Positions 1 to 64,000 of a stretch of DNA of 64,000 bases are shown piece by piece. Numbering within the stretch: the first letter of the stretch is position 1; each line of letters opens with the position of its first letter. The translations under genes and the position numbers were made by a program. The notes beneath the pieces were generated by a model, which was not told where the DNA came from, searched no databases, and saw only the letters and a program-made list of their open reading frames with translations. The stretch is from an uncultured Candidatus Saccharibacteria bacterium (GTDB taxonomy: Bacteria > Patescibacteriota > Saccharimonadia > Saccharimonadales > CAZDQS01): the NCBI GenBank assembly GCA_964507855.1, contig CAZDQS010000002.1:91284-155283 (forward strand). The letters are read 5' to 3'.

Positions 1-2
1 CT

Positions 3-446
3 CACGGCTCCATTACCGCTGTGCAGACCATTTACGTACCGGCTGACGACTTGAGCGACCCGGCTGTGCAAATGATCCAACACGAGCTGGACTCCACGCT
101 CGTGCTCAGCCGTAAGGTTGCCGAACAAGGCATCCGGCCGTCTGTCGACCTCCTGCGCACATCCTCCTCACTGCTTTCGCCGGATATCGTCGGCGAGCGA
201 CACTACGACCTCAGCCTTCGCGTCAAGACAATCCTCCAAAAGTACGAATCACTGCGCACCACGGTAGCCATCATCGGTGAGAACGAATTGAGTGCCCAGG
301 ACAAAACCGATTACCAGAAGGCCAAAGAGCTTATCCAATACTTCTCCCAGAAGATGGCGGTTATGGAAAGTATGAGCGGTGTCAAGGGTGAATACTTCAC
401 GCTCGAACAAACGCTCTCCGGCATCGAAGAAATCATAAACAAGTAG
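3..446 (+). CDS. atpD: F1 ATP synthase beta subunit, C-terminal part (5' end outside window)
   Basis: Translation GSITAVQTIYVPADDLSDPAVQ...RKVAEQGIRPSVD matches the conserved C-terminal half of F1-beta; the epsilon gene follows 1 nt later. Confidence 0.9.
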   Translation, partial: HGSITAVQTIYVPADDLSDPAVQMIQHELDSTLVLSRKVAEQGIRPSVDLLRTSSSLLSPDIVGERHYDLSLRVKTILQKYESLRTTVAIIGENELSAQDKTDYQKAKELIQYFSQKMAVMESMSGVKGEYFTLEQTLSGIEEIINK

Positions 447-447
447 C

Positions 448-723
448 ATGGACGACCAAAACACCAAAACTCCTACCAACCTACGGGTTAAAATCACGTC
501 GCCCGCAGGGACACTCCTTGAAGAAGAGGCGAATAGTCTATCTGCCATTAACGTCACGGGGCCTTTTGACATCCTGCCTGGACACCGTAGCTTTATCACA
601 CTTCTCGTGCCATGTGTCATTTCAGTGCAGACGACTCGCGGGGGCGCAAAAGAAATAGAGGTGAACAGTGGTGTACTGCATGTTGAGAAGAATTTTGTCC
701 AGGTGTTCTTAAATATTCTGTAA
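448..723 (+). CDS. atpC: F1 ATP synthase epsilon subunit (short, 91 aa)
   Basis: Lies directly after atpD; the motif VTGPFDILPGHRSFITLL is typical of the epsilon beta-sandwich domain. Confidence 0.8.
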   Translation: MDDQNTKTPTNLRVKITSPAGTLLEEEANSLSAINVTGPFDILPGHRSFITLLVPCVISVQTTRGGAKEIEVNSGVLHVEKNFVQVFLNIL

Positions 724-819
724 CAATTGGCAGCCTAGTCACGGCATAGTATACTAAATGCGATAAGGATAATGCTTACGGCACACGCCGTACCTCAAGC
801 AATGAACAACGGGGGTTCT

Positions 820-1293
820 ATGGATATTGTCAATGCAAAACCAAAGCAAGCTACGAAGGTTGCTAAGCGGCGCCTGCCAAAGCCTAAGCTAATAGCTGCT
901 GTCGTGCTTGCGATTTTGCTGCTGGTAGCTTGGTCATCGCTACGCTCGCAAACTTCCGCACGAGCAATCGACAAAGATTCGTACCAGGCCGTCTTCCTCT
1001 CGAACGGCCAGGTCTACTTTGGCAAACTCGTAAACCTCAATGGCGAGTATGTCGATATGCGGGAAATCTACTACCTGCAGCTCCAGAACTCTGATTCAGA
1101 AAACGCGGCAGAAGCCGTATCCAATCCAGATTCGTCAAACAATGACATAAAGCTCATTAAGCTAGGCAACGAACTGCACGGCCCGACCGACCGCATGATG
1201 ATAAACAAGAGCCAGATCCTGTTCTGGGAAAACCTCAAGGGAGACAGCAAAGTCTCACAAGCTATCGAACAGTACAAGAACGACAATAAATAG
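820..1293 (+). CDS. hypothetical membrane-anchored protein
   Basis: ORF 772-1293. The internal ATG at 820 follows a GGGGG RBS. One N-terminal TM helix (LIAAVVLAILLLVAWS). No recognisable family. Confidence 0.55.
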   Translation: MDIVNAKPKQATKVAKRRLPKPKLIAAVVLAILLLVAWSSLRSQTSARAIDKDSYQAVFLSNGQVYFGKLVNLNGEYVDMREIYYLQLQNSDSENAAEAVSNPDSSNNDIKLIKLGNELHGPTDRMMINKSQILFWENLKGDSKVSQAIEQYKNDNK

Positions 1294-1314
1294 TCGTTTC
1301 GTAAACGCTCTCCT

Positions 1315-1345
1315 AAAAGCACCGGCCACCAGCGCCGGTGCTTTA
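1315..1345. terminator. bidirectional intrinsic terminator between convergent genes
   Basis: AAAA-GCACCGGC(1319-1326)-loop-GCCGGTGC(1334-1341)-TTT. Confidence 0.6.
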
Positions 1346-1497
1346 ACATTCTCCCTCCCTCTCGCTAAGTGGATGAAGTAGTTTGAAGCTTTAGACTGCA
1401 ATGACTGCCCCTACCGAACCTCAAGTAAACAGCCACGGTATAAGCCTGGTCGATCCGATCAGCGCTCAATCCAAGGTCTTGTAGGGGCTAGTCGTGA

Positions 1498-4400
1498 TTA
1501 CTGTGGGTTCCAGTAGTTGAACTGGTAGGTCTGCTCGGCAGACGGCGCAGTGGTCAAGCCGAGCGTCATAGTCGTAGTATCAGCGGTAACGAACGGACCA
1601 ACCTCCGTCGACAGCTTGTCGATCGGACTGATGATTGGTCGCGGCGCAGTGTCGAACGGCTGGTTGAACGTGATGACACACGCGTCACCGTCAGACAGGG
1701 TGTCAGTACCGCTGATGAGGGTAATTGATCCGCTTGTGTCATTGCCCGTAACATCACACGATGCACTTGTCCCCGCCGCCGCCTGAACTTCGGCACTTGG
1801 CGCATCACCACCGGTCACAACGTGGCCGTTGACGATTATGTTGGCCAGGAAGGTGGCATCCTCAGAGACGGTCAGGCTAGCGAGCGTCGTCGCGCCCGTG
1901 ACCGTTAGGTCGTCATCAACCTGTAAAGCTCCCGTAGCAAGCAGGTGACCGTTAACCGTATCAATTGTGAAGATGGACGAGCCATCCGCCGCCTGTACCG
2001 AGAATGCGGCTTCAGAATCAGTCTTAACTGTGGTGTTGCCCTGCACCGTCAATGTCTGCCCTTGGGCAATAACAGTATTGTTGTTCAAGGTGACGTTCGG
2101 CTGCTCCGGAAGTACCGGGACGCTCGATACTTTGTATGCAATCATGTTCTGATTGGAGTTACTGACAACGTACATGTTATTGGCGTCCGTTGTAACCGCA
2201 GTGGGTGATGCCGAGGCAATAGCACCAACATAGGCAGGCTCTATGGTATTGGTCAGATCAATGATATGCACCGACCCGCCAGAGGCACTATCAACGATAG
2301 CTGCAAACTTGCCCTCTTCTGATATGACCATGGATTGCGCCGTGCCAATATCCGGGACACTGAGGCTGGATTCGCTCAGCTTGGCCGGGTTAGCCGGATC
2401 TGTCAGGTCGTAGACTTCGAGAACTTTGGTGGTGCCGTTATGGATGTAGAGATGGTGGTCATAGATCGCCATGGCCCGTACACCACTTGCCAGCGCCAAC
2501 TCGCCACTACTCGAAGGATTGTCTGGGTCAGCAAGGTCGAAGATAAACATTTTATGGAAGAGGAAGTTGTCAATTGCATAAGCATGCGTGCCGTAAACCC
2601 CTACTGTAAAGAGGTTCGTCCACATAGAGCTACCGGGTTGCAGGCTCTTGTAAGTTGGACTCTCTGGGTTCGTGATGTCAATGGTCGCAATCTTATACGT
2701 GTCTCCGTCATAGATGTAAACGTGAGTATCTGTTACCGTCAGGTCTTTGAGGTTTGCCAGGCTACCAGGACTGCTCAAGGTAGCGACAAGTGCCGGTTCG
2801 GCCGGATCAGCAAGACTCAAAACGTAGAGATTTGCTGGTGATATTGCGTAGAGATAATCACCACGAACTGCTAATTTAAGCGGATCGCTAAGGGCAACGC
2901 TGCCAGTTTCTTGCGGAGCCTCAGGATCGCTGATGTCATAGGTAAGGATTTTATTACCCTGCGAATTACGCATTGCTAGGTAGACATGGTTGCCTTTACG
3001 GGCGATAGCCGACGGGCGATCCGATCCAGTCGAAGTCGTGCTGAGCGCTGTCGCTTCGCTCAGTGTCTCAAATACCGGGTCTGTTGAGCCAGGTTCGACT
3101 TGCAGGCCAATACTTATGTCGCCGCTCAGCGTATCAACATTGAGAAGTGTTGCCTTTGCAGCGTTTTGGATTTGGAATGCGGCTGATGAATCAGTCCTGA
3201 CCGTCGTATCGCCGTGTATGTGCATAGCGTTGCCTTCTTCAACGACGACATTGCTATTGAGCTTAACGCCAAACTCTGGGTCCGGGGCCGGGCCGTCAGA
3301 TACAACCGGCTCGCCGACACGGAACACGTCGAGGTGCTGACCAGAGTCGCTGATGACATAGGCGTAATCACCACTGGCTGCAACTACTGTCGGTTCCGTA
3401 TCGAGTGGTAACGTGCCAAGCGAGATAGGATTCTCCGGGTCGGTTATATCAACCGCCTGGTAGGTGCTACTGTTGCTGTTTATGATAGCGGCAAATTTGC
3501 CATTGTCGGATATGATAACGCCAATTGGATGCGCATCGGTAGTAACTTCGCCGAGCTTCTCTGGAGTATTGGGGGTCGTAGCGATCTCGTAAATCTCCAT
3601 TTTGCCACTTGATGCTGTGCCGCTCGGGCTGCTGGTGACATAGAGATAGTCTCCATGCACAGTCACATCTGCTGGCGCCGTCAGGTTGAAGTATCCCACC
3701 TGGTTAACTTGGCCGTCAGCATTAAATATCCGGACTGCCTGAAAGCCTGCGCTATCGTCCACCGCGTAGACGCGGCTATTACCGGCACCTGCTAGTTGTC
3801 GAGAGGTGCCATTGACCTTATTGCCAGCACCACCACTTAGCGTGGGCGTAGAGGCAGGATTAGTTGCATTGTAGGCAACCATCCCACGGTTGCTGGTTAG
3901 AGAATAGACCCTGCCGTTACTGACAGTTATTGAGGCGTGTGTGCCGTATGCACTAAACGATCCCGTAGCCCATTTGTATACTGGGTCGCCTGGAGTGGTG
4001 ATATCAATTTCATATACTTTGTCATCGGTGGTCACAAACAAGCGAGTACCCTCTATGGCCATGTATTCTGGCTTCGTCAGCGAAAGTGTATCAACCAGAT
4101 TTGGGATGCCACTCTCTGATATCTGATATGTCTCAAGCTTGTCAGCAGCAGAGTATGTGACGTACACATAATTATCCTTAGCAATCATATCAGTAGCGGC
4201 TGCGTCCAAGTCCGCCTGTCCGGCCGCAACCTGGCCCATGATAAGATCGCTGCCCGGCACAGCGCCCTCCGGTGCTGCCGGAGGCTTCGGCGAGCCAATC
4301 GTTACAACGCCCTCTTCGGTATCAACAGTCAAGTACTGGGTTGCTTCAGCGTCAGCAACAGTGAGCGATGTCATACTTACGTCTGCCAGTGTTGTAGTCC

Positions 4401-7400
4401 CGGAGACTGTTAAGCTCTTGCCTGCACCAAGTTCTGTATCCTGATTCAGGCTGATAAGCGCTGCGTTATTCGGGCCAAGAACCAGTGTCTGCCCCTCTTC
4501 TTCGGTATCGATAGATGGAACTAATATGCCGCCGTCCGGCCCAGTCTCAAACTGCTCACCACCGCCCTCATCGCCGCCACCCTCGCCTGAACCACCGCCA
4601 CAAGTACCGGCAGTGACGATACCGCCGACAACCGTGACATTCTGCAGCACCTGGTCAGCACCACAATTAACATCGATCCCGAGCTCTTCGCCAACAGCAA
4701 AGGCAGTCCCGGCAATAACGACGCCGTTCTCTGTGTCGACCCTCAGGACATCATTGCCGGCAGCATCTTGGACTCGAAATGCGGTTTCTGAGTCAGTTTT
4801 AACAGTAGTTACGCCTTGTGACGTAAAGGTGCGGCCGGTGTACAGAACAGTATTCTGGTTGAGCGAGATGCGCGGAGCGCTTCCTGTTAGGTTGACTATC
4901 ATAAGGTTGCTTCTGCTGTTGTTGACCACCGCCACGATTCCGTCCTTTGTAGCTACAGAAACAGTCTTTGCACTTCCATTGCCATCCGAGACATCAACCG
5001 TTCCAACAGATTGAGGAACAGTATCATCAATATTAAGAACATGTAGTATGTTGGCTGATTCATCCGTCATGTAGAGATATTTGCCCGATTCGCTGACGAC
5101 AAGATCAGATGGGGCGCTGGTAATCGGCGTGGTTGCAACGGGCGACAAAGTACCCGAGCCCGCAATGGTCGAGACATCATACACGCGCAATGTGGAATCG
5201 TTGACAAACGGTATGTAAGCAAGCCCGTTGCTGACCGCAATACCAGCCGGCTTGGTGCTTGTCATGTTGTGGTTTGTAAATGGCAAGCTGTTCGCCAGCG
5301 GATTGGAGATGTTGTAGATACGGAGGCCTGAGTTCGTAGTAACACCCTGCATGACCGCATAGAGCCGGTCGCCGACAATATCCAGCCGGATCTTAGCCAC
5401 GCTAGAAAGGAGTGTCTGCGGATTCGTGCCGAGAGTAGCCGGGTTCTCTGGATCGGTTACATCGTACCGGTCGATATAGCTCCAGTTATCGGCGGCGATG
5501 TAGGCAACATAAAGATAGTTTCCCTTGACGGCAACAGCTTGGACAGAAGCACCGGCGTTTCTGGTTGTTATGGTTTTTATAAGTGAAGGTGAAGCGTCAG
5601 GGTCACTCACATCATAAATTTCAACCGAGGTAGTGCCGACGGCGACATAGGCTGTTGAGCCATCATCACTGACAGCAATGTCGTTAGCCGCACCGTTCAT
5701 TGTTGGTGCACTCCCGGCCAACTGCGGGCTTTCCGGATCGCTGATATCAACAATCTGTACGTTATTAATGATAGATGAGGCTACATACGCATAATCTCCG
5801 TTGATTGCGACGCTGTTCGGCAAGCTGCTGATGTTGACTTTGCCAGTCGTGCTATCGCTGATACTGCCGCCAACATTACTGTTTTCGGTCGGTGCATCAA
5901 CTGAGCCAAGATCGATATTCTTACCCTCTGTATCGACCACAAGATACGCATCATCGGTGCTATCGGATACCTTCAACGCTGTTGTTGAGCTGGTCTTAAC
6001 AGACGTACTGCCCTGGACGGACAACGTCTTACCCGACCCTATGGTCGTATTCTGGTTGAGGTTGATAGCATTGGCGTAGGTGCTGCCGATGTTAAGTGTG
6101 CTGCCAAGAATATTGGCATCAAAAGTCTGAGACTGAACAACGCCCAGAGAAAAGATATTACTGGCCGTGACAGAGCTGCTGAACGTACCCTTCACCGCTG
6201 TTATGTTGCCGCCAAGATCAAGACTGCCTGTCATATTACCGCTACCGTAAACTTGCAGTGTTGTATTGCCATTGCCGAGGTTCATGGTCTGGAGACTGTT
6301 ATTGTTCGGATATGTATTAGCGATGTAGGCGACACCGTCCTGCATAACCATGTCGGTACCGCGCCGCAAGAGCGCCTTGCTGCCCACTAGCTCAGGAGCA
6401 TCAGGGTCACGAGTGTTGTAGAGCTGGATATATCCGTGCGCATTGCTTGGCCCGCCGTAGTAGGTTATGACGATGACATAGCCAGCGTGCGCGTGAACAA
6501 CCGTTGGATTAGAGTAGATTTCACTGGCTTCCGTCGTATGCTTGAGCAACATTGCCGACGGATTACTGATATCAAATGTCTGCATCGTTGCGGCATTGGA
6601 GTTGATCACATATGCCCGATTGCCAAAAATACTGATGTCGGCAGGACCTGTGTTTGTTATTGCGGTGCTGATCGCAGCAATGTCGTTCGGGTCACTGGCA
6701 TCAAATGACATTATCCGGTTGCTGGCACGTTCTGTAACATACAGATTGGTGCCATAGATGGTAATTGCTGTTGGCCACGCATCTGGGCCAGCGCCAATGA
6801 CAAAGTCAGCAGACTGCACCGGATCGACCGGATCAGAAATATCAAAGGTATAGATGTGGTCATTGCCAAACGAGCCTGACTCGTTGCTGACGATGAAGAT
6901 ATAGTTGCCTTCCCGTACCATGTCTACCGGATAGTTGCCGGTCGCAACGGACTTTATGAGCTGCGGGTCGGTCGGACTGCTGACGTCATAGACGCGAAGA
7001 CTACCAGTTGAACTCGTCGGCTTATCAAGAATGTACAGATAGTCAGAGGCAGCAATCATCTTAATCGGGCTGGTTAGCCCGGTGCCTGTCGTCTTCGAAA
7101 GTACGAGGCTTGGGTTGGCTGTCGGATCGGATACATCAAAAACATAGAAGAATGACCCGTCAATCGTAACAAACGCATAATCACCGGAGACCGCCACCGC
7201 AGACAATGGAGTACTACCGCTCGGTACGCTTGCGGAGGTAGTCGAGCCAGATGGTAATTCACCGGTAAGCTCAGACGATGAAGGGGCAGCCAGCGAACCA
7301 ATAGTTACCTTCATATTCAGAGTATTGCCGCTGATGAGCGAGGCACCGGCCGCGTTCTGCAGATCAAAAGCCTCTACCGCGTCGGACAGACCTTTCATGA

Positions 7401-9291
7401 GGACTGGCCCATTTACCTCACTGCTACCACTTATTACTTTACCGGTGATGTTTATGTGGCCTTCCTGGGCTTCGCCCGGTGTTTCGGTCTGCAGCGCGAC
7501 ACACGTCGGACATTCGTCCGTCGGCTGAGTATCAAAGTCGTCGGCACACTCCCATTGGCTAGCGTCTGCATCATATTTCAGCGTCTGGCCGTCGGTACAA
7601 GTTGCCAAAAGGCCAAGTCCGTCTTCATCAGTTTCGAGGCCACCACCATCGCGGACATTGACAGCAATTTTCGGATTGGCCCCGTCGGTAATATCAACAT
7701 AGATTGAACTATCGCTTGCCGAAATTGACGCAACGCCGACACCATCACCGCCGGTATCTTCAGCACACAGCAGCACGCCATTTGCGTCCAGCGTCAGCTT
7801 GCCACCATTACCCGCAGCCGAACAGTCTATTGCCGGTATCACAATATTCCCGGTGCTGTTGCCGAGGACTAAGTTCGCAAAGTTGGCTTGCACAATATTC
7901 ATGCTGCCCTGCGATGACAGGTTTGCTGACAGACCCAGCTCAATGCCACCGGCAAATGTCTTGAGTCCTGCAAAGCGCTGGCTGGTTGTACTGACCAAGC
8001 CGGCACGTGTCTGGCTGGCGTCGTGCAGGGTGATGGTGTTACCGCTGGTGTCGGCATTTGCGATTATGACAGCGCCCGTAAGGCCGTTAATCGAGGAGAC
8101 GCTTCCAGCAAGACTGTCACACGTGACAAACTCCGGTCCGTCCGTGCCACTAACAAAACAAAGCCCTGGCTGGGTGGGCGGCGCCGTGGTAGCAAGCCGA
8201 TCGCCGTTGTAGTACATAACACCGCCGGCAAGCAGGTCATCCGCAGTTGCTCCGGTACCACCGCTGGCGATGCCAAGCGCCTGAGTAAGTGTTAACTCAT
8301 TAACGCTTGCCGCCCCAGAAACCACCAGGTCCACTGCCGCTGCCGTCCCGGACACATCCAAATCACCAAGTGTCATACCGGCGAATTCAGGAGTCGCGCC
8401 TTTGTGTATGTCCTGGGGCAGGCTGACGGTAATCTTGCCAGTCGCAGCAGAAACAACAACCTGGTTCGGCGTTCCCTGGAGCTCGATAACACCGGTGCTG
8501 GTAATTTTGTAGCCATCGTCATTTTCTTCAACGTTGATACCGTCACCAGCGGTGATTTCCAATTTCTGGGCGTCCTGGAGTTCCTGTACCACCTGCCCGA
8601 CAATCGTGCCCATCGTCTCGCCCAGTGCACCCTCTACCAGTTCACCAACCATGCCTTCCACCGCTTGGGTGTTTTGCAATAACTCGGCCTCGATAAGTGT
8701 CTGGTACTCCTCCAGGTCTTGCATAGTCGTTACCGTCTGGAACTGAGCACCGTCATGGAACATGAAATCATTTGTGCCGATATCGAAGTAAAACAGGCCG
8801 GCGCCTGCATTATCCGGTTGATCAGAGGGCGTGATGGTGAGCGCATTATTAAGCTCAAGTGGCCCATTGATGGTCACCTTGGTGTTGCTCTGCGCTGCCT
8901 GCGCCAGTACGTTTGGCAGCTGGGCCAGCACATCTTCGGGAATATCAGCCACCAGTGTGGCTTGCTCGCTATTATTGCCGCTGGTCAGCTGATCATTGGC
9001 TGCAAGAATCGTATAGATAGTTCCGATGCCTACGAGAAACACTGCGACGATAGCAACAGGTAGGACTCGCTTTCGTGACAATGCCGACAGAAAGCGGTTG
9101 CGCTTCGTGAATATAGTCTTGGTATTTGGCGGCGGCGAAGAGGGCGTACCAGGCGTGGTTGCGGCACCCTGCCCTACGCTTGTGCCACCCGAAGGTGGTG
9201 CACTTTGCCCATACAAATCCATGCGTTCCGCGCCATTGCCGGAGGATGTGCTTGCATTTTGGCTATTTTTTGTGTCAGCCTCTCCCGCCAC
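1498..9291 (-). CDS. giant (2597 aa) membrane-anchored surface protein with repeated LVIVD-type beta-propeller blocks
   Basis: Uninterrupted ORF with one N-terminal TM helix. At least four blocks of the repeat G(D/N)Y(A/L)YV...L.(V/I)(Y/F)D(V/I)SDP..P, separated by LNQNT..TVQG.TTVKTDS..AF.VQ.A.G modules. Confidence 0.85.
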   Translation of the reverse strand: MAGEADTKNSQNASTSSGNGAERMDLYGQSAPPSGGTSVGQGAATTPGTPSSPPPNTKTIFTKRNRFLSALSRKRVLPVAIVAVFLVGIGTIYTILAANDQLTSGNNSEQATLVADIPEDVLAQLPNVLAQAAQSNTKVTINGPLELNNALTITPSDQPDNAGAGLFYFDIGTNDFMFHDGAQFQTVTTMQDLEEYQTLIEAELLQNTQAVEGMVGELVEGALGETMGTIVGQVVQELQDAQKLEITAGDGINVEENDDGYKITSTGVIELQGTPNQVVVSAATGKITVSLPQDIHKGATPEFAGMTLGDLDVSGTAAAVDLVVSGAASVNELTLTQALGIASGGTGATADDLLAGGVMYYNGDRLATTAPPTQPGLCFVSGTDGPEFVTCDSLAGSVSSINGLTGAVIIANADTSGNTITLHDASQTRAGLVSTTSQRFAGLKTFAGGIELGLSANLSSQGSMNIVQANFANLVLGNSTGNIVIPAIDCSAAGNGGKLTLDANGVLLCAEDTGGDGVGVASISASDSSIYVDITDGANPKIAVNVRDGGGLETDEDGLGLLATCTDGQTLKYDADASQWECADDFDTQPTDECPTCVALQTETPGEAQEGHINITGKVISGSSEVNGPVLMKGLSDAVEAFDLQNAAGASLISGNTLNMKVTIGSLAAPSSSELTGELPSGSTTSASVPSGSTPLSAVAVSGDYAFVTIDGSFFYVFDVSDPTANPSLVLSKTTGTGLTSPIKMIAASDYLYILDKPTSSTGSLRVYDVSSPTDPQLIKSVATGNYPVDMVREGNYIFIVSNESGSFGNDHIYTFDISDPVDPVQSADFVIGAGPDAWPTAITIYGTNLYVTERASNRIMSFDASDPNDIAAISTAITNTGPADISIFGNRAYVINSNAATMQTFDISNPSAMLLKHTTEASEIYSNPTVVHAHAGYVIVITYYGGPSNAHGYIQLYNTRDPDAPELVGSKALLRRGTDMVMQDGVAYIANTYPNNNSLQTMNLGNGNTTLQVYGSGNMTGSLDLGGNITAVKGTFSSSVTASNIFSLGVVQSQTFDANILGSTLNIGSTYANAINLNQNTTIGSGKTLSVQGSTSVKTSSTTALKVSDSTDDAYLVVDTEGKNIDLGSVDAPTENSNVGGSISDSTTGKVNISSLPNSVAINGDYAYVASSIINNVQIVDISDPESPQLAGSAPTMNGAANDIAVSDDGSTAYVAVGTTSVEIYDVSDPDASPSLIKTITTRNAGASVQAVAVKGNYLYVAYIAADNWSYIDRYDVTDPENPATLGTNPQTLLSSVAKIRLDIVGDRLYAVMQGVTTNSGLRIYNISNPLANSLPFTNHNMTSTKPAGIAVSNGLAYIPFVNDSTLRVYDVSTIAGSGTLSPVATTPITSAPSDLVVSESGKYLYMTDESANILHVLNIDDTVPQSVGTVDVSDGNGSAKTVSVATKDGIVAVVNNSRSNLMIVNLTGSAPRISLNQNTVLYTGRTFTSQGVTTVKTDSETAFRVQDAAGNDVLRVDTENGVVIAGTAFAVGEELGIDVNCGADQVLQNVTVVGGIVTAGTCGGGSGEGGGDEGGGEQFETGPDGGILVPSIDTEEEGQTLVLGPNNAALISLNQDTELGAGKSLTVSGTTTLADVSMTSLTVADAEATQYLTVDTEEGVVTIGSPKPPAAPEGAVPGSDLIMGQVAAGQADLDAAATDMIAKDNYVYVTYSAADKLETYQISESGIPNLVDTLSLTKPEYMAIEGTRLFVTTDDKVYEIDITTPGDPVYKWATGSFSAYGTHASITVSNGRVYSLTSNRGMVAYNATNPASTPTLSGGAGNKVNGTSRQLAGAGNSRVYAVDDSAGFQAVRIFNADGQVNQVGYFNLTAPADVTVHGDYLYVTSSPSGTASSGKMEIYEIATTPNTPEKLGEVTTDAHPIGVIISDNGKFAAIINSNSSTYQAVDITDPENPISLGTLPLDTEPTVVAASGDYAYVISDSGQHLDVFRVGEPVVSDGPAPDPEFGVKLNSNVVVEEGNAMHIHGDTTVRTDSSAAFQIQNAAKATLLNVDTLSGDISIGLQVEPGSTDPVFETLSEATALSTTSTGSDRPSAIARKGNHVYLAMRNSQGNKILTYDISDPEAPQETGSVALSDPLKLAVRGDYLYAISPANLYVLSLADPAEPALVATLSSPGSLANLKDLTVTDTHVYIYDGDTYKIATIDITNPESPTYKSLQPGSSMWTNLFTVGVYGTHAYAIDNFLFHKMFIFDLADPDNPSSSGELALASGVRAMAIYDHHLYIHNGTTKVLEVYDLTDPANPAKLSESSLSVPDIGTAQSMVISEEGKFAAIVDSASGGSVHIIDLTNTIEPAYVGAIASASPTAVTTDANNMYVVSNSNQNMIAYKVSSVPVLPEQPNVTLNNNTVIAQGQTLTVQGNTTVKTDSEAAFSVQAADGSSIFTIDTVNGHLLATGALQVDDDLTVTGATTLASLTVSEDATFLANIIVNGHVVTGGDAPSAEVQAAAGTSASCDVTGNDTSGSITLISGTDTLSDGDACVITFNQPFDTAPRPIISPIDKLSTEVGPFVTADTTTMTLGLTTAPSAEQTYQFNYWNPQ

Positions 9292-9363
9292 AAACTTCCC
9301 TCGTTTTTCCTTTTCCTCTTATGCTTAATTGTAGCGGCTGTGCTCGTGTTTGTAAATGCTGGT

Positions 9364-10194
9364 TTAACCGAGAAGCTTCAGCGCAAAGTAAGACAAGCCG
9401 GCGCTCACACAGAAGACGCCAATCGCAAAAAGCACGAGGCCGATGAGTGATTTGACGACCTTTTTCTCGGCCAGCGGATTGCGGCCAATTGAGATCATTG
9501 AGGAGTAGCTCGTTGACGTAATAAGAAAGATCGCGGTAAAGGCGCCGATCATAAGTATGAGGCCGGCAACCACAATCCCGATGGGGCGGACCACTTTTCC
9601 GGTCACGTTATCGGCTAGCTTTTCAAGTGTGTTGCGATTACGAGCGTCACCCTGGTTGATGGGAGTGGTATTCGGCGTGTAGTCACTGGCACCGACACGG
9701 ATATTGATTGCCCCGATATGCACTTCTTTCATTTCCCCGTTTATCTCAACGGTTGTCGCCTGAACGTTTTCGGAGTCTGGTTTCAACTCATCAACAGCGA
9801 TACCTATAATCCGACCGCTCTCGGCTGCCTTTTCGCCAATACCAGCAATTGATTTCACGGTCACCGGATCGCCAACTTCAATATTGCCGCTAGCTGTGCT
9901 AGCAAGCACCGGCAGGATACCGCTGTTAGCCACCGCTACCTTATCGGCCGTCTCCTGGCTCGTGAAGACAATATTACCGTCGCCGGCCACCACACCGTAC
10001 ATCAGATGGATATTGTCCGGCTTGGCCTTAAATGCGGTGTTGGCCTTCGTGTTCACACTGACGATATTGCCGGGAATAAGTGGCTCTTCAGCAGTAAACT
10101 CATATGTAATCGGTGCTGCACCGACGCGCGATATCCCCAATACAACAACCAGCAGCACGATACTCGATAAGATTGCGGTGCCTCGTATTTTCAC
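9364..10194 (-). CDS. hypothetical secreted/membrane protein (signal peptide plus C-terminal TM helices)
   Basis: 276-aa ORF directly upstream of, and co-oriented with, the giant surface-protein gene. N-terminal signal-like helix and 2-3 C-terminal TM helices. Confidence 0.6.
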   Translation of the reverse strand: MKIRGTAILSSIVLLVVVLGISRVGAAPITYEFTAEEPLIPGNIVSVNTKANTAFKAKPDNIHLMYGVVAGDGNIVFTSQETADKVAVANSGILPVLASTASGNIEVGDPVTVKSIAGIGEKAAESGRIIGIAVDELKPDSENVQATTVEINGEMKEVHIGAINIRVGASDYTPNTTPINQGDARNRNTLEKLADNVTGKVVRPIGIVVAGLILMIGAFTAIFLITSTSYSSMISIGRNPLAEKKVVKSLIGLVLFAIGVFCVSAGLSYFALKLLG

Positions 10195-10381
10195 GCCGTT
10201 TGTATACCCCGGTTTCTCTTTCTGGTTACGATTGCTTTAATTGTATGAAAAGTGGTCATGCTTCGTCAACTTACAGCTACGCCGGTAACAGAGTATTAGG
10301 AGGTATGTAAATTTTCGCGGCAACGCGGCCCGTTGGTGCTTTATAATGCACACCATCACTGTAAACATAAGGAGCATAGCC

Positions 10382-10606
10382 ATGGCGCGAGTGAGCACCT
10401 ATCTCAACCTTCCGCGAACAACTGAGGAAGCGTTTAACTTTTATAAATCAGTCTTTGGCACAGAATTCGTTGGTGAAGTCCAAAGAATAGGTGACGTACC
10501 GGCCCAGGAAGGCCAGCCGCCTATCCCCGAAGGAGACAAAAGTCTCATCATGCTAAACTCGAGCCCGGGTTGGCGTCAGCAATCCAAAAATACGAGAAGA
10601 TCGTGA
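10382..10606 (+). pseudogene. truncated VOC/glyoxalase (PhnB-like) gene
   Basis: AAGGAG RBS then MARVSTYLNLPRTTEEAFNFYKSVFGTEF...DKSLIM, like the N-terminus of PhnB/VOC proteins. Similarity ends near 10553 and a short unrelated tail runs to a stop. Confidence 0.5.
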
Positions 10607-10764
10607 GCATTACCAATCCTCGTATGGGTAAGGATGAAGTGAATAGTAGCTATATAAAATATGTGCTCCATGAGGGTACTCTATTCGAGAAAACTAGGCT
10701 GATTCGCAATCTTGATGTGAAGTTGGCTCTTCATAACCGAGAACTCGTAAAGCAAGATCGCTAA
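10570..10764 (+). pseudogene. orphan C-terminal gene fragment (unknown family)
   Basis: 64-codon ORF with a TTG start and no RBS, beginning right at the junction after the truncated VOC gene. It looks like the 3' end of a larger lost gene. Confidence 0.3.
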
Positions 10765-11657
10765 TCTGCAGTAAGATCAGTACGAGTATGTAGGATAGTG
10801 GTAAGTGGAGCAGCTTCTAGTACTTCTTTCGAAACCTGAGCCCAAGTATTAAAGATTTCGCTCCCAAACGGACCAACGGCCATATGCGAAGTTTGGTAAG
10901 AACCATCCTGCACGTTGTAGATACCCTGAGATTGGGTAATATCCATACGCCCAATACGATACAAGAAGCTGATATTAAGCACGACTAACATCGGTGGCAA
11001 CTCGATAATTAGCCCATCCGGTAACTCCATCTTGAGGCCACGAAACTCGCGTGTCGCCTGTCCATTTGTTACCGTATCACCCAAATCAGTCCAGACTTTT
11101 TGAGCCAACTCTCTAGCGGTCGTTTTATTTCCATCTTCTAGGGTAATAACATACTTTCTGTAGTCGGAATCACTGGGAAAGCCATTCGGCTCACCGTCCC
11201 TGAAAGCCACAGACCAGTTTTCGACTCTTTCGTGCACAACGCCACTAGGGGCTGACAGTTTTGTTTTGATAGCAGCATCTTCAGAGTCGACAAGATGTAA
11301 GAGATCGATTTTAAGTTTCTCGGCCATTCTTCTAGCCCCCCTTGAAAAGGGTGAATTCGACACGATGGCACCTTTTGTCGCGCCGACATCATGTAATTTA
11401 GTATGATAACCTTCAACTGTCGGAGTTCCGATAGTGGCTTTTTCATCCTTGCATTCAAAAGCAATAAAATCATACTCGCCAGGATCACGAAGAGTTACGT
11501 CTATTTGTCGACTTGATTCGGAAAGCTTACCCTGAATCCTCACATCTGCCATCACTTGTTTAGCCGGGTTAAACTTACTCAAGATACTATAAGTCTTTCT
11601 CTCAAAGTATTTACCGTTATTTCTTTTCTTTTTACGCCTGTTCTTCTTATTTGCCAT
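10761..11657 (-). CDS. restriction-endonuclease-like (Mrr_cat/PD-(D/E)xK) protein with an unknown C-terminal domain
   Basis: Start chosen at MANKKNRRKKKRNNGK (ATG 11657). Core motif IDVTLRD...YDFIAFECKDEK = D..(E)xK, followed by GAIVSNSPFSRGA, typical of Mrr-type REase folds. Confidence 0.6.
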   Translation of the reverse strand: MANKKNRRKKKRNNGKYFERKTYSILSKFNPAKQVMADVRIQGKLSESSRQIDVTLRDPGEYDFIAFECKDEKATIGTPTVEGYHTKLHDVGATKGAIVSNSPFSRGARRMAEKLKIDLLHLVDSEDAAIKTKLSAPSGVVHERVENWSVAFRDGEPNGFPSDSDYRKYVITLEDGNKTTARELAQKVWTDLGDTVTNGQATREFRGLKMELPDGLIIELPPMLVVLNISFLYRIGRMDITQSQGIYNVQDGSYQTSHMAVGPFGSEIFNTWAQVSKEVLEAAPLTTILHTRTDLTAD

Positions 11658-12360
11658 CGTGGTTAAATCTCCACTCATCCTCGTATTCATGTCTCTCGAG
11701 CTTGATAGCAAGACCTCGGGCATCAGGTTGACTAATGTAGCTCACGTGGGCCATAGTTAGGAGAGGAAGATTGTATATCACTAAATATACATCCGTAAAC
11801 GCATTAGTAAGGCCTTTGATTTCGTCATTTATTTTCTTACGGTCAATTGCGATCTCATCGCCAAATGCGTTGACTATGAGTATGCAGTTTTCGGGGTAAC
11901 TGTCGCGTTGTGTCATCTTTTTCTTTATGGCACTAACAACATCAGCATCTGCAATAGGCTTCTTTGGAAAGTAGCCCTGGGTCATGACCTGCTGTGCAAG
12001 TATTTTTGCTTTTGCTTGGTCATGCCAAATAGCTCCATCAGAGAGTAGGTTCTCGACCTGCCTCTTGGCCGGGTCTTCAATCCCGACGACAGCCTGGTAT
12101 GTATTACTGGTGCCAGCTTCTTCGCTCATCCAGTTGTAATACGATGCTACACAGCCAATACCTAGCAACTCACCCGTATTTAAGTCGATTGTCTTTCCGC
12201 TGGCAAAGTTCGCTGGTATGTCTACTGAGTTCAAATTATTGACTGGACGATTGTTGATAAGCAGCTTGACCTTATCGTTAATTGAACTCTTGGTATCAAA
12301 AACACTGAGAGCTATTTTGAGAGCATTATCCGGATGTAAACCAATTACATCATGTTTCAT
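11647..12360 (-). CDS. hypothetical protein, upstream partner of the REase-like gene
   Basis: 237-aa ORF whose stop (11647-11649) overlaps the downstream start by 11 nt (translational coupling). No motif I recognise. Confidence 0.55.
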   Translation of the reverse strand: MKHDVIGLHPDNALKIALSVFDTKSSINDKVKLLINNRPVNNLNSVDIPANFASGKTIDLNTGELLGIGCVASYYNWMSEEAGTSNTYQAVVGIEDPAKRQVENLLSDGAIWHDQAKAKILAQQVMTQGYFPKKPIADADVVSAIKKKMTQRDSYPENCILIVNAFGDEIAIDRKKINDEIKGLTNAFTDVYLVIYNLPLLTMAHVSYISQPDARGLAIKLERHEYEDEWRFNHDGK

Positions 12361-12436
12361 AGTCTAAGTTTAACACCTTAAGTATGGTTCTAGACCCACG
12401 TTTGAACAGATAAGAATAGGTTTCGGGATTCGAATC

Positions 12437-12465
12437 AAAAAACCGACCTTTCGGTCGGCTTTTGG
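12437..12465. terminator. bidirectional hairpin terminator
   Basis: AAAAAA-CCGACC-TTTC-GGTCGG-CTTTT. Confidence 0.5.
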
Positions 12466-12533
12466 ACTAACAATTCGAGTTTAGCTCTCTTGGCTGGTAT
12501 TTACACCCATGTGGGTCACGTTTGGTGTAAATC

Positions 12534-12653
12534 TTGGCTGGGGATGAGGGATTCGACTCACCTTCGGCGAGCCCGGAACTTCACGGTGGCAAGCACAGCT
12601 TGCCCCGGAAGATTCCCTTGCGAATTGCCACCGGCAATTCTCACCCCGATCAC
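12534..12653 (-). repeat. tRNA-Gln 3' segment (att-core homologue) interrupted by an 86-nt hairpin element (copy A)
   Basis: 12534-12556 equals the first 23 nt of the 36-nt att repeat and 12643-12653 matches its remainder (one C fewer). The intervening 12557-12642 folds into two long hairpins. Confidence 0.7.
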
Positions 12654-12684
12654 TTTTGGTCGGAGATTCGAATCACACAGAGCC

Positions 12685-12712
12685 AAAGAAAAAGCCCACA
12701 TAAAGTGGGCCC
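12685..12712 (-). terminator. intrinsic terminator downstream of the displaced tRNA-Gln 3' end
   Basis: Minus strand reads GCCCAC-TTTAT-GTGGGC-TTTTTCTTT, immediately after the 12718-12753 tRNA fragment. Confidence 0.65.
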
Positions 12713-12717
12713 TTTCT

Positions 12718-12753
12718 TTGGCTGGGGATGAGGGATTCGAACCCCCGATCACG
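12718..12753. repeat. prophage att repeat, tRNA-distal copy (36 bp)
   Basis: ttggctggggatgagggattcgaacccccgatcacg is identical to 48565-48600. Confidence 0.9.
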
Positions 12754-12772
12754 AATCTAGAATTTCAGGGGT

Positions 12773-12808
12773 GATTCTAACCCCCATGATTATTCTGATT
12801 CTAACCCC
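12773..12808. promoter_or_regulatory. candidate integrase arm-type sites (direct repeat GATTCTAACCCC x2)
   Basis: The 12-nt repeat occurs at 12773-12784 and 12797-12808, between the att core and the int stop codon. Confidence 0.4.
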
Positions 12809-12838
12809 TAAGAGAGAGAACTACAGTTAATCGTATCC

Positions 12839-12877
12839 GTTAACTACGATTGACTTGTGAATTCGCGTTAGCTACGA
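12839..12877. promoter_or_regulatory. second direct repeat GTTA(A/G)CTACGA x2 near att/int
   Basis: Copies at 12839-12849 and 12867-12877 differ at one position. Confidence 0.3.
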
Positions 12878-12931
12878 ATAGCTAAATATACCCCTTAGTA
12901 TACTGCCTATGCTAAGGAATGTCAAGCAGAA

Positions 12932-13783
12932 TCAGTAATTACTCGTATGGAATTGGCGGGCTACTTGAGCAACCTCCGGATTCTGCAAGTGTGAGTATAT
13001 ATCTATCGTTGTAGTGATACGGGAATGTCCGGCGATTTTCTGTACCATAGCCATTGGCGCGTGATTCTTAATGTAGTCCGTAATGGTTGAGTGCCGGAAT
13101 ACATGAGCTGATACGTTCTTATCTATGCCCGCCTCTAGGGCGCATTTACGGAGCATCTTATCTACTGTCGTGTAGTGTATTCTGCCGTACTGCCCGGACA
13201 TAAACAGTGGCTTGAATCTATCGTTTCGCTCAGCTAAATAAGCATCAAGATATTTTCGGGCTGTGCTGTCAATATAGACTTCTCGGTACTTGTCTCCCTT
13301 ACCGCAAACCATAGGTTCGTTATTGTTCACAACATCCTCTACGTTCAATGAAAGCAGCTCAGAAATTCTGCACCCTGTTGAGAACAGCATGGCGATAATT
13401 GCCTTATCACGGGTGTTTTTCGCAGCTTCAATCATGGCCTTTACTTCTTCGACCTCAAGCCAATTAGGATCTGGTTTCTCTACACTAGGAAGGCTGATAT
13501 CACGCGTATCAATAACCTTTAACCCTCGTGTTTCCATATAGCGCAAAACACTACGTAAACAGACGATATTCTTATAAATTGTTGAGGATTTATTAGGCTT
13601 CTGCCGCATGTACTCTTTCCACACCACGATACTGTCCATAGTAACCAGCTCTATAGGGGTATCGCCACACGCGTCTAAATACGACTGAATGGCACAATGA
13701 TAATTATGAATTGTCTTTGGTTTGCGGCCTTCGTAGCGTAGTACGTTAATTTCGTAAATATTAAAAGCTTCACTGAGCAACAT
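12932..13783 (-). CDS. int: tyrosine recombinase / phage integrase (XerC/D-like, 283 aa)
   Basis: Motifs STGCRISELLSL (Arg), HVFRHS (H-x-x-R) and TTTIDIYSH (Tyr). GAGGAG RBS. Adjacent to the att repeat. Confidence 0.9.
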   Translation of the reverse strand: MLLSEAFNIYEINVLRYEGRKPKTIHNYHCAIQSYLDACGDTPIELVTMDSIVVWKEYMRQKPNKSSTIYKNIVCLRSVLRYMETRGLKVIDTRDISLPSVEKPDPNWLEVEEVKAMIEAAKNTRDKAIIAMLFSTGCRISELLSLNVEDVVNNNEPMVCGKGDKYREVYIDSTARKYLDAYLAERNDRFKPLFMSGQYGRIHYTTVDKMLRKCALEAGIDKNVSAHVFRHSTITDYIKNHAPMAMVQKIAGHSRITTTIDIYSHLQNPEVAQVARQFHTSNY

Positions 13784-13978
13784 TGAACACTCCTCATCTG
13801 GTTAATGAGTACCTTAAACCCCTCCTAACAAAAACGCCCCAGGAGTATTCCCAGGGCTACAGACAGCGAGCGGTTGTTTTGAATCGTATCATCGTTTTCA
13901 ATCCAACCATACCCACCTCGCTCTTAAGTTGTTCCCTAAGTATACTTTGTAAAGTTAAGCGTTAGCAATATTGACTTT

Positions 13979-13992
13979 GTTAGAATTCTAAC
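13979..13992. promoter_or_regulatory. perfect 14-bp palindrome GTTAGAATTCTAAC upstream of int (candidate operator)
   Basis: Perfect palindrome just upstream (minus sense) of a TTGCTA-18-TATACT promoter-like sequence facing int. Confidence 0.3.
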
Positions 13993-14407
13993 AGTTAAGT
14001 TAGTGTTTTAATCTGTTTTGGATAATACCAACCCTGCCTGTTTGTTGAACATAGATTGAGGTAGGTTGGTGGTTAGTAAATAGGAGTCGAATTTGCATTG
14101 TTAAAGTTCAGGCAATAGCAAACAAGACCCTTTGGTTTTTGTACCCTCCAAAAAGTTTTAGCAATTATGCCCGGCCTTCTGCAGAAAAGCCGTACTTGTT
14201 TACCTGCCCTGCCCGTCCGTCGCTACATGAGTCTCGGTTTCGGCGGCCACTTCTTTTAACCCGGAGTGACGCTTTAAGGTGGTCGGGTATAGATGGGAGT
14301 AAAAAAACTCCCTTACCCAGTAACGTTGGGTTAAGAGAGTGTCAAGTGTGATTTTATGACATCCCTTACGGGAGGCCATAGATCGGTTCTGCATTCATAA
14401 AATACCA

Positions 14408-14474
14408 TAAAAAATTAAGGGACTCAAGTTAACGGCAAGAGTCCCTAATGGGAGGTATACATAAACTTCCCTCC
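14408..14474 (-). ncRNA. candidate short phage transcript (promoter followed by a terminator, ~65 nt)
   Basis: An extended -10 TGATATAAT (rc of 14481-14489) is followed by GGGACTC-13 nt-GAGTCCC-TTAATTTTTT (14408-14445). Only a 5-codon ORF lies inside. Confidence 0.3.
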
Positions 14475-14550
14475 TGTCATATTATATCATTTCGGGCTAT
14501 CATTCGCTACTGGCTCTGGTACCGCCTAAACCAGCCAAAGATTAACTGTG

Positions 14551-14862
14551 TTATTTCGAGAACTTGGCAACAAGATAGCTTATGACTCCCGTTACAATCC
14601 AGGTTAGGACAACGCCGATTACTACTTTAGAGTTTTTGAATAGCCGTTTGTCAATTTGTTCATCAGCATATTCCTGAACCTTACGCATAAACGGTACAGT
14701 TTCTGTGTATTCTTCAATAAGTTCCTTGGTGCGGGCGCGGAACTTCTCTTGTTGTAATAAGCGTGAAGCTTTCTCTACGATGACATCACTGGATGTTGTA
14801 GGCTGCTCGAGCAGAGTGTCAACGGGCAGAATGTCATCGGTTGGCTTTTTTTTCTGAGGCAT
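14551..14862 (-). CDS. phage membrane protein (C-terminal TM helix)
   Basis: 103-aa ORF in a tightly packed same-strand gene string; hydrophobic C-terminus VVIGVVLTWIVTGVISYLVA. Confidence 0.5.
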   Translation of the reverse strand: MPQKKKPTDDILPVDTLLEQPTTSSDVIVEKASRLLQQEKFRARTKELIEEYTETVPFMRKVQEYADEQIDKRLFKNSKVVIGVVLTWIVTGVISYLVAKFSK

Positions 14863-15088
14863 TATTAATCTCGTCTACTCGTCGCATTAGGGCAATCGCA
14901 ACTCGGAGAACTTCCTCGAGGTTAGTGAGATGGAAGTTTTGCTGTAATTGTTCCAGCTCCTCTAAAGCTCCATTGGTAAAAGCGACGGTGTATACTTCTT
15001 TGCCGTCTTCATCCGTGGTGCTACGTTGTCCTTTTATAGGCATACCCATATCATACAACAAGTTCAAGATTGCATGCTGCTTTTTCAC
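14834..15088 (-). CDS. hypothetical phage protein
   Basis: 84-aa ORF, contiguous with neighbours on the same strand. Confidence 0.5.
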   Translation of the reverse strand: MKKQHAILNLLYDMGMPIKGQRSTTDEDGKEVYTVAFTNGALEELEQLQQNFHLTNLEEVLRVAIALMRRVDEINNASEKKANR

Positions 15089-15400
15089 CTATTCACTCAG
15101 TCCGGGTATCTCTGCCTCTAGCTCATTCATCATCAGGTTTACATACCACTCTTGGGTTTGGTCGTCGGGGTACGGGTCAATGCTCTTTGGGAAGTGCCGC
15201 TCCTCGAGGGCTTGCAGCAGTTCCTCCGTTACCCTCACACCAAGTAAGTTGCCCTCGTCCGTCCGTAGCTCAACGTGGTTCAGGTGCGCCCATGCTTCGC
15301 TAAAGCGGCGGACACGGGTATTGCCGTAGTGGAAAGTGATACCTGCGGTTTCTATCGTGGGGCTTACCCACTCGCCATTCTCGTTTATTCGTTCACCCAT
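15089..15400 (-). CDS. hypothetical phage protein
   Basis: 103-aa ORF abutting the next gene with no gap. Confidence 0.5.
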   Translation of the reverse strand: MGERINENGEWVSPTIETAGITFHYGNTRVRRFSEAWAHLNHVELRTDEGNLLGVRVTEELLQALEERHFPKSIDPYPDDQTQEWYVNLMMNELEAEIPGLSE

Positions 15401-15588
15401 TCTATGCCGACCTCCTCGGTGAAAAGGTTATCGTTTAAGGTATTGAGCTGTTCGAGTAGCAGGTCTATCTTCTCCCATGCTTCACGGCGCACGACATTGC
15501 CTGTGTCGGGGTCGATGACAAACTCCCGCTGCTCGTCCAGCAGACGGTAGATAATTTGCTTTTCCAGTGACGCTTCTAGCTGTTTCAT
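15385..15588 (-). CDS. hypothetical phage protein
   Basis: 67-aa acidic ORF overlapping its neighbours by a few nt. Confidence 0.45.
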   Translation of the reverse strand: MKQLEASLEKQIIYRLLDEQREFVIDPDTGNVVRREAWEKIDLLLEQLNTLNDNLFTEEVGIEWVNE

Positions 15589-15875
15589 CGTCCGTATATC
15601 TTCCTGCGCTTGGTGGCGCTTAAATATATATCTGCTTCTTCTATGGCGTGTAGCATGACTTCATGGCTCGGCTTGATTGGCGGTGCTTCAGTGGCATGGC
15701 GTTGCTCATGGAGTCGCCGACAGATGAGCCGTTTGTTTTCTTCCAAGTTACGAAAGGTACTCTCTATGGACGTCGGGTAAGCCGAACGCGGCCAATAGTA
15801 GTGGTCAACATCCTCTTTGCACCCAACCTCGTAGTATTTGCACTCCGGGCTTGGATTGCAGGGGATGCGTTCCAC
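15585..15875 (-). CDS. hypothetical Cys/His-rich phage protein
   Basis: 96-aa ORF (CNPSPECKYYEVGCKEDVDHYYWPR...CRRLHEQRH); possible metal-binding fold. Confidence 0.5.
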   Translation of the reverse strand: MERIPCNPSPECKYYEVGCKEDVDHYYWPRSAYPTSIESTFRNLEENKRLICRRLHEQRHATEAPPIKPSHEVMLHAIEEADIYLSATKRRKIYGR

Positions 15876-15878
15876 TGG

Positions 15879-16079
15879 CTATTTCCTGTTTCTTTTAAGC
15901 CAGACGGACAAACCTTGCACCGCACCGCCTGCCAGTGCCGTGAGCGCATCGTTAACGGTCATTTCACCGTCTATGCCAGCCAGTGCCAGTAAGAGCATCC
16001 CACCGCCAGCTAGAAAGCCCACAATGGCCTTCTGGTTGCCTGCGATGATGAATATCATTGCCCTGCGTAGTAAATACAT
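15879..16079 (-). CDS. putative holin (two TM helices)
   Basis: 66 aa with two hydrophobic segments and a basic C-terminus (WLKRNRK), next to the endolysin. Confidence 0.5.
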   Translation of the reverse strand: MYLLRRAMIFIIAGNQKAIVGFLAGGGMLLLALAGIDGEMTVNDALTALAGGAVQGLSVWLKRNRK

Positions 16080-16190
16080 AGTTATCTCCTTACTTAATGT
16101 TTCCTAAAGTGATACCAGTAGTTTTCGGTAGTCTTGTACCAGCGCCAGAATCGGCTTGGTAATCTCAAGAGTCCTCGCAAACTGCCTCCT

Positions 16191-16964
16191 TTACTTACTC
16201 CCTATCAGTTCTCTTATGAGAGCCTTGAAGACTTCCCATTTAGAACTCTCACCTTGCTGGGCTGACAAGGTTGCTAGCTGCTTATTCAGGCGGTCAATCT
16301 CAGCGTCCTTTATTTTCAGCGCCTTTTCCATCTCTGGTACTTTATTGACGTACTTGGCGTAGAAGTTTTGCCAGGTTTCCCGGGATTTGCGGAAGTCACC
16401 GGCTTCTTTGGTTTGCCACTGGTTCCAGAGATAATCGTTGGTTTCCATGCCGCCATACGTGTCTGTAAATACCTTGTCGTACTTCCCGGCATGGGTTTCT
16501 TTCATCGGCCAGCCTTTAAATTCGGTGTGTATCATCCGCATAATGACGGGATCTACTTTGCTCACAGCTTCCTCCTCTAGGTTCCATTTAATTGCGTTGT
16601 CGTAGTTGGCTTTGTTTTGTTTTACGGAAATATGAACGTGTTTGTCATGCGGGTTTGTCCCCCGATACGGCAACCAGTTACCCGGCTCATACGCGATATT
16701 GCGGTTCCAGATGACGTACCAGGTGCGGGGGTCGTGCATAAGCTGGTCGGCTAGTCGCTGGCCGTCTACACCGTTGGCAGGGTCATGAGTAATGTCCATA
16801 GCTGTGACAACTCCTGCGGAGTTCGGGTTGTGTTCACTGGTCACTTTCTGGTGCGCTGCGTCACCAATCGTGCCGTCACTGGCTTTGTTGCGGTTCGGGT
16901 AGGCGGCGTTAATCTGGTTTCGGAGTGTCTCCAGACTGCCTGCTAACCGCCAGTTCCCTGCCAT
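16191..16964 (-). CDS. endolysin, LAS/M15-type zinc peptidase-like N-terminal domain plus coiled-coil C-terminus
   Basis: The pattern SEHNPNSAGVVTAMD ... DKHVHIS gives the H-x(n)-D ... H-x-H metal ligands of LAS peptidases. Flanked by small TM proteins. Confidence 0.6.
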   Translation of the reverse strand: MAGNWRLAGSLETLRNQINAAYPNRNKASDGTIGDAAHQKVTSEHNPNSAGVVTAMDITHDPANGVDGQRLADQLMHDPRTWYVIWNRNIAYEPGNWLPYRGTNPHDKHVHISVKQNKANYDNAIKWNLEEEAVSKVDPVIMRMIHTEFKGWPMKETHAGKYDKVFTDTYGGMETNDYLWNQWQTKEAGDFRKSRETWQNFYAKYVNKVPEMEKALKIKDAEIDRLNKQLATLSAQQGESSKWEVFKALIRELIGSK

Positions 16965-16965
16965 G

Positions 16966-17172
16966 TCAGCTCCCCAGTTTGTCCCAGAACGCTAAGGCCA
17001 GTCCCACGCAGGTAAAGCCGAGGCCAATAAGCCACTTGGCAATGGAGAACTCTCGGCGGGTCACGAAGCCTTCTTCCAGCGCATCAAACTTCTTAATCAG
17101 CGCATCAAGTTTCGCGTCTATGTTCTTTGTGCGCTCGTCCAAGGTTGCTATCCTTTCTGCTTGCGTTGCCAT
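16966..17172 (-). CDS. small coiled-coil protein with a C-terminal TM helix (holin/spanin-like)
   Basis: 68 aa, with C-terminal WLIGLGFTCVGLALAFW; sits directly upstream of the endolysin. Confidence 0.45.
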   Translation of the reverse strand: MATQAERIATLDERTKNIDAKLDALIKKFDALEEGFVTRREFSIAKWLIGLGFTCVGLALAFWDKLGS

Positions 17173-17310
17173 GTCATTAATCCCTACGCATATGCCTCAT
17201 AAGCAATCGTTTGCTCGGAGGCGGTGGTGACGTTGATTGATACAACCCCTAATCTGGTCATAAGGTTAGTCCTAATAACGGTGTCTTTGGAAAGTATGTT
17301 AGTCATGGCA

Positions 17311-17934
17311 TTAGGCTGCTTCAGTTTCCGCTACTAGATACCCGTGGAAGAAATTTGTTTCTGCACTAGTGCCGAGTCCCATAGAGTAGGATTGAGTATG
17401 GCCGATGAGGACGGTGACGTAGTCGCCCGCTTCCAGCTCTAGCAGCGCCGATACTCCGACAAACATGGGTTGTGTGTTGCCATCGCTGTTGCGATTGCGG
17501 TCTCCGTACTTCACCCGCGAGCCGTTTTTATACAGATGCATATACACGATGTCGCCCGTCACCGCCGAGGCGTAGCTGCCAGCCTCAAAGTAGTACGTCC
17601 CAGCAATCGGCGCGGTATACCGTCCGGTAGAGGTGTCGAAGTCGCTGTTTGGGTCAAATTCCACGGCATTATAGACCACCGGCTCAAGAGTACTGGAATT
17701 TGGAACGCTGGAAGAGCTGGCACGATAGGCGCTGAACCTGTAGGGATTTGTCCATTTTTTTGGAGTTACTGAGCCGTCAGCTAGTTTTGAGCCGTCTATC
17801 GCAGCATTGGCAGCGATATTTGAATTATCAAGACTACCATTGATTTCATTAACAATGGTGTTTATAGGCGTGTTGTATTGTGAGACGGTTGCAGCCGACC
17901 CGTCAGAAGGAAGCGATACACTAATGTTACCCAA
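17311..17934 (-). CDS. tail fibre / receptor-binding protein with a C1q-like C-terminal head
   Basis: TTG start at 17934, 8 nt after GGAGAC in the conserved late leader. C-terminal RFSAY...VVYNAVEFDPNSDFDTSTGRYTAPIAGTYYFEAG matches the C1q/TNF-like signature. Confidence 0.6.
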   Translation of the reverse strand: MGNISVSLPSDGSAATVSQYNTPINTIVNEINGSLDNSNIAANAAIDGSKLADGSVTPKKWTNPYRFSAYRASSSSVPNSSTLEPVVYNAVEFDPNSDFDTSTGRYTAPIAGTYYFEAGSYASAVTGDIVYMHLYKNGSRVKYGDRNRNSDGNTQPMFVGVSALLELEAGDYVTVLIGHTQSYSMGLGTSAETNFFHGYLVAETEAA

Positions 17935-17948
17935 GGCAAGGTCTCCGA

Positions 17949-17976
17949 CCTGCCCGACGTTATAGTCATTATACCA
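17949..17976 (-). promoter_or_regulatory. phage late promoter and leader, copy 1
   Basis: Minus strand reads TGGTATAAT-GACTATAACGT-CGGGCAGGTCGGAGAC. Confidence 0.6.
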
Positions 17977-18279
17977 TTTTTGACATGGTAATATAAGGAT
18001 GCCCAGGTTCCGGTTCTTCCGGTCTTTCCCCTGGGCTTTTTTAGTACAAAGAAAAACAGCCCTTAATGGATGATGAAAGATTCCGTTTAACGCATGTCTG
18101 CGACAGTAACCACATTCGTTACTGATGAATCCCATACTGTCCGAGCTGTTTTGTAAGGTAGTATCTTTCCTTTATACCTTAACCTTACAACACACATATT
18201 AGCATAAGTAGTATAATTTGTCAATAACTTTATAGCATTTATGCTTGTATATTATCTTACATTATGGTATTGTTGCGCC

Positions 18280-18864
18280 ATGAATCAGTTTATTATTAAG
18301 AATAAGCTTGTTGTAACCGTAATTACGGGATTGATCGCCCTGATTGGCTTTAGTGCGTACATAGTTACCTCTAATGTCCTTGAAATGCCATCTGAGGCGC
18401 AAGTACAGAGTTCCACCACTGGATATAGCGGTTTAACAGTATCTGATAGCCCAAGTTCAACTTCCTCACAGCAGGAGTCCACTCCTGAACCAAATACACC
18501 TGTAACGACTCCCGTAGTAATTAGCCAAATGGATATACAGGAGCCTCAGGATGCTCCAGAAAGCACCTATCAGCCGCCAACAACGCATAATGAAGAACTG
18601 CCCAAAATAGACCGCTCTGCATACATACAGGCATGCAATGCGTCTAAAGATGCGGATATTGACTACAATCGCGCCTTGTATAACGCTGAAAAGGCGAATC
18701 ATACACGGAAACTTGAACAAATCGGTACAGAGTGGCGAAGTAGAGGTATGGGATTCAGTGGCGGCTATGAGCAAGCCAAGCAGAACGAAATAACCCGTCA
18801 CAATAACGCTTTAGCTGCTTTGGATGCTCAACTAGCGCAACTCAAGACGAAAGTCTGCGCTTAG
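18280..18864 (+). CDS. opposite-strand moron: membrane-anchored S/T/P-rich protein
   Basis: The only plus-strand prophage gene. Start MNQFIIKNK, then TM helix VVTVITGLIALIGFSAYIV, an S/T/P-rich linker and a Q/A-rich C-terminus. Confidence 0.5.
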   Translation: MNQFIIKNKLVVTVITGLIALIGFSAYIVTSNVLEMPSEAQVQSSTTGYSGLTVSDSPSSTSSQQESTPEPNTPVTTPVVISQMDIQEPQDAPESTYQPPTTHNEELPKIDRSAYIQACNASKDADIDYNRALYNAEKANHTRKLEQIGTEWRSRGMGFSGGYEQAKQNEITRHNNALAALDAQLAQLKTKVCA

Positions 18865-20813
18865 AAAGCTCCGGCGTACTGCATTAAGGCATCTTCAAGC
18901 GTACTGTTGCTGGTAGGCTGCATAAAGCTTTCTAGTTCTGCCCGCACGTTTGCTAGTTTTCGTCTTGCGGATTCAGCAGAATCGCCCGGTTGCGGGAGTA
19001 GTCTTGCGAATCGTTTAGCTTCTGCATCTGTAATCGCTGCACCAGATCGAAGTCGGGCTATAACATCCACCACGTTGTCGGTAGCCGCTCGTATGTCTGT
19101 TGTGCCTGTAAGTCGAGCAGTAATTCCAAGCGGATTAGGGAGTGCTTGGCGTTGGAACGCTCCTGGATCTGTCGCAAGCATTTCTTCAAGTGTCTGGAGA
19201 GATCGCAGACCGGATTGCGAAGTAAGCGCACGCTTGGCAGCTTCACCGCTTAATGGCTTGGCTTGTTCCTCTTGCGGATTAGCGAACTCGTACAGTTTCA
19301 TATAGTAGTCTGCGTTTGCGGGATCATTCTGTATGTCGAACAAGGCACTCTCCAAGGAGTACATACTTTGCGACTGAGAAGCCTGTGCAAAAGGACTTGA
19401 CATTTGCGGCGCACTCTGGTACTGTTGCGATATGTTAGCAGTTATCGGTGCATTACTGTTTGGTGTGGCGCTTGTGGTCATAGCGTTAGTGTTCGAAGAC
19501 TGAGCATTTGTCAAAGCGTCCACAAGACTCTCTGCTGCTACTCCCCTTGTCGCACCTGTAACCGCGCCCCTAGCTCCACCGGATTTTACTGCCCCGGAAG
19601 CCAATCTTCTGGCCAGTGCATCAGTTCCCCTTGCCATTAGCCGTCTTCCGGCATTACTGTTACCGGCTGCAACAACCGCCGCCGTTCCAAGACCGGCCGG
19701 GCCAAAAGCTGCACTTCCCGCTGTCCCTCCTAGTAGAGTCGTCATCCCGAATGGTAGGCTGCCAGACCCAAGATAGTCTTGCCTTCCCGTTATTTCAGCT
19801 AAGTCTTCAAGCTGGCTAATTCGCCGCCCTAGATCTTTGAAACTGAGACCCTGGCTGGATTTTAGACCTGCTTTATCTGCTGCGTTTTGCATCAATTCAC
19901 GGAGCGCAGAAGCCGTCTTCCGGCTTACGCCTTCATCTGACGTTCCTCTGAGCGTATAGCGCACAGCGGAATCTGCTTCTTGACGCAGGGCATTAACGAT
20001 GTCAGACGGTATCTCATCTTTATATTTCTTAGCGATATTATCAGCTACGGACTTCAGTTGCCTGCCGAGTTGCTGCTGTGCTGGAAGGACACTATCTAAC
20101 AGAGGTTGGTACGTCTTTCTTAAAGCACCTGTTATCTGCGATGTCTTAAAGGATGGAATACTTTTGCCGATAGATGCGAAATCCTCATATAGAGACGGTA
20201 ATTTTTGTGTAATTTCATCTGGACTGTTTATCCCAATTTCTTTAATAACTTTAGTTGCATCTATGCCGTGCTTGTTTTTGAAATTAAACTGTTGCGTGGG
20301 GTTGAGTCTGAACTGCTTTGCGACCATCTTATTGCTGGCATTAGCTACTTTACCACCTAGCGAACCCCTGATACTAACTTTTGCAGCGTCGTCAGCGGCG
20401 GTCGTCAAAGCCCTCCCTACGCTCGCTCCGCCTTTTAGTACTTTGGCAGCGGTAGCACCATATTTCCCAAGTCTTAACGGCCCCGCTAAGACGGCAGAGA
20501 GAGCGCCCTCCTTTGCTGCGTCTCCAACTCTGAATTCATCATCACGCACCTTGTTCTCTACCAGCCCGCCGCCGAATGCACCCAAGCCTGCACCTAAAAT
20601 GCCGCCTATGGCCGTCCCGACCACTGGAACGACTGAGCCTATAGTCGCACCGGCGGCCGCTCCGCCTAGTGCTCCCCCTTCAGAAATAAGAGAGGTGAGA
20701 GTTCCGCCACGTCCTCTTGGCTTGGATGGTTGCTGTGCAGTCGTTGCCTGTGGCTGAGGATTAATGTCAAACAAAGGCTTTGGCTGCCAGTTAGCTTGCA
20801 AAAATGGATTCAT
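18861..20813 (-). CDS. large virion-associated protein with a Gly/Ala-rich hydrophobic N-terminal region (internal/ejection protein by position)
   Basis: 650-aa ORF with GGALGGAAAGATIGSVVPVVGTAIGGILGAGLGAFGGG. Its position after the tail genes resembles podovirus internal proteins. The function is a guess. Confidence 0.55.
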   Translation of the reverse strand: MNPFLQANWQPKPLFDINPQPQATTAQQPSKPRGRGGTLTSLISEGGALGGAAAGATIGSVVPVVGTAIGGILGAGLGAFGGGLVENKVRDDEFRVGDAAKEGALSAVLAGPLRLGKYGATAAKVLKGGASVGRALTTAADDAAKVSIRGSLGGKVANASNKMVAKQFRLNPTQQFNFKNKHGIDATKVIKEIGINSPDEITQKLPSLYEDFASIGKSIPSFKTSQITGALRKTYQPLLDSVLPAQQQLGRQLKSVADNIAKKYKDEIPSDIVNALRQEADSAVRYTLRGTSDEGVSRKTASALRELMQNAADKAGLKSSQGLSFKDLGRRISQLEDLAEITGRQDYLGSGSLPFGMTTLLGGTAGSAAFGPAGLGTAAVVAAGNSNAGRRLMARGTDALARRLASGAVKSGGARGAVTGATRGVAAESLVDALTNAQSSNTNAMTTSATPNSNAPITANISQQYQSAPQMSSPFAQASQSQSMYSLESALFDIQNDPANADYYMKLYEFANPQEEQAKPLSGEAAKRALTSQSGLRSLQTLEEMLATDPGAFQRQALPNPLGITARLTGTTDIRAATDNVVDVIARLRSGAAITDAEAKRFARLLPQPGDSAESARRKLANVRAELESFMQPTSNSTLEDALMQYAGAF

Positions 20814-21553
20814 TAGAATGTCCCCCAGAATAGCGGAGAATAAGTCTGAAACACACGGCGGTCGTAATCAGCATTACCTTTACCAAAGAAAGGATCACTG
20901 ACAAGTTGGTTGTAGACTTGCTGTGAGTATGCGTCTCCTGCTTGGCCCATCTGATACAGCACGTCCCTTATGTCTTGCCCGGTCTGCTGTGCGTAAGAGG
21001 CTGCTGAAATAGGCCTTCCTCCCGTGTCGCTGAAAGCGAAGCCTCCATCCTGTTTGCGGGAAATTGTAGGTCCGGTTTGTGCGGCCTGCGTACGTCCAAA
21101 AGAAGGGCGTGGGGTTGCTGCTGCCGCTTGTCTACGGGCTTCAGCTAATCGCTCCTGCTCCGCTTGCCACTGATCGAACCGCTGCTGTTCGTACTGTCGT
21201 ATTCCGAGGGCTTGGTTCTGGCGGCGTTCCTGAATACCAAGAATCGCATCCTCTAAGCTCATGGCTTGCTCTCTGCCGGACTGTCTGAGACGTGCTAAGG
21301 CTGGCAAGTATTCAGTGGCGGTGTATCGAGCTTGCTCGCCAAGAGGAATACCGGAAAAACCCAATCCCCTTCTTCGTGCGCCGGAAAGTATGCTGTCAAA
21401 GGCTTCATTCTGGCGAGCCTGCAAACCTTGTTCTTCTGCTCTTATCTGATCTGGAAGCGCAGATTGTCGCTTTCGGACACTTTGAATCTGCGGCTCATAG
21501 ACGCTGTTTATTTCGCTTATGATTTGATCGAGTGATCTGACTGAGGGCTGCAT
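20813..21553 (-). CDS. hypothetical virion protein (Q/R-rich coiled coil)
   Basis: 246-aa ORF behind late promoter copy 2; ATGA overlap with the downstream gene. Confidence 0.55.
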   Translation of the reverse strand: MQPSVRSLDQIISEINSVYEPQIQSVRKRQSALPDQIRAEEQGLQARQNEAFDSILSGARRRGLGFSGIPLGEQARYTATEYLPALARLRQSGREQAMSLEDAILGIQERRQNQALGIRQYEQQRFDQWQAEQERLAEARRQAAAATPRPSFGRTQAAQTGPTISRKQDGGFAFSDTGGRPISAASYAQQTGQDIRDVLYQMGQAGDAYSQQVYNQLVSDPFFGKGNADYDRRVFQTYSPLFWGTF

Positions 21554-21564
21554 AATACCATATG

Positions 21565-21592
21565 CCTGCCCGTGTTACCTACGATTATACCA
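21565..21592 (-). promoter_or_regulatory. phage late promoter and leader, copy 2
   Basis: Minus strand reads TGGTATAAT-CGTAGGTAACA-CGGGCAGG. Confidence 0.6.
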
Positions 21593-21612
21593 TAGTTTCA
21601 GTGTGCAAGCAC

Positions 21613-22011
21613 CTACTGGCTGTAAGGAACTTCATACAAAACAGCAGTGATTTCTATATCTTGGGCAGTGAGGTTAATGCTCGAACCCGTACCGTTGAAT
21701 ATCGAGAATGTCACCGTTATTTCCGTACCGCTATACGTCGCTAGTTGAGTACATACTTCGCTGCTCACGGTGCTATACGGAGTCTGCCGAGAACCACCGC
21801 TTACCGGACGTTTTTCTCCACTGGTGAGATTCTGAGCATATAAATCTGCTCTGGTTTTGCCTCTACTATAGGGGATGGTCGTTGAGAAATTGGCAGTCGC
21901 TCCGTTCGCTATCGTTCCACTAATGTTAATTGTGCCTTTTAACGTATCGTAGTTTTTGTACGTGTCGATCATGCTGGCAAGTATTACGGTGTCTGGTCTA
22001 ATTTGCGTCAT
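21613..22011 (-). CDS. hypothetical structural protein
   Basis: 132-aa ORF in the tail-gene string. Confidence 0.55.
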   Translation of the reverse strand: MTQIRPDTVILASMIDTYKNYDTLKGTINISGTIANGATANFSTTIPYSRGKTRADLYAQNLTSGEKRPVSGGSRQTPYSTVSSEVCTQLATYSGTEITVTFSIFNGTGSSINLTAQDIEITAVLYEVPYSQ

Positions 22012-22693
22012 AATACATCCTATACCACGCTCTTTTAGAAGTATTACTGTAGCGGTACATGTCTATGTCCATACGGTTTGAATAGATAAACAAAGCGCAC
22101 TCGTCCTGCGAAGAATCATAGTTGAATATATTGGTCGCACCACCTGCATTAAGCGGCCATACTTCGTTTGGAAAAGCTTCAAAGTACACTTTGGCATTGG
22201 GAGCGTATCCCAGCGTATGCGGAATGGATTGTGAGCTGGTAGAACCGCCTGTACCGCCTGGAAATGTCAATACATTCTGCTCGGCAATCTTCTGGTAATT
22301 GACTCTGGAATCAAACTGCACTGGATCATCCGTATACTGCGTGACATCTATTATGGGGTTATCCGAGTCGTAATCATCAATCCACGAACAGTAGACTTTA
22401 TACTGCACCGGAGTACCTGAAGTGGCGTAACCATGAAAGATGTAGATATAAGTGGAGTCAGAAAAAGCTATCTTGTTTATCCCGCCATCCTCCCACGTAG
22501 TCCCCCCATCAGCGGAGAAGATTAACTCACACGCCACCGGACGGGGCAAGTCATGAGCGAATCTATAGACATACGGAGTGGCTAAGTCTCCAGAACGGGT
22601 AGTCAAATCGCCCGAACTATACGAGCCAGTAAATACCCGAACAATCTTGTCAATAGGACGAGATGAAATAAATGAAGCATCAGCTAAAGACAT
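21998..22693 (-). CDS. hypothetical structural protein
   Basis: 231-aa ORF overlapping both neighbours. Confidence 0.55.
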   Translation of the reverse strand: MSLADASFISSRPIDKIVRVFTGSYSSGDLTTRSGDLATPYVYRFAHDLPRPVACELIFSADGGTTWEDGGINKIAFSDSTYIYIFHGYATSGTPVQYKVYCSWIDDYDSDNPIIDVTQYTDDPVQFDSRVNYQKIAEQNVLTFPGGTGGSTSSQSIPHTLGYAPNAKVYFEAFPNEVWPLNAGGATNIFNYDSSQDECALFIYSNRMDIDMYRYSNTSKRAWYRMYYDAN

Positions 22694-22964
22694 CAGTTAG
22701 TACATTCTTCCCTGACTTTGCAACTACCAGTCCGGTTGAGCCATCCGGCAATACCCCAATAATAATCGTCGGAACATTATCAGAATCGTAATAGAGCGTT
22801 CCATACCCTCCGTCATACGGGAGTCTCCCTTGGATAATAGCGTTGCCACCAGGCTGCTTATAAGCTTTGACAGTCTGCTCTTTGTTGAGCTGGCGAATCA
22901 TATCATTCACCATGCCCCAATTCTGTGGGCTGGAGTTTTTGCTAGAGAGCGGTCGGAACGCCAT
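22680..22964 (-). CDS. hypothetical structural protein
   Basis: 94-aa ORF in the tail-gene string. Confidence 0.5.
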   Translation of the reverse strand: MAFRPLSSKNSSPQNWGMVNDMIRQLNKEQTVKAYKQPGGNAIIQGRLPYDGGYGTLYYDSDNVPTIIIGVLPDGSTGLVVAKSGKNVLTDVFS

Positions 22965-24949
22965 TACTTGAGCCTCCGAGTTTGAACGACTAACGAATGA
23001 CCGAGGAACTTCTGCGGCTGCCTAGTAGCGTAGTGTTTGTAGCGGAGTTGTATTCTTCGGTATTCGCCAGGTACGTACAAGTCAGCTTGTTTTTCTGCGT
23101 CAGTGCCCCACCAGAACGAACCCCATACCGTACCAGCATCGCCCCATATATAGCCAAGTCCCTGCACATCAGGAAATGCCAGGCTAGTAGCGGAATCCCG
23201 TAAATCCACTGCATACTGTACCGACATAACGTAATTTCCCGTCTGCGCTGCAAAGCGTGGCTTCCAGAAGCGTATTTCTTTTAGCACGGCAGGAGAACCA
23301 AAGTGCATGTAATGGGTGCGGAGCTCAAAGTTTATATCTCCGCCGAGGTTCGTATAGTCGTTAGAGTCTCGTTCCTGCCAGTAGACTTGCCCGATTCGGG
23401 AACTTGCCACCAGTAAACCGTTGTCATCAGCCGGAGAAACGACTGCCCTGCTCACAAACGCATCCGTGTCATGGGACTCTACTGTATCAGAGTCTCCAGA
23501 ATAGTTCAGATTCCACACCCAACACGAATCGTTGTAGCTGCTTCCTGCGGAACGATACCAAAGGTACAACCGCCCTTTATTGACTGCGATTATTGCGTCA
23601 TCTTTGTTGTTGAGGCTGCGAATATCTTCGTAGACGTTTTCACTGAGGAGCTGCGCTTCAGAGCCGTTACTGCGGTACACGCCGTCATCTGACAGGTAGT
23701 AGATGAAGTTCTTATCTGCCGTCATGGTTTCCTGCGTGTATGTTCCCTTTTGGTCGGGGGCTTCGTCGAGCTGGAACGTCGCATTATCGTCTCCGGACAG
23801 GATGTATTTATTGTGGAGGGTGGACAGCACAAGATAGCCATTTAACGACATCGCAGCAGTACATGGGTCTCCGGTTTTCGGTGCGGGGACAGTAATAAAA
23901 TCTGTACTAGTAAACGTCTCGTAATCGCCAAAATTAGAGAAGTCCCATCGCTGCGGGTCGTCTTTTCTGAGTAAGAACAAGAGCCCCTTATGCAGACATA
24001 TATTCGTATAGTTCGTGGCATTGACTTGTGATTCAGTGGAGAAATCCCACTTCCTGAGTCCGTTAAACCCATTCACGTAGTACACCGTGTCATTGACGGT
24101 CGTAAATCGGTAATGCGTAGCACTGGCACTCAGTCCACTTTTAATCTCGGTAAGGTCTCCGGTTACGTCATCAACACTATAAAGACTTGTTCCGTGTGCT
24201 ATTAAAGTAATAGCCGTTCCGTCACTCTTAACTGCTCGGTGCAGTCCTTTCGGTGCGCCAGTCGTGCAGTAGTGCTGCTTGAAGTTAAGCGCAAAATTAG
24301 CAGATTCCCATGCACTCCCTGAAGATGAAGAAGATAAAGCAGTATTCGTGGAGGTAGTCGAACTCCACTCATAGGCACCATCGCTAACCTCTTGCACATA
24401 CACGACTATCCAGTAATCTTCGCTCGAAGTAAGCTCCGGAGCATTGGCGAATCGGGCTGTTAGGTACTGATAGGTGCCTGTTATGCTTGCAGGGTCTACG
24501 GAACTCCTAGCCAGCCGTTCGCCAGGCTCTCCACTGGAATCACTCCACAGCTCTACGATCACCACACCGATAGCGTCAGAGGTTTTCCGAATGTTAATTT
24601 CTACCTTAGAACAGTGTCCGGTCTGTCCGGCGGTAAACACCTGTGCCAGCCGGGACGTACCACTAAACGGCTGGTCATCTGCGCCTGTCGTACTGGTAAT
24701 TGACTGGTCTTGAGCTTCTCCTGCCGCATCAGAGTAGAAGTCAAAGCCTTTACGAGTCTCGTATTCTCCGAGAGCCGGAATACGTGCGTCTTGTGCAAGC
24801 CGCCATTTGTTCGTCTGTCCGTTTTTAAGAGGAAACTTATCATTGGAAACAAACGAATCCATGCCTAACGAGTAATCGTTAATTTCGAACGATTCAGAGC
24901 GGCTTGAGGATCGTGGGATCGGCCTAGAAATGCGTCTTGCCCACGGCAT
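22964..24949 (-). CDS. large tail (nozzle / tubular-B-like by position) protein
   Basis: 661-aa ORF with GAGGA RBS, following the 223-aa adaptor-like gene as in T7-like gene order. The function is positional inference. Confidence 0.55.
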   Translation of the reverse strand: MPWARRISRPIPRSSSRSESFEINDYSLGMDSFVSNDKFPLKNGQTNKWRLAQDARIPALGEYETRKGFDFYSDAAGEAQDQSITSTTGADDQPFSGTSRLAQVFTAGQTGHCSKVEINIRKTSDAIGVVIVELWSDSSGEPGERLARSSVDPASITGTYQYLTARFANAPELTSSEDYWIVVYVQEVSDGAYEWSSTTSTNTALSSSSSGSAWESANFALNFKQHYCTTGAPKGLHRAVKSDGTAITLIAHGTSLYSVDDVTGDLTEIKSGLSASATHYRFTTVNDTVYYVNGFNGLRKWDFSTESQVNATNYTNICLHKGLLFLLRKDDPQRWDFSNFGDYETFTSTDFITVPAPKTGDPCTAAMSLNGYLVLSTLHNKYILSGDDNATFQLDEAPDQKGTYTQETMTADKNFIYYLSDDGVYRSNGSEAQLLSENVYEDIRSLNNKDDAIIAVNKGRLYLWYRSAGSSYNDSCWVWNLNYSGDSDTVESHDTDAFVSRAVVSPADDNGLLVASSRIGQVYWQERDSNDYTNLGGDINFELRTHYMHFGSPAVLKEIRFWKPRFAAQTGNYVMSVQYAVDLRDSATSLAFPDVQGLGYIWGDAGTVWGSFWWGTDAEKQADLYVPGEYRRIQLRYKHYATRQPQKFLGHSLVVQTRRLK

Positions 24950-25595
24950 AGCGGTTTATCCTCATGGTTGTTGGACGGCCTACTTGCGACTGGCTGTATT
25001 TGACCACTAATTTCTGAAGCAACTCGTCATAGCGGTTGAGATGTATTCCGGCTTGGTCGTAGTTGTCTTTGACTTGCAGGACTCTCGCAGCCGCTCCCGA
25101 CACCAAGAGTTCTTCAAACTCACTTGGCAATTCCGGCACGTCATTTCCACCGCTTAACATGGTTGGTTTTTTGTAGTATCTAAGCGTCAGGGTATAAGCG
25201 TTGTCCGGCTCAGGGAAAACCCGTATTGTTTCAGCATAGGTGTACCATTCCGAAGGAACGCCCCTTGGATTCACCGTCTCATTATCGGCATCTGGATGTA
25301 GCCGGTCTATCGAACGGACGTTGTTGTATGGAAGGACTTTCTGGTGCCCGTCAGAAGTAAGAATCAGATCGACCGCTTGCACGAAGTTGGCCGGAAGTCC
25401 GGAACCGTTGGTAATGTCAGACACACCTGCCGTTAAAGTGTAGTCCTGCTCCGTCTGCATAAACGGAAGGCGGTATTCGTTGTAGACATCGTTCAGCGTG
25501 TCATTGAGGTAGTTGGTTATCTCAGAGGTGGAATAACCCGTGTCACGGACTCGCTGCTGGACTTTCGTGATAATGTCCGAAAGTTGATAAGACAA
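24924..25595 (-). CDS. tail adaptor / tubular-A-like protein (by position)
   Basis: TTG start at 25595, 8 nt after GGAGACC in the conserved late leader; 223 aa. Confidence 0.5.
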   Translation of the reverse strand: MSYQLSDIITKVQQRVRDTGYSTSEITNYLNDTLNDVYNEYRLPFMQTEQDYTLTAGVSDITNGSGLPANFVQAVDLILTSDGHQKVLPYNNVRSIDRLHPDADNETVNPRGVPSEWYTYAETIRVFPEPDNAYTLTLRYYKKPTMLSGGNDVPELPSEFEELLVSGAAARVLQVKDNYDQAGIHLNRYDELLQKLVVKYSQSQVGRPTTMRINRYAVGKTHF

Positions 25596-25609
25596 GGCAA
25601 GGTCTCCGA

Positions 25610-25636
25610 CCTGCCCGTGTTGGGTATATTATACCA
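25610..25636 (-). promoter_or_regulatory. phage late promoter and leader, copy 3
   Basis: Minus strand reads TGGTATAAT-ATACCCAACA-CGGGCAGGTCGGAGACC. Confidence 0.6.
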
Positions 25637-25637
25637 C

Positions 25638-25713
25638 AAGAAAAACCGCCCGAAGGCGGTCTCTCATCCTCACAGTCTCAGAGTCCATACTTTTTAGGTG
25701 TCTGGGCTGTACA
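25638..25713 (-). ncRNA. candidate ~75-nt phage sRNA (extended -10 promoter followed by a terminator)
   Basis: TGGTATAAT (rc of 25720-25728), then ~50 nt, then ACCGCC-TTCG-GGCGGT-TTTTTCTT (25638-25662). Only a 19-codon ORF lies inside. Confidence 0.35.
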
Positions 25714-25784
25714 GGTTATATTATACCATTTTTTAACCCTAGGCTCATAGCCAGAAAGCTGCTACATGGGTACTGTCTGGTGTC

Positions 25785-28292
25785 TTACCGTGTCCAATAG
25801 CCGAGTACGTTTATTCGCAACTGCGATACATCAGCGTTAGCGACCGCCCACTCGAAAACACCGTTAGAATCAACACCTACATTGAAAGTGCCTGCTGCAG
25901 ATTCTCCGCCGGGCGCACGTAATACTATTGTTTCTGCGTTAAAGGTTGCACTGCTCCCGTTTTTTCGTACACTCAGGTTCCGACCTGCGCCCGATGCGGT
26001 TATATATGCGCTGCAATGAACCGCTACCGCGTCTGAGCTGATTTGAGCCGAAACGTCGAGGTCATGCCAGTCAGTGTCACCGGGGTCAGTATTGAGCACC
26101 TGCACGGGGTCTATAGGCACGTAGTAGGTGACATTAGCGAGCTTAGTCTTCTCGGTACTCGTGAAATGCTTGTTGGTCGAACCTGCCGTGATATCGTCTA
26201 GGTCATCGGCAGCTTTCATAAAGGCGCCAGCTGCAGCGACGTTGGTAGCATCGGTGACGTCTGCCCCGGCTTCGATTCCGTCGAGTTTGGAGCCGTCCGC
26301 TGACACGTCCCGGCCGTCAACTGTGCCATCTTTGAGCAATACGCCGTCGATGGTGACGCCAGAGCCAGCTGTGCGTTCCCGGATTGCATTAGTAGCAAGG
26401 TTGTCTCGCGCTATTATCACGGCAAGTGATGAAGAGGCAGAACCGCCATCAAGTGTCAGGTCTTCGACTGCCTTGATTTCATACCCAGAGCCAGCAATAA
26501 CTCCATTGTATGAGTACTGAGCAGTGTTGCTCCCGCTCTTATTGATGATAATGTCACCATCATCTGTAATGGTCGTTTTTGATGAGTCCTGTAACAGCTT
26601 ACCGGTCGTCCCGTCGAAGCGCGCTATGGCATTGTCTGTACTGGAGCCGGGGCCTGCGACATCACCCGTATTTGCAGTAAGGGAGGAAACGTCCTTGCCA
26701 TCGACCAAGCCGTCTTTAATAAGTACCCCATCGATAGTCACGCCAGAGCCGGAACTCCACTCATTCACTAAGTTGGTCTTGAAGCCCTCGGCCGAGATTC
26801 CGTCACCTGTCACAGAGATATTGGATAAAACAATTTTATTAGCTGTCGACGTAGACGAGAGAACGCCGCTATCTATGGTAAACGCGTCAAAGCCTGTCCC
26901 ATCGGTGTCTTTGATGAGCTTACCCGTATCGCCATCGAAGACTGCTATACCATTTGCAGTCGACTCATTGGGGCCAGTCACGTCACCTGAGCCACCCCCA
27001 CCACCGCTATTAGCATCAACGTAGGCTTTCACGCTTTGCTGGGTAGGCACTTTAGTGGCGGAGTCAGAAGCCATGTCATCTTCATCAATCACAAAGCTCA
27101 TGTTGGCGGTTGAGGTATCAGATTCCATCACGGCTCCAGCAGCAGCTACGTTGGTCGCATCAGTCACATCTGCGCCATCCTCGACATTGAGATGCGACAG
27201 TAAGCTAGTCTTGTTAATACCTAGCGCAATCGTGCCGTTAGAAGTGATCGGAGAGCCGGAATCTACCTCTATCCCGTCAGAGCCGGAGACGGCTACGGAC
27301 GTAACTGTTCCGGCATTAGACGTATAGCCCGCGTCATTGGTGAGTTCGGAGATGTTATCACCGGATTGAAGTGCTGAATCGGCTTTAGATAGGGAGGATT
27401 GCGTACCGCTATCAAGTGCAACGGTGAGTTTATCTGTGTTTTCCGCTACGGTGTCGATTCCCGTACCACCAGCAATCGTCAAGGTATTGCCGTCAGAGAT
27501 GGTCTGCGGCGTACCAGAATCACCCGCCACGGTGAAGTCATCCATACTCCCACCACCTCCTCCTGATACGGTCTCCCATGAGGCGGTCGTACCGTTCGTG
27601 GAGAGGAACTTACCGCTGTTTCCGGATTGTTCGGGCAGGACATCATCCGCATCTAAGGAAACTGCGCCCGTCTGACCATTGACCGAATCGACGGTATTTA
27701 CCTCTGCACCGGCCTCGATACCGTCCAGCTTGTCTTTTAGGGCTGAAGTAAAGGCTTTGTTGGTCGTGCCATCTGTCAGGTCATCAAAAGTTGAAGGGAT
27801 GGACGGCTTATTATCAAGGTCATCGTAGTCGCCGCTAAAGAGTGATGGTGTGTTAGCCAGGTCATTGTAATCACCTGTCGCAGCAACAGTAGCTAAATCC
27901 TCCGGCTGGACGGCAGTATCAGCGTTAGCAAGCTGCTGCGCGGTAGCGAACTTATGGTCTGTAGTACTGTCATCAATGTCATCGGCATCCAGCACGACAG
28001 CTCCGGTCTGCCCATTTACCGATTCAACGGATCCGCCGGATCCGCCGGAGATAGTTTGTGGGATAAATTTGCCTGTAGCGGTATCCCACGCCAACGCCTG
28101 ATTATCTGACGGCGTACCGGAAATAACGACATCATCCATGTCGCTAAGTGACAGCGTAATAGCCCCCGTCTTACCTGCTACGGAGTCTACTAAGCTTGGT
28201 TTACCTGCCCCGCCAGCAAAATGTGGCTGAAAATCCTGCTTTGGCGCTTGGGAGATACCAGAGGGAGAAAACGGGTCAAGAACGAATCGCAT
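25785..28292 (-). CDS. tail fibre with internal sequence repeats
   Basis: 835 aa. Repeats include SVNGQTGAV(V/S)LDADD, LDGIEAGA(E/D)V and GSGVTIDGVL(I/L)KDG.VDG(K/R)DVS. Ser/Gly/Thr/Asp-rich fibre composition. Confidence 0.7.
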   Translation of the reverse strand: MRFVLDPFSPSGISQAPKQDFQPHFAGGAGKPSLVDSVAGKTGAITLSLSDMDDVVISGTPSDNQALAWDTATGKFIPQTISGGSGGSVESVNGQTGAVVLDADDIDDSTTDHKFATAQQLANADTAVQPEDLATVAATGDYNDLANTPSLFSGDYDDLDNKPSIPSTFDDLTDGTTNKAFTSALKDKLDGIEAGAEVNTVDSVNGQTGAVSLDADDVLPEQSGNSGKFLSTNGTTASWETVSGGGGGSMDDFTVAGDSGTPQTISDGNTLTIAGGTGIDTVAENTDKLTVALDSGTQSSLSKADSALQSGDNISELTNDAGYTSNAGTVTSVAVSGSDGIEVDSGSPITSNGTIALGINKTSLLSHLNVEDGADVTDATNVAAAGAVMESDTSTANMSFVIDEDDMASDSATKVPTQQSVKAYVDANSGGGGGSGDVTGPNESTANGIAVFDGDTGKLIKDTDGTGFDAFTIDSGVLSSTSTANKIVLSNISVTGDGISAEGFKTNLVNEWSSGSGVTIDGVLIKDGLVDGKDVSSLTANTGDVAGPGSSTDNAIARFDGTTGKLLQDSSKTTITDDGDIIINKSGSNTAQYSYNGVIAGSGYEIKAVEDLTLDGGSASSSLAVIIARDNLATNAIRERTAGSGVTIDGVLLKDGTVDGRDVSADGSKLDGIEAGADVTDATNVAAAGAFMKAADDLDDITAGSTNKHFTSTEKTKLANVTYYVPIDPVQVLNTDPGDTDWHDLDVSAQISSDAVAVHCSAYITASGAGRNLSVRKNGSSATFNAETIVLRAPGGESAAGTFNVGVDSNGVFEWAVANADVSQLRINVLGYWTR

Positions 28293-28902
28293 TGACCGCC
28301 TCGCTAAGTACTAAGTATTCATGCCCGATACGGTTGCTCCAGCCATCTTCGTAGTTTCCTATGCCAAAATGATACCGCAGCGTCGTTTCATCGTTCTTTA
28401 GGATGTACCACGCACCGTTCGTGTCGGTAAAACCTACGTACTGCGTTCCATCCGGTGCGTTGTCGAGGTCTTGCGCCCGAAAGCATGTCAGATCGACGGT
28501 ATCAGGCTTCTTGAGCGCATCAAGTAGTGGAGAAAAGTTAATTTCACGTTCTTCGATGACGACTTTTGGCTGCGGAACGTTTACGACCGGCGAAGGGAGT
28601 TTTATCCCTTTAATCGACTCTGCGATTTGCTCAATTGCCCCGATAATAGGCGTAAGATCTACTTGAACGGTTTCGATAGCGTCTTTAATGTCTCGGAGCT
28701 GATCGCTTTGGTGCTTATTAAGTGTCCGGCCGTCTTTGAGCAGCGCATCAAGCTTCTTCACTATTCCGGTAAGGTCGGTTGGGCGTTTTGCAAGAGATTT
28801 CCGCAGCTCTTTCAGATGAACGTTAATATCATCAAACACCTCTTGGTGCTGTGCTTCTTTCTGTGCTGTCCGTTTTGAACGGATGGTTTCAAGATGATCC
28901 AA
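28276..28902 (-). CDS. hypothetical structural protein
   Basis: 208-aa ORF with a TTG start directly behind late promoter copy 4. Confidence 0.5.
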   Translation of the reverse strand: MDHLETIRSKRTAQKEAQHQEVFDDINVHLKELRKSLAKRPTDLTGIVKKLDALLKDGRTLNKHQSDQLRDIKDAIETVQVDLTPIIGAIEQIAESIKGIKLPSPVVNVPQPKVVIEEREINFSPLLDALKKPDTVDLTCFRAQDLDNAPDGTQYVGFTDTNGAWYILKNDETTLRYHFGIGNYEDGWSNRIGHEYLVLSEAVNAIRS

Positions 28903-28916
28903 GGCGTTATTCCAGC

Positions 28917-28943
28917 CCTGCCCGTGTTAGTAACATTATATCA
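28917..28943 (-). promoter_or_regulatory. phage late promoter and leader, copy 4
   Basis: Minus strand reads TGATATAAT-GTTACTAACA-CGGGCAGG. Confidence 0.6.
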
Positions 28944-29591
28944 TTTTCCCCAGAGATGTTGACGGCTACTGTAGAGATGTGAGCCGTGAGAGCTATGCTG
29001 TGCGGATGCTTCATAGTCCTTGTCGTGTGGAGCTTTACCATTCGACCAATGAAGATGCTCGACAATAGACTCTTTACATCTTGCAAACACCCCTCTGAAC
29101 ATCGCTGTCTCAAACTGCTCAGTTTCGCTGAAGTCATGAACATACTCCGGATGAAACAGGAGGTTATCGCAATCAACACACCCGCCCTGTTCTTCGATGT
29201 ACTTCCGGCTGATTAAAGCTTGTGTCCCGTTCGGGTTTAGCAGGTCATCCGGCACGATAACCGAATAGTCTTTGGTGAGTGCTAAGAGCGGCGCAAGCCA
29301 ATTAGGGTGAAATTTACTGTCGTCACTCCCGGTAAACAAATACGGCTCGGTAGTTTTGCGGTACATGGTATTCATGCGGGTCACGTAGTCAGTGCTCCCC
29401 TCGTCCTCGATGAGCTGTGCGTCCATTTCCCGAATAATCTTCCGTGAGTCCTCATTTTGGGTCATGAAGTAGATTTCATGCTCCTCTGGTGTGGTTTCAC
29501 GGATGTTTTCAATCAACCCTTTAACAAGGTGAGTTCTGTTGAGGTGCGGGATAAGGATAGCTACAGCCATTCCGGATTTTCCAGTGTCCAT
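28941..29591 (-). CDS. GT-A-fold glycosyltransferase-like protein
   Basis: MAVAILIPHLNR...LFTGSDDSKF shows an N-terminal Rossmann-like strand and an acidic DD motif. An alternative start lies at 29570. Confidence 0.5.
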   Translation of the reverse strand: MDTGKSGMAVAILIPHLNRTHLVKGLIENIRETTPEEHEIYFMTQNEDSRKIIREMDAQLIEDEGSTDYVTRMNTMYRKTTEPYLFTGSDDSKFHPNWLAPLLALTKDYSVIVPDDLLNPNGTQALISRKYIEEQGGCVDCDNLLFHPEYVHDFSETEQFETAMFRGVFARCKESIVEHLHWSNGKAPHDKDYEASAQHSSHGSHLYSSRQHLWGK

Positions 29592-30550
29592 TGAACAGTC
29601 CTTTTGAGTGATTCTTCAAATGGAATAGGGTGCGTCCATCCGGCTTGCTTTAGCTTTTCTCCGGACATGGCATAGCGTAAATCATGTCCTGGGCGGGCTT
29701 TGTCTGCGTCCAGCAGTTCGTACTTCAGAGGCTTCCCGATAATCTCTGCAACCTTTTGAGCGATAGTCAGATTGTCGTATTCTACTTCCCCGACAACGTG
29801 GTATTTCGATGGTTCGGTAGATTCCGGGTATTCATTCGGAATAATGTGCTTGGCGATATGCAGGAGGGCATCTGCTTGATTGCGAGCGTGGAGGTAATGC
29901 CGCATACCAGGCTGACCATTTTTAGCGTGTATCTGGACGGTTTCGCCGCCTAGCACCTTTTTCACAATTAATGGGATGTACTTCTCTGAGTCCTGTCGTT
30001 CTCCGAAGATATTCATAGTATTGGTGATGATTATAGGCACTCCGTAGGTTCGCCAATACGCAAACCCTATCGCTTCTTGTGCGGATTTCGAGGCGGCGTA
30101 CGGAGACGAGGGATAGTGCGTATCCCATTCCGAGTGCGCTCCTTCTCTTGCCGGACCATACACTTCATCAGTCGATACATGGATAAACTTGCGGGGCTTG
30201 ATCTCTCTTGCCAATTCCATCATGTACAGCATCAGATTGACGTTGTTTTGGATGAACGGAACAGGATCTTCAATCGAGCGTAACACGTGCGATTCACTGG
30301 CAATATTGATGATGATGTCTATTCTTGGAAGTCGTTTAATAAACACGTCAGAGAACGGAACGGTCAGGTCATGCGTCAGCACCGTTACTCTATCTTTGTT
30401 CTTCTGATAATGTTCGGAGTCAGCGATTCTCTCTCCAACTCCTTTATGACGGAACGATTCAATACAGACAATGTCCCAATCCGTATTGACCAATAAATGC
30501 TCCAGAACATGCGAGCCGACAAAGCCGGACGCTCCTGTTAATAAGACCAT
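29561..30550 (-). CDS. NAD-dependent sugar-nucleotide 4,6-dehydratase (dTDP-glucose dehydratase-like SDR)
   Basis: Motifs TGASGFVGSH and STDEVYG, and SPYAASK matching the YxxxK catalytic motif, as in RmlB-type extended SDRs. Confidence 0.8.
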   Translation of the reverse strand: MVLLTGASGFVGSHVLEHLLVNTDWDIVCIESFRHKGVGERIADSEHYQKNKDRVTVLTHDLTVPFSDVFIKRLPRIDIIINIASESHVLRSIEDPVPFIQNNVNLMLYMMELAREIKPRKFIHVSTDEVYGPAREGAHSEWDTHYPSSPYAASKSAQEAIGFAYWRTYGVPIIITNTMNIFGERQDSEKYIPLIVKKVLGGETVQIHAKNGQPGMRHYLHARNQADALLHIAKHIIPNEYPESTEPSKYHVVGEVEYDNLTIAQKVAEIIGKPLKYELLDADKARPGHDLRYAMSGEKLKQAGWTHPIPFEESLKRTVQWTLENPEWL

Positions 30551-30951
30551 TCTTTTGCCTCCTTATCTTTGGTACTGATGTGTGTAATTGGTAGCGGCCA
30601 GTTGATTGTTAGTGGATTACACCCAAAGTCTCCAGCGGGGTTGTATTCTCCGTCCATTGCATAACAGACAATAGAATCCTCCAACGCCTGAAAGCCATGT
30701 GCGTAACCTTTAGGGATTTCAAAGATGTTCTGGGCGGTGGAGTCTATCACCCGTTCCTCTACCGCACCTGTTTCTAAGTCCATACGTACGTCATAGATTT
30801 TTCCAAACGGAACCCAAACCCACTTTGTGACAAATGGCTCTTGGTAGTGCAGCCCTCGCACGGTTCCTTTCTTGCTAAATGATTGGTTGATCTGCTTGAT
30901 GTCGGCTCGGATAACCTCTCGGAACGTGCCTCTATCATCGTGATGAATCAT
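30538..30951 (-). CDS. RmlC-like cupin (dTDP-4-dehydrorhamnose 3,5-epimerase family)
   Basis: GTVRGLHYQ and YAHGFQAL motifs; 137 aa; overlaps both neighbours. Confidence 0.65.
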   Translation of the reverse strand: MIHHDDRGTFREVIRADIKQINQSFSKKGTVRGLHYQEPFVTKWVWVPFGKIYDVRMDLETGAVEERVIDSTAQNIFEIPKGYAHGFQALEDSIVCYAMDGEYNPAGDFGCNPLTINWPLPITHISTKDKEAKEWSY

Positions 30952-31670
30952 AGTCCTGCCTCCTTGAGACGGTCATCATAGCCTCTATCGGTCATGGTCT
31001 TTTGGTAGTACTCCGGAAAGTCTTTCCAGTTGCTAGTGTTAGCAAACGTCCTGCCTAAGTTTTCAGTCATATGTCCGACAAGATAGCCTCTTGCTTTGAT
31101 CAGACTGGAAAACTGTGAATCTTCTTGCAGAGGACTATTCCGGCCGTCATTCCACATCAGTTCCGGATAGCGCACTCCCTCATCCCACAGTTTCCGGCGG
31201 ATAATGTTCGGGCCGCCGACGCAGCCAGGCCACGGGTTTAGCACCTTGCCGTTAATCTCCATCTCCCGCAGTTTGGCTTTAGGGTCTTCTATGGCCTCAT
31301 GATCGAGTCCTAATTGTCCAAGTTCGGGAATTTTCTTGAAGTAATCGGCGGCGGTATGATCCCATCCCTTCATAAGCTGCATGTCATTATCCAGTCGCAT
31401 AAGATGGGTTGCTCCGGTGTATTCTTTCAGACCTGCTTCCCATGCAATATTTGCGGCCTTGCCAGGATAGTAGTTCTCCGGATTGAAGATAATCTTGTCG
31501 ATTCGTTCCCGCTTCTCATGCCTTTGTAAGTACTCAACCGTTCCATCTGTCGAAGCGTTGTCGATCACCACGAGGTAATACGGCACGTCAATCGTATTCC
31601 AGAAATAGCGGAGTGTTTTGCGGGTATAGGCTAGACGGTTATAGGTGATGAGACATACTAATAGATTCAT
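30948..31670 (-). CDS. family-2 glycosyltransferase
   Basis: LVCLITYNRLAYTRKTL...LVVIDNASTDGTVEYL. ATG at 31670 with a GGAG RBS and an ATGA overlap. Confidence 0.75.
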   Translation of the reverse strand: MNLLVCLITYNRLAYTRKTLRYFWNTIDVPYYLVVIDNASTDGTVEYLQRHEKRERIDKIIFNPENYYPGKAANIAWEAGLKEYTGATHLMRLDNDMQLMKGWDHTAADYFKKIPELGQLGLDHEAIEDPKAKLREMEINGKVLNPWPGCVGGPNIIRRKLWDEGVRYPELMWNDGRNSPLQEDSQFSSLIKARGYLVGHMTENLGRTFANTSNWKDFPEYYQKTMTDRGYDDRLKEAGL

Positions 31671-32482
31671 TCCATGCTCCAATCCACCACAAGGGCTTTC
31701 TTGGGCGCACGTTTACCGAGCTTCTTGCGGATGAGTTTACGGGCGTGTTCTTCACTGGTGTTGATTGTTCCGGAAGGTGTGATAATTTCTACTAAGTTGC
31801 CTTTTGGCTGCACAGGCCAGCTTTTTACCGTATTCAATAGATGGCCTTTGATAACCAGCGTCCATTCCTCTATCTGGTGCGCTCCGTTGTTGCTTCCGGC
31901 TTTGCCAAGGGCTTTGAGTTTGCGCTGTCCAAGAGTCCGAGGTATCTTGTGTATCGGAATATTCCGGCGGTACAGTTCCATACAGAAGTTCACATCATGC
32001 AGCCCATAACCGATAGAGGTTGATCGAACGGGCTGCATCTTCAGGAAGTCTCCATAATTCTTGATGTTCCACTTCACATCGGTACGGAAATACGGTGCGG
32101 TGAGTTCGTCGAACACTTCACGTTTTACGAGCAGACAACCAGTACCGCAGAAGATAACTTGTTTACCAACACTGAATACTGCTCCCCGTCCATTTTCATT
32201 AACTGGATAATCTGCCGTAACTACCGCTTTGTCCTTTTTGAGCATGGTTTGTAAGGTGTTTGGCGGGATAATCATGTCATCTTCTACAAACCACAGATGG
32301 GTAATTTCAGGATTCTGTAATGCTTCTGTAGTGGGAGTTTCAAAACAGTCCGGTATCGGTTTGCGGTGTGCGAAGTAAAACTTGTGCGGTATATCTTTCA
32401 CGTTCTTCAGGACTTCCTCGGCGGTGCGAGAGAACATCAAACCTCTGGAGGGAAGAATAACGGCGACTTTAACGGACGACAT
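31667..32482 (-). CDS. GT-A-like putative glycosyltransferase, paralogue 1
   Basis: VAVILPSRGLMFSRT...FAHRKPIPDCFETPT...WFVEDDMIIP. AAGGAG RBS before the ATG at 32482. Paralogous to the next gene. Confidence 0.5.
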   Translation of the reverse strand: MSSVKVAVILPSRGLMFSRTAEEVLKNVKDIPHKFYFAHRKPIPDCFETPTTEALQNPEITHLWFVEDDMIIPPNTLQTMLKKDKAVVTADYPVNENGRGAVFSVGKQVIFCGTGCLLVKREVFDELTAPYFRTDVKWNIKNYGDFLKMQPVRSTSIGYGLHDVNFCMELYRRNIPIHKIPRTLGQRKLKALGKAGSNNGAHQIEEWTLVIKGHLLNTVKSWPVQPKGNLVEIITPSGTINTSEEHARKLIRKKLGKRAPKKALVVDWSME

Positions 32483-33269
32483 CGTAGCTCCTTCCATCGT
32501 TTAGGTAGGGCTGGTTGTTCTCGTCATACGAGATAAACGGCGGTTTATGCTCCCAAATCTTCACCTTTCGCACCCGATTCAGCGCCCCTCGGAACAGTTC
32601 AGCGTTTTCTTCGGTGATCATGCCGGATACGAGGTCTCTGCCAACTTTGGTTAGTTCGTAAATCTCATGCGCTCCCTCGTTCGTACCCTTGCCGCCTAAT
32701 TGCCGGAGCTTACGTTGTCCGGCGGTTTCCGTCATGACGTAAATCGGCAATCCGGCGCTGTAAAGTAAGAGTCCAAAGCGCAAATCATGCAAACCGTAGT
32801 AGACTTTATCGAGTTTCCGAGGCCAGAAGTGGATGGTGTCAGTATCTATAAACGGGTCAAAGGTTGTGTCGGTTCTCCATACTGGTTGTTCCATCTGCTG
32901 CAAGACTGATTTCGCTACCAACAAGAATCCCGTACCCGTCCAGAACGCCATGCCTTGCGGATCGTGCAGACACGTTGAGTCTCCGTCTTGTTGGAACGGG
33001 TAATCCAGTGCGACGACAGGATAGCGAACAGCGAACATTTTCTTGAGTATCCCTTTGGGGATAATCATGTCGTCTTCGCAGTAGAGAACGGCGTATACGT
33101 CCTTGTCTGCGAGTACTTTTTCAGTTGGTTCGTTAAAAGCTTCCGGCAAAGGCCGCTCGTGAGCAAAGAATATCTCGTAATTAAGTCCTTCAAGTTCGCC
33201 CAGCAGCTCCTCAAAGGTTTCCGAAAACAACAAGCCACGGCTCGGTAGTACTACCGCTAATTTGTCCAC
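32469..33269 (-). CDS. GT-A-like putative glycosyltransferase, paralogue 2
   Basis: LAVVLPSRGLLFSET...FAHERPLPEAFNEPT...YCEDDMIIP, collinear with paralogue 1. Confidence 0.5.
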   Translation of the reverse strand: MDKLAVVLPSRGLLFSETFEELLGELEGLNYEIFFAHERPLPEAFNEPTEKVLADKDVYAVLYCEDDMIIPKGILKKMFAVRYPVVALDYPFQQDGDSTCLHDPQGMAFWTGTGFLLVAKSVLQQMEQPVWRTDTTFDPFIDTDTIHFWPRKLDKVYYGLHDLRFGLLLYSAGLPIYVMTETAGQRKLRQLGGKGTNEGAHEIYELTKVGRDLVSGMITEENAELFRGALNRVRKVKIWEHKPPFISYDENNQPYLNDGRSYDVVR

Positions 33270-33271
33270 GA

Positions 33272-33625
33272 CTATTCTCCAGGTTGGAGTTCTGGATATT
33301 CAGTGCGAAGCTGCTCAATGAGCTTCTTGACCATAATGATGCCGTCCGTAAATTGTGCGACAGTGTTTTTATGCTCGGAGAGGTTGTTATTACCCTTTAG
33401 TCTCAAAGCTTCTTTGTCGCTTTGCTGCAATCGGCGGGCATGAATGACGTTGACCCGCTCCCGCCACGCCTGTGATTCAAGTTCTTCGAGTTGCGCCTGT
33501 AAAAAAGCCAGCTTGCGGAATGGAGTTGGCTCCGCTTCTGCTGGTATGTTGAATTCTTTTACGGTCTCTTTATCGACAGCCAGAGGGTTGTCTATCACTT
33601 TGTATTCTTGGGAGGCATCAGCCAT
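33272..33625 (-). CDS. hypothetical coiled-coil protein, first gene behind late promoter copy 5
   Basis: 117-aa ORF; ATG preceded by GGAG in the conserved leader. Confidence 0.5.
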   Translation of the reverse strand: MADASQEYKVIDNPLAVDKETVKEFNIPAEAEPTPFRKLAFLQAQLEELESQAWRERVNVIHARRLQQSDKEALRLKGNNNLSEHKNTVAQFTDGIIMVKKLIEQLRTEYPELQPGE

Positions 33626-33639
33626 GAGTAATACTCCGA

Positions 33640-33667
33640 CCTGCCCGTGTCAGCCAGTAGTATAGCA
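33640..33667 (-). promoter_or_regulatory. phage late promoter and leader, copy 5
   Basis: Minus strand reads TGCTATACT-ACTGGCTGACA-CGGGCAGGTCGGAG. Confidence 0.55.
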
Positions 33668-33685
33668 GAATGTACTAATTTTTCA

Positions 33686-33715
33686 TACAAAAAGAGAGGT
33701 CAGAACGACCTCCCT
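33686..33715 (-). terminator. intrinsic terminator after the capsid gene
   Basis: Minus strand reads GGGAGGTC-GTTC-TGACCTCTC-TTTTTGT. The G-U pair forms only in the minus-sense RNA. Confidence 0.6.
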
Positions 33716-33735
33716 TAGTGCGATTCGACAACAGA

Positions 33736-34608
33736 CTAGTGCTTGAGCACGAAGCCGAAGCCGTCTCGAAGCTCCTTGATGCCGTACAGAACGTCCACGG
33801 TCACCAACCAGCCCAAGTATTCCTGCTTGTACTGAGATTGGGTGCGTGGGGTCTTCTGCATAGCAACAGCGAAGGACTCCTTGTGGAAGAACAGCGAGTT
33901 GTACTCGTCCGTAGCGGTGTCGAGGTACACGAGGTTTTGGCTCATGAACACGTCAGCGCCGTAGATTCGTCCAATCTTACCGTTCTTGATGGAGTTGCTG
34001 TCACCACCTACGCCAAGTGCGTCATAGCGAACGTACTTGTCGATAGCTAACAGTTCCTGCTCACCCTTAGGATGAACAACGATGGAACGGTCAGAGCGTG
34101 GTGCTTTGTTTTCGCTCAGGTAGCGGTTAACGGTCAGAATGAGGTTGTCATTGATAGCCGTACCGTATGCGCCGTAGCCGTCAAAGGCATCGGTCATAGC
34201 CTGTGCGATGTCAGCGTCAATCTTCTCAGCGATTGCGTAAGCAGCCGCCTTCGTGTAGTCGCTTCGCAGGTCATACTGTGCTTGAGTCGCTGCGATGTCT
34301 TCTACTAAGAATGAGCTTTCGTAGTGTTTGTCTATGTTTATGGTTGTTTTTGTTTCGGTGTTGTAGTTCAACGTAACGACAGTGTTCTGCGCCTTCAAGT
34401 TAGCTGAGATTGCAGATACATTCGGGATTTCTACGGTCTGACCCTTGCTCTGAACTTCACGGTCATAGTGTTTGATGAGCGGAAGCAGGACAAGGTTGCT
34501 CTTAACGAACATAAGGACTTCGTTCGCCCATACATTCGGAGCAAATACGTCAGCAGCAGTCGTACCGATGTTTACGTTACCTGAACCATATGCGCCAGTT
34601 GTGGACAT
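33736..34608 (-). CDS. major capsid protein
   Basis: 290 aa, directly after the scaffold gene and followed by its own terminator. N-terminus MSTTGAYGSGNVNIGTTAADVFAPNVWANEV is typical of phage coat proteins. Confidence 0.7.
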   Translation of the reverse strand: MSTTGAYGSGNVNIGTTAADVFAPNVWANEVLMFVKSNLVLLPLIKHYDREVQSKGQTVEIPNVSAISANLKAQNTVVTLNYNTETKTTINIDKHYESSFLVEDIAATQAQYDLRSDYTKAAAYAIAEKIDADIAQAMTDAFDGYGAYGTAINDNLILTVNRYLSENKAPRSDRSIVVHPKGEQELLAIDKYVRYDALGVGGDSNSIKNGKIGRIYGADVFMSQNLVYLDTATDEYNSLFFHKESFAVAMQKTPRTQSQYKQEYLGWLVTVDVLYGIKELRDGFGFVLKH

Positions 34609-34624
34609 AATGTGGTTCTCCTAT

Positions 34625-35377
34625 TTAGTTTCGTGCTGCCATAGCCCGGTTGATAGCGTCATAGTTCTTCCGGAACCATTCCTGGCCGTTCTGCGCTACG
34701 AGCTGGTCAACGTTTTGCGGAGTAATGCTTTGGGAGTTCACGGAACTCGATACGGCATTTCCCCGTGGCACGGCGGCGGTTTGTTTGTGGGCTAAGGACT
34801 GAAGGGCTTCCTTCTTTCCTTGGGACTTCACAGCGTCCAAATTGCTTGCCTTTACCACCGCATAGAGAGCTTCGAGGTCTCCCGCTAGGTGAGGGCGTTT
34901 TACGAGTTCAGCTACCATGTCCTGTTCAAGTTCCCTTGCGTCAGGATGTGCGTTGAAAAAGTCACGAACCGCTTCTTTTACCTCCACACGCTGGACTCGT
35001 TTAAGCAATTCCGGATCTTGTCCGGTAGAATCAGCAATCTGCTCGGCGTACTCGTCTGAAGTATTAGTTAACGACTTCTCTAGTTCGCTGGCTTTTTGCC
35101 GTGTTCGCTGGTACTCCGCATTGTTGTCGTAGGCAATTTTGAGTAGTTTCTGTTCCCTCTCGGAAAGCTGTGAAACGTCCTCAATGCCTTGACCCTTTGC
35201 AAAGCTCTGGAGCTTTTCGTCTATACTGGGTAGTGAATCCTCTGATTCGCCCTGTGTCGATTCGCTCGGTTTATCGGTGGATTGAGATACCGCCGTCTCG
35301 TTGTCGTTCTGAACTGGTAGTGCTGTATCAGCGCCAGTATCTTGAGCGACAGATTCGGTAATGGTTTGTTCTTCCAT
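34625..35377 (-). CDS. scaffolding protein
   Basis: 250-aa acidic, helical, low-complexity protein between portal and capsid. Confidence 0.6.
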   Translation of the reverse strand: MEEQTITESVAQDTGADTALPVQNDNETAVSQSTDKPSESTQGESEDSLPSIDEKLQSFAKGQGIEDVSQLSEREQKLLKIAYDNNAEYQRTRQKASELEKSLTNTSDEYAEQIADSTGQDPELLKRVQRVEVKEAVRDFFNAHPDARELEQDMVAELVKRPHLAGDLEALYAVVKASNLDAVKSQGKKEALQSLAHKQTAAVPRGNAVSSSVNSQSITPQNVDQLVAQNGQEWFRKNYDAINRAMAARN

Positions 35378-35396
35378 CGTAATCCTTTTTCTGTCC

Positions 35397-35433
35397 CCTG
35401 CCCGAATGGGGAGACTAGAATATACCGGGCAGG
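35397..35433 (-). promoter_or_regulatory. variant late promoter flanked by inverted CCTGCCCG / CGGGCAGG
   Basis: Minus strand reads CCTGCCCGGTATATTCTAGTCTCCCCATTCGGGCAGG, upstream of the scaffold gene. Confidence 0.4.
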
Positions 35434-35510
35434 TATAGAAAGTAATCTTTCCGTTTAGTTTTTAAACTAATCCTAGTCTCTCCGTTCTGATAGGTGACAA
35501 TTAGAAAGCT

Positions 35511-35726
35511 TTACCGCCTCCTCTCTGCCACAAGGCTGTCTATGTGGAGTTTCACGGAACGGATTCCTCTCGCCTGCTGTGCTGCGTCTCTGGCGTTTTC
35601 CGGTGTCGTCTCGGCGGATTCATGTCGTGCGGTAATTTCAGAATCAAGCCACTTCATAAACTCCGCTCCGGCTTCGCTTTTTAAGAAGAATGTCTGGTAG
35701 GCTCGTCGTAAGTCGGCAGTTTTCAC
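35511..35726 (-). CDS. hypothetical phage protein
   Basis: 71-aa ORF overlapping the portal stop by 4 nt. Confidence 0.5.
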   Translation of the reverse strand: MKTADLRRAYQTFFLKSEAGAEFMKWLDSEITARHESAETTPENARDAAQQARGIRSVKLHIDSLVAERRR

Positions 35727-37438
35727 AGCATCATCTCCGTAGGCTCTACAGGGTCAAGATGAAACAACTCACCCGTTAGCGGATCAGGTGCTACGTCCAT
35801 CATCGGCTCACCCATGCTTGGATCGGTCATACCGCCAAAACTCATGCCGGGGTCGGTCATTTCAGTAATCGGCTGCACGAGCATGTTCACCTCATCGGGG
35901 TCCAGGTCAAAGGAACGCTGTAAGACCATCTTCTTCAGCTCCACTTGGTTAATATCTTGGTCTCCAAGGAACATAGCCATCAGCTCTTTGGCTTGCATCG
36001 CCTGTTCCCGTTTGTCGTTTTCTATAGTGATGTCGAGCTGTACCCTTGGTTCGTAGTCGCCTTGGAACTCGCTTGGGTCAAATTCTTCCCACCGTGCGCC
36101 GTCCTTGCCAAGAATACGTACCATCATCGGCTCAGTGACATAGAGCTTAATCATCTCGAAGATGATTCTTCCCATCCGGTGGAAGTATTCGTTCTCTATC
36201 TGGGTAATTTTCAGTCCGATTCGCTGTCCAGCTCCGGCTATCTGTGCTTGGATTTCAGTTGCGGTTGTCTTCCCGCCTTCAGCACCAACACCCTTCACAA
36301 TCTCGTTACTAGCGGTCGTTTCCCGTATCTCGTTCTTGATGTTCATGCGCTCGTTAAAGGCATCCGGCGGAATGGGTCGCTGCGGGATAGGCTGGAGTGC
36401 GCCGGCTTCGACCGGATAGGTCGCACCGGGGATGTTCTCGATTTCCTCTAGTAAGTGAGCGTATTTCGGGTCGAGTGTGTACATCTGGTTGAGCGTAAAC
36501 GTCACCGAGTCAATGTTCTGATTAGTGATGTCGTTAAGCAGTTCCTGCTCGTCACCAATAATGTCCACTTCACCTTTTGCGTAAAACAGCGATTCGTCCA
36601 CGTAGTCTCTGGCGGCCGCAAACGGCATAATGCCTTTGGGGAATTCCTCACCGTTCGCACGAGCTTTCGCCTTGAAGTAGTTCTCAGCATCTTCAATCAA
36701 CACAGAACGGTTAGCCACTGATATGACCGTATCCTCAGTCCAGTATTCAATCACCTCTACTTGGTGTTTTTCCGGCTCTTTTACCGTCGAGCCGTACCAC
36801 ATGTCTTTTTCCTGTTTGTCAGTGTTCTCGCCCTGAGAGCCTTCTTTGATTTGGTCGAGGTTTTTGTATTTGGGCTTCATTTCACCCGTTTCGGGGTCAA
36901 TGACTTGAAAGCTTTTTAACTCGTCAATCGTAGTCAGATACCTTCGCCCCATGTATCGGGCGGTTTCCAGGCTCGAAGCCGTCGGGTCAATAAAGAAGTC
37001 CCTGAGAGGCACGTTTATCATCCGTGGATGGTCGCCGTCCCAATAGAAATAGTCCACTCCCACGCCAAGTTTCAGCATGGAGCGGCCAGTGTTGATAACT
37101 TTTATTGAGTATTGATCTTTATCCCAATAGAAATCTACTAAAGCGTTTAAGATGTCAGTTTTCTGGTCTGGCTTCTCTTTTGGCGGGAGGTAGTTGAATT
37201 TCGGCTTCGCTCCAAAGAGTGCGGAAGTCATCGTTTCCACCGTGGAGAATACCATCGGCACGAACGTATCAGTTATCCCATCATACCCACGTTTCACCCG
37301 TTGGTTGTTGTATAAACGGTGGTTATTCTCCCACCTAGTATGCCACGAACCAGCGACGTACTCCCATGCCGCCTCAAAATCTTTCAGTACTGTTTCAAGC
37401 GTGTTTGTCTGCTTTTTAGGAGTGCGGGCTTTAGCCAC
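35723..37438 (-). CDS. portal (head-to-tail connector) protein
   Basis: ~570 aa, directly downstream of terL. GTG start at 37438 behind GGTGGAG in the late leader. Size, position and acidic C-terminus fit podovirus connectors. Confidence 0.75.
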   Translation of the reverse strand: MAKARTPKKQTNTLETVLKDFEAAWEYVAGSWHTRWENNHRLYNNQRVKRGYDGITDTFVPMVFSTVETMTSALFGAKPKFNYLPPKEKPDQKTDILNALVDFYWDKDQYSIKVINTGRSMLKLGVGVDYFYWDGDHPRMINVPLRDFFIDPTASSLETARYMGRRYLTTIDELKSFQVIDPETGEMKPKYKNLDQIKEGSQGENTDKQEKDMWYGSTVKEPEKHQVEVIEYWTEDTVISVANRSVLIEDAENYFKAKARANGEEFPKGIMPFAAARDYVDESLFYAKGEVDIIGDEQELLNDITNQNIDSVTFTLNQMYTLDPKYAHLLEEIENIPGATYPVEAGALQPIPQRPIPPDAFNERMNIKNEIRETTASNEIVKGVGAEGGKTTATEIQAQIAGAGQRIGLKITQIENEYFHRMGRIIFEMIKLYVTEPMMVRILGKDGARWEEFDPSEFQGDYEPRVQLDITIENDKREQAMQAKELMAMFLGDQDINQVELKKMVLQRSFDLDPDEVNMLVQPITEMTDPGMSFGGMTDPSMGEPMMDVAPDPLTGELFHLDPVEPTEMML

Positions 37439-37451
37439 CGATGTAGCTCCA

Positions 37452-37478
37452 CCTGCCCGTGTTGATGGTATTATATCA
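37452..37478 (-). promoter_or_regulatory. phage late promoter and leader, copy 6
   Basis: Minus strand reads TGATATAAT-ACCATCAACA-CGGGCAGGTGGAG, in the 40-nt gap after the terL stop. Confidence 0.6.
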
Positions 37479-37481
37479 TAC

Positions 37482-38687
37482 CTAACGTCCATATTTCCTC
37501 TGGAGCATGTTCTTCGGCTTATAGGCGTGGATGTCGGTCTTCGTGTTAAATGATGAGAGTGCGTAGCGTACTGCGTCTAAAGCGTGATCCATGCCATCTT
37601 CCGGTACAGCGAGTTGTTTACCGTCACGATCTGATTTCCACATGTAACTGCGATACTCTTTAATGAGGTTAGTTGACCGCTTTGTAACACTGATTTGCTG
37701 CGCCTGTATGTAGTTAATGCCTTGCGTGACAGAGCCTTGCCCTTTCTGCGCCGGAAGAACATTGATGCCGTACAGTTTCAGTTCGTCTATGCTCTTTGGT
37801 TCTGCGGAGTCTGCTATAAGGAGCGTATGCGGTTTGGGAAGATTGTTTATAACGTCCGCAATTGCCTTGTTGTGCATACCCGTACGGTAGAGCTGTTCGT
37901 CCAAGATGTACCCGCCGTTGTAGTAATAGACATCCACCACCGCAGCCGGATCGAGTGAATACCCAAAGTCCAATCCCCTCCGCTCTAAACGAGCCTCAAA
38001 GGGTATATCGTCAATAATCTGCCAGTCTCGGTAAATTTTACCCTCGACTTCGCCACGTTTGCCCTGTCCATACACCCGCCACCAGTTCTTGTTGTTCTTC
38101 CGTTTTTCTATTTCCTGCACGATTGCCGCATCTAAAGCTTCATTGTCCTCATAAGTAAGAATGATGAATTCACAGTCAGGGTCAGTGGTCGTAGGCACAG
38201 GCTCGTCATTCAACCCATATTCTTCGTACATGTAGAAGTCGCTGGTCGGGTTCCAGTCGGCGATAGCGAACTCACGGGTACGGATAAGCAATTGTTCCCA
38301 TGCCTCTTTTGGTACGTTGTTTGCCTCATTCACGAACAGACGATCACGCCGTGGTCCACGTACCTTGCTTGGTTGATCGGCAGAAAAGAATTCCATCTTA
38401 CTGCCAGTCTCGAACGTGTAGGTATAATCGGTCTTACTCCATAGGTCATCCCTGAAATAGCCGTGTTCCTGCATAATGTTCAAGAAATCCCTCATCGCTC
38501 CTCGTCTTAAATGCGGAAAGCTCTCTGAAACAATTGATGTGAGTGTTGGCTGCTTATCAGACTGCGCCTTGGCGATTAGGTAGAGCAGAACGGAAATAGT
38601 TTTACTAGCACTTGTTCCCCCTGCTATTGCCCGTATACGCTTGGTAAGCCGTTTAATCTTCTTCGTTGCTGTCGTCTCTACGAACAT
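37482..38687 (-). CDS. terL: terminase large subunit (PBSX-like family)
   Basis: Walker-A-like AIAGGTSASKT, LFVNEAN (Walker B/coupling) and a C-terminal nuclease motif DHALDAVRYAL. Confidence 0.85.
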   Translation of the reverse strand: MFVETTATKKIKRLTKRIRAIAGGTSASKTISVLLYLIAKAQSDKQPTLTSIVSESFPHLRRGAMRDFLNIMQEHGYFRDDLWSKTDYTYTFETGSKMEFFSADQPSKVRGPRRDRLFVNEANNVPKEAWEQLLIRTREFAIADWNPTSDFYMYEEYGLNDEPVPTTTDPDCEFIILTYEDNEALDAAIVQEIEKRKNNKNWWRVYGQGKRGEVEGKIYRDWQIIDDIPFEARLERRGLDFGYSLDPAAVVDVYYYNGGYILDEQLYRTGMHNKAIADVINNLPKPHTLLIADSAEPKSIDELKLYGINVLPAQKGQGSVTQGINYIQAQQISVTKRSTNLIKEYRSYMWKSDRDGKQLAVPEDGMDHALDAVRYALSSFNTKTDIHAYKPKNMLQRKYGR

Positions 38688-39162
38688 CGGTTACATCCAT
38701 TATTGGTTTTGGTAGTTCTTTTACCCGCAAGTCCTGCTCCGTCTTGTCCCGCCAGCCGTAGTTGTTTTTGAGGTTGAATATTGGTCCGGTTACATTGGGT
38801 GCAGTAAACAGTGTTTGCTCAACAAATGCCTCACATTTATCCAATGCACCTTTAATCGAGTCAACAAACTCTGGCCGTTCTGAGTATTCCCTCAGTGTTT
38901 CTCGGCTTGTTCCAAGAAAAGTTGCAAGGCCGGTAAATGTATAAGGTTTCTGTTTAGTCATGACCTTGTGTGTCACTTCCACGAGATAGTTAAGCCCATG
39001 TTCGTCTTTAAGGAGCTTGCCGTCTTTGTCTCTTGCTTCTACCCATTCAGTCACTTCTTCCATGTGCGGGTCACAATCAGCAAAGTAAGCGTCAATCTTT
39101 TCTTGAAGCTCCTGTACGGTCTTAAACTTGAGTGGCCTTCCGCCGGGGTGCTTCTTGCTCAT
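38653..39162 (-). CDS. terS: terminase small subunit
   Basis: MSKKHPGGRPLKFKTVQELQEKIDAYFADC is a typical terS N-terminal HTH; directly upstream of terL. Confidence 0.7.
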   Translation of the reverse strand: MSKKHPGGRPLKFKTVQELQEKIDAYFADCDPHMEEVTEWVEARDKDGKLLKDEHGLNYLVEVTHKVMTKQKPYTFTGLATFLGTSRETLREYSERPEFVDSIKGALDKCEAFVEQTLFTAPNVTGPIFNLKNNYGWRDKTEQDLRVKELPKPIMDVTDVRRDDSNEED

Positions 39163-39292
39163 GTATTCTCCTCCACTATCTCGATAATCTCTCTTAGGTA
39201 CTCAGTGAGGGGCTTGTCGGGGTCGCTGTAGGGGCTTTGGATTGCTTCAAGGACGTTGAGGATCTCGATGTGCCACCTCACAACTTTCATGG

Positions 39293-39517
39293 CTATGCCG
39301 CATCCCCCGGGACAAAGGATGTGTAATTACCTTCAGAGTCCCATCCGAACTCCCCCTGTCCCTCGACTTCCGGCGGCTCAGGTCGAAGGATGTCCAGGAC
39401 TCGGGTTATGCCTTCCAAAGACAGCAAGGCGTCCTTGTCTGCCATGCGGCGCAAGGTGGCTTCTGTTTCTTCGGGGTAGGCTTCCATGTGCTTCTGGAAG
39501 CGGTGGTTAAACTCCAT
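39293..39517 (-). CDS. hypothetical phage protein
   Basis: 74-aa ORF with a GAGGAGAGG RBS, downstream of a long structured leader. Confidence 0.45.
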   Translation of the reverse strand: MEFNHRFQKHMEAYPEETEATLRRMADKDALLSLEGITRVLDILRPEPPEVEGQGEFGWDSEGNYTSFVPGDAA

Positions 39518-39790
39518 GATTCCTCTCCTCTTAAGAACTACCGAGGGAGGAAATGGGGCGGACTATGGATAGAGTTGAGTCCAGAGTATTCTTCTGTGTG
39601 CTTCGCTATGTGAACAACTATTTGTTTGGCGCCAAAATAAAAGAGACTCCGCCCCGTGCCTCACGCAAGGTGCAGAGACAGAACCGGTGGGTTAGTTCCG
39701 TCCCTCGGTAAGTCTTAAATTGTTAGGCCAGCGGTTAGGAGAACAAATGTATGCTTCAATTATACCGAATTGCTCGCTAAAAAGCTAGTG

Positions 39791-39817
39791 ATAATAAAAG
39801 GAGGGATTACTCCCTCC
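39791..39817 (-). terminator. intrinsic terminator separating the early and packaging modules
   Basis: Minus strand reads GGAGGGA-GTAA-TCCCTCC-TTTTATTAT. Confidence 0.6.
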
Positions 39818-39881
39818 AGTACGGTTCATGCAAACCTCTGAGCAATCGGCGGTTGCGCCGTTCTTTGTTATAAGTCTGATT

Positions 39882-40208
39882 TCAACCTTGATAATCTCGC
39901 TCATCATTCTCTCCCTTTAGTGTCTTGAGGCGGTCAGCGATATAGATCCACATCTTTGAAGCTCGACCTTTATGCCAATCGTTCTTGGCAGTCTCATAAC
40001 CGAGAGTGTTCAGCTCATCAATTCGTGCCTCCTCTACCTTAGAGGCGATAAGGGCTTCAATGCGGGCTTTGGCTCCTTTCATTGGCTCGCCACCAACAAA
40101 TACTCCATAATTTTTAGCAGCTACTCCGTGTCCATACACTTCGTTACAGAGGTTTTGCAGTATCTCATCCAGCTCGCTATTAGTTGTATTGGGCTTAGGG
40201 GCGGTCAT
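39882..40208 (-). CDS. hypothetical phage protein
   Basis: 108-aa ORF in the early gene string. Confidence 0.5.
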   Translation of the reverse strand: MTAPKPNTTNSELDEILQNLCNEVYGHGVAAKNYGVFVGGEPMKGAKARIEALIASKVEEARIDELNTLGYETAKNDWHKGRASKMWIYIADRLKTLKGENDERDYQG

Positions 40209-40458
40209 CTTGTTGTCCTCCTATCGGGAAGGCAAGGTGGACATCCTCTTGAACTGCCTCAAGAGTAAAGCCAGCAAGCTCTTCGTGTTCATAATCGCCG
40301 TGTTCATCCGCTATGACCCGTGTCTTTAGAGGCATGATGTGGCCGTTGGCTTCTAGGCAAAGCTTTCGCACAGTCGGGTAGTCGCGCTCATAAATTGCTA
40401 CATAGCCAAGGTACTCGCCACCTCGATACAGCTTTAGTTTTCGGTAGTCGCTCATCAC
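40195..40458 (-). CDS. hypothetical phage protein
   Basis: 87-aa ORF overlapping its neighbours. Confidence 0.5.
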   Translation of the reverse strand: MMSDYRKLKLYRGGEYLGYVAIYERDYPTVRKLCLEANGHIMPLKTRVIADEHGDYEHEELAGFTLEAVQEDVHLAFPIGGQQDDRP

Positions 40459-40763
40459 TCACTCTCCTTTATATTAGATTGCTCTGACAGTTTCAATATC
40501 GTTGATAGGTGTTTTAGGGTAATCTTTTCTGGGTTTTTAATCCAACTATTTACTGTCTGTCTTGATACCCCACACCTTTCAGCAAGCTCTTGCTGGGTGA
40601 TTGGTAGTTTTACGTAGGTGTCAAAGTATTCGAGGCACATCTCAATAGACTTGTCTGCCAGAAAGCCGATGTATTGGCGGTCAGGGTCGCCATAGTCAAT
40701 CGTGCGTTGATATAACTTGATTAGGTCTTTGCGTAGTCTGTCTTTATTCATCACTGCCCCCAT
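40455..40763 (-). CDS. HTH (XRE-type) DNA-binding protein
   Basis: QQELAERCGVSRQTVNSWIKNPEKITLKHL is a helix-turn-helix signature. Confidence 0.65.
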   Translation of the reverse strand: MGAVMNKDRLRKDLIKLYQRTIDYGDPDRQYIGFLADKSIEMCLEYFDTYVKLPITQQELAERCGVSRQTVNSWIKNPEKITLKHLSTILKLSEQSNIKESE

Positions 40764-41028
40764 CTAGTTCTTTGCGAACCAAGTCTTTAGCCATTTCATT
40801 ATTTGCCCAAACTGTCATATCGTTCAGGGCTTTTTTCCTTGCCAGCTTCTCACGGTTTGAAATGAGTTGTTCGGCTCGTTCAATTAAATTGTCACGGTAA
40901 CGTATGTACAGTGCATCTTTTTCGTCATCTGATAATTCTTTGAAGTCAGGGGAGAGAGCGTAATCTATACCACCGCCCCATATACGCTCCAACGCTTCTC
41001 GTAGCTCGTCTGTAGTGTCTTTTCTCAT
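40744..41028 (-). CDS. hypothetical phage protein (TTDELRE N-terminus, paralogue a)
   Basis: 94 aa; shares its first ~12 codons with the next gene. Confidence 0.5.
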   Translation of the reverse strand: MRKDTTDELREALERIWGGGIDYALSPDFKELSDDEKDALYIRYRDNLIERAEQLISNREKLARKKALNDMTVWANNEMAKDLVRKELDGGSDE

Positions 41029-41315
41029 AGCTCTGCCTCCAGTTCTTTTAGGGTTTGGGATAGCTCGGACTGAAGCTTTTTATCCCGTTCGTTCATATAG
41101 CCCATGCCCTTATTAAGCCTGTTACTACTCACCAGCCCGCCCCACCATGCACCAGCACGTCGGTTCTCATCTATACGAGCCTTGGCTATCTCTTGTTGGA
41201 TAAGCCCCACTAGGTCATCTTCAAAGGCGTGTATCGGATAGCCAGCGTCTGTATTACTTGGACGGCGTAAGTTGCGTAGTTGCTCTCGTAGCTCGTCTGT
41301 AGTGTTTTTGCTCAT
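41025..41315 (-). CDS. hypothetical phage protein (TTDELRE N-terminus, paralogue b)
   Basis: 96 aa; ATGA-type overlap with its neighbours. Confidence 0.5.
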   Translation of the reverse strand: MSKNTTDELREQLRNLRRPSNTDAGYPIHAFEDDLVGLIQQEIAKARIDENRRAGAWWGGLVSSNRLNKGMGYMNERDKKLQSELSQTLKELEAEL

Positions 41316-41704
41316 ACCGCCTCCTCGCTCTTAGGGTTCTGGGTGAGTTGGGCTAAGTCATCACGAACCTTTTTCTCGTATTTATCACACTTTTCGCAAT
41401 CACAACCCTCGCTAAAGCTGCCACCGACTTGACCACTTCGTATGTATTTTATGCAGGTATCAACTGCTCGCTCCCTTACCTCTGCTAATAGCTTGAGCTT
41501 TTCGGTGCGGATATGGTCGTTGATTTCGTGAGCAACAGCAATCATTAAGCCTTTATTATTTGGTGGTACGTCCGCCCAAGGCACTGCACTTGCTTTTCTA
41601 GTCTTATAGCTAAACGCAGGAGCTAGACGTTCGTAAGTATCGTGAAATAGCTTTGCGAGCTTTTCATCTTCGCTAGCTTGATTGGTGTCTGTAGTGTTGC
41701 TCAT
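41312..41704 (-). CDS. hypothetical phage protein
   Basis: 130 aa; contains a CDCEKCDKYEKK Cys cluster. Confidence 0.5.
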   Translation of the reverse strand: MSNTTDTNQASEDEKLAKLFHDTYERLAPAFSYKTRKASAVPWADVPPNNKGLMIAVAHEINDHIRTEKLKLLAEVRERAVDTCIKYIRSGQVGGSFSEGCDCEKCDKYEKKVRDDLAQLTQNPKSEEAV

Positions 41705-41931
41705 ACATCAGTCCTTTCTTCTTTTAGTGGTGGGGCTGTAAGTCCGATAGGCTCTCTGAACTCCCACTGTTTGTGGCTGGCGTAACTTTTCAGTAGTTCG
41801 CACAGCAATACCTTGTCGCAACCGTCAGCTTCTGCCATCTGGTCAATCGTTTGTGCCAAGAAATCAAAGTTCTGTAGGGTTTGGTTTGTGCCTGATACGT
41901 CTTGTCGGTATTCAATACTTCTGTGCATCAT
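41701..41931 (-). CDS. hypothetical phage protein
   Basis: 76-aa ORF with a 4-nt overlap. Confidence 0.45.
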   Translation of the reverse strand: MMHRSIEYRQDVSGTNQTLQNFDFLAQTIDQMAEADGCDKVLLCELLKSYASHKQWEFREPIGLTAPPLKEERTDV

Positions 41932-41952
41932 AATTCATCTCCTATTTATTAG

Positions 41953-42252
41953 TTATTTAGTTGGTGTAGCTAGGATTCTTCTCACCCTATTCAGTATTGC
42001 CGTCCGCTTCCTAGCATTTTGCTGACGCTCCATATAAAAGCTGTGTCGTTCTTCGCATGGTTTACACATGTCATCAACAGGCTTTCCAAATTCTGAGCGA
42101 TAGATACATTGCGTTGGTTGCTCTAAGTAACCGTTACTCTGCATATTCCGACACTCGTAAGTTTCGTGAAATTTTACAATCTCTCGCTTTTTTGCAGTTT
42201 GACTATCTTTCAAACGGAACCATTCCTGCATAAGAGTTTCAACCTCGCTCAT
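41953..42252 (-). CDS. hypothetical phage protein
   Basis: 99-aa ORF. Confidence 0.5.
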   Translation of the reverse strand: MSEVETLMQEWFRLKDSQTAKKREIVKFHETYECRNMQSNGYLEQPTQCIYRSEFGKPVDDMCKPCEERHSFYMERQQNARKRTAILNRVRRILATPTK

Positions 42253-42270
42253 ATCATTCCTTTCAATTAG

Positions 42271-42603
42271 TTATTTAGTTGGGGAGCGGAACTTGCTTAA
42301 AGCTATCAGCCGCATATCTTCTAGGTGGCGTTCTGTTGCTGCAAGTTTGCCCTCTGCGATACTGTCTTTGTTGGTCTTAATACCTTTACTTGCGAGAGCT
42401 TCTGCAAACGCCTGTAACTGGTCATCTGACATTACTGCAAAATATAGCTCATCCTCTTTACATACAGCACCTTCTGGAATAGTTTGAGCTGTTCCATCAT
42501 TCTTAATGAATACCGTTCCATCCTTCCTATGCTGAAAGAGGAACACTCTGTAATTAATCATCCCTGGTACTTGTTGTATGTGAACTTTGAAATCTCCGAA
42601 CAT
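42271..42603 (-). CDS. hypothetical phage protein
   Basis: 110-aa ORF. Confidence 0.5.
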   Translation of the reverse strand: MFGDFKVHIQQVPGMINYRVFLFQHRKDGTVFIKNDGTAQTIPEGAVCKEDELYFAVMSDDQLQAFAEALASKGIKTNKDSIAEGKLAATERHLEDMRLIALSKFRSPTK

Positions 42604-42650
42604 CTATTCCTCCTTAATGTAATGTTAGTTCTATTAGCTTTGGGTTGGGG

Positions 42651-42806
42651 TTAAATCCCTACCTTTACGAGCGTTCGGCATCCACAGTTCTGACATTTCT
42701 GAGCAATTGCCAAAGTGCCTTTGTTAATTGTGTAAGTGCGACGCTCTCCGCAGTTAGTGCATCGTAGCGTCATGATGTAGGTGCCTAAGTCGAAATCCAT
42801 ACTCAT
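42651..42806 (-). CDS. small zinc-ribbon protein (51 aa, absent from the ORF track)
   Basis: MSMDFDLGTYIMTLRCTNCGERRTYTINKGTLAIAQKCQNCGCRTLVKVGI has two CxxC pairs. GAGGAGA RBS. Confidence 0.45.
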   Translation of the reverse strand: MSMDFDLGTYIMTLRCTNCGERRTYTINKGTLAIAQKCQNCGCRTLVKVGI

Positions 42807-43105
42807 TCTCCTCATTAGCTTTATTGTTTAGAAGCGCAGGGGAGGGAGCAGACGGCGACCTGACATCGTTTCTATAGTCGTCTGTCAGGAACATTTACGC
42901 TAAAGGCCGCTTCCCGAAGGTAGCGAAGTCCCGAAGGAATTTCTATCCGCTCCCACTACTACGCTCTAATTGTTTAAGGTGCTGGCGAGGGGTTAGCTTG
43001 CATCTAAAAGTCTCCTATTATTTCAAGGCACACGAGCTAACCATATCCTCGCCTGCTTCTGGACTTACATAACCTTTTCAAGGACTGATGGGTTAATGCC
43101 AGAGG

Positions 43106-43243
43106 TTAATACGTTACGTTAATTTGCTTCTCTACCCGTTCCACCTGCTCCCGTAGCTGCTGGATAGCGTAGTGCTGGCCTAAGTTGGTGAGGCTGATTA
43201 CCAGCAGCAAGAGGGCGAATAGTAGGGTTATGAGGCGGGTCAT
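43106..43243 (-). CDS. small TM protein (45 aa, absent from the ORF track)
   Basis: MTRLITLLFALLLLVISL...; ATGA overlap with the upstream gene's stop. Confidence 0.35.
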   Translation of the reverse strand: MTRLITLLFALLLLVISLTNLGQHYAIQQLREQVERVEKQINVTY

Positions 43244-43431
43244 AGTTCCTGTAATTTCTTTACTGCGGCTCTAGCGGCTGCTTTGTCCTTGTAGCTAATG
43301 TGGTGGTCTTCTCCATGTGCGAGCGTATAAGTAACATTGCCTAAGTCGTCGATATATATGCTGGCAATTTGTTCAACGTTCACGAGTATGACAAAATCCT
43401 TGTCATTAGATATGTTGATGAATTTGCTCAT
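43240..43431 (-). CDS. hypothetical phage protein
   Basis: 63-aa ORF. Confidence 0.45.
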   Translation of the reverse strand: MSKFINISNDKDFVILVNVEQIASIYIDDLGNVTYTLAHGEDHHISYKDKAAARAAVKKLQEL

Positions 43432-43442
43432 GTTTTTCTCCT

Positions 43443-43802
43443 TTATCTCAACTCCGGCTTAAGTTCTAACAAGTGCCAGTGTGAATGTGTTTTAACTGAT
43501 TGCATGTTGGTGAAGTTCATCTCTAATCGGTGAAACTTGCCCAACTCATTCTGTCGCTTTGCGATATGTTGAAGCTCCCTAAGCTGTGGGATGGTGTAGT
43601 CCCAAAACTGTACGTTTGGCTGCTTCAGTACAATTAAGTCGTGGTCATGGTCACCAACAATTACGTCATGCGGATAGCCGTTTTTTATGATGCAGAAATG
43701 CTCGCCGTCCCACAATCTTGGTTCTTCCAGCAGGTTCTTCAGCCTTCCTGCAAGCTTGTCGGCTTGGTAGCGGGCTTCTAGTTCGGGGGTTCGCATGGTC
43801 AT
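43443..43802 (-). CDS. HIT-like (histidine-triad motif) protein
   Basis: The C-terminal THSHWHLL fits the H-phi-H-phi-H-phi-phi histidine triad; 119 aa. Confidence 0.45.
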   Translation of the reverse strand: MTMRTPELEARYQADKLAGRLKNLLEEPRLWDGEHFCIIKNGYPHDVIVGDHDHDLIVLKQPNVQFWDYTIPQLRELQHIAKRQNELGKFHRLEMNFTNMQSVKTHSHWHLLELKPELR

Positions 43803-43960
43803 ACCACTCTCCGTTCTAAATCATAGGTTTCGACTTTGCCGCACTTACATTTACGTTGCTTCAGGGTATCTTGGGCTGTTTTGCTTCCAGCGCTCAAGAG
43901 TACCTTTTGCTCTACTAGTTCTTCGTACTTGTGGATGTGGGGTTCTGTTTTGGGTTTCAT
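43799..43960 (-). CDS. small hypothetical protein (53 aa, absent from the ORF track)
   Basis: ATGA overlaps at both ends link it to the neighbouring genes. Confidence 0.35.
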   Translation of the reverse strand: MKPKTEPHIHKYEELVEQKVLLSAGSKTAQDTLKQRKCKCGKVETYDLERRVV

Positions 43961-44100
43961 ATCAACGCCATCAGAATATTAAAGACGCTAACCAAGGCCA
44001 TTATCATTGCCCACGTATACTTCTCCTCATATAGATATGAAATTGCTAAGGCTAATGCCCCGCCCGCTATAAAGCTGCTCGCAATATCGTAGCCATTCAT
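43957..44100 (-). CDS. small TM protein (47 aa, absent from the ORF track)
   Basis: MNGYDIASSFIAGGALALAISYLY...MIMALVSVFNILMALI; ATGA overlaps at both ends. Confidence 0.35.
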   Translation of the reverse strand: MNGYDIASSFIAGGALALAISYLYEEKYTWAMIMALVSVFNILMALI

Positions 44101-44459
44101 TTCTTCTTCCCCTTCTTCGGCTTTACTTCACCCCACTGGTCATCTTGTCCGTAGGCGTGGCCGTGAATGGATGGATACTCTGATTCAGCCTCACGGGCGA
44201 AGATCCGGGCGCCGTGGTTCTCGCCTAAGTCATAGAGCAGGGTGTACAGTCTGCTGCCGTAAAGTTCCGGTTGGTTAAGTTGTCCCTCGACTTCTTCAAG
44301 CCGTTTCCAGACGTAGATAAGGCACACCAGCACGACCAACAGCAGCGTGGTTTCGATGCCGAGGTGAGCTATCAGCAGCGCCAGCACAATAAGTACGGCG
44401 GATATACTGCCTAGCAGAAACCAATCTATGCCCCGTAATGATTCCTTGAGCGTTTTCAC
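44097..44459 (-). CDS. phage membrane protein
   Basis: 120 aa with two TM helices (WFLLGSISAVLIVLALLIAHLGIETTLLLVVLVCLIYVW). Confidence 0.5.
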   Translation of the reverse strand: MKTLKESLRGIDWFLLGSISAVLIVLALLIAHLGIETTLLLVVLVCLIYVWKRLEEVEGQLNQPELYGSRLYTLLYDLGENHGARIFAREAESEYPSIHGHAYGQDDQWGEVKPKKGKKK

Positions 44460-44644
44460 TTCTTCCCCCTTAGTTTCCTGCCCAAAATGGCTTGATAATG
44501 TTGAAAGCTGATAAAACGATAAAGCCTGACGAAAGACCGACCAGGAGCCATATAAGCCTCCGGGCGCTTTCTAATGCGGCGTTCTGGTGGTTCGCTTTCC
44601 AGCCGTTGAAAGAACTTAAACCCTTCATCGTACCCTCCTTGCAT
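44456..44644 (-). CDS. hypothetical phage protein
   Basis: Start moved to ATG 44644 (AAGGAGG RBS) to remove the overlap with the KGG gene. Confidence 0.4.
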   Translation of the reverse strand: MQGGYDEGFKFFQRLESEPPERRIRKRPEAYMAPGRSFVRLYRFISFQHYQAILGRKLRGKK

Positions 44645-44648
44645 GTGG

Positions 44649-44843
44649 CTAGCCCTCCTTGTAGCGTCGGCTGATGCGGCCACCCTTAGCGCCCGCGATA
44701 CGAGCCAGCTCACGGTTGGCATAGAAGCCGCCGGTGCGGCCTTTCTTACCTCCCAAAGCGCCTATCTTGGCGTAGTAGTTCTCGCCGTATTTTTCTACAT
44801 TCGTTTTGGCGGCTCGCTGTCCACCGATTTTGGTTCCTGCCAT
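44649..44843 (-). CDS. KGG-repeat stress-protein-like small protein
   Basis: GGKKGRTGGFYANRELARIAGAKGGR resembles the KGG (YciG/con-10) repeat. Confidence 0.45.
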   Translation of the reverse strand: MAGTKIGGQRAAKTNVEKYGENYYAKIGALGGKKGRTGGFYANRELARIAGAKGGRISRRYKEG

Positions 44844-45241
44844 TAGCTGTCTCCTTTTACCTTGTCTAAGCTCCGGCTGCCCTTGAGCGAGTTGCAGAAG
44901 TAACAGGCCGGTTTAATGTTCTTGCTATCTGTCCTGAGTTGTGGCGCTCGTGACTTGGGTACTACATGCTCTAAAGTGAGCGTATCTATATCTAAGTTCC
45001 GTATGCAGTCTGGTGAAATTTGCAAATAGCACACCCATGGCCCCGGATTGTCCTTAATCCAGCCGTGCCGGAACTCCACCCATTCTTTCGCCACCTTGCC
45101 CATCCGCTTGATGGGCTTTCTTGGCTTGGCGTATCTATTAAATTGGCACTTGCCGCAATATCGCTGGGTTGTTGTATAGCGAACGAACGTATGCCCACAA
45201 CCGACGCACATGTACTCCGGCATTACTCTGCCAGCCTCCAC
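44843..45241 (-). CDS. HNH endonuclease
   Basis: CVGCGH...CGKC zinc cluster and LEHVVPKSR...NIKPACYFCNSLKG HNH core. Confidence 0.8.
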   Translation of the reverse strand: MEAGRVMPEYMCVGCGHTFVRYTTTQRYCGKCQFNRYAKPRKPIKRMGKVAKEWVEFRHGWIKDNPGPWVCYLQISPDCIRNLDIDTLTLEHVVPKSRAPQLRTDSKNIKPACYFCNSLKGSRSLDKVKGDS

Positions 45242-45507
45242 CTCATCACTTGCCTGCCGTTACTGGACTTGCGCTTGCTGCGTGTCCAGCCGTCGGCTAC
45301 AAAATCTTTGTCCTTAAAGACGCTGCCGGTTATGTTGACGTGTAGGTAGTCCGGCCGGGGATAGACAGCTAAGATGTCCTCTATGGTGATGTATGGTTTG
45401 TCCCGTAAGAGGATTCGGGCTTGCCATCTCGCCCCGTCCAACCACTCCTGTTTACTGAGTGCAAATAAGTCCTGCATTGTCTTTGGTTGTTTGCGTGTTG
45501 CCCACAT
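45223..45507 (-). CDS. hypothetical phage protein
   Basis: 94-aa ORF. Confidence 0.5.
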   Translation of the reverse strand: MWATRKQPKTMQDLFALSKQEWLDGARWQARILLRDKPYITIEDILAVYPRPDYLHVNITGSVFKDKDFVADGWTRSKRKSSNGRQVMRWRLAE

Positions 45508-45522
45508 GATTTTTACCCTCGA

Positions 45523-45873
45523 TTAGTCTTGTAAATTCTGCTTCACGTAGCCGATAAACTTCTCCATCTTTTGGCTGTAATACTGCTCGAATGTCAGGTC
45601 GGTTCTACCTGACTGCTGATACTCGACGTAGATAACTGCCCGGAGGCGTTGACTAGGCGTCTTACCGCCGGTGTCTCGGCGGATTTCTGCCAGCTCCAGT
45701 GAGTCGTCATGCTCCTGCTCGGAGAACAAGAGCCAGCCGAACTTCTGGTAGTAGCCCATCAGCAGGACTTTTTGTGCCTCATCCAGCTCTTGCGTGACGA
45801 ACCGTACCGTCATGCTGCCGTCCTTGCGCGGACTAATCCCGTCCACAACCGCCGGTACTTGAAATGTTTTCAC
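45523..45873 (-). CDS. hypothetical phage protein
   Basis: 116-aa ORF downstream of the recombination genes. Confidence 0.5.
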   Translation of the reverse strand: MKTFQVPAVVDGISPRKDGSMTVRFVTQELDEAQKVLLMGYYQKFGWLLFSEQEHDDSLELAEIRRDTGGKTPSQRLRAVIYVEYQQSGRTDLTFEQYYSQKMEKFIGYVKQNLQD

Positions 45874-45888
45874 CCTATACCCCTCTCA

Positions 45889-46515
45889 TTACTTGCCGTA
45901 GTCCATAACGAACGCTACTTGCTGTTCGACCTCAGCAAGAAACTTAGTTACCTCTGCTTCTAGTTCTTTGATGTAGTCCTCATCCCGATAGATGCGGACG
46001 GTAATCATCTGAGCGTTTTCCGGCAAGCGCGGGTCATAGCTGATGAAGTCGCACCACTGCCGTTCGGTTATCCAGAGCTGCCCCATCACTTGGTCGATGT
46101 ACTGCTTGGGGAGTTGTCCGGTCTTTAACGTCTCAACGTGCGTTGCCGTGTTTGGGCATTTAATCTCTACCAGCCCGTCACTGCCTACGAGTCCATCGGG
46201 GCTTGCACCAGCGTCGATACTGTCGTGCAGCCAAAGGCTCGTTGCTTCTACTTCATTGCCGGTTTGCAGGCTGTAGTTGAGCAGCGCCACCGGCTCGTTG
46301 TCGATGCCCCACTGCATAGCGGCTGATATGAACGGCTCCGGTGCCGTGCCGGTGAGCCGTTCGGTTACTAATTCAGCCGCGTAGTTCTTGCGGGATGCCG
46401 CATAGCCGGTGCGGGTGCGGGCGTTGATGTCGTTAAAGCGGCTGGCTGTGGCTTTGCCGAGCCGTGCCTGATACCACTCAGGCGTCCGCTGCTCCACTTC
46501 GATTACTTTCGGCAT
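45889..46515 (-). CDS. YqaJ-type (lambda Exo-like) recombination exonuclease
   Basis: EQRTPEWYQARLGKATASRFNDI ... GASPDGLV...GLVEIKCP is the YqaJ/PD-(D/E)xK signature. Confidence 0.8.
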   Translation of the reverse strand: MPKVIEVEQRTPEWYQARLGKATASRFNDINARTRTGYAASRKNYAAELVTERLTGTAPEPFISAAMQWGIDNEPVALLNYSLQTGNEVEATSLWLHDSIDAGASPDGLVGSDGLVEIKCPNTATHVETLKTGQLPKQYIDQVMGQLWITERQWCDFISYDPRLPENAQMITVRIYRDEDYIKELEAEVTKFLAEVEQQVAFVMDYGK

Positions 46516-46996
46516 CTTTCAGCTCCTTGATACGTTGGTTGATGATTGGTGTTGCTTCCCGTTTCTGTTCAGGATTCAGCCGTGCCAGTATTTCCGCGAA
46601 CTCCTCTCGCTTGGTTGCTGCACGAATGTCGCTGATGGCCTGCTCGAACTGTTCCTGCTTGTATTGCTCGAACTCCTCCATTTCCTCGGTTGTCGCAATT
46701 TGCCCGTTGTTGAGGTAGCCAAGCAAGGCCAGCGCCCGTCCGACGGCGACGGTTTCCAGCTTTTCAAATGCCTTGTCGCCTTGGTTCTTGCCGTAGCTGT
46801 GGCCGGTTGCTTCCGCCGAGTTGGGGTCTTTCTTGTCCTTGACGATACGTGCCGAAAACACAATCATACCGTCTGGCTGTATCGTTGGTTTGGTTTCCAC
46901 GACTGCCCGTGGGTTCTGCTTCCTAAACTCTAAAAGTCTCTGAGGTACAGTTGCGTACTCATTACCTTTGAGGCTTATCGTCTGTACGTGTGCCAT
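46478..46996 (-). CDS. putative single-strand annealing protein (partner of the exonuclease)
   Basis: 172 aa immediately upstream of, and overlapping, the YqaJ gene. KLETVAVGRALALLGY is reminiscent of Rad52/Sak-type annealases. The family call is tentative. Confidence 0.45.
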   Translation of the reverse strand: MAHVQTISLKGNEYATVPQRLLEFRKQNPRAVVETKPTIQPDGMIVFSARIVKDKKDPNSAEATGHSYGKNQGDKAFEKLETVAVGRALALLGYLNNGQIATTEEMEEFEQYKQEQFEQAISDIRAATKREEFAEILARLNPEQKREATPIINQRIKELKDAESNRSGAADA

Positions 46997-47005
46997 GTGG
47001 CCTCC

Positions 47006-47137
47006 TTATTCTTCTTCCACGACCTGTAGGCCGTATTCTTGTGCCAGAAGTTGCAGCTTAGCTAGCAGCTTGGCGTAGTCGTTGGATGTCCATTCACCGG
47101 ACATATTGCCGGTGATGCGGATGTTTACCTTAGTCAT
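47006..47137 (-). CDS. small hypothetical protein (43 aa, absent from the ORF track)
   Basis: AAGGAAG RBS then MTKVNIRITGNMSGEW... Confidence 0.35.
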   Translation of the reverse strand: MTKVNIRITGNMSGEWTSNDYAKLLAKLQLLAQEYGLQVVEEE

Positions 47138-47145
47138 ATGCTTCC

Positions 47146-47367
47146 TTACTTGTTAAAGTGGCGAAGCAGCTCGATAGCCCCACGCAGCGCAATAATGGCG
47201 CTGGCGAAGGCTAGCAAGTAGCGGTAGACTCCATCCACGCGCCCTACCTTGACGGCGTAGGCGGCGTAGGCGGCAACGGTTACAAGTGCGCTGGCTTGGA
47301 CAAACTCCACAATGTTACGAAACGTCTTTGTGGTGTTCTGCTTCGCTTCTAATGCTTTCTCTTTCAT
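47146..47367 (-). CDS. small membrane protein
   Basis: ATG at 47367 behind GGAGGGTGG; two TM helices. Confidence 0.45.
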   Translation of the reverse strand: MKEKALEAKQNTTKTFRNIVEFVQASALVTVAAYAAYAVKVGRVDGVYRYLLAFASAIIALRGAIELLRHFNK

Positions 47368-47388
47368 GGTTCCCACCCTCCTTAAGGG

Positions 47389-47613
47389 TTAATCTTCAAA
47401 TGGTTTATCTATGTAGTGATAGTTCTGCCTGTCCAGCCAGTACTTGTCCGGCATGACAATTGCTTTTGTTTCAAGGACGTGCCGCTTAACGGGTATCCTG
47501 TAGGTTCTTGATTTTTGCGTGACGATTATCTTCTTGCTGCCTAATTCTCGGGCCAGCATTTCTCTCATTGGTGCAAATACGTCGATCATCGTATCCAAAA
47601 TGCCTTTCCCCAT
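47389..47613 (-). CDS. hypothetical phage protein
   Basis: 74-aa ORF. Confidence 0.45.
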   Translation of the reverse strand: MGKGILDTMIDVFAPMREMLARELGSKKIIVTQKSRTYRIPVKRHVLETKAIVMPDKYWLDRQNYHYIDKPFED

Positions 47614-47786
47614 TGCTTACGATTCATGGTTCCCACCCTTTCGTTACTTACGTTTGGTATGCCTTACGAGCCAACCAGTGGGCGAATACCGCCGGGACTA
47701 CATTGTTTGTCCTCTCCGCCCACCGGACGACCCGTAAGGAAACTCAGGAGTCGGCCAAGTCTCGCACAAGGCCGACCCACCCTGAG

Positions 47787-48320
47787 TTAGTAGCAAGACA
47801 CAATCCGTTTGTTACACACCGTCCAATGCCGCCAGCCGCCACTTGCGTAGAGCTTGAAGGCTTTGGCGATGTTCGCTTCAGGATTCTGCATCTCACTACA
47901 GCTTGGCCTGCCCGGAAGGAATCTCACTTGGAATAATCCGCATGACATCCCGTACCTCGTACCGTTCTGGAAATAAGTGAGGTGGCCGTCTCCAACGGCG
48001 GTAGGGTTACACCCCGATTCTGCCCGCATAACGTTGAGTGCCACGTTCACGTTCCAGTCGTACCGAGCTACCAAGTCTCTGTACTGCTCACACCCGACTG
48101 GATGTGAGACTGTTGCCACAACAGGTTTTACTGCCTCTTGTGGCTTCTCCGGTTTCGGTTCAGTTTGCGGCTGTGGGCTAGGTTCGACACGTTTGGACTC
48201 TTGAACTGTCGCTTGCACCGGCTGAGCGTTTACTGGCTCCTGTACCGAATTGTTAATGTTCCCCGGAGATACGAGCCATACTGTTATGAGTACGGCTATG
48301 AGTAGCTTGAGGCTGCCCAT
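47787..48320 (-). CDS. secreted lytic transglycosylase (SLT domain)
   Basis: Signal peptide, P/Q/E-rich linker, then MRAESGCNPTAVG...GLFQV, the catalytic Glu-Ser and GLxQ motifs of SLT. Confidence 0.75.
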   Translation of the reverse strand: MGSLKLLIAVLITVWLVSPGNINNSVQEPVNAQPVQATVQESKRVEPSPQPQTEPKPEKPQEAVKPVVATVSHPVGCEQYRDLVARYDWNVNVALNVMRAESGCNPTAVGDGHLTYFQNGTRYGMSCGLFQVRFLPGRPSCSEMQNPEANIAKAFKLYASGGWRHWTVCNKRIVSCY

Positions 48321-48474
48321 AATCCCCCTTACACCTCTGGGAACTCCATCCCAGCTTTGTTTAGTCGAAGCTAGTAGTGTCGTATCCCTCTACTTGAGGC
48401 CGATAACGTCACGTTCGCTTCACAGAGTTATTCACCCTGGGAAGTCACAGAACCGATCTATGGCCTCCATAAAG

Positions 48475-48503
48475 CAAAAAACCCGCTAACTTTCGTTAAC
48501 GGG
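48475..48503 (-). terminator. intrinsic terminator (second of two downstream of tRNA-Gln)
   Basis: Minus strand reads CCCGTTAAC-GAAA-GTTAGCGGG-TTTTTTG. Confidence 0.6.
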
Positions 48504-48516
48504 TACGTTTGGGTAC

Positions 48517-48542
48517 AAAAAATCCGGCTATTTCTAGCCGGA
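48517..48542 (-). terminator. intrinsic terminator (first downstream of tRNA-Gln)
   Basis: Minus strand reads TCCGGCTA-GAAA-TAGCCGGA-TTTTTTG. Confidence 0.65.
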
Positions 48543-48564
48543 TACAATCTTCTGTTTACTTCTC

Positions 48565-48600
48565 TTGGCTGGGGATGAGGGATTCGAACCCCCGATCACG
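48565..48600. repeat. prophage att repeat, tRNA-proximal copy (36 bp)
   Basis: Identical to 12718-12753; covers the 3' 35 nt of tRNA-Gln plus 1 nt. Confidence 0.9.
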
Positions 48601-48639
48601 GGACCAGAACCCGTTGCCTTACCGCTTGGCCAATCCCCA
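48566..48639 (-). tRNA. tRNA-Gln (anticodon CUG), CCA encoded
   Basis: Minus strand TGGGGAT-TG-GCCAAGCGGTAAGGC-A-ACGGG-TTCTGGT-CCCGT-GATC-GGGGG-TTCGAAT-CCCTC-ATCCCCA-GCCA. U1-A72 and a clean cloverleaf. Confidence 0.9.
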
Positions 48640-48706
48640 ATAAACTCTACTCATTCTACTATACTGATTATTAAGGTTGAGGATGCTTCTGCTCGAGCGG
48701 TAAGGT

Positions 48707-48818
48707 GTTGCCTTGCCACCTCTGATGGCCCCGAAACTTCACGACTGGCAACCAGTTGCCATCGGAAGGTTTCCTTGCAAACTGTCACCGACAGTTTTCA
48801 CGCTTGGCCAATCCCCAA
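48707..48818 (-). repeat. tRNA-Gln 5' fragment interrupted by an 83-nt hairpin element (copy B)
   Basis: 48801-48818 equals tRNA positions 48623-48640. 48707-48717 matches 48613-48623 with 1 mismatch. The intervening 48718-48800 is homologous to the copy A insert. Confidence 0.7.
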
Positions 48819-48874
48819 CGGCTCCCCGCTACTGCGGGATAAAATTTCTGGTTACAGGGGTGAATTATACCCTT

Positions 48875-49162
48875 TTACCTGCTGTTTGGCAATCGCGGCC
48901 ATATGACTTTTGCTTTTATAGCATGAGGCGGCACATGGCCGAACTGCCTGCTATCGACGCTACCGTCGGGATTATCGCCAACCACGAACACGCCCTCGCG
49001 CTCAATCGCCTGAATGCGTTTTATCTTTTCTCTGCCGTCATGCCATATGATAACAACACTCCCTACCTGGGGTCGGCTCGGCCACTTGAGTGCAACAACA
49101 ATCTGGCCGGGCTTAAGCGTTGGTGCCATACTCATGCCGACAACGCGCCGCAGCAGTATCAT
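48875..49162 (-). CDS. sodX: S26-family peptidase, Ni-SOD maturation protease-like
   Basis: GMSMAPTL (catalytic Ser) and IKRI (Lys) in a 95-aa minimal signal-peptidase fold, in an operon with sodN. Confidence 0.7.
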   Translation of the reverse strand: MILLRRVVGMSMAPTLKPGQIVVALKWPSRPQVGSVVIIWHDGREKIKRIQAIEREGVFVVGDNPDGSVDSRQFGHVPPHAIKAKVIWPRLPNSR

Positions 49163-49414
49163 CTAGAGCTCCTGGCCAATGTACCGAAATCGCGGCATGC
49201 GTTTGCCATCATGTTCTACTTCCTCAAGAAACATCTCATATGGCCGCACCTGAATACGTGGACCGGGATGTTCCGCAAGATGATAGAGAGGTATGTAGGC
49301 AACGAGCACTTCCTCAGTTTCGGTATGCCGGGCCTTGCCTAAGACCAGGTAGTAGCGACGGGACTCGGGCGTACTCTTGTAGTGCTCGTAAATGCCAGGC
49401 GTTAGGTCGTTCAT
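49163..49414 (-). CDS. DUF1653-like protein
   Basis: Start at MNDLTPGIYEHYK (ATGA overlap with the sodN stop). YEHYK...YLVLGKARHTETEE.LVAY.PLY...PRF matches the DUF1653 pattern. Confidence 0.6.
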   Translation of the reverse strand: MNDLTPGIYEHYKSTPESRRYYLVLGKARHTETEEVLVAYIPLYHLAEHPGPRIQVRPYEMFLEEVEHDGKRMPRFRYIGQEL

Positions 49415-49791
49415 TTCTTCGTTTCGGCAAATATACCGGCAATCTCGTCGATCACCTCCAACAGCTTCCGACCCTCTGTTGGATCGAGATGATGCTTGCA
49501 CTCGCCGGCCTGCTTAGTGGCCTTCCAGAACAGGTCGTGCAGGTTCGGGAACTTTTCTAGGTGCTCTGGCTTAAAGTAATCCGTCCAGAGTACCCAGAGG
49601 TGATGCTTAACGAGCTCCGCCCGCTGTTCTTTGATGATAATCGCCCGCGTCTTGTTGTGGTCATCCAGGCCGTCGTACTTCTCCATTATCTTGAGTACCG
49701 ACTCGGCCTCGATACGCGCCTGCGCCGGATCATACACACCGCACGGCAAATCACAATGGGCATAGACCGGTTTTATAGAAAACAACTTCAT
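49411..49791 (-). CDS. sodN: nickel superoxide dismutase precursor
   Basis: An 11-aa leader then HCDLPCGVYDP, the Ni-hook of NiSOD. Confidence 0.85.
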   Translation of the reverse strand: MKLFSIKPVYAHCDLPCGVYDPAQARIEAESVLKIMEKYDGLDDHNKTRAIIIKEQRAELVKHHLWVLWTDYFKPEHLEKFPNLHDLFWKATKQAGECKHHLDPTEGRKLLEVIDEIAGIFAETKK

Positions 49792-49834
49792 TCTTAGAAC
49801 TCCTTTCGTACCTTATACTGCCCCTATTATAGCC

Positions 49835-50638
49835 CTAGCGGCGCCAGCTTGGCTGGGTCAAGTGAGAAAAAGCTTCTGGGCGCATAGGCTTCGCGAAGGC
49901 AAACAGCCATTCGGGTATACCGTCAATGAACGCTGCCTCACCCACTCTATGATCGCGGTCATGTCGCCGCTCCGCAATTTGCAAATATATTTCCCTGTTG
50001 TGCAAGAAAGTATCTTGCAGAATAGTGCGTGAGCGTTCGACAATCGAATCGTACGGCACGCCGCCTACCTCAGAACGCACATTGAACATATACCGCAACC
50101 CTACGCGCAAGCCATTTATCTCCATAGCTTTCCTATCCGTGACATGTTCAGACTGCCTCCACAGCACATCGTGCGGAAAGTCCGGCCCAGGTGGAAAAAG
50201 CTCAATAAAGAGCTCCTCGATATCATCCTTGTTAGCAAAGAAGCTACGAATTGCTCGAAGCCGCTTCTCATCCATAACGGCATCCTGCAGGTCATACTTC
50301 ACTATCGTATCGGCAATACCGCAACCGATATACAACTCGCTCGCCACTTGCCGAGCTGTAGTCCCCTCTCTCTTGGCAATATCACCAAAGTGATACCCAA
50401 ACACATCCGCGAACTGCCCAAAAGACTGCTCGTTAAAAACAAATTTAAGCTTTCGGCTGTCCACCTGCCTCATGGGAAAAATCCGGCGCTCCGTTGCGTC
50501 TTCGCCGGTGGCTACATGAAGTTCTGCGTCTCGGAACATGCGTGTTCGACCTGTAAATTGACCGAAGTCCTCTGCTATCGCACGAAATGTGCTGATATGC
50601 TGCTCTGCTTCTCTGGGAGGCGGCAGGCCTTCGGGCAT
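49835..50638 (-). CDS. hypothetical protein
   Basis: Start moved to MPEGLPP (AGAGGAAAT RBS, 2 nt after the trmD stop). 267 aa with no recognised motif. Confidence 0.55.
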   Translation of the reverse strand: MPEGLPPPREAEQHISTFRAIAEDFGQFTGRTRMFRDAELHVATGEDATERRIFPMRQVDSRKLKFVFNEQSFGQFADVFGYHFGDIAKREGTTARQVASELYIGCGIADTIVKYDLQDAVMDEKRLRAIRSFFANKDDIEELFIELFPPGPDFPHDVLWRQSEHVTDRKAMEINGLRVGLRYMFNVRSEVGGVPYDSIVERSRTILQDTFLHNREIYLQIAERRHDRDHRVGEAAFIDGIPEWLFAFAKPMRPEAFSHLTQPSWRR

Positions 50639-50640
50639 AC

Positions 50641-51285
50641 TTATTTCCTCTGCTCCTTGCGCCATTTCTCTATTTCGGCATGGTTGCCGCTGAGTAGCAC
50701 CTCCGGCACACGCATATTGCGGAATTCTTCCGGGCGGGTATATTGTGGGAACTCTACCGTCTGGTCATCGTCCTGGAATGATTCAATATCCGCCGAAGTC
50801 TCACCACCCAAGACTCCCGGCAGCAGCCGCACGACACTATCGATAATCACCATAGCCGGTAGCTCACCGCCCGTTAGAACATAATTGCCTATGCAATACT
50901 GCTTGTCTATCCATTTCGTGACACGTTCGTCATAGCCCTCGTAACGCGGACAGACAATGATAAGCCCCTTGCCACCTGCAGCAAGAGCCTTGGCCTCGGA
51001 CTGCTTGTACATTTTTCCGCGTGGTGTGGGCAGGATAACAAGCGCCTCGGGATCTTGCGCTTTGGCATACTCAATTGCCGCCACCAGCGGCTCTATCATC
51101 AATAACATGCCGTCGCCACCACCATATGGCGTATCATCAACGGTCTTGCGCGCACCGAGACCAAACTGCCGCAGGTCGACATAGCTGAACTCAACCAGGC
51201 CGCGGTCTTGAGCCTTCCAGAGCATGCTGGCATTCAGCACACCCGGAAACATATCCGGGAAAAGCGTAATAATTTGAACTTTCAT
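50641..51285 (-). CDS. trmD: tRNA (guanine37-N1)-methyltransferase
   Basis: MKVQIITLFPDMFPG...VDDTPYGGGDGMLL...GRYEGYDERV are typical TrmD motifs. Confidence 0.9.
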   Translation of the reverse strand: MKVQIITLFPDMFPGVLNASMLWKAQDRGLVEFSYVDLRQFGLGARKTVDDTPYGGGDGMLLMIEPLVAAIEYAKAQDPEALVILPTPRGKMYKQSEAKALAAGGKGLIIVCPRYEGYDERVTKWIDKQYCIGNYVLTGGELPAMVIIDSVVRLLPGVLGGETSADIESFQDDDQTVEFPQYTRPEEFRNMRVPEVLLSGNHAEIEKWRKEQRK

Positions 51286-51308
51286 CTCTACAATTTTATA
51301 GTACATCT

Positions 51309-51638
51309 ATGGAATTGAAAAACGGCCGGCTGCTCATTGAGCAAGATGAGTACCGGGCAGGCTATTTGGCACATCCCGATGATTTGCCTGACTGGCAGGA
51401 AGCTTGCCACACTACTCCTGATAAAATCCGCGTTCCCTTGCCTAATGGCCTTGCTCAAGCCATCTACTCGATCAGTGTTGAGTTTCTGCCCTCTTTTCTT
51501 AGCTCAATGCAACAGGTGACTGAGCTCGAACAATTGCCACCTCGCCTCCGCCGCTCGGCGGAAAACGACGCCCGGGTCTTAAAGCACTATAAAGCTATCG
51601 CCGACAATGCGCTCTGCCAAGCACAAGAGGCAGCCTAA
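51309..51638 (+). CDS. hypothetical protein
   Basis: 109-aa ORF ending at a bidirectional terminator. Confidence 0.4.
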   Translation: MELKNGRLLIEQDEYRAGYLAHPDDLPDWQEACHTTPDKIRVPLPNGLAQAIYSISVEFLPSFLSSMQQVTELEQLPPRLRRSAENDARVLKHYKAIADNALCQAQEAA

Positions 51639-51640
51639 CA

Positions 51641-51672
51641 AAAAACAGCGCAGGATGTGCGCTGTTTTTTAC
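51641..51672. terminator. bidirectional intrinsic terminator
   Basis: AAAAAA-CAGCGCA-GGATG-TGCGCTG-TTTTTT. Confidence 0.7.
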
Positions 51673-51685
51673 TACTAAAGCCTGT

Positions 51686-52075
51686 CTATACGTCTAGGTC
51701 ATCGAGCTCTTCAAGCTCTTTGCGGGTCCGGCTGACAACGCTACTAGCCTCTTCCTGGTCTTCAGCATTATCATCCGTGCCTACAGCCGTATCATCCGCC
51801 GCGCCGCTAAAGCTGCCGTTTGCCTGACCGTTGTCAACAATTTTGAGGTTGTAGCGAGCGTCATTCTTGGTGCCAAGTGCTCTCAGCAGCGTACGCAGGC
51901 TTTGTGCGGTTGCGCCCCGCTTACCAATCACGCGGCCGAGATCCTCTGGATCTACCGTCAGCTCCAACAGTACGCCTTTTTCATCAATCGTTCGCGTAAC
52001 TTGTACCGCTTCCGGCTTACCGACAAGTGATTTGACGATGTATTCAACAAACTGTTGGTCAATGCTACTGCTCAT
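51686..52075 (-). CDS. KH-domain RNA-binding protein (YlqC/KhpA-like) with an acidic C-terminal extension
   Basis: VEYIVKSLV..PEAV.V......LLELTVDPEDLGRVIGKRGATAQSLRTLL contains the GxxG KH motif. ACGGAG RBS before the ATG at 52075. Confidence 0.8.
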   Translation of the reverse strand: MSSSIDQQFVEYIVKSLVGKPEAVQVTRTIDEKGVLLELTVDPEDLGRVIGKRGATAQSLRTLLRALGTKNDARYNLKIVDNGQANGSFSGAADDTAVGTDDNAEDQEEASSVVSRTRKELEELDDLDV

Positions 52076-52150
52076 GGGATTCTCCGTATTACCTGACGCT
52101 ACCAATTATAGCCTATGCGGGCATATGTCGCAGCTATTTTGCTTGTGGTT

Positions 52151-52555
52151 TTAGCTTTCGCTTGGCTGCTCTTCACTAGCTGCCGGTGCCTCAGCGGGCG
52201 CTTCGGTTGCTTCAGCAGGAGCTTCCACTGGAGCTTCTTCCTGCGGCTGGTTTTTGCGTAGCTTCTCAGGGTTCCTCGTGGTCCGCTGCTTCTTGGATTC
52301 CAGCTTGACCCATTTTGGCAGCTTGACGCCTTCTGCCTTCAGCAGACGGGCGACACGATCAGTTGGCTGGGCGCCATGCTCCACGTAGAAGCTGGCCTTC
52401 TCCTTGTCCAATACTGTTTCTTTTGTGTGTGGGTTAAAGTGACCCAGACTAGCAACAACCTTGCCGCTGGTAGGGGTCCGGCGCGAGTCTTGGACTACGA
52501 CGCGGAATTGAGCGTGGCCTTTGCGGCCGGTACGCTGCATACGAATAACGAGCAT
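52151..52555 (-). CDS. rpsP: 30S ribosomal protein S16 with an extended C-terminus
   Basis: MLVIRMQRTGRKGHAQFRVVVQDSRRTPTSGKVVASLGHFNP. Confidence 0.9.
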   Translation of the reverse strand: MLVIRMQRTGRKGHAQFRVVVQDSRRTPTSGKVVASLGHFNPHTKETVLDKEKASFYVEHGAQPTDRVARLLKAEGVKLPKWVKLESKKQRTTRNPEKLRKNQPQEEAPVEAPAEATEAPAEAPAASEEQPSES

Positions 52556-52593
52556 AAATGCTTCATCCCTTCATTAATTTACTTCAAATGACT

Positions 52594-52622
52594 ATTTTAC
52601 AGATAATCACCTCTGTTGTCAA
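52594..52622 (-). promoter_or_regulatory. rpsP promoter (TTGACA-17-TAAAAT)
   Basis: On the minus strand the -35 is the rc of 52617-52622 and the -10 is the rc of 52594-52599, with a 17-nt spacer. Confidence 0.6.
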
Positions 52623-52648
52623 TAATTGCTATTAGTTTGTTAACATTA

Positions 52649-52677
52649 TTGACAATCTTTGACCTTTAGTGTATTAT
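52649..52677 (+). promoter_or_regulatory. near-consensus promoter of the unassigned RNA (TTGACA-17-TATTAT)
   Basis: -35 at 52649-52654 and -10 at 52672-52677. Back-to-back with the rpsP promoter; both -35 boxes sit in an 11-bp inverted repeat, ATTATTGACAA. Confidence 0.6.
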
Positions 52678-52683
52678 TGCGCT

Positions 52684-53367
52684 AATTGGCAATGAGTTAA
52701 TTGCCAAGTTTTTTAACAAGAACAGGTAGTACTTGGTACTGTGCTCGGAGCGCTTAAAAACTTTAAGCCCTGCAAGCACAGTACCACCGTGCACACGTCC
52801 AGACTAATAGAGACAAGAAGGGAGAGTTACAAGAGCTAGCCAGAGAACCCCGAGTCGAGCTTCAAGCGCGAACTCTTGTTCCTGTCAGCGAACAACCCAT
52901 GGGCCTGGAAAGGACTATGGTGAAGCGAAAACCCTAGTCCGTCACAAGACGGACACACTCACACACGCCGGAGCGGTCAGTGGCAGCTACGACGCTCACA
53001 TCATGAGTACCAGCTGAGCTGACCGCAAGCTGTGGAAGCGACGCTTCCACCCGACGGGCACCTCACCGCCCATCCACCCCCGGGGTGCCCGAAGGTCGTT
53101 AAGACGGAAGTGCTGCACACATCGCAGTTGGATAGCCATCACACCGACCATCACTCCACGCTATCCAATTCGGGTTGAGTCTTCTCCCCGAACACTTCCG
53201 TCCGCTGGGCGAGGGGTGCAGGCAGCAAGCCGCGAAGCGTAACGATGACCCCGGTCATTACTACGCAGCCGCGCTAGCGCCGCATCCCTCGCCCCCTTCA
53301 CTACCTGTTCTTGTTTTACCCAACCTCAATAGAAACTTATCCGTCCGCAATCAGGACGGTTTTTTTG
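52684..53367 (+). ncRNA. large (~0.68 kb) highly structured RNA of unknown class
   Basis: No ORF over 70 aa in any frame; consensus promoter and CCGTCC-7-GGACGG-T7 terminator. At least 8 helices of 7-13 bp (for example 53103-53112 with 53193-53202, and 53207-53219 with 53282-53294). Confidence 0.6.
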
Positions 53368-53386
53368 TTGCTTGCTTTACGTAGAC

Positions 53387-54079
53387 TTAACTATAAAGCT
53401 TCAGAGCTGCTTCGGCGGCGCTTTGCTGGCCGGCCTGCTTGCTCGGTCCAGTTCCTTGGCCCTTTAGTGTACCGTCGACGAAGACACCAACCGTAAAGGT
53501 TTTGTCGTGGTCGGGGCCTTCCTCGTTCAGGACTTTATAAACTGGCGTGAAGCCTTCACGGCTCTGTACCAGTTCCTGCAAGTGCGACTTCGCATCCATC
53601 CAGGAGCCGGTCTTGAGGATTTCCTCAAATGTCACCAGTAGGCTCTCTTGAATAAACCGCTTTGCCTCGTCATAACCCTTATCCAGATACAGTGCGCCAA
53701 TAACCGCCTCGTAGCAGTTAGCCAGGATCTGCGCCCGGGCACGCTCCGTCCCCCGCTTCTCGCCCCGGCTGAGGCGAAGCAGCGGCTCAAACTCATAGCG
53801 GCTGGCAGCCGCACTAATGCTCTCTGTCCGTACCAATGCGCTACGCCAGTTGGTCAATGTACCTTCTGGATCTTCAAAATTATTGTACAAATACTCAGTT
53901 ACCACCAACTCAAGCACAGCGTCACCCAGGAATTCCAGGCGCTCGTTATGCTCGCGGGCCGACTTCTTGTGCTCGTTGATATACGATCGGTGGGTAAATG
54001 CAGTAATAAGCAGCTCAATGTCACCAAACTCAACACCGAGCTTGTCTTTAGCAAATTGTTTGTAAAGGTTAACGTCCAT
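53387..54079 (-). CDS. rnc: ribonuclease III
   Basis: ERLEFLGDAVLELVVTEYLY signature plus a C-terminal dsRBD. Confidence 0.9.
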   Translation of the reverse strand: MDVNLYKQFAKDKLGVEFGDIELLITAFTHRSYINEHKKSAREHNERLEFLGDAVLELVVTEYLYNNFEDPEGTLTNWRSALVRTESISAAASRYEFEPLLRLSRGEKRGTERARAQILANCYEAVIGALYLDKGYDEAKRFIQESLLVTFEEILKTGSWMDAKSHLQELVQSREGFTPVYKVLNEEGPDHDKTFTVGVFVDGTLKGQGTGPSKQAGQQSAAEAALKLYS

Positions 54080-54091
54080 AAATTGTTATAT

Positions 54092-54595
54092 CTAAAGGTT
54101 GTCCTGTCGTATTTTCTTCATGGCCAGCAAAATTATTTTGCCGATATCCTCGTACTCAATTTTATCAAGCGCCTCGGCAGCAGGAAACCACTTAATGCCG
54201 TTCATCCAATCCTCAGGCTTGAGCTTGTCGGTGTCGCCGAGTGCTTTCACGAGGAAAATTTCGGTGCTCATCAGCACCAGGCTGGTCGCGCGCCGATACC
54301 GGAAATTTATCTTGCCAAGCCAGTTAAGGACCTTGACTTGTTGCAGCCCGGTCTCTTCGCGAATCTCGCGCTCGGCGGTTTGCTTGGCGGCCTCGCCTTC
54401 TTCGATGTGGCCTTTCGGGATGGTCCACCGGTCCTTGGCGTCCTGAATAAGCAGGATTTCCGCGCCGCCGTTCTTGCCGCGGCGGAACACAATACCCCCG
54501 GCGGTCGGTTCACGAACCACCTCTTTAATTGTGGGCCGATGTTTGGTGACAAACTTCTTAATACCCTGAATTGGCTTTGGTCTGCGCATTTTCAT
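54092..54595 (-). CDS. NUDIX hydrolase
   Basis: Nudix box GHIEEGEAAKQTAEREIREETGL. Confidence 0.85.
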   Translation of the reverse strand: MKMRRPKPIQGIKKFVTKHRPTIKEVVREPTAGGIVFRRGKNGGAEILLIQDAKDRWTIPKGHIEEGEAAKQTAEREIREETGLQQVKVLNWLGKINFRYRRATSLVLMSTEIFLVKALGDTDKLKPEDWMNGIKWFPAAEALDKIEYEDIGKIILLAMKKIRQDNL

Positions 54596-54601
54596 GATAG
54601 A

Positions 54602-55072
54602 TTAGTTCGCTTTCTTGGGTTCCGAAGAAGTGACTTTTTGGTTTGCTTCTTCACGCTGCCGTAATACTGTACCAAGAACGCCGTTTACAAACTTGGAAGA
54701 ATTCTCACTGCCGAAGGCCTTGGCGAGCTCTACTGCCTCATTGATGACAACCTTGGGCGGCACGGAGTCGACGTACAACAGTTCGTACGCCCCCATCCGC
54801 AGCACCACGCGATCCATGCGGTTGATCTGGGCAAGCGGCCATTCAGGTGCAATTGGTTGCAAGAGCGCGTCCAGCTCGTCCTGTCGGTCAATAACGCCGT
54901 GGACGAGCTGCCGGATATAGTCATGGTCCTCTATCGTATCTTCGTAGCGGCCGATATTGCGTACAAGAACTTTTTCAAGCTCAAAGCCTGTATCTCCACA
55001 CTCTTGACGAAACTCTTGCTCGAAGAGTGTTTGGAGCGCAATAATTCTGCCTAGATGACGATTTGATGCCAT
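54602..55072 (-). CDS. nusB: transcription antitermination factor NusB
   Basis: RIIALQTLFEQEF...INEAVELAKAFG...KFVNGVLG. Confidence 0.85.
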   Translation of the reverse strand: MASNRHLGRIIALQTLFEQEFRQECGDTGFELEKVLVRNIGRYEDTIEDHDYIRQLVHGVIDRQDELDALLQPIAPEWPLAQINRMDRVVLRMGAYELLYVDSVPPKVVINEAVELAKAFGSENSSKFVNGVLGTVLRQREEANQKVTSSEPKKAN

Positions 55073-55130
55073 GTCTTGTTAAATATCCTCTTACACAGTA
55101 TGTATAGTATACGCCACCCTGAGGAATTGT

Positions 55131-55274
55131 TTAGGCATTTTTGCCTGATTCGCGGCGGGTTGTGTACGCCTTTACCGGAGACTTCGCGTTGACAGCACGG
55201 GCAAGCTTAACAACCAGATGGCTGCGGCGTGATCCCGTCCGACGGGGGCTTGTCCGTTTCTTGGGTTTACCCAT
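55131..55274 (-). CDS. rpmF: 50S ribosomal protein L32 (47 aa, Cys-less; absent from the ORF track)
   Basis: MGKPKKRTSPRRTGSRRSHLVVK matches the bL32 N-terminal signature (xVPKrRtSksrrdkRRsH). Confidence 0.7.
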   Translation of the reverse strand: MGKPKKRTSPRRTGSRRSHLVVKLARAVNAKSPVKAYTTRRESGKNA

Positions 55275-55395
55275 AGGTAAGCAATACTCCTGAAAAATTA
55301 ATTGATGAATTTGGTGCTTATTGTACCGGAAAATAATCTTCTATTCAAGGGGTAGGCTATTGACTGAAAATGGGTTTATCAATGTAATATACCTC

Positions 55396-55641
55396 ATGAC
55401 ACGCAAAGAGCTCGAAGGATCCCGCCGCCACTCCAAAGCAATGGAAGCCCTCAAGCGGGTGGTAGACCCGGAAGGCGGCCAACGCCATATAGCCGCCCGC
55501 GAGGTTGTTCTTGCAGTGGGCGAACGGGCGCTGACTGCGCTTATTGCGGCAGTAGAGCCGGCCAGACAAATCAACGAAGGTCACCGCCATTACCAAGAGA
55601 TACTCCCCAGACCAGAGCTCTTCGACCAGGACAAACACTAA
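55396..55641 (+). CDS. hypothetical protein (weak call)
   Basis: The plus-frame ORF looks more protein-like than two overlapping antisense ORFs, but there is no RBS and no motif. Confidence 0.25.
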   Translation: MTRKELEGSRRHSKAMEALKRVVDPEGGQRHIAAREVVLAVGERALTALIAAVEPARQINEGHRHYQEILPRPELFDQDKH

Positions 55642-55647
55642 CGAAAA

Positions 55648-58074
55648 CTAGACAACAAAGTTAACGAGCTTGTTCGGCACGTAGATTGTTTTTCGCGCCT
55701 CTTTGCCGTCCAGATAAGATTTCACTTTTTCATCAGCTTTGGCGGCTGCCACAACCTGCTCTTCATTACTATCGGCAGCTACCTCAATATTAGCCCGTAC
55801 TTTGCCGTTGATCTGTACGACAATCGTCATTGTATCCGAAGCCAAGTATTTACTATCCCATTCTGGCCAATGGTCCTTGTTGACGCTATCCTCGTGCCCT
55901 AACTGTTGCCACAGCTCGTCAGCCGTATGCGGCGCAAATGGCGCTATCAACTGCACCAGACTCTCAATAGCAAATCGCCAGTTTGCGCTGCCCGCCACGC
56001 CGCTCTTCGCCTTGAGCCCATATAGCTCGTTGGTAGCTTTCATCATGGCCGCAATGGCTGTGTTGTACTTTTGATCTTCCAGATCTTCGGTGACTTTCTT
56101 GATGGCCGAATGTATAACACGCAGCGGTGCTTCTGATTCCGACCCCTCGCCAGCCGTCAAGAAGTCTTGTGTTAGATTCCAGACACGGCTCAAGAACCGG
56201 TAGGTGCCCGGTACGCCCTGGGGATCCCAACGGACCCAGAGATCAAGCGGTGCCGCAAACATCAGATACGTACGCAATGCGTCGGCACCATATCCTTGGC
56301 TAATGATCTCTAGCGGGTCAACACCATTGCCCTTGGACTTAGAGAACATTTGACCGTCAGAAGCCGTAACCTTACCGTTAAACAAGAATCGCTTGAACGG
56401 CTCCGGATCATCAATCATACCCAGCTTATGAAAAAAGCGGGTAACGAAGCGGGCATAGATCATGTGCGCGGTGGCATGGTCGCCGCCATTATAGAAATCA
56501 ACCGGCATCCACTTGTTAGCAATATCTGTGCCAAACGGAGCTTTCTCATTGGTCGGATCAAGATAGCGCAAGAAGTACCAGCTGCTGCAGATGTATGTAT
56601 CAAGCGTGTCAGTCTCACGCTGAGCCGGACCGCCACACTGAGGACAGTCGACATGCAGCCAATCAGTGGCACGTGCCAGAGCCGACCGACCATCACCGCT
56701 CGGCTGGAAGTCAGTTAATTCGGGTAGAACCACCGGCAGCTGTTCGTCAGGCACCAGTACAGCGCCATCTTTTTCACAATAAATAATCGGAATTGGTGCG
56801 CCCCAGTAGCGCTGTCGGCTGACACTCCAGTCTCGGATCTTGTAGGTGGTTTTCTCGACTGCAACACCTTTCTTAGCCAGCTCTGCAACAATCTTCTCTC
56901 GTGCATCGCTTGATTTCATACCATCATACTCACCAGAGTTGATCATCAGCCCTTCAGCCGTGCTATCTTCGTCTTCTGTTTGCACAACTTCAATAATTGG
57001 CAGGTCAAACTTCTTAGCAAACTCGTTATCGCGTTCGTCATGGGCTGGGACGGCCATGATAGCACCGGTGCCGTAGCCAGCCAGCACATAATCAGCTATC
57101 CAGATAGGGATTTTCTCATTATTGGCCGGATTGATAGCGTAAGCACCAGTAAAGACACCTGTCTTTTCTTTGCTCGCCTGACGCTCAACTTCTGTCTTTT
57201 TGGTGGCGTCTTTGACATAAGTATCTACCGCCTGTTTCTGCTCGCCAGTGGTAATCTGCTCAACCAGATCATGCTCCGGTGCCAATACCATAAAAGTCAC
57301 ACCGAACAGCGTGTCGGGCCGGGTCGTAAATACCCTTAGCTTGTCTTTGTGGCCATCAATAGCAAAATCAACCTCGGCACCCTTGCTCTTGCCAATCCAA
57401 TTCTTTTGGGCGGTTTTGACGACGTCGGACCAATCAAGTGCGTCGGTAGCCTCCAGCAGCTCATCAGCATAATCAGTAATCTTAAAGAACCACTGCTTGA
57501 CTTCTTTTTTCTCAACAATTGGGTCGTCTGCGCTGTCGTGCCGCCAGCATTTGCCGTCTATGACCTGCTCGTTAGCAAGCACTGTCTGGCACTTCGTGCA
57601 CCACCATTGCATCCGCGCGTCCTGATAAGCTAGACCGTGCTTGTACATTTGAGCAAAAATCCACTGCGTCCACTTGTAATAAACCGGCTCGTGAGTGGAG
57701 ATTTCTTTGCTCCAGTCGTTGCTCCAACCCATGGCTTTGTACTGTGTGTGGTAGTCGGGGATAATCTTGGCCATGCTGGCCTGCGGGCTGACACCGGTTT
57801 TGATGGCGTAATTTTCCGCCGGCAGGCCGAAGGCGTCCCAGCCGACCGGATGATAGCTCTCATACCCTTGCTGCCGCTTGTAACGCGCCATGACATCAGA
57901 GATGGTGTAATTCATAGCATGGCCGATATGGATACCGGCCCCAGACGGATAATTAAACATGCTCATGGCAAAATACTTGGGCTTGTCGCTGTTTAAATCA
58001 GCCTGATACGTCTGACGTTCGTCCCAGATTTTTTGCCATTTCGGCTCAATTTCTTTCGGATTGTATCGTTTCAT
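55648..58074 (-). CDS. leuS: leucyl-tRNA synthetase
   Basis: MKRYNPKEIEPKWQKIW, HIGH-type motif (GAGIHIGHAMNY) and KMSKS-type motif (QMFSKSKGN). Confidence 0.95.
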   Translation of the reverse strand: MKRYNPKEIEPKWQKIWDERQTYQADLNSDKPKYFAMSMFNYPSGAGIHIGHAMNYTISDVMARYKRQQGYESYHPVGWDAFGLPAENYAIKTGVSPQASMAKIIPDYHTQYKAMGWSNDWSKEISTHEPVYYKWTQWIFAQMYKHGLAYQDARMQWWCTKCQTVLANEQVIDGKCWRHDSADDPIVEKKEVKQWFFKITDYADELLEATDALDWSDVVKTAQKNWIGKSKGAEVDFAIDGHKDKLRVFTTRPDTLFGVTFMVLAPEHDLVEQITTGEQKQAVDTYVKDATKKTEVERQASKEKTGVFTGAYAINPANNEKIPIWIADYVLAGYGTGAIMAVPAHDERDNEFAKKFDLPIIEVVQTEDEDSTAEGLMINSGEYDGMKSSDAREKIVAELAKKGVAVEKTTYKIRDWSVSRQRYWGAPIPIIYCEKDGAVLVPDEQLPVVLPELTDFQPSGDGRSALARATDWLHVDCPQCGGPAQRETDTLDTYICSSWYFLRYLDPTNEKAPFGTDIANKWMPVDFYNGGDHATAHMIYARFVTRFFHKLGMIDDPEPFKRFLFNGKVTASDGQMFSKSKGNGVDPLEIISQGYGADALRTYLMFAAPLDLWVRWDPQGVPGTYRFLSRVWNLTQDFLTAGEGSESEAPLRVIHSAIKKVTEDLEDQKYNTAIAAMMKATNELYGLKAKSGVAGSANWRFAIESLVQLIAPFAPHTADELWQQLGHEDSVNKDHWPEWDSKYLASDTMTIVVQINGKVRANIEVAADSNEEQVVAAAKADEKVKSYLDGKEARKTIYVPNKLVNFVV

Positions 58075-58151
58075 AATCAAATACACAGTACCACAACAGA
58101 GGTGAGACTACAATAAACTGACCTGTGTGTATTTTGTGAACCGCGTTTCAT

Positions 58152-58979
58152 TTAGGCGGCATTCGGGTCAACACGCCGAGTCAGCACACCTTCTTGTTCC
58201 AGCTCCTGTATCTCATCGTATGTGAGCGGTGTCGCTGTTTCCTGCTTCGATGGTGCGGTATCTAAGTGCGCCGGGTTAGCAAAATGCACGATCATAAGTC
58301 GACCGGTTTCTTTCGGTACAGTCCGTCTTGGCATGACGACATCATGCCACGTTGGGACGTATTCGGTAGTTAATCCAAGCAGCTTATGCAGATTTAGCCA
58401 CGCCCTCCCTAAAAACATTACGGGCTGGTGCGGATCACGATTGTATGCAGCTAAGTCTGTAGGTGATGTACCAAGACGCAGACCTTCCTCCGACTCACAT
58501 ATTGCTACTGTGATATCACTTTGATCATAGTGGCCAGCTGCAATAACCGTACCCTCCTCGGCATTATCGTAAAGCCCGAACCGTGTGTGATGGTTGTTGT
58601 CACCATTCGGCGGGTAGTGCACAGACGCCAAAAGTGGATGCCAGTCTTTCAGCGCCTGGCGAATTCCCCGTAGAGCAATATAGTGCACTTCTCCTGCAAT
58701 CGACATAAACTGCCTTGCTTCTGTGGGAAGAGGAGAGCCAGCGATATGTTCAGCCAATGCGTCAGTGTAATGAAAGATTTGTTTTTTGTCCTTGAGTGTT
58801 TTGCGCACATAGCCGGACTTAGTATTCCGCTCTCGCCCTGGTAATCCTTCAAAAACTATCAGTGATTTTTGTCTTTCAGGCAATTGCGTAAACTGAAAGA
58901 AAGCATCCATAGCCAGTTTCTGGTCATTTGGTGTTAACCCAAGATCAGCCTCTGCTGCAAATGTTTCAAGTTTATTCAT
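58152..58979 (-). CDS. hypothetical protein, possible 2OG-Fe(II) oxygenase-like fold
   Basis: 275 aa. GHYDQSD (H-x-D) and a later WHDV His suggest a facial-triad fold. Tentative. Confidence 0.4.
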   Translation of the reverse strand: MNKLETFAAEADLGLTPNDQKLAMDAFFQFTQLPERQKSLIVFEGLPGRERNTKSGYVRKTLKDKKQIFHYTDALAEHIAGSPLPTEARQFMSIAGEVHYIALRGIRQALKDWHPLLASVHYPPNGDNNHHTRFGLYDNAEEGTVIAAGHYDQSDITVAICESEEGLRLGTSPTDLAAYNRDPHQPVMFLGRAWLNLHKLLGLTTEYVPTWHDVVMPRRTVPKETGRLMIVHFANPAHLDTAPSKQETATPLTYDEIQELEQEGVLTRRVDPNAA

Positions 58980-59042
58980 TATGTACCCTCCTTATGTATT
59001 TATTCTGCGCGGAGGAATTCTTAGCTTCCAGATAGTTTGTAG

Positions 59043-59068
59043 TTGAGTGAAATATATTTGAGTGAAAT
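59043..59068. promoter_or_regulatory. direct repeat TTGAGTGAAAT x2 in a divergent intergenic region (candidate operator)
   Basis: Copies at 59043-59053 and 59058-59068, 45 nt upstream of the wHTH regulator gene. Confidence 0.35.
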
Positions 59069-59111
59069 TCTTTTGCTTGCAGCCGCCGTCTAGTAGCCAT
59101 AGAGTAGACAC

Positions 59112-59777
59112 ATGCACCATATACAGCGCCATATCCTCCTTAACCTGATGCGCAACCCAAGCCTGCGCTACAAAGACCTAAAGCCGCATTCAGCCGATCC
59201 GAACCTATTCATGTATCACCTCAAGCAGCTGCAGCGCGAAAAATTAGTTACGAAACTTAGTGAAGGCAATTACACCTTGAGCCCCAAGGGTAAGCTCGAG
59301 GCCGATCGCCGACAACTTGAAGACGATTCACTTGCCGTCTATGAACAGCCAAGATTGGTTATACTCCTTGCGATCCATGACATGGCTAAGGGCTGGCTGC
59401 TTCACACGAGAGCTGTGCAGCCCGTCATCAACATGACTGGGTTCTTGCACGCCAATGTGGAACTAGGTCATTCCGTGACAGAGATCGCACGTGAACGCAT
59501 GAAGCATCTTATGGGATTAGACGGAACATTTGAGTACCGTGGTAGTGCAACAGTTAGCATGTATCGCGACACCGACTTAGAGAGTTATGTCCATGCCCTC
59601 ATGCTGTATTGCGAATCACCAAAAGGGAAGCTAATAGAAAATACCGAGATCGGCCGTAATGGATGGTTCCAGGAGAAAGACTTCACCCAAAGGCACGTGT
59701 TGCCAAGCACACCTGTTCTCGCTGAACTGTTGAATAAGCAAGAATTTTTTTTCACTGAGCTGTCATTCCAGCTATAA
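59112..59777 (+). CDS. winged-helix transcriptional regulator with an unknown C-terminal domain
   Basis: N-terminal HILLNLMRNPSLRYKDLKP...FMYHLKQLQREKLVTK resembles MarR/ArsR-type wHTH domains. Confidence 0.55.
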   Translation: MHHIQRHILLNLMRNPSLRYKDLKPHSADPNLFMYHLKQLQREKLVTKLSEGNYTLSPKGKLEADRRQLEDDSLAVYEQPRLVILLAIHDMAKGWLLHTRAVQPVINMTGFLHANVELGHSVTEIARERMKHLMGLDGTFEYRGSATVSMYRDTDLESYVHALMLYCESPKGKLIENTEIGRNGWFQEKDFTQRHVLPSTPVLAELLNKQEFFFTELSFQL

Positions 59778-59785
59778 GAGAACTG

Positions 59786-60715
59786 CTAAACGACCGATCG
59801 CCATTCGGGGAATAATTCTGAGTCGCCTTTTTGAATTTCTTCGTAGGCTTTGGCGATTTTTTGAGCAATCGGCCCCGGCTTGCCATCTCCAACCGGTCGC
59901 TTGTCGATAGACAGCACCGGCGTAACCCGCGCTGAGCTGCCGCACATAAACACCTCGTCCGCAACATACAGCTCACTCCGGTCGATACTACGCTCCCGGT
60001 ATGGAATATCCAGCTCTCGGGAGATGTCCAGAATGCTGCTCCTGGTTATGCCCTCGAGTATGTCTGTCGCCGCATCAGGCGTAATTAGCTGGCCATTGCG
60101 CACAATGAACAGGTTCGCCACCGTACCTTCGGCCACATGGCCGTGAGCGTCAATCGCAATCGCCTCATCATAGCCGTTTAAGATAGCCTCGTTCTTCATT
60201 AGACTAGCATTCACGTAACTGCCATTTACCTTGGCGCGGGACGGAATTGCGTTATCTGCATTGCGAGTCCAACTGGAAACGCAGACGTTGATACCCGAGC
60301 GGGGCAGGATTTCACCCATTGGGTAAACGTAGGCCGTGAGACTATTCTTCAGCCCGTGGATTTTTGTGCCGGCGATCAGCTCATCAATAAAAACCGTCAC
60401 ACGTATAAGCACATCCTCCTGCACCCGATTCCGACGAATTAGCTCAAGCATCGTGGCCTCGAACTTTTCGTATGTCCACCCTTGAGCAAAGCTGTGAAAA
60501 TCGAGAATCCTGGCAGAATCAACGAGCCGGCGATAGTGATCCTTGAGCCGAAAGACGTAGAGCTTACCCTGCTCTTCGTTCCAGTTGGCGCTAAAGACTG
60601 TGTAGACACTTAACCCGTAAAGTATCGGCGAGCTTGCAATGCTCAGGTTTGCATCCTTGAAGGGCACGAACCCATCCCTCAGATAAACGTCTGCTTGTTG
60701 GTAGTCAAATGCCAT
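59786..60715 (-). CDS. class IV aminotransferase (branched-chain / D-amino-acid aminotransferase family)
   Basis: GFVPFKDANLSIASSPILYGLSVYTVF...EGTVANLFIVRNGQLITP...LEGITR is the fold-type IV PLP signature. Confidence 0.8.
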   Translation of the reverse strand: MAFDYQQADVYLRDGFVPFKDANLSIASSPILYGLSVYTVFSANWNEEQGKLYVFRLKDHYRRLVDSARILDFHSFAQGWTYEKFEATMLELIRRNRVQEDVLIRVTVFIDELIAGTKIHGLKNSLTAYVYPMGEILPRSGINVCVSSWTRNADNAIPSRAKVNGSYVNASLMKNEAILNGYDEAIAIDAHGHVAEGTVANLFIVRNGQLITPDAATDILEGITRSSILDISRELDIPYRERSIDRSELYVADEVFMCGSSARVTPVLSIDKRPVGDGKPGPIAQKIAKAYEEIQKGDSELFPEWRSVV

Positions 60716-60738
60716 TATTTCTTTAGTATACTAAATGT

Positions 60739-61641
60739 ATGAAAATTGCCATCCTCTGCGGCGGAAATTCCAGCGAACGTGATATTTCACTGCGTAGCGG
60801 GCGAGCGGTCGCCGCTGCCCTGGAAACAAAACACTACGAAGTAACTGTACTTGACACACAAGAAGAGTGGGAGGCAATAAAGCATCAAATGCTCTTATGC
60901 GACGTTGCCTTCCCGGTATTGCACGGGGCAGGAGGCGAAGACGGCACCATTCAAAGACTCCTCGAAGACATCAACATGCCATACGTCGGCTCAGGAATTG
61001 AGGCCTCAGAAGTGTGCTTCGACAAGTGGCGCTATAAACAGCTACTTAACGAGCGCGGTGTCACGACACCAAAAGGAGAGCTTGTAGACGCCAACAAATT
61101 TTGGCTATCGCAGCTCATACACAAGCCTTACGTGTTGAAGCCACTGGGCGGCGGCTCGAGCATTGATACAATTATCGCCCGTGACCCGGCCAAAGTTGAC
61201 CGTGCTCAGGTAGAGGATATCTTTAGCCGCAACCCACATATGCTGCTCGAAGAACTGATTACAGGAACGGAGATAACTGTTGGTGTTCTCGGTACGAAGG
61301 CCCTGCCGGTTATCGAAATTATCCCGCCCGACAGTGGTGAATTCGACTTCGAGAATAAGTACAACGGCAAGACACAAGAACTCTGCCCGCCTCAAAATGT
61401 TGACGAGGCGGTACAAGAAAAGGCACAACGCCTGGCCGAGCAGGTCCACGCAATCTGCGGCTGCAAAGATATGTCACGCACCGACATGATTGTTGCCGCC
61501 GACAACACGCTCTACGTCCTTGAGACCAACACTATCCCCGGCATGACCGACCAAAGCCTGCTCCCCAAAGCCGCCCAGGCACATGGCCTCTCGATGCCCG
61601 ACCTGGTAGACACACTCGTACAGACCGCTATCCAAGCCTAG
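60739..61641 (+). CDS. ddl: D-alanine--D-alanine ligase
   Basis: MKIAILCGGNSSERDISLRSG...FPVLHGAGGEDGTIQ...ETNTIPGMT. Confidence 0.9.
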   Translation: MKIAILCGGNSSERDISLRSGRAVAAALETKHYEVTVLDTQEEWEAIKHQMLLCDVAFPVLHGAGGEDGTIQRLLEDINMPYVGSGIEASEVCFDKWRYKQLLNERGVTTPKGELVDANKFWLSQLIHKPYVLKPLGGGSSIDTIIARDPAKVDRAQVEDIFSRNPHMLLEELITGTEITVGVLGTKALPVIEIIPPDSGEFDFENKYNGKTQELCPPQNVDEAVQEKAQRLAEQVHAICGCKDMSRTDMIVAADNTLYVLETNTIPGMTDQSLLPKAAQAHGLSMPDLVDTLVQTAIQA

Positions 61642-62894
61642 GCAGGAAACTGTTCGCGCTTTTTCTTGAGCCACTCGTCAGATTGCCGAACCAGCTTGTC
61701 GGTGTCCGCCGGGTCAGCCAACAGCAGCTTGACCGACTCTTCGGCGAATACGCCGTTTTGCGACCCCTTGGCAAGCACAAGCGCACCCGGTTCAAGTACA
61801 CTCCTAACAAACTCGCCCGCTTTGTATGGACTATCAAACGTCTTGACCTTGCATCCCTTGGCTTCCGCCGCTGGCGCCAGGATGGCGTTCGCATCTTTGC
61901 CAATCGTCACTACCCACGCCAACTGGCGAGGGTCGCAGTACTCGCCTACTTCGCGGTGCGCCTGCTCTGAATATTCGCCAAGCTCATTCATGTTGCCCAA
62001 GATAGCTATTTTCTGCGGCGCATCGAGGCGATACAGCGCCGCAAGCGCCGCCTTAGCCGCGTCAGGGCTAGAGTTATAGGTATCATCGAGAATAGTGGTG
62101 TTGTTAACGCCTTTCAGTTGCTGCATCCGGCCATTGACGGCACGGATAGCGGCAATGCCATTCTTGATATCTTCCGAGGTCATGCCAAGCATATCTCCAG
62201 CCGCCGCGGCTGCTACCGCAGAGTAAAGCTGCGCCTCGGCAGTCCAGGCATATTGAGCACGCACGAGCACTTGCTCTCGCTTCCGAACTTTTACGGCCGT
62301 ATCATCAGGCTTGATGAGATAATCAGCTTTTTCACGCACCGCATAGCTGCTCTTTGGCGCCGCAACCTGCTCAATATAGCCTTCTCCACAGAGGTCTTTG
62401 TTATACAGCAGCTGCTTGCTAAAGCCAGCAATTGCCGTCTCTTCTTGTGCCACAGCGTCCAATGTCCCGAAGTACTCCATATGCTCCGGCGCAATTGCCG
62501 TCAGTACCCCAATGTCCGCTGCGATATAGGCGCCAAACTGCGCAATATCGCCTGGGTGATCCGTACCCAACTCCACCACGACCACATCGTACGGGTATGG
62601 CCGCGCCAGCGTGCGTTCATTGGCAATAAATACCCGGAGCCAAGCCAGCGGATTAAACAAGCTTGGCATCGTCTGTCCGAAATACACCAGCGGCACAGAT
62701 ACGAGGTCATTATAGTTGCCCTCCTGGTACTGCACCCGGTAGTGCTGGCCAAGCACGGTTGCGACGGCAAATTTCGTGCTGGTCTTGCCGATGCTACCAG
62801 CGATCGCCACCGTGGTAAACGTGTTCTTTGCCCTCAGCCGCCTGACTTGCCAACCCAGGATTGCTGCTATTGTGTGTTTTGCGATTTTTTTCAT
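61638..62894 (-). CDS. murF: UDP-MurNAc-tripeptide--D-Ala-D-Ala ligase
   Basis: Mur ligase P-loop AIAGSIGKTSTK and ILGNMNELGEYS, typical of MurF. Confidence 0.8.
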   Translation of the reverse strand: MKKIAKHTIAAILGWQVRRLRAKNTFTTVAIAGSIGKTSTKFAVATVLGQHYRVQYQEGNYNDLVSVPLVYFGQTMPSLFNPLAWLRVFIANERTLARPYPYDVVVVELGTDHPGDIAQFGAYIAADIGVLTAIAPEHMEYFGTLDAVAQEETAIAGFSKQLLYNKDLCGEGYIEQVAAPKSSYAVREKADYLIKPDDTAVKVRKREQVLVRAQYAWTAEAQLYSAVAAAAAGDMLGMTSEDIKNGIAAIRAVNGRMQQLKGVNNTTILDDTYNSSPDAAKAALAALYRLDAPQKIAILGNMNELGEYSEQAHREVGEYCDPRQLAWVVTIGKDANAILAPAAEAKGCKVKTFDSPYKAGEFVRSVLEPGALVLAKGSQNGVFAEESVKLLLADPADTDKLVRQSDEWLKKKREQFPA

Positions 62895-62904
62895 ACGTAC
62901 CTAG

Positions 62905-63834
62905 TTATTGAATTGCCTGCAAACGCTCTTGGAGTTCGCTGATTGGGATAGTTTCTTCTGGGACGCGCACCCCTGGGCGGACGCCGTGGCTGAAGTATTC
63001 TTCTTCCCGGCCGCCGGCCGTTTCGTATGTTAGCGAGCGAAGGTTTCGTGAATATGGCTCTATCGAAAACTGGATCAGGAGATCCGGCGAGTTTTCGTAA
63101 TCACTCGCATTGAGTCCTGGTACTTCGCCGATACCGGAAAGCCGGGCGTATGTTTGCAACATGCCGATATAGGCTGCTGGCTTGATAGCGACCGGAAAGT
63201 TATAGATGGCACGACCATTGGCCGCAGTCTTTTCAACCTGGGCGTAATCCGGCACGAACACGTCATGTTCACGCATGAACCGGATCAATTCTTGTCTCTG
63301 TTCTGCCGGCAGGTTACCGTATGGCACCACCCCGAGCAGATACTCCGCAAGGTATTGGGAGCCGCCGGCCTCATCTTCAGGCTCAGTCTTCCCCCACACA
63401 CCTATAACGTTCGAGAAATCCAGCGGCTGGCCTGAGCTGCCGGCAATGGGCGTATCAACGCTCGTATAGCGGTTGTAAGCAGCATCTTTTGTGGCAATGC
63501 TTTCGGTCACAACTCGACTATCCCCCTCTTCGGTAGCCTGCCGTACATAGGTAACGCTGTGTGCAAGCGTCGTGTCGCCGAATCCAAGCTCAGCGTATTG
63601 TTCGGTTGAACCCAGTTGATTACTTTCGGCTGTGCGCTTCGTCACGCCGTAGGACGACAGATTATTCTCTATCATGCCCCAAAAGACCCGCTCCGGCTGC
63701 ACGTAGACATAACGCGCCCACAGCCAACCGCCAAGCAGCAAAAGGGCTGCCCCGATGCCAAACAGCAACACGTAGAGCTTCCTGGAATACAGCTGGTGAG
63801 TCGACACTTTGATTGCTCGGGGGCTTGTAGGCAT
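62905..63834 (-). CDS. hypothetical membrane-anchored protein
   Basis: 309 aa with an N-terminal TM helix (LYVLLFGIGAALLLLGGWLWA). Confidence 0.6.
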   Translation of the reverse strand: MPTSPRAIKVSTHQLYSRKLYVLLFGIGAALLLLGGWLWARYVYVQPERVFWGMIENNLSSYGVTKRTAESNQLGSTEQYAELGFGDTTLAHSVTYVRQATEEGDSRVVTESIATKDAAYNRYTSVDTPIAGSSGQPLDFSNVIGVWGKTEPEDEAGGSQYLAEYLLGVVPYGNLPAEQRQELIRFMREHDVFVPDYAQVEKTAANGRAIYNFPVAIKPAAYIGMLQTYARLSGIGEVPGLNASDYENSPDLLIQFSIEPYSRNLRSLTYETAGGREEEYFSHGVRPGVRVPEETIPISELQERLQAIQ

Positions 63835-63944
63835 GGGATTATTGTACCAGTATTACGGCAGACTGGCGGTAACGAAGATGAGCCTTTAGGCCGGCCACCG
63901 GTTCCCCTCATCTCGACCACTGTGATATACTCTTGTTGATTTAG

Positions 63945-64000
63945 GGGGCATTGGCGCAGTTGGCTAGCGCGCTTCCATGGCATGGAAGAGGTCATCGGTT
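63945..64000 (+). tRNA. tRNA-Ala (anticodon GGC), 3' end outside window
   Basis: GGGGCAT-TG-GCGC-AGTTGGCTA-GCGC-G-CTTCC-ATGGCAT-GGAAG-AGGTC-ATCGGTT... The cloverleaf is consistent up to the T-arm. Confidence 0.7.

Follow-up and report, generated by a model that had tools for sequence, protein, structure and literature searches.

Copy A, a structured element of approximately 88 nt that splits a partial copy of tRNA-Gln in the 64-kb window (the whole stretch of DNA that was analysed), probably belongs to a large family of non-autonomous mobile elements of ~86-90 nt, as an old copy passed on by vertical inheritance. The element encodes no protein. It consists of three hairpins, P1, a variable P2, and P3, and probably starts with GUGAG; since it sits in tRNA loops, a host stem would close a four-way junction around it. 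Members of the family would have moved repeatedly between tRNA loci, always in the sense orientation and with a few nucleotides of donor flank carried along. Because tRNA genes are essential, the surviving products would be partial tandem duplications made up of an untouched tRNA with its own terminator or promoter, a short inverted tRNA copy, and a truncated tRNA copy with the element; a target that was already a pseudo-copy would simply receive an insertion. For tRNA-Gln(CUG), copy A would then be the downstream module, in the T-loop, and a second copy in the window, copy B, the upstream module, in the D-loop. A literature search returned no published description of the three-hairpin element, and the family is apparently undescribed.

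Coordinates are given on the + strand; the three-hairpin element and tRNA-Gln both lie on the minus strand. An initial annotation of this DNA described copy A as a 36-nt prophage attachment (att) core split by a double-hairpin insert, and much of that description holds. Positions 12534-12556 are, as claimed, an exact copy of the first 23 nt of the 36-nt repeat at 12718-12753 and 48565-48600, and 12643-12653 (accccgatcac) does supply the rest of the core, with one C fewer. Between these two core matches lie 86 nt. Viewed as tRNA, the split core consists of a tRNA-Gln 3' piece (12535-12556) and 10 nt of upstream tRNA (12644-12653) with a structured insert between them, and the insert does sit in the T-loop in tRNA sense. 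When the 120-nt stretch that holds copy A is folded in minus sense, the predicted energy is -58.4 kcal/mol (z = -4.6 versus shuffles). The annotation was right that the insert is structured and wrong about the number of hairpins, which is three rather than two; the CTCGCC-GAA-GGTGAG stem that it pointed out is P3. If the start is GUGAG, the sequence makes it most likely that the element spans 12557-12644, or ~88 nt. It reads GUGAG...GGUGAG, and base 12556 is both a tRNA base and the last base of P3. The features of copy A and its surroundings are as follows.

12535..12556, minus strand: tRNA-Gln 3' fragment, the long flank of copy A (D-type), recognised by its identity with the 3' end of the intact tRNA-Gln
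12556-12572, minus strand: P3, 7 bp with a GAA loop and two G.U pairs
12557..12644, minus strand: three-hairpin element (3HP), copy A, supported by sequence, fold, covariance model (117 bits, E = 2.4e-25), and covariation
12575-12616, minus strand: P2, a rod with single-base bulges
12619-12643, minus strand: P1, an 8-bp core (12622-12640) with a U-A and G-C extension around an A.G mismatch
12644..12653, minus strand: short flank X, GUGAUCGGGG, 10 nt of tRNA-Gln directly 5' of the element, in a layout common to 60 D-type loci
12658..12686, minus strand: X', UUGGCUCUGUGUGAUUCGAAUCUCCGACC, a degenerate inverted copy of the tRNA-Gln 3' third, from sequence comparison
12687..12717, minus strand: terminator hairpin of the pre-integration tRNA-Gln gene, with a terminator-like site at 12694-12710, conserved in the orthologous locus L110
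12718..12753, minus strand: displaced native tRNA-Gln 3' end, one copy of the prophage att repeat (direct repeat D1), which is context outside the element

The 3' fragment comprises the 3' half of the T-loop, the 3' strands of the T-stem and acceptor stem, and CCA, and X comprises the variable region and the 5' strand of the T-stem. Together, X', the terminator, and the intact tRNA's end make up a long palindrome, and X' is predicted to pair with the flanks. The terminator hairpin separates the displaced tRNA 3' end from X', in agreement with the annotation's placement of copy A 65 nt past that end, beyond the terminator.

Copy B, which the annotation had also recorded, exists at ~48701-48810. 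It lies on the other side of tRNA-Gln(CUG), which is the sole intact tRNA in the 64-kb window according to ARAGORN and Rfam.

48566..48639, minus strand: intact tRNA-Gln(CUG), flanked by both modules (ARAGORN; Rfam tRNA model, 60.1 bits)
48696-48706, minus strand: X' of copy B, ACCUUACCGCU, an antisense copy of the uninterrupted D-loop region that joins x without a loop
48707-48714, minus strand: short flank x of copy B, AAGGCAAC, from sequence, in a layout common to 27 U-type loci
48715..48801, minus strand: three-hairpin element, copy B, in the D-loop of a 5' tRNA-Gln fragment (covariance model 96.5 bits, E = 1.2e-20)
48801..48817, minus strand: tRNA-Gln 5' fragment (nt 1-17), the long flank of copy B (U-type), from an 18-nt direct repeat with 0 mismatches
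48864..48892, minus strand: sigma-70-type promoter upstream of copy B (TTGCCA, 17-nt spacer, TATAAT), 11/12 matches, with the -10 conserved in L110

The 18-nt repeat stops 1 nt before tRNA position 1, and copy B separates a copy of tRNA-Gln nt 1-17 from a copy of nt 20-27. Placed as it is between a promoter and the intact tRNA, copy B would be expected to be co-transcribed with the tRNA as a leader. Predicted transcription-related signals at the two copies are limited to the promoter-like site upstream of copy B and terminators around copy A.

Further copies, on which the initial annotation had made its reading depend, are plentiful. We collected them with the pattern GCAAGGNNNNCTTCCG-N14-36-CGTGAAGTT, run across one genome per species. 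This yielded at least 116 matches, of which 11 among those listed are chance matches in coding DNA of unrelated bacteria, and the true copies number at least ~105 in at least ~88 species-level assemblies. The titles of the listed assemblies name mostly Candidatus Saccharibacteria, Saccharimonas, or Saccharimonadales; the others are labelled simply "bacterium" or "uncultured bacterium", apart from one (L005) that is labelled Candidatus Parcubacteria. As sampled, the family is restricted to Candidatus Saccharibacteria among the matches listed. A collection of viral contigs contained no match to the element pattern. A covariance model built from 99 copies finds 117 copies across 100 loci, among them members of diverged subfamilies in which P1 and P3 are retained and P2 is different. 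Within the 64-kb window, the collecting pattern matches twice against 0 expected in shuffles, and the model finds copies A and B (E = 2e-25 and 1e-20) and nothing else, which excludes chance. Rfam searches matched only the tRNA model across the whole window at gathering threshold, and only tRNA and chance matches up to E = 10 around copies A and B, with no family for the element.

The fold is strongly supported by covariation. When 34 proposed pairs are scored across 99 copies, 98.4% of the cells hold a standard pair, compared with 26-44% in slid controls, and 21 of the 34 pairs show compensatory changes on both sides. None of 500 shuffles reaches the observed pairing and covariation values. 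The annotation had noticed a G-U pair that forms only in the minus-sense RNA, and P3 indeed needs G.U: its pair 92:101 is G.U in 86 of the 99 copies. Pair 45:81 of P2 alternates between C-G and U.G. Both would be mismatched on the opposite strand, which assigns the fold to the tRNA-sense strand, either as RNA or as sense-strand ssDNA. Strand-specific structure supported by covariation, the hallmark of a structured ncRNA, is therefore present. The invariant residues at the base of P2 and in the P1/P2 junction of these copies are partly forced by the collecting pattern; both do vary in the subfamilies found with the model, where the junction residues GCAAGG become GGAAAC, GAGGGC, or GCAGAG.

All of the tRNA-linked copies listed are in tRNA sense and sit in a loop within a truncated tRNA copy. 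The insertion points lie mostly in the T-loop and also in the D-loop, the anticodon loop or stem, and the variable region. The element occurs at 25 or more tRNA species and inside other copies of itself, so the annotation's suggestion of a mobile insert in tRNA-Gln loops stands as to the mobile insert and falls as to the restriction to tRNA-Gln. An intact cognate tRNA lies 40-110 nt from each interrupted copy and on the same strand in 60 downstream and 27 upstream modules. Rfam searches of eight loci without an adjacent ARAGORN tRNA found no other host RNA. At L025 and L101, the context of the element is GGGUGACGUNCGGNGGG.

The modules are of two types. Copy A belongs to the downstream (D) type (n = 60), in which the order in tRNA sense is intact tRNA, terminator, X', X, element, 3' fragment, and second terminator. 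Here X' is an inverted, partly degenerate copy of approximately nt 44-77 of the tRNA, X is nt 44-53, and the 3' fragment is nt 56-77 including CCA; antisense flank matches (X') are found in most D-type loci. Copy B belongs to the upstream (U) type (n = 27), in which a promoter is followed by tRNA nt 1-N, the element, 7-12 further tRNA nt, an inverted copy of the insertion-point region, a second -10-like box, and the intact tRNA. In every module, X' copies an uninterrupted loop, and the palindrome centres have loops of 0-3 nt. Given that X' loses pairing between the orthologous window and L110 loci without compensation, we read it as a relic of DNA fold-back rather than as a functional RNA helix. 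A functional RNA splint was rejected on two grounds, the uncompensated decay and the 0-3-nt centre loops. At L005, the fragment differs from the adjacent intact tRNA-Pro. At L022, a downstream tRNA-Lys pseudo-copy has X' and an uninterrupted T-arm, indicating that duplication may sometimes precede insertion. The third hairpin, the inverted tRNA copy, and the constant presence of an intact tRNA beside the interrupted piece had all gone unseen in the initial annotation.

The tRNA-Gln locus of the window also carries a prophage. The last 36 nt of tRNA-Gln(CUG) are repeated at 12718-12753, and a tyrosine integrase gene lies at 12932-13783; it is the only integrase gene in the window and belongs to the 36-kb prophage. 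Together, the 36-nt repeats and the integrase indicate that ~12754-48564 is a prophage integrated in tRNA-Gln. Its 36-nt core is uninterrupted. We rebuilt the pre-integration locus by joining the window across the att repeat, and the rebuilt locus aligns with L110, which comes from a Saccharibacteria metagenome-assembled genome that has no prophage. In L110 the aligned parts are contiguous, in the order promoter, upstream D-loop module, tRNA-Gln(CUG), terminator, X' and X, element, and 3' fragment. The split fragment thus pre-exists in a prophage-free genome, a comparison that the annotation had pointed toward, and the presence of both modules there indicates that they predate the integration and are not att sites or decoys. 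Judged from the sequences, the prophage integrated later into the intact gene between the modules and is unrelated to the element. Between the window and L110, identity is ~88-96% in the tRNA and spacers and ~73% in the downstream element, where all stem changes are compensated; in the upstream element, P2 is a different one. A core less alike than its flanks at a fixed site suggests that the element has been turned over or converted there, or that it has evolved fast with compensation, and is a point against our main reading.

We compared the junctions across 99 copies. GAG is preceded by U in 98% and, before that, by G in 100% of copies, and the bases further upstream vary. The element start is therefore probably GUGAG, and the G and U may belong to the element. 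Many copies end in AC. There is no target-site duplication in 70 of the 99 copies, a duplication of 1 nt in 27, and one of 2-3 nt in 2. When the first 12 nt are compared with the last 12, complementarity averages 3.9 of 12 positions, and a MITE dependent on a DDE transposase was rejected for want of both terminal inverted repeats and a target-site duplication of fixed length. Relative to the neighbouring intact tRNA, 1 (T) or 2 (GT) native nucleotides are missing at the junction. The last base of P3 occupies the position of T-loop U55 and is either kept as part of a G.U pair or changed to C. No conserved target tetranucleotide was found at the insertion points.

No candidate mobilising enzyme emerged near the copies. 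We clustered 770 ORFs from the loci and compared the ten most recurrent clusters to Pfam, which returned only housekeeping families; no recurrent transposase, integrase, or reverse transcriptase lies near the copies in ~100 loci. A tblastn search of the window and loci (~0.9 Mb) with an IS200 TnpA sequence gave no match.

Several lines of sequence evidence indicate mobility. The nearest relatives of a copy are usually found at another tRNA. In genome CAZNIK01, a copy downstream of tRNA-Met (L077) and a copy upstream of tRNA-Pro (L103) differ by 1 mismatch over 103 aligned columns. The block that they have in common includes a 9-nt left flank, GGTCGGAGG, that is native to tRNA-Pro, whereas the native tRNA-Met sequence at that position, GGTCGCAGG, is unlike that of L077. 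A flank native to tRNA-Pro within a tRNA-Met module suggests that the element takes a few nucleotides of its flank along when it moves. Members of a second subfamily lie nested within other copies, at the P2/P3 junction (L011, L022, L074, L084, and L091), and modules have accreted serially or in tandem at one tRNA (L011 and L017). These near-identical copies at different tRNAs, the nesting, and the accretion are what indicate mobility. At L069, a pseudo-tRNA-Gln that already held a T-loop copy has a second copy in its D-loop, with native flanks and no fold-back, indicating that the elementary event is a simple insertion. By contrast with L069, the duplicated architecture would appear to arise where the target is an essential intact gene.

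The modules also differ in age. The orthologous tRNA-Lys modules L002 and L007 contain a 63-64-nt direct repeat that runs through the terminator; because the repeat is identical within each genome and different between the two, it has undergone concerted evolution. Elsewhere, the tRNA fragment is worn to 8-15 nt, and such varying degrees of erosion indicate modules of many ages. Even in eroded modules, the three-hairpin core still scores 105-120 bits. This intact core is the main argument for either a host-level function or continual re-invasion, and the retention of the core in streamlined genomes while the flanks and X' decay fits host selection at least as well as it fits a selfish element.

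As to how the element might move, we favor only tentatively, and at somewhat less than even odds, a mechanism in which a folded single strand is copied into the target and the survivors are those that duplicate the tRNA end with a fold-back. The element would act as a folded single strand, either RNA or the sense DNA strand exposed at replication; for genes co-oriented with replication, the sense strand is the lagging-strand template. Copying would fall to a trans-acting enzyme, or else to template switching or gap repair, guided by short homology in conserved tRNA blocks plus GU/GT microhomology. The fold-back junction would then come from a further break or strand switch, at a distance of 7-12 nt from the point of insertion. 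Four other models that we worked through by hand each fit part of the anatomy only: synthesis primed at the target, with the second strand nicked at +/-10; priming by fold-back at the terminator palindrome and a later switch back; Campbell-type integration of a ~220-nt palindromic circle; and repair of a double-strand break from an ectopic module in which the flanks are co-converted. None of the four accounts for both the uninterrupted inverted segment and its fixed nearness to the insert, and no model considered, the favored one included, accounts for the constant position of the element in the hairpin beside the breakpoint or for the way in which the inverted segment became joined to it.

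A bolder form of the mobile-element reading, in which the element is a new class of mobile nucleic acid whose folded single strand recognises tRNA-shaped loops, seems to us rather unlikely. It could take the form of a minimal RNA that inserts itself within tRNA transcripts and then returns to DNA by copying, or of a scaffold for a structure- or RNA-guided recombinase, with the adjacent sense and antisense tRNA segments choosing the target. If true, it would be to bacteria what intron transposition and the fragmentation of tRNA genes are to archaea, and it would add a new way for tRNA genes to become duplicated and broken. There is a real chance that the element, placed among the small structured non-autonomous repeats, is categorically new.

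The principal non-mobile explanation is a host-functional structured RNA module, transcribed with or beside tRNA genes and serving in protein binding, processing, stabilisation, or regulation; the tRNA pieces would be leftovers, mobility would be ancient, and selection would now maintain the copies. We regard it as unlikely, though far from negligible. The structure is preserved in old modules with decayed flanks, the changes between the orthologs L002 and L007 and between the window and L110 are compensatory, and the family persists in streamlined genomes of ~1 Mb from at least 88 species. Copy B lies behind an 11/12 sigma-70 promoter and ahead of an intact tRNA, and the window, L021, L069, L074, L091, and L110 all have the upstream D-loop module of tRNA-Gln at one and the same site. 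On the other hand, the downstream modules lie behind a strong terminator and have no detected promoter, P2 and the junction residues vary across subfamilies to an extent unusual for one RNA function, presence and position differ between tRNAs and genomes, and the nested, tandem, and near-identical copies at different tRNAs look like those of a spreading repeat. The related suggestion of an ncRNA built on tRNA pieces, made in the initial annotation, is possible given the strong promoter ahead of copy B; the tRNA parts and the inverted segment, however, decay like relics, and only the three-hairpin core is kept. An RNA-level, intron-like invader, which would enter the loops of tRNA transcripts by reverse splicing or ligation, be reverse transcribed, and recombine as cDNA beside the gene, would explain why the targets are cloverleaf loops with a host stem closing a four-way junction, why sense orientation is 100%, why the fold is strand-specific with G.U pairs, why many repeats end exactly at tRNA position 1 or CCA, and why GUGAG starts after an invariant context and AC is a frequent end. 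We nevertheless judge it improbable. No complete tRNA gene carries the element, the 1-2 nt lost at the junction would not be lost by transesterification, and some repeats reach into untranscribed promoter sequence (L088) or through terminators (L002, L007, and L024). Moreover, the junction residues vary between subfamilies, which argues against a fixed catalytic core, and there is neither a reverse transcriptase near the loci nor an Rfam ribozyme or intron match.

A miniature integrative element or att scar, with the three-hairpin part as a recombinase recognition structure at the crossover, would account for the island-like layout of intact tRNA, element DNA, and displaced end, with newer modules beside the gene, and for a fragment at L005 that is unlike the adjacent tRNA-Pro, as an element-borne copy would be. 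The T-loop, too, is reportedly a classic integrase crossover site. However, only one of the two junctions is interrupted, near-identical cores occur at many tRNAs on both the 5' and 3' sides, none of ~100 loci has a linked integrase, the window's only integrase belongs to a prophage whose own core is intact, and simple insertions occur without any repeat; this explanation is highly improbable. A structure-specific recombination site resembling attC or IS200/IS605 ends, another of the annotation's options, is a possibility: the strand-specific fold and the absence of target-site duplications and terminal inverted repeats agree with it, and the absence of a conserved target tetranucleotide and of a nearby Y1 transposase or IntI does not. 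Integron attC itself was rejected. An attC site is a single imperfect palindrome (R''-L''...L'-R') with a GTTRRRY box, at a cassette boundary next to intI, whereas at the loci examined the hairpins are three and separate, cassette ORFs are absent, and the neighbours are housekeeping genes. Finally, copy A adjoins the prophage and has 23 + 11 nt in common with its att core, which speaks for chance similarity or for the secondary or decoy att site that the annotation had listed. Given the 86-nt split of the core, the modules of prophage-free L110, at least ~105 further copies with ~100 modules at other, prophage-free tRNAs, and E values of 1e-20 to 1e-25, that explanation was rejected and has almost no chance of being correct.

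Saccharibacteria and other Candidate Phyla Radiation (CPR) bacteria have tiny genomes that are expected not to tolerate junk, yet in the sampled loci many tRNA genes have beside them truncated tRNA copies with a tightly conserved three-hairpin structure. If selfish, the element would represent a new way to colonise essential genes without killing the host and a source of tRNA-gene rearrangement, and it would explain tRNA-like debris that confuses the annotation of tRNAs and att sites. If functional, it would be an abundant class of RNA that Rfam lacks, in a lineage of which some members can be cultivated. Either way, annotation of the element and the search for the enzyme that moves or binds it can start from the alignment and covariance model.

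By analogy, the three-hairpin element appears to work most like REP/BIME repeats and the IS200/IS605 PATEs of Y1 HUH enzymes (RAYT and TnpA), which does not imply membership. Like them, it is short, non-coding, and multi-copy, forms imperfect hairpins with covarying stems on one strand only, has a GT-purine-G-like motif 5' of a hairpin (here GUGAG before P1), and lacks target-site duplications and terminal inverted repeats; the combination of strand-specific subterminal hairpins and no target-site duplication that marks PATE/REP sequences was found here. They are mobilised in trans, as we propose for the three-hairpin element. It differs from them in having three different hairpins in a fixed junction rather than one repeated palindrome, in inserting into tRNA loops rather than after a fixed tetranucleotide, in the partial target duplication with fold-back, and in that no Y1 transposase was found within the ~0.9 Mb sampled. 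MITEs (Correia, RUP, Nezha, and similar elements) are likewise small, non-autonomous, and multi-copy, and form hairpins when transcribed; unlike them, the element has no terminal inverted repeats or target-site duplication, a single orientation, and strand-specific covariation. Small self-cleaving ribozymes (hammerhead, twister, twister-sister, pistol, hatchet, HDV-like, and hairpin) were rejected, as no Rfam match was found up to E = 10 around copies A and B and the junction residues vary between subfamilies.

The archaeal mobile tRNA introns and split tRNAs of Thermoproteales and Nanoarchaeum similarly involve short, related inserts, the mobile introns being at non-canonical positions, in the D-, anticodon-, and T-loops of many tRNAs, and tRNA genes in pieces with tRNA-complementary sequence adjoining. 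There, functional tRNAs arise via a bulge-helix-bulge and splicing endonuclease, whereas here truncated copies lie beside an intact gene, in bacterial rather than archaeal genomes. We tested 308 combinations of boundary and filler per copy for in-silico excision and obtained a junction-spanning tRNA for 1 of ~100 copies, an 87-nt artefact. A tRNA intron, whether group I or bulge-helix-bulge, was thus rejected because the exons are incomplete and a whole tRNA is never regained by excision. Patescibacteria, the same broad host group, have group I introns in their tRNA genes that are also structured inserts missed by annotation tools; these introns exceed 200 nt, have a P1-P9 core, interrupt the anticodon loop of complete genes, and are spliced (PMC13011429). 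The three-hairpin element, in contrast, measures ~86 nt, matches no Rfam intron model, is found mostly in T-loops, and never interrupts a complete gene. Group I and group II introns were rejected because Rfam models detect no catalytic core (P3-P9, or domain V/VI) up to E = 10 around both copies and because the element is so short.

tRNA-targeting prophages and islands likewise leave a displaced tRNA end beside a restored gene and accrete at the same tRNA. The three-hairpin module differs from them in its size of ~200 nt, in having no integrase, in the duplication of both 5' and 3' tRNA ends, in its inverted tRNA segment, and in that the element interrupts the repeat rather than lying between repeats. 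The window's own prophage displays the tRNA-integration pattern at the 36-kb scale.

Among the other loci recovered in the search for the three-hairpin element family, we observed truncated tRNA copies that carry different small hairpin inserts at the same kind of site as the three-hairpin element. These other inserts were found at the following positions:

L022 3380-3440, minus strand
L078 and L006, anticodon loop of a pseudo-tRNA-Gln
L011 ~1790-1900
L098, downstream of tRNA-Arg

Two short hairpins are among these inserts, as are a hairpin with the sequence CCCCAnnAAAnnGGGG and an element that reads GTGAGGCGGG...TGACTTGTG. Given the presence of other small hairpin inserts at such sites, the phenomenon therefore extends beyond the three-hairpin subfamily.

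A departure from the usual module layout (truncated tRNA copy, element, and inverted tRNA segment beside an intact tRNA gene) is seen downstream of tRNA-Lys(CUU) in L022 (3170-3250, minus strand), where a degenerate inverted tRNA copy precedes a T-arm-like sequence, GGGGTTCGAAGAC, that is uninterrupted and lacks the element. This arrangement may represent a module either before insertion of the element or after its loss. Two copies of the three-hairpin element lie in a non-tRNA context (L025 2401-2511 and L101 1607-1716) that in both loci begins GGGUGACGU(U/G)CGG(C/U)GGG. This context could be another structured RNA, for example a fragment resembling signal recognition particle (SRP) RNA or tmRNA; a comparison with Rfam at the gathering threshold returned no identity for it.

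Beside the tRNA-Gln fragment in the window, we observed a 35-bp segment (12498-12532) that ends in 9-nt terminal inverted repeats, ATTTACACC...GGTGTAAAT, and is bracketed by a 9-bp direct repeat, CTTGGCTGG, at 12489-12497 and 12533-12541, which extends into the tRNA fragment's end. The segment resembles a very small MITE whose target-site duplication would be 9 bp long. When the window is compared with L110, the orthologous Saccharibacteria locus without the prophage, the segment is missing from the latter. Nearby, within 12420-12456, a T-arm-like piece, GATTCGAATCCCGAAAC, comes after a minus-strand terminator hairpin (12441-12456) and may be left over from an older module or from the original trailer of tRNA-Gln. 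Two genes also lie on this side of the locus:

1498-9291, minus strand, single ORF of 2597 aa
10761-11723, Mrr-like restriction endonuclease gene adjoining the 2597-aa ORF

The window's tRNA-Gln(CUG) holds an integrated prophage of ~36 kb (12718-48600); prophages have seldom been reported in Saccharibacteria. Its principal features are as follows:

12718-12753 and 48565-48600, flanking 36-nt direct repeat
12932-13783, minus strand, tyrosine integrase

Near both prophage ends lies a perfect 21-nt inverted repeat (14371-14391 and 48448-48468), which could provide integrase or excisionase arm sites or else constitute phage terminal repeats. Within the prophage, the motif ...CCGACCTGCCCGTGTT-N7-ATTATAnCA (repeat families D3, D4, and D14 of the window) recurs at 17932, 21565, 25593-25636, 28916, 33623-33667, and 37451; these occurrences probably serve as promoters or regulatory sites of the phage.

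Follow-up and report, generated by a model that had tools for sequence, protein, structure and literature searches.

The stretch of DNA that we analysed (the window; 64,000 nucleotides) contains two exact 36-bp direct repeats, at positions 12718-12753 and 48565-48600, which enclose a span of 35,811 bp. Within the window, the repeated 36-mer, TTGGCTGGGGATGAGGGATTCGAACCCCCGATCACG, has exactly these two occurrences and no third copy at up to three mismatches, and its chance expectation was 0 (100 shuffles). ARAGORN predicted a tRNA-Gln(CTG) on the minus strand at 48566-48639, where the Rfam tRNA model scored 60.1 bits; given these two calls, the right repeat (the attR core) is the 3' part of an intact tRNA-Gln(CUG), encoded CCA included, plus 1 nt, and the left repeat (the attL core) matches it as a displaced copy of the last 36 nt. 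On the tRNA-sense strand, a GCCCA(C)/(G)TGGGC hairpin lies 7 nt past the left copy and is followed by TTTTTCTT. This host-side hairpin and T-run (12694-12710, minus strand), directly past the displaced tRNA fragment, is likely the original tRNA-Gln terminator. On the phage side, two other terminator-like hairpins (48543-48522 and 48504-48481, minus strand), borne by the phage, come directly after the rebuilt tRNA. The perfect repeats, the tRNA gene at the right end and the old terminator at the left had all been proposed in a preliminary description of this DNA, as had a tyrosine integrase, and each is borne out. The integrase is a Xer-like enzyme of 283 aa, encoded 178 bp from the attL core (12932-13783, minus strand), with family matches in Pfam (Phage_integrase, 1.7e-32) and PHROG (phrog_1, 4.9e-50). 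It is XerA/XerD-like, with scores under the curated cut-offs, and direct reading of the protein finds the catalytic motifs GCRISE, HVFRHS and IDIYSH kept.

The element carries about 57 genes and is 89.5% coding. Only one credible gene runs against the others, that of a 207-aa protein with a predicted membrane segment and no family match (18241-18864, plus strand), possibly an accessory gene; all genes described below are on the minus strand. The packaging and head genes comprise the small terminase subunit TerS (38653-39162; GP3_package, 7.2e-21), the large subunit TerL (37482-38687; Terminase_3 and Terminase_3C), the portal (35723-37492; SU10_portal, 7.5e-27; PDB 9k09_D, 2e-9) and the major capsid protein (33736-34608; phrog_267, 5.8e-46; Phage_capsid_2), so that all four earlier assignments are matched in Pfam or PHROG. 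A 250-aa protein encoded between portal and capsid (34625-35377) is a scaffold candidate by position only; it has no family match and is 34-53% identical in relatives. The capsid gene is followed by that of a conserved 117-aa protein (33272-33625; 54% identical in the relative L089), and a conserved 208-aa protein (28276-28902; 29-40% identical in L088, L166 and L167) is encoded upstream of the fibre genes. Both fibres named previously were recovered: a long tail fibre of 835 aa (25785-28292), which matches the P-SCSP1u fibre gp28 in the PDB (8i4m_e, 5.6e-15), and a short fibre or receptor-binding protein of 274 aa (17311-18135), with a C-terminal C1q-like domain (C1q, 1.9e-12) and about 58 N-terminal residues that are conserved in relatives.

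The tail genes include those of a head-to-tail adaptor (24924-25595; Pfam SU10_adaptor, 4e-26) and a 661-aa protein with 499 homologues (22964-24949). The AlphaFold model of the latter (pLDDT 85.4) matches in Foldseek the nozzles of Pa223 (2e-17) and SU10 (2e-16), cyanophage A4, T7 gp12 and P22 gp10, and these predicted-fold matches support its identification as a podovirus tail nozzle. Downstream of it lie three small ORFs of 132, 231 and 94 aa (21613-22964) without family matches, the 94-aa one conserved in L166 and L167, then a conserved 246-aa virion-module protein (20813-21553; 48-67% identical in relatives) and a 650-aa glycine-zipper protein (18861-20813; Gly-zipper_Omp), which is 37-44% identical at the same position in relatives and likely an internal or ejection protein. 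As already noted in the preliminary description, nothing in the element matched a family of tail tubes, sheaths or tape measures. Together, the SU10_adaptor and SU10_portal matches and the nozzle fold support a virion of podovirus type, which would be assembled as portal, adaptor, nozzle and fibres, with the 246-aa and 650-aa internal proteins ejected for crossing the envelope.

The lysis block consists of an endolysin candidate of 257 aa (16191-16964) between two small holin-like membrane proteins, one of 68 aa (16966-17172) and one of 66 aa that adjoins the endolysin (15879-16079), each with a single predicted membrane segment (residues 44-62 and 18-36, respectively), in agreement with the earlier holin calls. 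The endolysin candidate belongs to phrog_32486, has an uncharacterised N-terminal catalytic domain and counts 5228 relatives; PG_binding_1 or PG_binding_3 was present in 21 of 47 sampled relatives (11 and 10 members, respectively). The LAS-type label that the candidate was given earlier is tentative. Five small ORFs follow (103, 84, 103, 67 and 96 aa; 14551-15875), with no Pfam match for the four scanned and an L082 homologue for the 96-aa one. At the other end of the element, some 18 small early and middle ORFs (39293-44722) include an HTH_3 protein (40455-40763), followed at higher coordinates by an HNH endonuclease (44843-45241; HNH, 8.5e-6), a YqaJ-type recombination exonuclease (45889-46515; YqaJ, 2.1e-24) and a secreted or membrane-anchored lytic transglycosylase-like protein with an N-terminal hydrophobic segment (47787-48320; SLT_3, 2.1e-7); family matches in Pfam or PHROG thus underlie all four of these earlier calls. 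The 172-aa annealase candidate (46478-46996) is placed by position only: its gene overlaps the start of the exonuclease gene, it is 60% identical in the sister phage contig L264, and the family that it matches, phrog_11717, has no assigned function.

The element had also been described as intact. For the virion this holds, since the packaging, head, adaptor, nozzle, fibre and lysis set is full length, no frameshift was found in any structural gene tested, and nozzle, adaptor, portal, TerL, capsid and a 266-aa glycosyltransferase can each be aligned over their whole length with equally long homologues. On the other hand, family searches recognised no repressor/Cro switch, excisionase or replication gene among the element's ORFs, so that the term applies to the virion genes only. 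These absences, and a gene-free stretch of 767 bp beside the integrase gene (13784-14550, upstream, with a terminator-like hairpin at 13857-13836), would fit a cryptic, domesticated prophage that integrated in the same way and has since lost excision or induction. We consider this unlikely: the repeats are still perfect, the integrase keeps its catalytic motifs, the tested structural genes are full length, the coding density is 89.5%, and the gap upstream of the integrase is present in relatives too.

At the nucleotide level, the element resembles no phage in GenBank. With SU10 (Kuravirus, PMC9509320) it shares the Pfam families of portal and adaptor, a predicted nozzle fold and a short tail of portal, adaptor and nozzle, although the nozzle fold matches come with just 8-13% sequence identity, the capsid belongs to another family (Phage_capsid_2, phrog_267) and the element encodes an integrase; SU10 is also known for a prolate head. 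The closest cultured capsid matches (24-31% identity) are T7-like cyanopodophages (A-4L, Pf-WMP3, PP and P-SCSP1u, the last also matched through its fibre) and Pelagibacter podophages, which have the same structural gene order. The earlier label of T7-like stands for gene order but not in the family sense, because the element lacks RNA and DNA polymerases, and its non-structural ORFs are all too small to encode one. P22-type temperate podoviruses that integrate into tRNA genes share the short tail, a tyrosine integrase and an att site at a tRNA 3' end, and the fold of gp10 is likewise matched by the nozzle; they differ in that we found no tailspike and no recognisable immunity region here, and in the compact Xer-like form of the present integrase.

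The host is an uncultured Saccharibacteria (CPR) bacterium, as judged by gene order and by protein identities of 77-83%, which bears out the earlier suggestion: TrmD and LeuRS are 83% and 77% identical to those of a Saccharibacteria MAG, and the order LeuRS-NusB-NUDIX-RNaseIII-S16-KH-TrmD is conserved. Soil MAGs (SMAG) and MAGs of other environmental catalogues are among its closest relatives. In the nearest species, L001, the same tRNA lies about 2.1 kb downstream of TrmD, with no homologues of the prophage genes behind it. More broadly, the identical 36-mer was found in 93 metagenome contigs, in all 93 as part of an intact tRNA, and of the 58 such contigs that extend 1.5 kb or more downstream, none encodes a tyrosine recombinase there. 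The phage side is represented by L264 (integrase 58% and nozzle 63% identical), in which late genes, integrase, a tRNA-Gln(UUG)-like fragment and early genes are contiguous; on this gene order, its arrangement is that of an unintegrated phage. Two further integrase-bearing assemblies, L266 and L265 (the latter of the L264 phage), both break exactly at the tRNA-Gln(UUG)-like fragment. Against a temperate phage speaks that no integrase was seen in the fetched parts of most clade relatives.

Given the repeats, the tRNA and the adjacent integrase, which support the earlier proposal of a prophage bounded by att repeats at tRNA-Gln, we consider it very probable that a Saccharibacteria chromosome carries, inserted into its tRNA-Gln(CUG) gene, a temperate phage of podovirus type and about 35.8 kb. 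A circular phage would have carried the final 36 nt of the tRNA within its attP, and recombination between attP and the chromosomal tRNA by the integrase would have rebuilt the tRNA from the phage copy, which would thereby gain the phage terminators, while displacing the host's own tRNA 3' end and terminator by 35.8 kb. Very improbable, in our view, is an assembly chimera, in which a free phage was threaded into the host contig via the 36 bp common to attP and attB. Such a join would yield exactly this sequence, and independent k=31 assemblies (Logan contigs) break at the core, where integrated and free forms are indistinguishable; however, to bridge a junction most assemblers require k-mers and reads longer than 36 bp, the source contig spans 163 kb, and even if the join were chimeric, the phage would remain a temperate one of this host that targets tRNA-Gln.

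An integrated phage also gives a host to a large metagenomic phage family that carries sugar-transferase genes. The preliminary description overstated the novelty in calling temperate phages of such hosts very poorly described: Saccharibacteria prophages were already known, with nine prophage groups reported in oral TM7 (Shaiber et al. 2020, bioRxiv 10.1101/2020.04.29.069278) and 120 Saccharibacteria prophages by Liu et al. 2023 (PMC10746230). The former account gives no prophages in three environmental TM7 genomes. The published elements, detected by VirSorter or VIBRANT, are likewise integrated and have integrase, terminase and portal genes; att sites, tRNA target and virion type are not given in the parts of these reports available to us.

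Between capsid and fibre lies a six-gene sugar cassette, which encodes a dehydratase and a cupin besides four GT-A glycosyltransferases. Its conserved part comprises the three genes for a 266-aa GT-A glycosyltransferase of an unnamed family, assigned by predicted fold (32469-33269), its 276-aa GT-A-like paralogue (31667-32497; 37% identical to it and 55% identical in L089) and a 244-aa GT2 glycosyltransferase (30948-31682; Glycos_transf_2, 2.4e-12; 69% identical in L089). These three recur in the relatives that cover the region (L089 and L263) and the remainder varies, namely an RmlC-like cupin of 137 aa (30538-30951; dTDP_sugar_isom, 5.2e-24), an RmlB-like NDP-sugar 4,6-dehydratase of 329 aa (29561-30550; GDP_Man_Dehyd, 5.5e-46; Epimerase, 2e-42) and a 216-aa GT2 glycosyltransferase (28941-29591; Glycos_transf_2, 4.9e-6; phrog_14945). 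The gene list of the preliminary description did not contain this cassette, which sits inside the structural operon.

Phage glycosyltransferases commonly change host surface polysaccharide, as established for O-antigen conversion of the P22 and SfX types, and GT2 and Rml-like enzymes are typical of cell-wall glycan pathways. It is thus possible, if somewhat doubtful, that the cassette alters the host envelope and not the virion, for lysogenic conversion, superinfection exclusion or protection against re-adsorption to debris. Several observations point away from this: the cassette is co-oriented within the late structural operon and not beside the integrase or att site, the conserved trio recurs in L089 and L263, the 266-aa protein alone counts 574 homologues with at least 75% identity, integrase was unseen in the fetched parts of the integrase-less relatives, and the best fold neighbours, with modest TM-scores, include viral and protein-glycosylating GT-A enzymes. 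We infer, with less confidence than for the virion type, that the cassette makes a 6-deoxy-hexose-type donor and that the four GT-A transferases decorate virion proteins. Decoration of capsid and tail proteins by tandem phage-encoded glycosyltransferases has been proposed or shown in mycobacteriophages (Freeman et al. 2023, as relayed in PMC11256854 and PMC11600133). In the accounts given there, tandem transferases are common to both systems; host phylum and virion type differ, and the present genes lie between capsid and fibre, include sugar-nucleotide enzymes and would serve a putative glycosylation. The AlphaFold model of the 266-aa protein (pLDDT 87.7), in which E65-D66-D67 is invariant, has as its best structural neighbour STIV A197 (PDB 2c0n; 1.9e-7), itself a small GT-A enzyme of viral origin that carries a DxD motif; at 15% identity and a TM-score of 0.45-0.60 to a protein of an archaeal virus, this predicted match fixes the fold class only.

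The attachment repeats claimed in the preliminary description were recovered exactly. The 36-mer TTGGCTGGGGATGAGGGATTCGAACCCCCGATCACG occurs exactly twice in the window, at 12718-12753 (attL) and 48565-48600 (attR), and the two copies bracket the insert as perfect direct repeats. A search of the window for a third copy of this core at up to 3 mismatches found none, with 0 expected by chance, and an arrangement of tandem elements was rejected on that ground. ARAGORN calls a single tRNA in the window, a minus-strand tRNA-Gln(CTG) at 48566-48639, with which Rfam agrees at 60 bits while reporting nothing else across the window. The right repeat overlaps this gene and thus extends from its variable region as far as the encoded CCA and one base more, which bears out its earlier reading as the 3' end of an intact tRNA-Gln(CUG). 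Read in the sense of the tRNA strand, the left repeat is followed 7 nt later by a GC-rich hairpin and TTTTTCTT. Since a perfect hairpin with a T-run also lies within 60 nt 3' of 41 of the 93 metagenomic tRNA-Gln genes with an identical 3' half, the structure beside the left repeat reads as the original tRNA-Gln terminator, as had been proposed. Two further terminator-like hairpins (48543-48522 and 48504-48481) lie in phage DNA after the intact tRNA.

Beside one end of the element, 178 bp from attL, lies a tyrosine recombinase gene (Phage_integrase, 1.7e-32), whose product scores as Xer-like, below equivalog cut-offs, and in which the motifs GCRISE, HVFRHS and IDIYSH can be read as retained. 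A 767-bp stretch upstream of it (13784-14550) contains no credible ORF; the relatives' gaps upstream of their integrases measure 0.6-1.4 kb, and no nucleotide similarity was found between these matching gaps and that of the window. With regard to the insertion site in other genomes, the nearest host species (L001) resembles the window in the distance of tRNA-Gln(CTG) downstream of TrmD (about 2.1 kb), and no homologue of a prophage gene lies behind that tRNA. The 36-mer was also present in 93 metagenome contigs, always within an intact tRNA and never as an attP or attL fragment. Where a contig extends 1.5 kb or more downstream of the tRNA (58 contigs), no tyrosine recombinase was found with a profile that detects the integrase of the window at 3e-112. 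L001 and these 58 contigs come from species other than that of the window, and the sequences downstream of their tRNA are unlike the flank seen here. The core had no match in IMG/VR, where searches by nozzle and integrase likewise returned no close relatives.

Some 27 integrases share 37-61% identity with that of the window, and four phage contigs that carry one are informative about its target. One of them, the 36,762-bp contig L264, is on the strength of its predicted proteins clearly a sister phage (63% identity for the tail nozzle, 48% for the 246-aa protein, 38% for the C1q-domain fibre and 60% for the annealase candidate). Around 10847-11775 it runs from late genes through the integrase, a 36-nt core-like stretch and a terminator-like hairpin with T-run into the early genes and terminase, which is the arrangement that would be expected of the free, unintegrated form. 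The 36-nt stretch matches the core at 30 of 36 positions and, by eye, extends upstream to an anticodon loop with TTG, so that it looks like the 3' half of a tRNA-Gln(UUG). Two Logan assemblies, L265 from the same phage and L266, another integrase-bearing phage contig, end exactly at the tRNA-Gln fragment. The same integrase-and-fragment module recurs in L267 (fragment at 10790-10825), in which the sequence continues into early-type genes; this contig otherwise has only one small early gene in common with the window prophage, and NCBI labels its integrase as that of a Saccharimonadales MAG. Taken together, these arrangements support the view that a putative integrase/attP module targets tRNA-Gln genes in this phage group. 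As a separate observation, ARAGORN calls an unusually long (86-nt) tRNA-Asn(GTT) on L264 at 11052-11137, between the integrase and the att fragment.

The chromosome around the element encodes ATP synthase subunits, TrmD, S16, a KH protein, RNase III, NusB, LeuRS, Ddl and MurF. TrmD has 589 relatives in species-representative genomes, with a top match at 83% identity; almost all of the best 80 among these 589 carry a Saccharibacteria or Saccharimonadales label, and 52-73 of the same 80 loci, varying by gene, conserve the order from LeuRS to TrmD. The earlier inference of a Saccharibacteria-like host is thus borne out. Host and phage proteins recur as exact copies in short Logan contigs from runs SRR7082966-84, and the nozzle and glycosyltransferase proteins are also recorded on a 163,242-bp NCBI contig. 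A search of the source runs for an empty site or circular junction met the flank genes on short k=31 contigs, all of which end at or before the core.

Several features of these flanks deserve mention. Between the tRNA and TrmD (48875-49791) lie host genes for a Ni-superoxide dismutase, a DUF1653 protein and a small S24/S26-type peptidase, as labelled by Pfam on an identical Logan contig. On the left, 1498-9291 encodes a 2597-aa host protein, probably a giant surface protein, that combines LVIVD and beta-propeller repeats with a membrane segment predicted at its N-terminus. Between this region and attL, a low-GC stretch (10300-12717; 0.449 versus 0.52 in the rest of the left flank) codes for an Mrr_cat-like protein of 320 aa and an orphan of 237 aa, neither of which occurs in any of the 80 Saccharibacteria loci; the stretch could represent an older island next to the tRNA-Gln gene. 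PADLOC defence-system models matched none of the flank genes or orphan phage genes.

About 57 genes occupy the 35,811 bp enclosed by the repeats, at 89.5% coding density, and all credible prophage genes except one are on the minus strand. The early block, at the tRNA end, comprises an SLT_3 protein with an N-terminal hydrophobic segment, the 172-aa annealase candidate overlapping a YqaJ exonuclease, an HNH protein, many small ORFs and one HTH_3 protein. It is followed by a packaging and head block of TerS, TerL, portal (SU10_portal), a 250-aa scaffold candidate and capsid (phrog_267, 5.8e-46), and, between the capsid and the fibre, by a cassette of six sugar genes. The tail block encodes an 835-aa fibre (P-SCSP1u fibre gp28, 5.6e-15), an SU10-type adaptor (4e-26) and the 661-aa nozzle, and the internal-protein block small conserved proteins, a 246-aa protein and a 650-aa glycine-zipper protein. 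A C1q-domain fibre and a 257-aa hydrolase located between two single-membrane-segment proteins form the receptor-binding and lysis block, after which five small ORFs, a terminator and the 767-bp gap lead to the integrase. The packaging, head, tail and lysis gene set is complete and free of lesions, and a satellite or genomic island was ruled out by this full virion gene set. The structural genes compared with homologues are intact, as had been noted: the nozzle aligns over 100% of its length with homologues of 656-665 aa, and the adaptor, portal, TerL and capsid, as well as a 266-aa cassette protein, align end to end with those of relatives. Family searches of the element recognised no repressor/Cro pair, excisionase (Xis-type) or replication gene; the closest to an immunity regulator is the 102-aa HTH_3 protein, which stands alone in the early operon. 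The sole credible plus-strand prophage gene (18241-18864) lies between those for the 650-aa putative ejection protein and the C1q-domain fibre and encodes a membrane protein of 207 aa; relatives carry a different opposite-strand gene nearby (114-168 aa).

The predicted proteins point to a short-tailed virion. An AlphaFold model of the nozzle, built from a 50-sequence alignment (pLDDT 85.4), matches the nozzles of Pa223, SU10, cyanophage A4, VP1, Pan3, HRP29, T7 gp12 and P22 gp10 (2e-17 to 1e-12), so that the element would encode an adaptor and nozzle attached to the portal, which is a feature of short-tailed virions. When searched against the PDB by sequence alone, the nozzle, endolysin, 266-aa protein, adaptor and annealase candidate gave no match. 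In agreement with the preliminary description, none of the scanned ORFs matches a tail tube, sheath or tape-measure family, and the overlap of the 650-aa protein with tape-measure PHROGs is confined to a 40-residue glycine zipper. The three viral hallmarks match phage proteins at some distance: TerL is closest to Flavobacterium phages (44% identity), the portal to an uncultured spring phage (33%), and the capsid, among cultured phages, to cyanopodophages and Pelagibacter podophages (24-31%). No GenBank phage matches the element at the DNA level. The comparison with T7 that had been drawn from gene order does not extend to the family: unlike Autographiviridae, the element has no RNA polymerase or DNA polymerase with a Pfam or PHROG match and is thus not T7-like in this sense. 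The largest prophage ORF outside the structural genes is 283 aa. Overlap with Kuravirus (SU10) is limited to the portal, adaptor and nozzle families, with no genome-wide protein similarity.

The 257-aa lysin had been labelled LAS-type, which is unproven, as it has no Pfam, NCBIfam or PDB match (including M15/VanY), alone or as a profile. Its invariant residues H38, D57, H109 and H111 would suit the Zn-binding His...Asp and HxH motifs of such an enzyme but are spaced unlike the classic LAS motif. The N-terminal domain has 5228 relatives, and among 47 lysin relatives sampled, PG_binding_1 occurs in 11 and PG_binding_3 in 10, from which we predict that the protein is a wall hydrolase.

The part of the element most worth experiment is the sugar cassette within the structural operon (28941-33269), which the earlier content list had missed. 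It encodes 266-aa and 276-aa paralogues, a GT2, an RmlC-like cupin, an RmlB-like dehydratase and a second GT2. The paralogues have no family match and share 37% identity. Modelled at a pLDDT of 87.7, the 266-aa protein adopts a GT-A fold and resembles STIV A197 best, then mimivirus R699 and collagen glycosyltransferases; with modest TM-scores (0.41-0.60), the fold class alone is firm. The protein has an invariant E-D-D motif, and the phage glycosyltransferases encoded are two GT2 and two GT-A-fold proteins. Of the 574 homologues of the 266-aa protein, the best 120 are at least 75% identical, versus 62-70% for the nozzle. Relatives retain the trio of 266-aa protein, 276-aa protein and GT2, and swap the other enzymes for a UDP-GlcNAc 2-epimerase, an FdtA-like cupin, methyltransferases, a deacetylase, PhyH or an RGP-type transferase. 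Modification of the host envelope rather than the virion is a serious, if less likely, alternative for such enzymes; the late-operon position, the tight conservation and the variable accessory set lead us to favour the virion as the more likely target. A broader reading of virion glycosylation, which we offer only tentatively, is that the trio and the swappable sugar-nucleotide enzymes form a glycan-coat system, the variable part setting glycan type. This would be the first self-encoded, diversifying virion glycosylation among CPR phages, and the prophage would tie hundreds of metagenomic relatives directly to a host.

To our knowledge, what is known of CPR phages comes almost entirely from metagenomes and spacer matches. 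At least 499 relatives of the nozzle and 574 of the 266-aa glycosyltransferase exist, almost all on contigs of at most 43 kb, which makes the integrated copy a useful host anchor; with its exact ends in a Saccharibacteria chromosome, it provides a firm host link for a clade of at least 499 nozzle relatives. The attB/attP pair and integrase could also become a genetic tool for Saccharibacteria. Prophages of this group are already published. An early study describes nine prophage groups from oral TM7, whereas its three environmental genomes yielded none (Shaiber et al. 2020, bioRxiv 10.1101/2020.04.29.069278), and another gives 120 Saccharibacteria prophages identified with VIBRANT (Liu et al. 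2023, PMC10746230). The present element is a new, well-delimited one among them, and suggests that environmental Saccharibacteria carry prophages as well.

Gene sharing among relatives is uneven. TerL has 130 IMG/VR relatives at 56-71% identity, some on contigs with 7000000xxx sample numbers. Across 80 IMG/VR loci (L081-L160), the portal is common to 11 and the capsid to 6, and the SLT protein with a 94-aa early protein to 23, a pattern that points to probable module shuffling. One integrase-less relative among them (L082, 1821-2607) encodes a protein with a dATP/dGTP diphosphohydrolase N-domain and a dCMP deaminase, which hints at nucleotide-pool or DNA modification.

Follow-up and report, generated by a model that had tools for sequence, protein, structure and literature searches.

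In the bacteriophages P4 (CI RNA), P1 and P7 (c4 RNA), and N15 (CA RNA), a small phage RNA blocks early or anti-repressor functions by base pairing. RNase P cuts these antisense RNAs, which make up an Rfam family (C4/CI), out of the leader of the operon under their control; their targets lie in the same transcript, and their short specificity region varies among related phages and co-varies with the targets. In lambda, sib is a local hairpin that acts in cis on the int mRNA via RNase III, and Broussard et al. 2013 reportedly placed the attP of phages BPs, Brujita, and Charlie inside the repressor gene, where integration is said to truncate and stabilize the protein repressor. As for recombination itself, the arm-type sites of lambda-type integrases are short, lie within about 150 bp of the core, and are bound by the integrase's N-terminal domain. 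To our knowledge, the choice and upkeep of lysogeny are almost unstudied in phages of the candidate phyla radiation (CPR), where standard annotation finds no switch. A different principle has been described for the conjugative transposon Tn916, whose downstream genes are without a promoter while the element is integrated; excision joins them to promoters of the other end, and the resulting transcripts cross the attachment site (PMC5812530).

The Prophage and Its Gap Upstream of int

The window, i.e., the whole stretch of DNA analyzed, comprises 64,000 nt of an uncultured Candidatus Saccharibacteria bacterium (GCA_964507855.1, CAZDQS010000002.1, 91,284-155,283, forward strand). It holds a prophage of ~35.8 kb (about 12753-48564) that sits in tRNA-Gln of this Saccharimonadales genome and for which no DNA match was found in the INPHARED phage collection. 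As originally predicted, its plausible genes are all on the minus strand except for a moron at 18241-18864. The prophage is framed by the following features.

48565-48639, minus: attL and host tRNA-Gln(CTG), intact (ARAGORN; Rfam tRNA, 60.1 bits)
48599-48565, minus: att core of 35 bp at the 3' end of tRNA-Gln(CTG) (repeat search)
12718-12786, minus: attR, a tRNA-like acceptor/T-arm minihelix, with the second 35-bp core at 12752-12718
12932-13783, minus: tyrosine integrase, 283 aa (Pfam Phage_integrase, 113 bits)
12897-12925, minus: strong predicted post-int promoter, TTGACA-17-TATACT (11/12)
40455-40763, minus: XRE-family HTH protein, 102 aa (Pfam HTH_3, 31.5 bits, E 1.8e-7; PHROG regulator families)

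The attR minihelix scored 24.6 bits against Rfam tRNA (E 0.063), which is below threshold. Integrase homologs of 43-61% identity occur in Saccharimonadales-type contigs, and scans with single proteins for relatives of int returned no close ones.

The gap between int and the late/lysis genes (13784-14550), to judge from its sequence, is probably the control region of the prophage, with lysogeny controlled mainly via RNA. It had been described as ORF-poor, and it contains only ORFs of 60-70 aa, none of which has a Pfam match or is kept in relatives (tblastx). The corresponding gap of the relatives is also gene-free (626-1383 nt), and on each strand the window's gap folds better than its shuffled versions (z -3.3 and -3.7). 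The elements of the gap, together with their counterpart at the other end of the prophage, are listed here.

14409-14489, minus: unit at the end of the late/lysis genes, with extended -10 14489-14481, hairpin 14474-14450, terminator stem 14445-14419, and T-run to 14409
14399-14427, minus: predicted small RNA promoter, TTGAGT-17-TATTTT with TG extension (read from the sequence)
14301-14391, minus: candidate small RNA, 91 nt, with single-stranded 5' seed, stem-loop 1, and terminator
14371-14391, minus: arm1, nt 1-21 of the small RNA, CAGAACCGATCTATGGCCTCC, perfect complement of arm2
14106-14221, minus: conserved multi-helix RNA element, ~110 nt, with helices P1, P1b, P2, weak P3, and P4
14032-14054, minus: second conserved motif, CTATGYTC-N-AAACAGGCAGG, then TGGTATTAT at 14030-14022 (alignment)
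13827-13992, minus: int control region, with palindrome 13992-13979, promoter 13968-13939, hairpin 13923-13866, and terminator 13857-13827
48476-48543, minus: terminators between attL/tRNA-Gln and arm2, T1 48543-48517 and T2 48504-48476
48448-48468, minus: arm2, target in the early-gene leader, GGAGGCCATAGATCGGTTCTG (repeat search; leader fold)

Read in this way, the gap would run from a late-operon terminator through a ~91-nt small RNA gene and the ~110-nt multi-helix element to an int promoter with a terminator-containing leader.

The individual signals named in the original prediction could all be located, exactly at or a few bases away from the positions given, and they appear to be mostly accessory. 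The extended -10 (TGATATAAT, rc of 14481-14489) is followed, as stated, by a terminator (stem 14419-14445, T-run reaching 14409), and an additional hairpin lies between the two at 14450-14474. This late/lysis-end unit folds at -20.8 kcal/mol (z -2.1) and may also give rise to a predicted transcript of ~65 nt; no complementary target of such a short transcript (14474-14409) was found anywhere in the prophage. The TCCC-GTAA-GGGA hairpin is found at 14362-14373, and TGGTATTAT (rc of 14022-14030) and the perfect 14-bp palindrome GTTAGAATTCTAAC (13979-13992) are likewise in place. The GGGAGT/ACTCCC sequence is there (with T7, 14295-14312), but as a separate hairpin it did not stand: it fits better into a 12-bp terminator (14339-14301), of which it would form the U-tail and the 3' half of the stem. 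The copy of a late-leader motif, CGGGCAGGGCAGG, lies at 14203-14215, with one further copy (one mismatch) at 28912 where 0.07 is expected by chance; the late-leader motif itself reads CGGGCAGG.

Two nearby genes were also considered. An 84-aa protein (14834-15088) was rejected as a ribbon-helix-helix regulator (poor AlphaFold model with pLDDT 68, no fold match at E<0.3) and is not similar to the gene that immediately precedes the gap in relative L018, nor is the neighboring 103-aa protein (14551-14862) similar to the last gene of L017.

A Candidate Small RNA and Its Complement Beyond attP

The candidate small RNA forms a discrete promoter-to-terminator unit without a conserved ORF, as is typical of a general trans-acting small RNA. 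The -10 box ends 7 nt ahead of the first paired base, the terminator consists of a stem (14339-14308) and U7 (14307-14301), and the minimum free energy of -30.6 kcal/mol (z -4.06) was matched by 0/200 shuffles. The sole ORF of the unit (64 aa, 14200-14394) has no Pfam match and is not conserved by tblastx.

Arm1 and arm2 are complementary at 21/21 positions and are the sole such pair within the prophage by repeat search, with a score of 21 vs. a shuffle maximum of 12. Significance of the pair was expressed as exact-match statistics against shuffles and control loci; RNAduplex energies of the whole RNAs against shuffles were uninformative, because long sequences reach large energies by chance. 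Arm2 begins 7 nt past the T-run of the second terminator, and is displayed in a predicted hairpin with a conserved base. The first early gene starts only 128 nt further downstream, and at this distance from the start codon, simple blocking of a ribosome-binding site is unlikely. Neither an antitermination device nor a dedicated promoter was found for the arm2-bearing transcript, and pairing of the small RNA or the early leader with the int leader gave no signal. The arm1:arm2 pairing was absent from the features listed in the original prediction.

Conservation in Related Phages

Eight relatives, with integrases 31-61% identical, share the same layout with different, co-varying sequences. The pair recurs with unrelated sequences in L018, L104, L106, L108, L109, L024, and L186 at scores of 17-22, as compared with at most 15 in 76 control loci without the pair (of 81 tested loci with int relatives, mostly more distant ones, which included five phages of the pair set: L104, L106, L108, L109, and L024). 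Arm positions 1-12 are perfectly paired in 9/9 phages, and cognate duplexes reach -30 to -47.5 kcal/mol vs. -5 to -28 for non-cognate ones. The context is equally constant: in all nine phages, arm1 starts 5-8 nt past a sigma-70-type -10 box with a terminator downstream, and arm2 starts 4-8 nt past a terminator downstream of attP. The small RNA promoter is stronger in the eight relatives than in the window, at a similar distance to the arm, and the tandem layout of late-end unit and small RNA unit is also found in L018, L020, L183, and L184. In L023, L101, and L103, a small RNA is predicted, and a partner search of their contigs matched only the small-RNA copy itself. The flanks of the arms in L107 (GGAGGCCAT... 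and TGACTTCCCAGGGT, the latter at 48447-48434 beside arm2 in the window) are homologous to those of the window, while in both partners the seed of 12 nt is a different one.

Sequence comparison shows the pairing, the co-variation, and the surrounding promoters and terminators, and complementarity of seed and target is kept by co-variation in nine phages. As the arms of at least nine related phages have diverged in sequence and still pair, lysogeny in this group is probably controlled in large part by RNA. Of the two modes of control envisaged in the original prediction, RNA has gained strong comparative support from the co-varying pair of small RNA and leader and from the multi-helix element. 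As for an unrecognized small protein, no conserved micro-protein was found in the window's gap, and some relatives do encode a ~100-aa protein there.

A Conserved Multi-helix RNA Element

Comparison with related prophages, of the kind suggested along with the original prediction, uncovered conserved RNA structure and no conserved small ORF in the window's gap; a cmscan, likewise suggested, gave no Rfam match in the gap or the early leader, the multi-helix element included. When folded independently, the element of the window, L104, L017, and L184 adopts a common architecture in which P1 is built on a CGGGCAG motif and P2 is the G-U stem noted originally (14173-14191). Its stems are compensated, with 5-9 G-U pairs per sequence, and its energy is -33 to -40 kcal/mol in sense vs. 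-15 to -21 in antisense. Homology detected by nhmmer spans about 290 nt around the element (14030-14300). RNAalifold on a MAFFT alignment of the ~300-nt conserved block gave a weak consensus (-10.8 kcal/mol) because the sequences were misaligned, and it was separate folding that showed the common architecture. A pattern scan of viral contigs for further copies of the block yielded chance matches only. The second conserved motif is an invariant block in the alignment of the window, L104, and L017, and it resembles the late-leader motif.

The int Leader and a Predicted Outward-Facing Promoter

The TTGCTA-18-TATACT promoter assigned to int exists at 13968-13939, but the terminator at 13857-13827 intervenes before the gene, whose ribosome-binding site (13795-13784) lies after it. 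The int leader folds at -35.6 kcal/mol (z -3.27), and the relatives likewise either bury the ribosome-binding site of int in a hairpin or terminator or have a conserved structured element ahead of it.

At the other end of the gene, the strong predicted promoter begins 7 nt past the int stop codon and is directed through attP/attR. What lies ahead of it is host DNA in the prophage but, in the excised circle, the terminators followed by arm2 and the early genes. A near-consensus promoter lies downstream of int in 8/8 co-linear phages, and the equivalent of the window's promoter is 443 nt away from the int stop in L018 and 6-35 nt away in the other seven of the eight relatives. No other consensus promoter was found between 48565 and 43025. 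These calls score a sigma-70-type consensus, which is assumed and may not be the rule of the CPR host.

Comparison with Described Systems

Much like the RNAs of P4, P1, P7, and N15, the candidate would be a small RNA, not a protein, that blocks early functions and whose specificity region co-varies with its target. Unlike them, it has a predicted promoter and terminator of its own and a seed at its 5' end, and its gene is a neighbor of int, with 1.7 kb (circle) or 34 kb (prophage) between it and the target; it is not embedded in the target's leader and lies across int and attP from it. A cmscan against Rfam, the C4 family included, gave only tRNA and chance matches, both with E<=1 for 12000-16000 and 47600-48700 and with the gathering score for the whole window. 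With lambda sib, the locus shares a regulatory RNA element beyond attP that integration splits from the gene module across the site, and a duplex as the would-be effector, but the partner here is an RNA predicted to have a transcript of its own, and regulation would likely act on the early genes. As in BPs, Brujita, and Charlie, attP would lie inside a regulatory unit whose state depends on integration; here, however, it is in the non-coding leader between promoter and early genes.

The parallel with Tn916 is that the post-int promoter faces attP and the early genes: by consensus prediction only, there is an outward promoter at one end (12925-12897) and none at the other. Tn916, in contrast, has no pair of small RNA and target, and read-through in the phage, predicted from promoter consensus, would have to pass two intervening terminators (48543-48476). 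A CI/Cro switch, in which the genes of an HTH repressor and of Cro are transcribed divergently and share operators beside the early genes, finds a parallel in L107, where the small-RNA and early promoters are divergent, the latter being weak by consensus, but a small RNA gene stands in the repressor's place. In the window, there is no divergent pair, just as had been claimed: the moron is the sole plausible plus-strand gene of the prophage, and the HTH protein is encoded elsewhere, internally and co-directionally.

Proposed Mechanism and Its Alternatives

On balance, we favor an explanation in which the small RNA silences the early operon, integration uncouples the post-int promoter, and lysogeny control is RNA-based overall. 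The single-stranded 5' end of the small RNA (21 nt, with a 12-nt core seed) would pair with the early-leader hairpin directly past attP and its terminators, and this pairing would silence early transcripts via duplex cleavage or leader refolding, giving phage-specific immunity. It would also neutralize transcripts that run in from the host tRNA gene upstream. The post-int promoter would serve as the early promoter, with attP between it and the early genes, and since it is directed through attP, integration would cut the early operon off from it and excision would reconnect the two. Transcription, the direction of regulation, and promoter uncoupling are what we infer here. Against this explanation stand the two strong terminators between the post-int promoter and arm2, the distance of arm2 from the first start codon, the lack of a G-U strand bias among arm mismatches, the predicted small RNAs of L023, L101, and L103 for which no partner was found on their contigs, and the early promoter of L107, weak by consensus, as well as the HTH_3 protein, which could be a conventional repressor. 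Its extension to a whole clade of phages of Saccharibacteria (perhaps of other CPR bacteria), with lysogeny without a protein repressor, a promoter unplugged by integration, small RNA immunity, and a pair that together with the multi-helix element senses circularity and gates int, is conceivable but doubtful.

An unlikely alternative reading would make the switch a protein, with the HTH protein or an unrecognized small protein as the repressor, the gap as an ordinary int region, and the small RNA as an accessory fine-tuner or an insulator against tRNA read-through. The original claim that no recognizable repressor exists was only partly right, since the prophage does encode the XRE-type HTH protein, its only recognizable transcription regulator, with an HTH_3 match above the Pfam threshold and matches to PHROG repressor or regulator families. 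Palindromes near the int promoter and a conserved protein of ~100 aa that several relatives encode between the small RNA and int point the same way. The HTH gene, however, is 8 kb deep in the early/middle operon, shares its strand, and lacks both a consensus promoter and a divergent partner; the window does not encode the ~100-aa protein, which belongs to no Pfam or PHROG family; and the pair of small RNA and target is the clade's most conserved regulatory feature. An ATTG-N13-CAAT operator was also considered and rejected, with matches at chance level. It is far less probable, indeed very improbable, that the 21-bp copies are DNA sites for a phage protein (operators, roadblocks, recombinase arm sites, or inversion sites). 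Arm1 does overlap the transcription start like an operator, arm mismatches show no G-U strand bias (four fit the phage-sense strand and five the antisense strand), and in L107 the att core lies between the copies, about 70 nt from one and 200 nt from the other. Yet the copies are 17-28 bp long and non-palindromic, arm2 is not at a promoter, arm1 and the att core of eight phages are about 1.6 kb apart, and the integrase, unlike one of the lambda type, consists of a SAM-like and a catalytic domain only, without the N-terminal arm-binding domain. Moreover, the early operon of L107 is inverted and divergent, and its two arm copies form a direct DNA repeat; because the repeat turns direct exactly where the early operon is inverted, the transcripts stay complementary, which argues for RNA-RNA pairing and against a DNA site.

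The pair could, with a likelihood somewhat lower than that of the protein switch, also act as a topology sensor, in which arm2 RNA, made efficiently only from the circle, where the post-int promoter is joined to arm2, would pair with the nascent small RNA and block its terminator, such that read-through would reach the downstream elements and int, and int would be made only in the circular state and shut off after integration. In the co-linear phages, int and attP lie between the arms, int leaders contain terminators or buried ribosome-binding sites, and arm1 supplies with its 3' part the 5' half of the terminator stem in L109, L024, L018, L104, and L107 (in L108 marginally). On the other hand, arm1 of the window, L106, and L186 overlaps only stem-loop 1 and not the terminator, int of the window has a promoter of its own, with another terminator further downstream, and pairing in trans would have to outrun terminator folding, which is demanding.

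Implications

We rate the arrangement as new, in that it would be a variant of antisense-RNA phage immunity. The co-varying pair of small RNA and leader is a concrete candidate determinant of immunity specificity and is testable by seed swaps, and its layout (promoter, seed, and terminator by int; complement past attP and a terminator) could serve to detect such prophages and to assign immunity groups from the sequence alone. The ~110-nt multi-helix element is a candidate for a new RNA family. Finally, if integration does uncouple the early promoter, the Tn916 principle of circularization-dependent expression would reach the tailed phages.

Organization of the prophage

The gap lies in a prophage of ~35.8 kb, the DNA of which gave no matches in the INPHARED phage collection; one int homologue carries a Saccharimonadales/Saccharibacteria label, the group to which the host belongs (host TrmD is 80-85% identical to proteins so labelled). 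All plausible genes between the two att core copies are on the minus strand, with the sole exception of 18241-18864. On that strand, tRNA-Gln/attL is followed by two terminators, the early genes (including SLT_3 lysozyme-like, YqaJ, HNH, and HTH_3 proteins), terminase gp3, structural and lysis genes, five small genes, the 767-nt gap (13784-14550), int (Phage_integrase, 283 aa), and attR. The principal features are listed below; all promoters and terminators discussed here are consensus predictions.

48599-48565, minus strand: att core, 35 bp, GTGATCGGGGGTTCGAATCCCTCATCCCCAGCCAA, forming the 3′ terminus of an intact tRNA-Gln(CTG)
12752-12718, minus strand: second copy of the att core, adjoining the integrase gene
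14371-14391: copy 1 of a 21-nt repeat, in the gap
48448-48468: copy 2 of the 21-nt repeat, past attL and ahead of the first early gene
14427-14399: predicted small-RNA promoter, TTGAGT-17-TATTTT with a TG extension; arm1, the small RNA's first 21 nt, starts 7 nt after it

At 12535-12556 and 12557-12718, a third att core copy of 22 nt, 184 nt past attR, probably reflects an earlier integration event at that tRNA. An adjacent stretch of lower GC (10.7-12.4 kb, GC 0.44-0.46) encodes a Mrr_cat restriction-endonuclease-like protein (10761-11723). The phage side of attR (12722-12786, minus) retains the 5′ acceptor strand TGGGGGT, which pairs with the att core; the resulting minihelix resembles the acceptor/T-arm of a tRNA (Rfam tRNA, 24.6 bits, E 0.063). 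It would sit in the transcript of the promoter beyond int and might be a processing signal. Just outside the prophage, on the minus strand, are a host nickel superoxide dismutase gene (Sod_Ni, E 5e-45) and an adjoining short S26/S24-type peptidase, the usual maturation protease (49411-49791 and 48875-49162 cover the two). Among the loci of related phages or contigs carrying integrase homologues (L numbers), many contigs with this integrase family in L013-L016, L017, L020, L183, and L184 end 120-210 nt past int, at the att core, which is consistent with a repeated core or with a mixture of integrated and excised forms in the samples. The L184 phage contig is 13,578 nt, and the record of P0239, a TrmD homologue, gives a contig of equal size; if these are the same contig, L184 is a much shorter element adjoining host genes.

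A candidate small RNA complementary to the early-gene leader

Searching the prophage for repeats gave a single perfect inverted repeat of 21 nt, and transcripts of its two copies from the phage-sense strand would be mutually complementary. Past arm1 (14391-14371) come a stem-loop and a predicted 12-bp terminator with a U7 tail (14339-14301), which together with the promoter delimit a candidate RNA of 91 nt whose 5′ end is single-stranded (MFE -30.6 kcal/mol, z -4.06). The GGGAGT-T7-ACTCCC hairpin, listed with T6 in the original prediction, is the 3′ half of this terminator and its tail. The other copy, arm2 (48468-48448), begins 7 nt past the T-run of the second predicted terminator after the tRNA, lies 128 nt ahead of the first early start codon, and is the upper part of a predicted hairpin.

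The same arrangement recurs, with unrelated sequences, in related phages, as seen in a comparative set of loci with both flanks gathered via integrase homologues.

Arm pairs of small RNA and early-gene leader in related phages
L018: 23/26
L104: 22/22
L106: 22/24
L108: 17/17
L109: 26/28
L024: 25/27
L186: 26/28

Arm pair scores were 17-22, against shuffle maxima of 12-13. In an 81-locus panel of int relatives, mostly more distant, scores of at least 16 were found only in L104, L106, L108, L109, and L024, with the remaining loci at 15 or below. The upstream arm begins 5-8 nt past a good predicted sigma-70-type promoter and leads into a hairpin or terminator, so that the predicted RNAs are some 45-100 nt long; the downstream arm begins 4-8 nt past a terminator that itself follows a tRNA-like attP. 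Positions 1-12 of the upstream arm pair perfectly in all cases, with mismatches from position 13 on, and cognate duplexes have energies of -30 to -47.5 kcal/mol versus -5 to -28 for non-cognate ones. For L023, L101, and L103, small RNAs were predicted but no partner was found on their own contigs; the arms may have been mis-set, mismatches may fall at fixed positions of the pattern, or the partner may truly be absent.

RNA pairing or DNA sites

The two arm copies could alternatively be DNA sites, and here L107, with a small RNA predicted from the promoter/terminator pattern, is informative. A reverse-complement search placed the second copy of its arm 313 nt upstream, in direct rather than inverted orientation. 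The early operon of L107 is divergent from the small RNA and int, and its strand again reads tRNA-like attP, terminator, arm2, leader; the repeat orientation therefore flips with the direction of early transcription, and the RNAs stay complementary. The flanks of arm2 in L107 (GGAGGCCAT... and TGACTTCCCAGGGT) and its first early genes are homologous to those of the window, and both partners of the 12-nt seed differ (CAGAACCGATCT/AGATCGGTTCTG in the window, AAGATCCTTGTC/GACAAGGATCTT in L107), which is clean co-variation in a conserved frame. DNA sites would not predict this behavior; moreover, the arm sites are not palindromic, arm2 is not located at a promoter, and the integrase has no arm-binding domain. 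Transitions at mismatched arm positions fit G-U pairing about equally on either strand. On these comparisons, L107 settles most of the question in favor of RNA.

A predicted promoter beyond int

Directly past the int stop codon lies a predicted promoter, TTGACA-17-TATACT (12925-12897, 11/12 matches), aimed through attR. Near-consensus counterparts occur 6-35 nt past int in L104, L106, L108, L109, L024, and L186, and that of L018 is 443 nt past int, on the far side of an inserted tRNA-like gene. Excision and circularization place attP, the terminators, arm2, and the early genes ahead of this promoter. Because it faces host DNA in the prophage, and the promoter map has no consensus promoter between 48565 and 43025, we infer that the early operon is cut off from its promoter once the phage has integrated. 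The weak point of this reading is the two strong predicted terminators in the path, along which no antitermination element was found.

The promoter map also contains six late promoters (minus; 37478, 33667, 28943, 25636, 21592, 17976), each an extended -10 with a common leader motif, in the form TGnTATAAT, 9-10 nt, (A)ACACGGGCAGG(TCGGAG). The motif, which can fold as a 5′ hairpin presenting the ribosome-binding site, is kept in related phages (L104:1051, L018:2568), with degenerate copies in the gap at 14215 and 14040. An inverted pair of the motif (CCTGCCCG ... CGGGCAGG; 35404-35433) lies in the intergenic gap 35377-35511, flanked by the portal and capsid-region genes. One late promoter and leader (17932-17976) falls inside the 5′ part of a C1q-domain tail-fibre-like ORF (17311-18135), the annotation of which probably extends too far; the likelier start is the TTG at 17934, which has a GGAG ribosome-binding site.

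The remainder of the gap and the int leader

The sequence features originally listed for the gap are all present. Its ORFs lack Pfam matches and conservation among relatives, and on either strand its folding is more stable than that of shuffled sequences (z -3.3 and -3.7). Relatives with integrases 54-61% identical likewise have a stretch of 626-1383 nt ahead of int in which no genes are called. An Rfam scan of the gap gave no matches.

Segment 14489-14409, with an extended -10 and hairpin ahead, is the predicted late-operon terminator. Such a short terminated unit in tandem with a small-RNA gene also occurs in L018, L020, L183, and L184; no complementary target was found for the window's first unit. 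The block at about 14300-14030 shows nucleotide-level conservation in L104, L017, and L184 only. RNAalifold on its MAFFT alignment gave a weak result, and separate folding of the four sequences gave the same multi-helix architecture in all four (14221-14106; helices P1, P1b, P2, a weak P3, and P4). Among the stems, P2 and P4 are fully compensated; each RNA has 5-9 G-U pairs, and folding energies are -33 to -40 kcal/mol in sense versus -15 to -21 in antisense. The element is a candidate new structured RNA that would be transcribed in the phage sense. P2 is the G-U stem noted originally, and P1 has the CGGGCAGG motif of the same list as its 5′ strand.

The last segment (13992-13784) holds a palindrome and a predicted TTGCTA-18-TATACT promoter, and the 103-nt int leader forms a long hairpin and terminator (z -3.27), with the int ribosome-binding site last. 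In L108, L109, and L024 a hairpin or terminator encloses this site, and in L018, L020, L021, and L022 it lies behind a conserved structured element; control of int at the leader level would thus be general in the clade. The latter element (67 nt; L018 -79..-13) occupies the same position just upstream of the int start in L020, L021, and L022. It is 91% identical between L018 and L020, has an inner hairpin that co-varies (CTAG..CTAG vs CTGG..CCAG), and differs in structure from the window's leader. A conserved ~100-aa protein (C-terminal motif like IADKLVDKF...F..KAAY.LSE..I......KNP...F) lies between the small RNA and int in L022, L023, L106, L108, L109, L024, and L186; the window has no copy. 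The protein matches no Pfam or PHROG family and may act as a recombination directionality factor (excision helper) or as a regulator.

Proposed control of lysogeny

Pairing of arm1 with arm2 is probably functional. The prophage would make the small RNA constitutively, and it would pair with any early-leader transcript, whether from tRNA-gene read-through or from a superinfecting or excised genome. The effector step may be cleavage of the 21-28-bp duplex, leader refolding, or termination. The outcome would be silencing and seed-specific immunity; as a complete package, this is the most likely reading, and we favor it with some reserve. The opposite direction is an alternative, in which leader RNA opens the small-RNA terminator and confines int production to the circular state; five or six of the nine phages have arm1 overlapping the terminator stem, which fits it. 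The prophage may also have a conventional repressor. The original prediction saw neither a repressor nor a divergent switch, but an XRE-type HTH protein is encoded at 40455-40763 (HTH_3, 31.5 bits; also PHROG regulator families). Its gene is not divergent, lying inside the early/middle operon in the same direction as the other genes, and the promoter map shows no consensus promoter of its own. Such a repressor is compatible with silencing by the small RNA, and both could hold.

A literature search found no description of this small RNA/leader/attP arrangement, and lysogeny control in this host group is unexplored. In its proposed way of working, the small RNA resembles the antisense-RNA immunity of P4 CI and P1 c4, but it lacks the defining features of that family, as it is not processed from its target operon and has no Rfam match. 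In Tn916, integration disconnects the transfer genes from their promoter (PMC5812530); the window has a similar predicted promoter/att topology, combined with an antisense-like small RNA.
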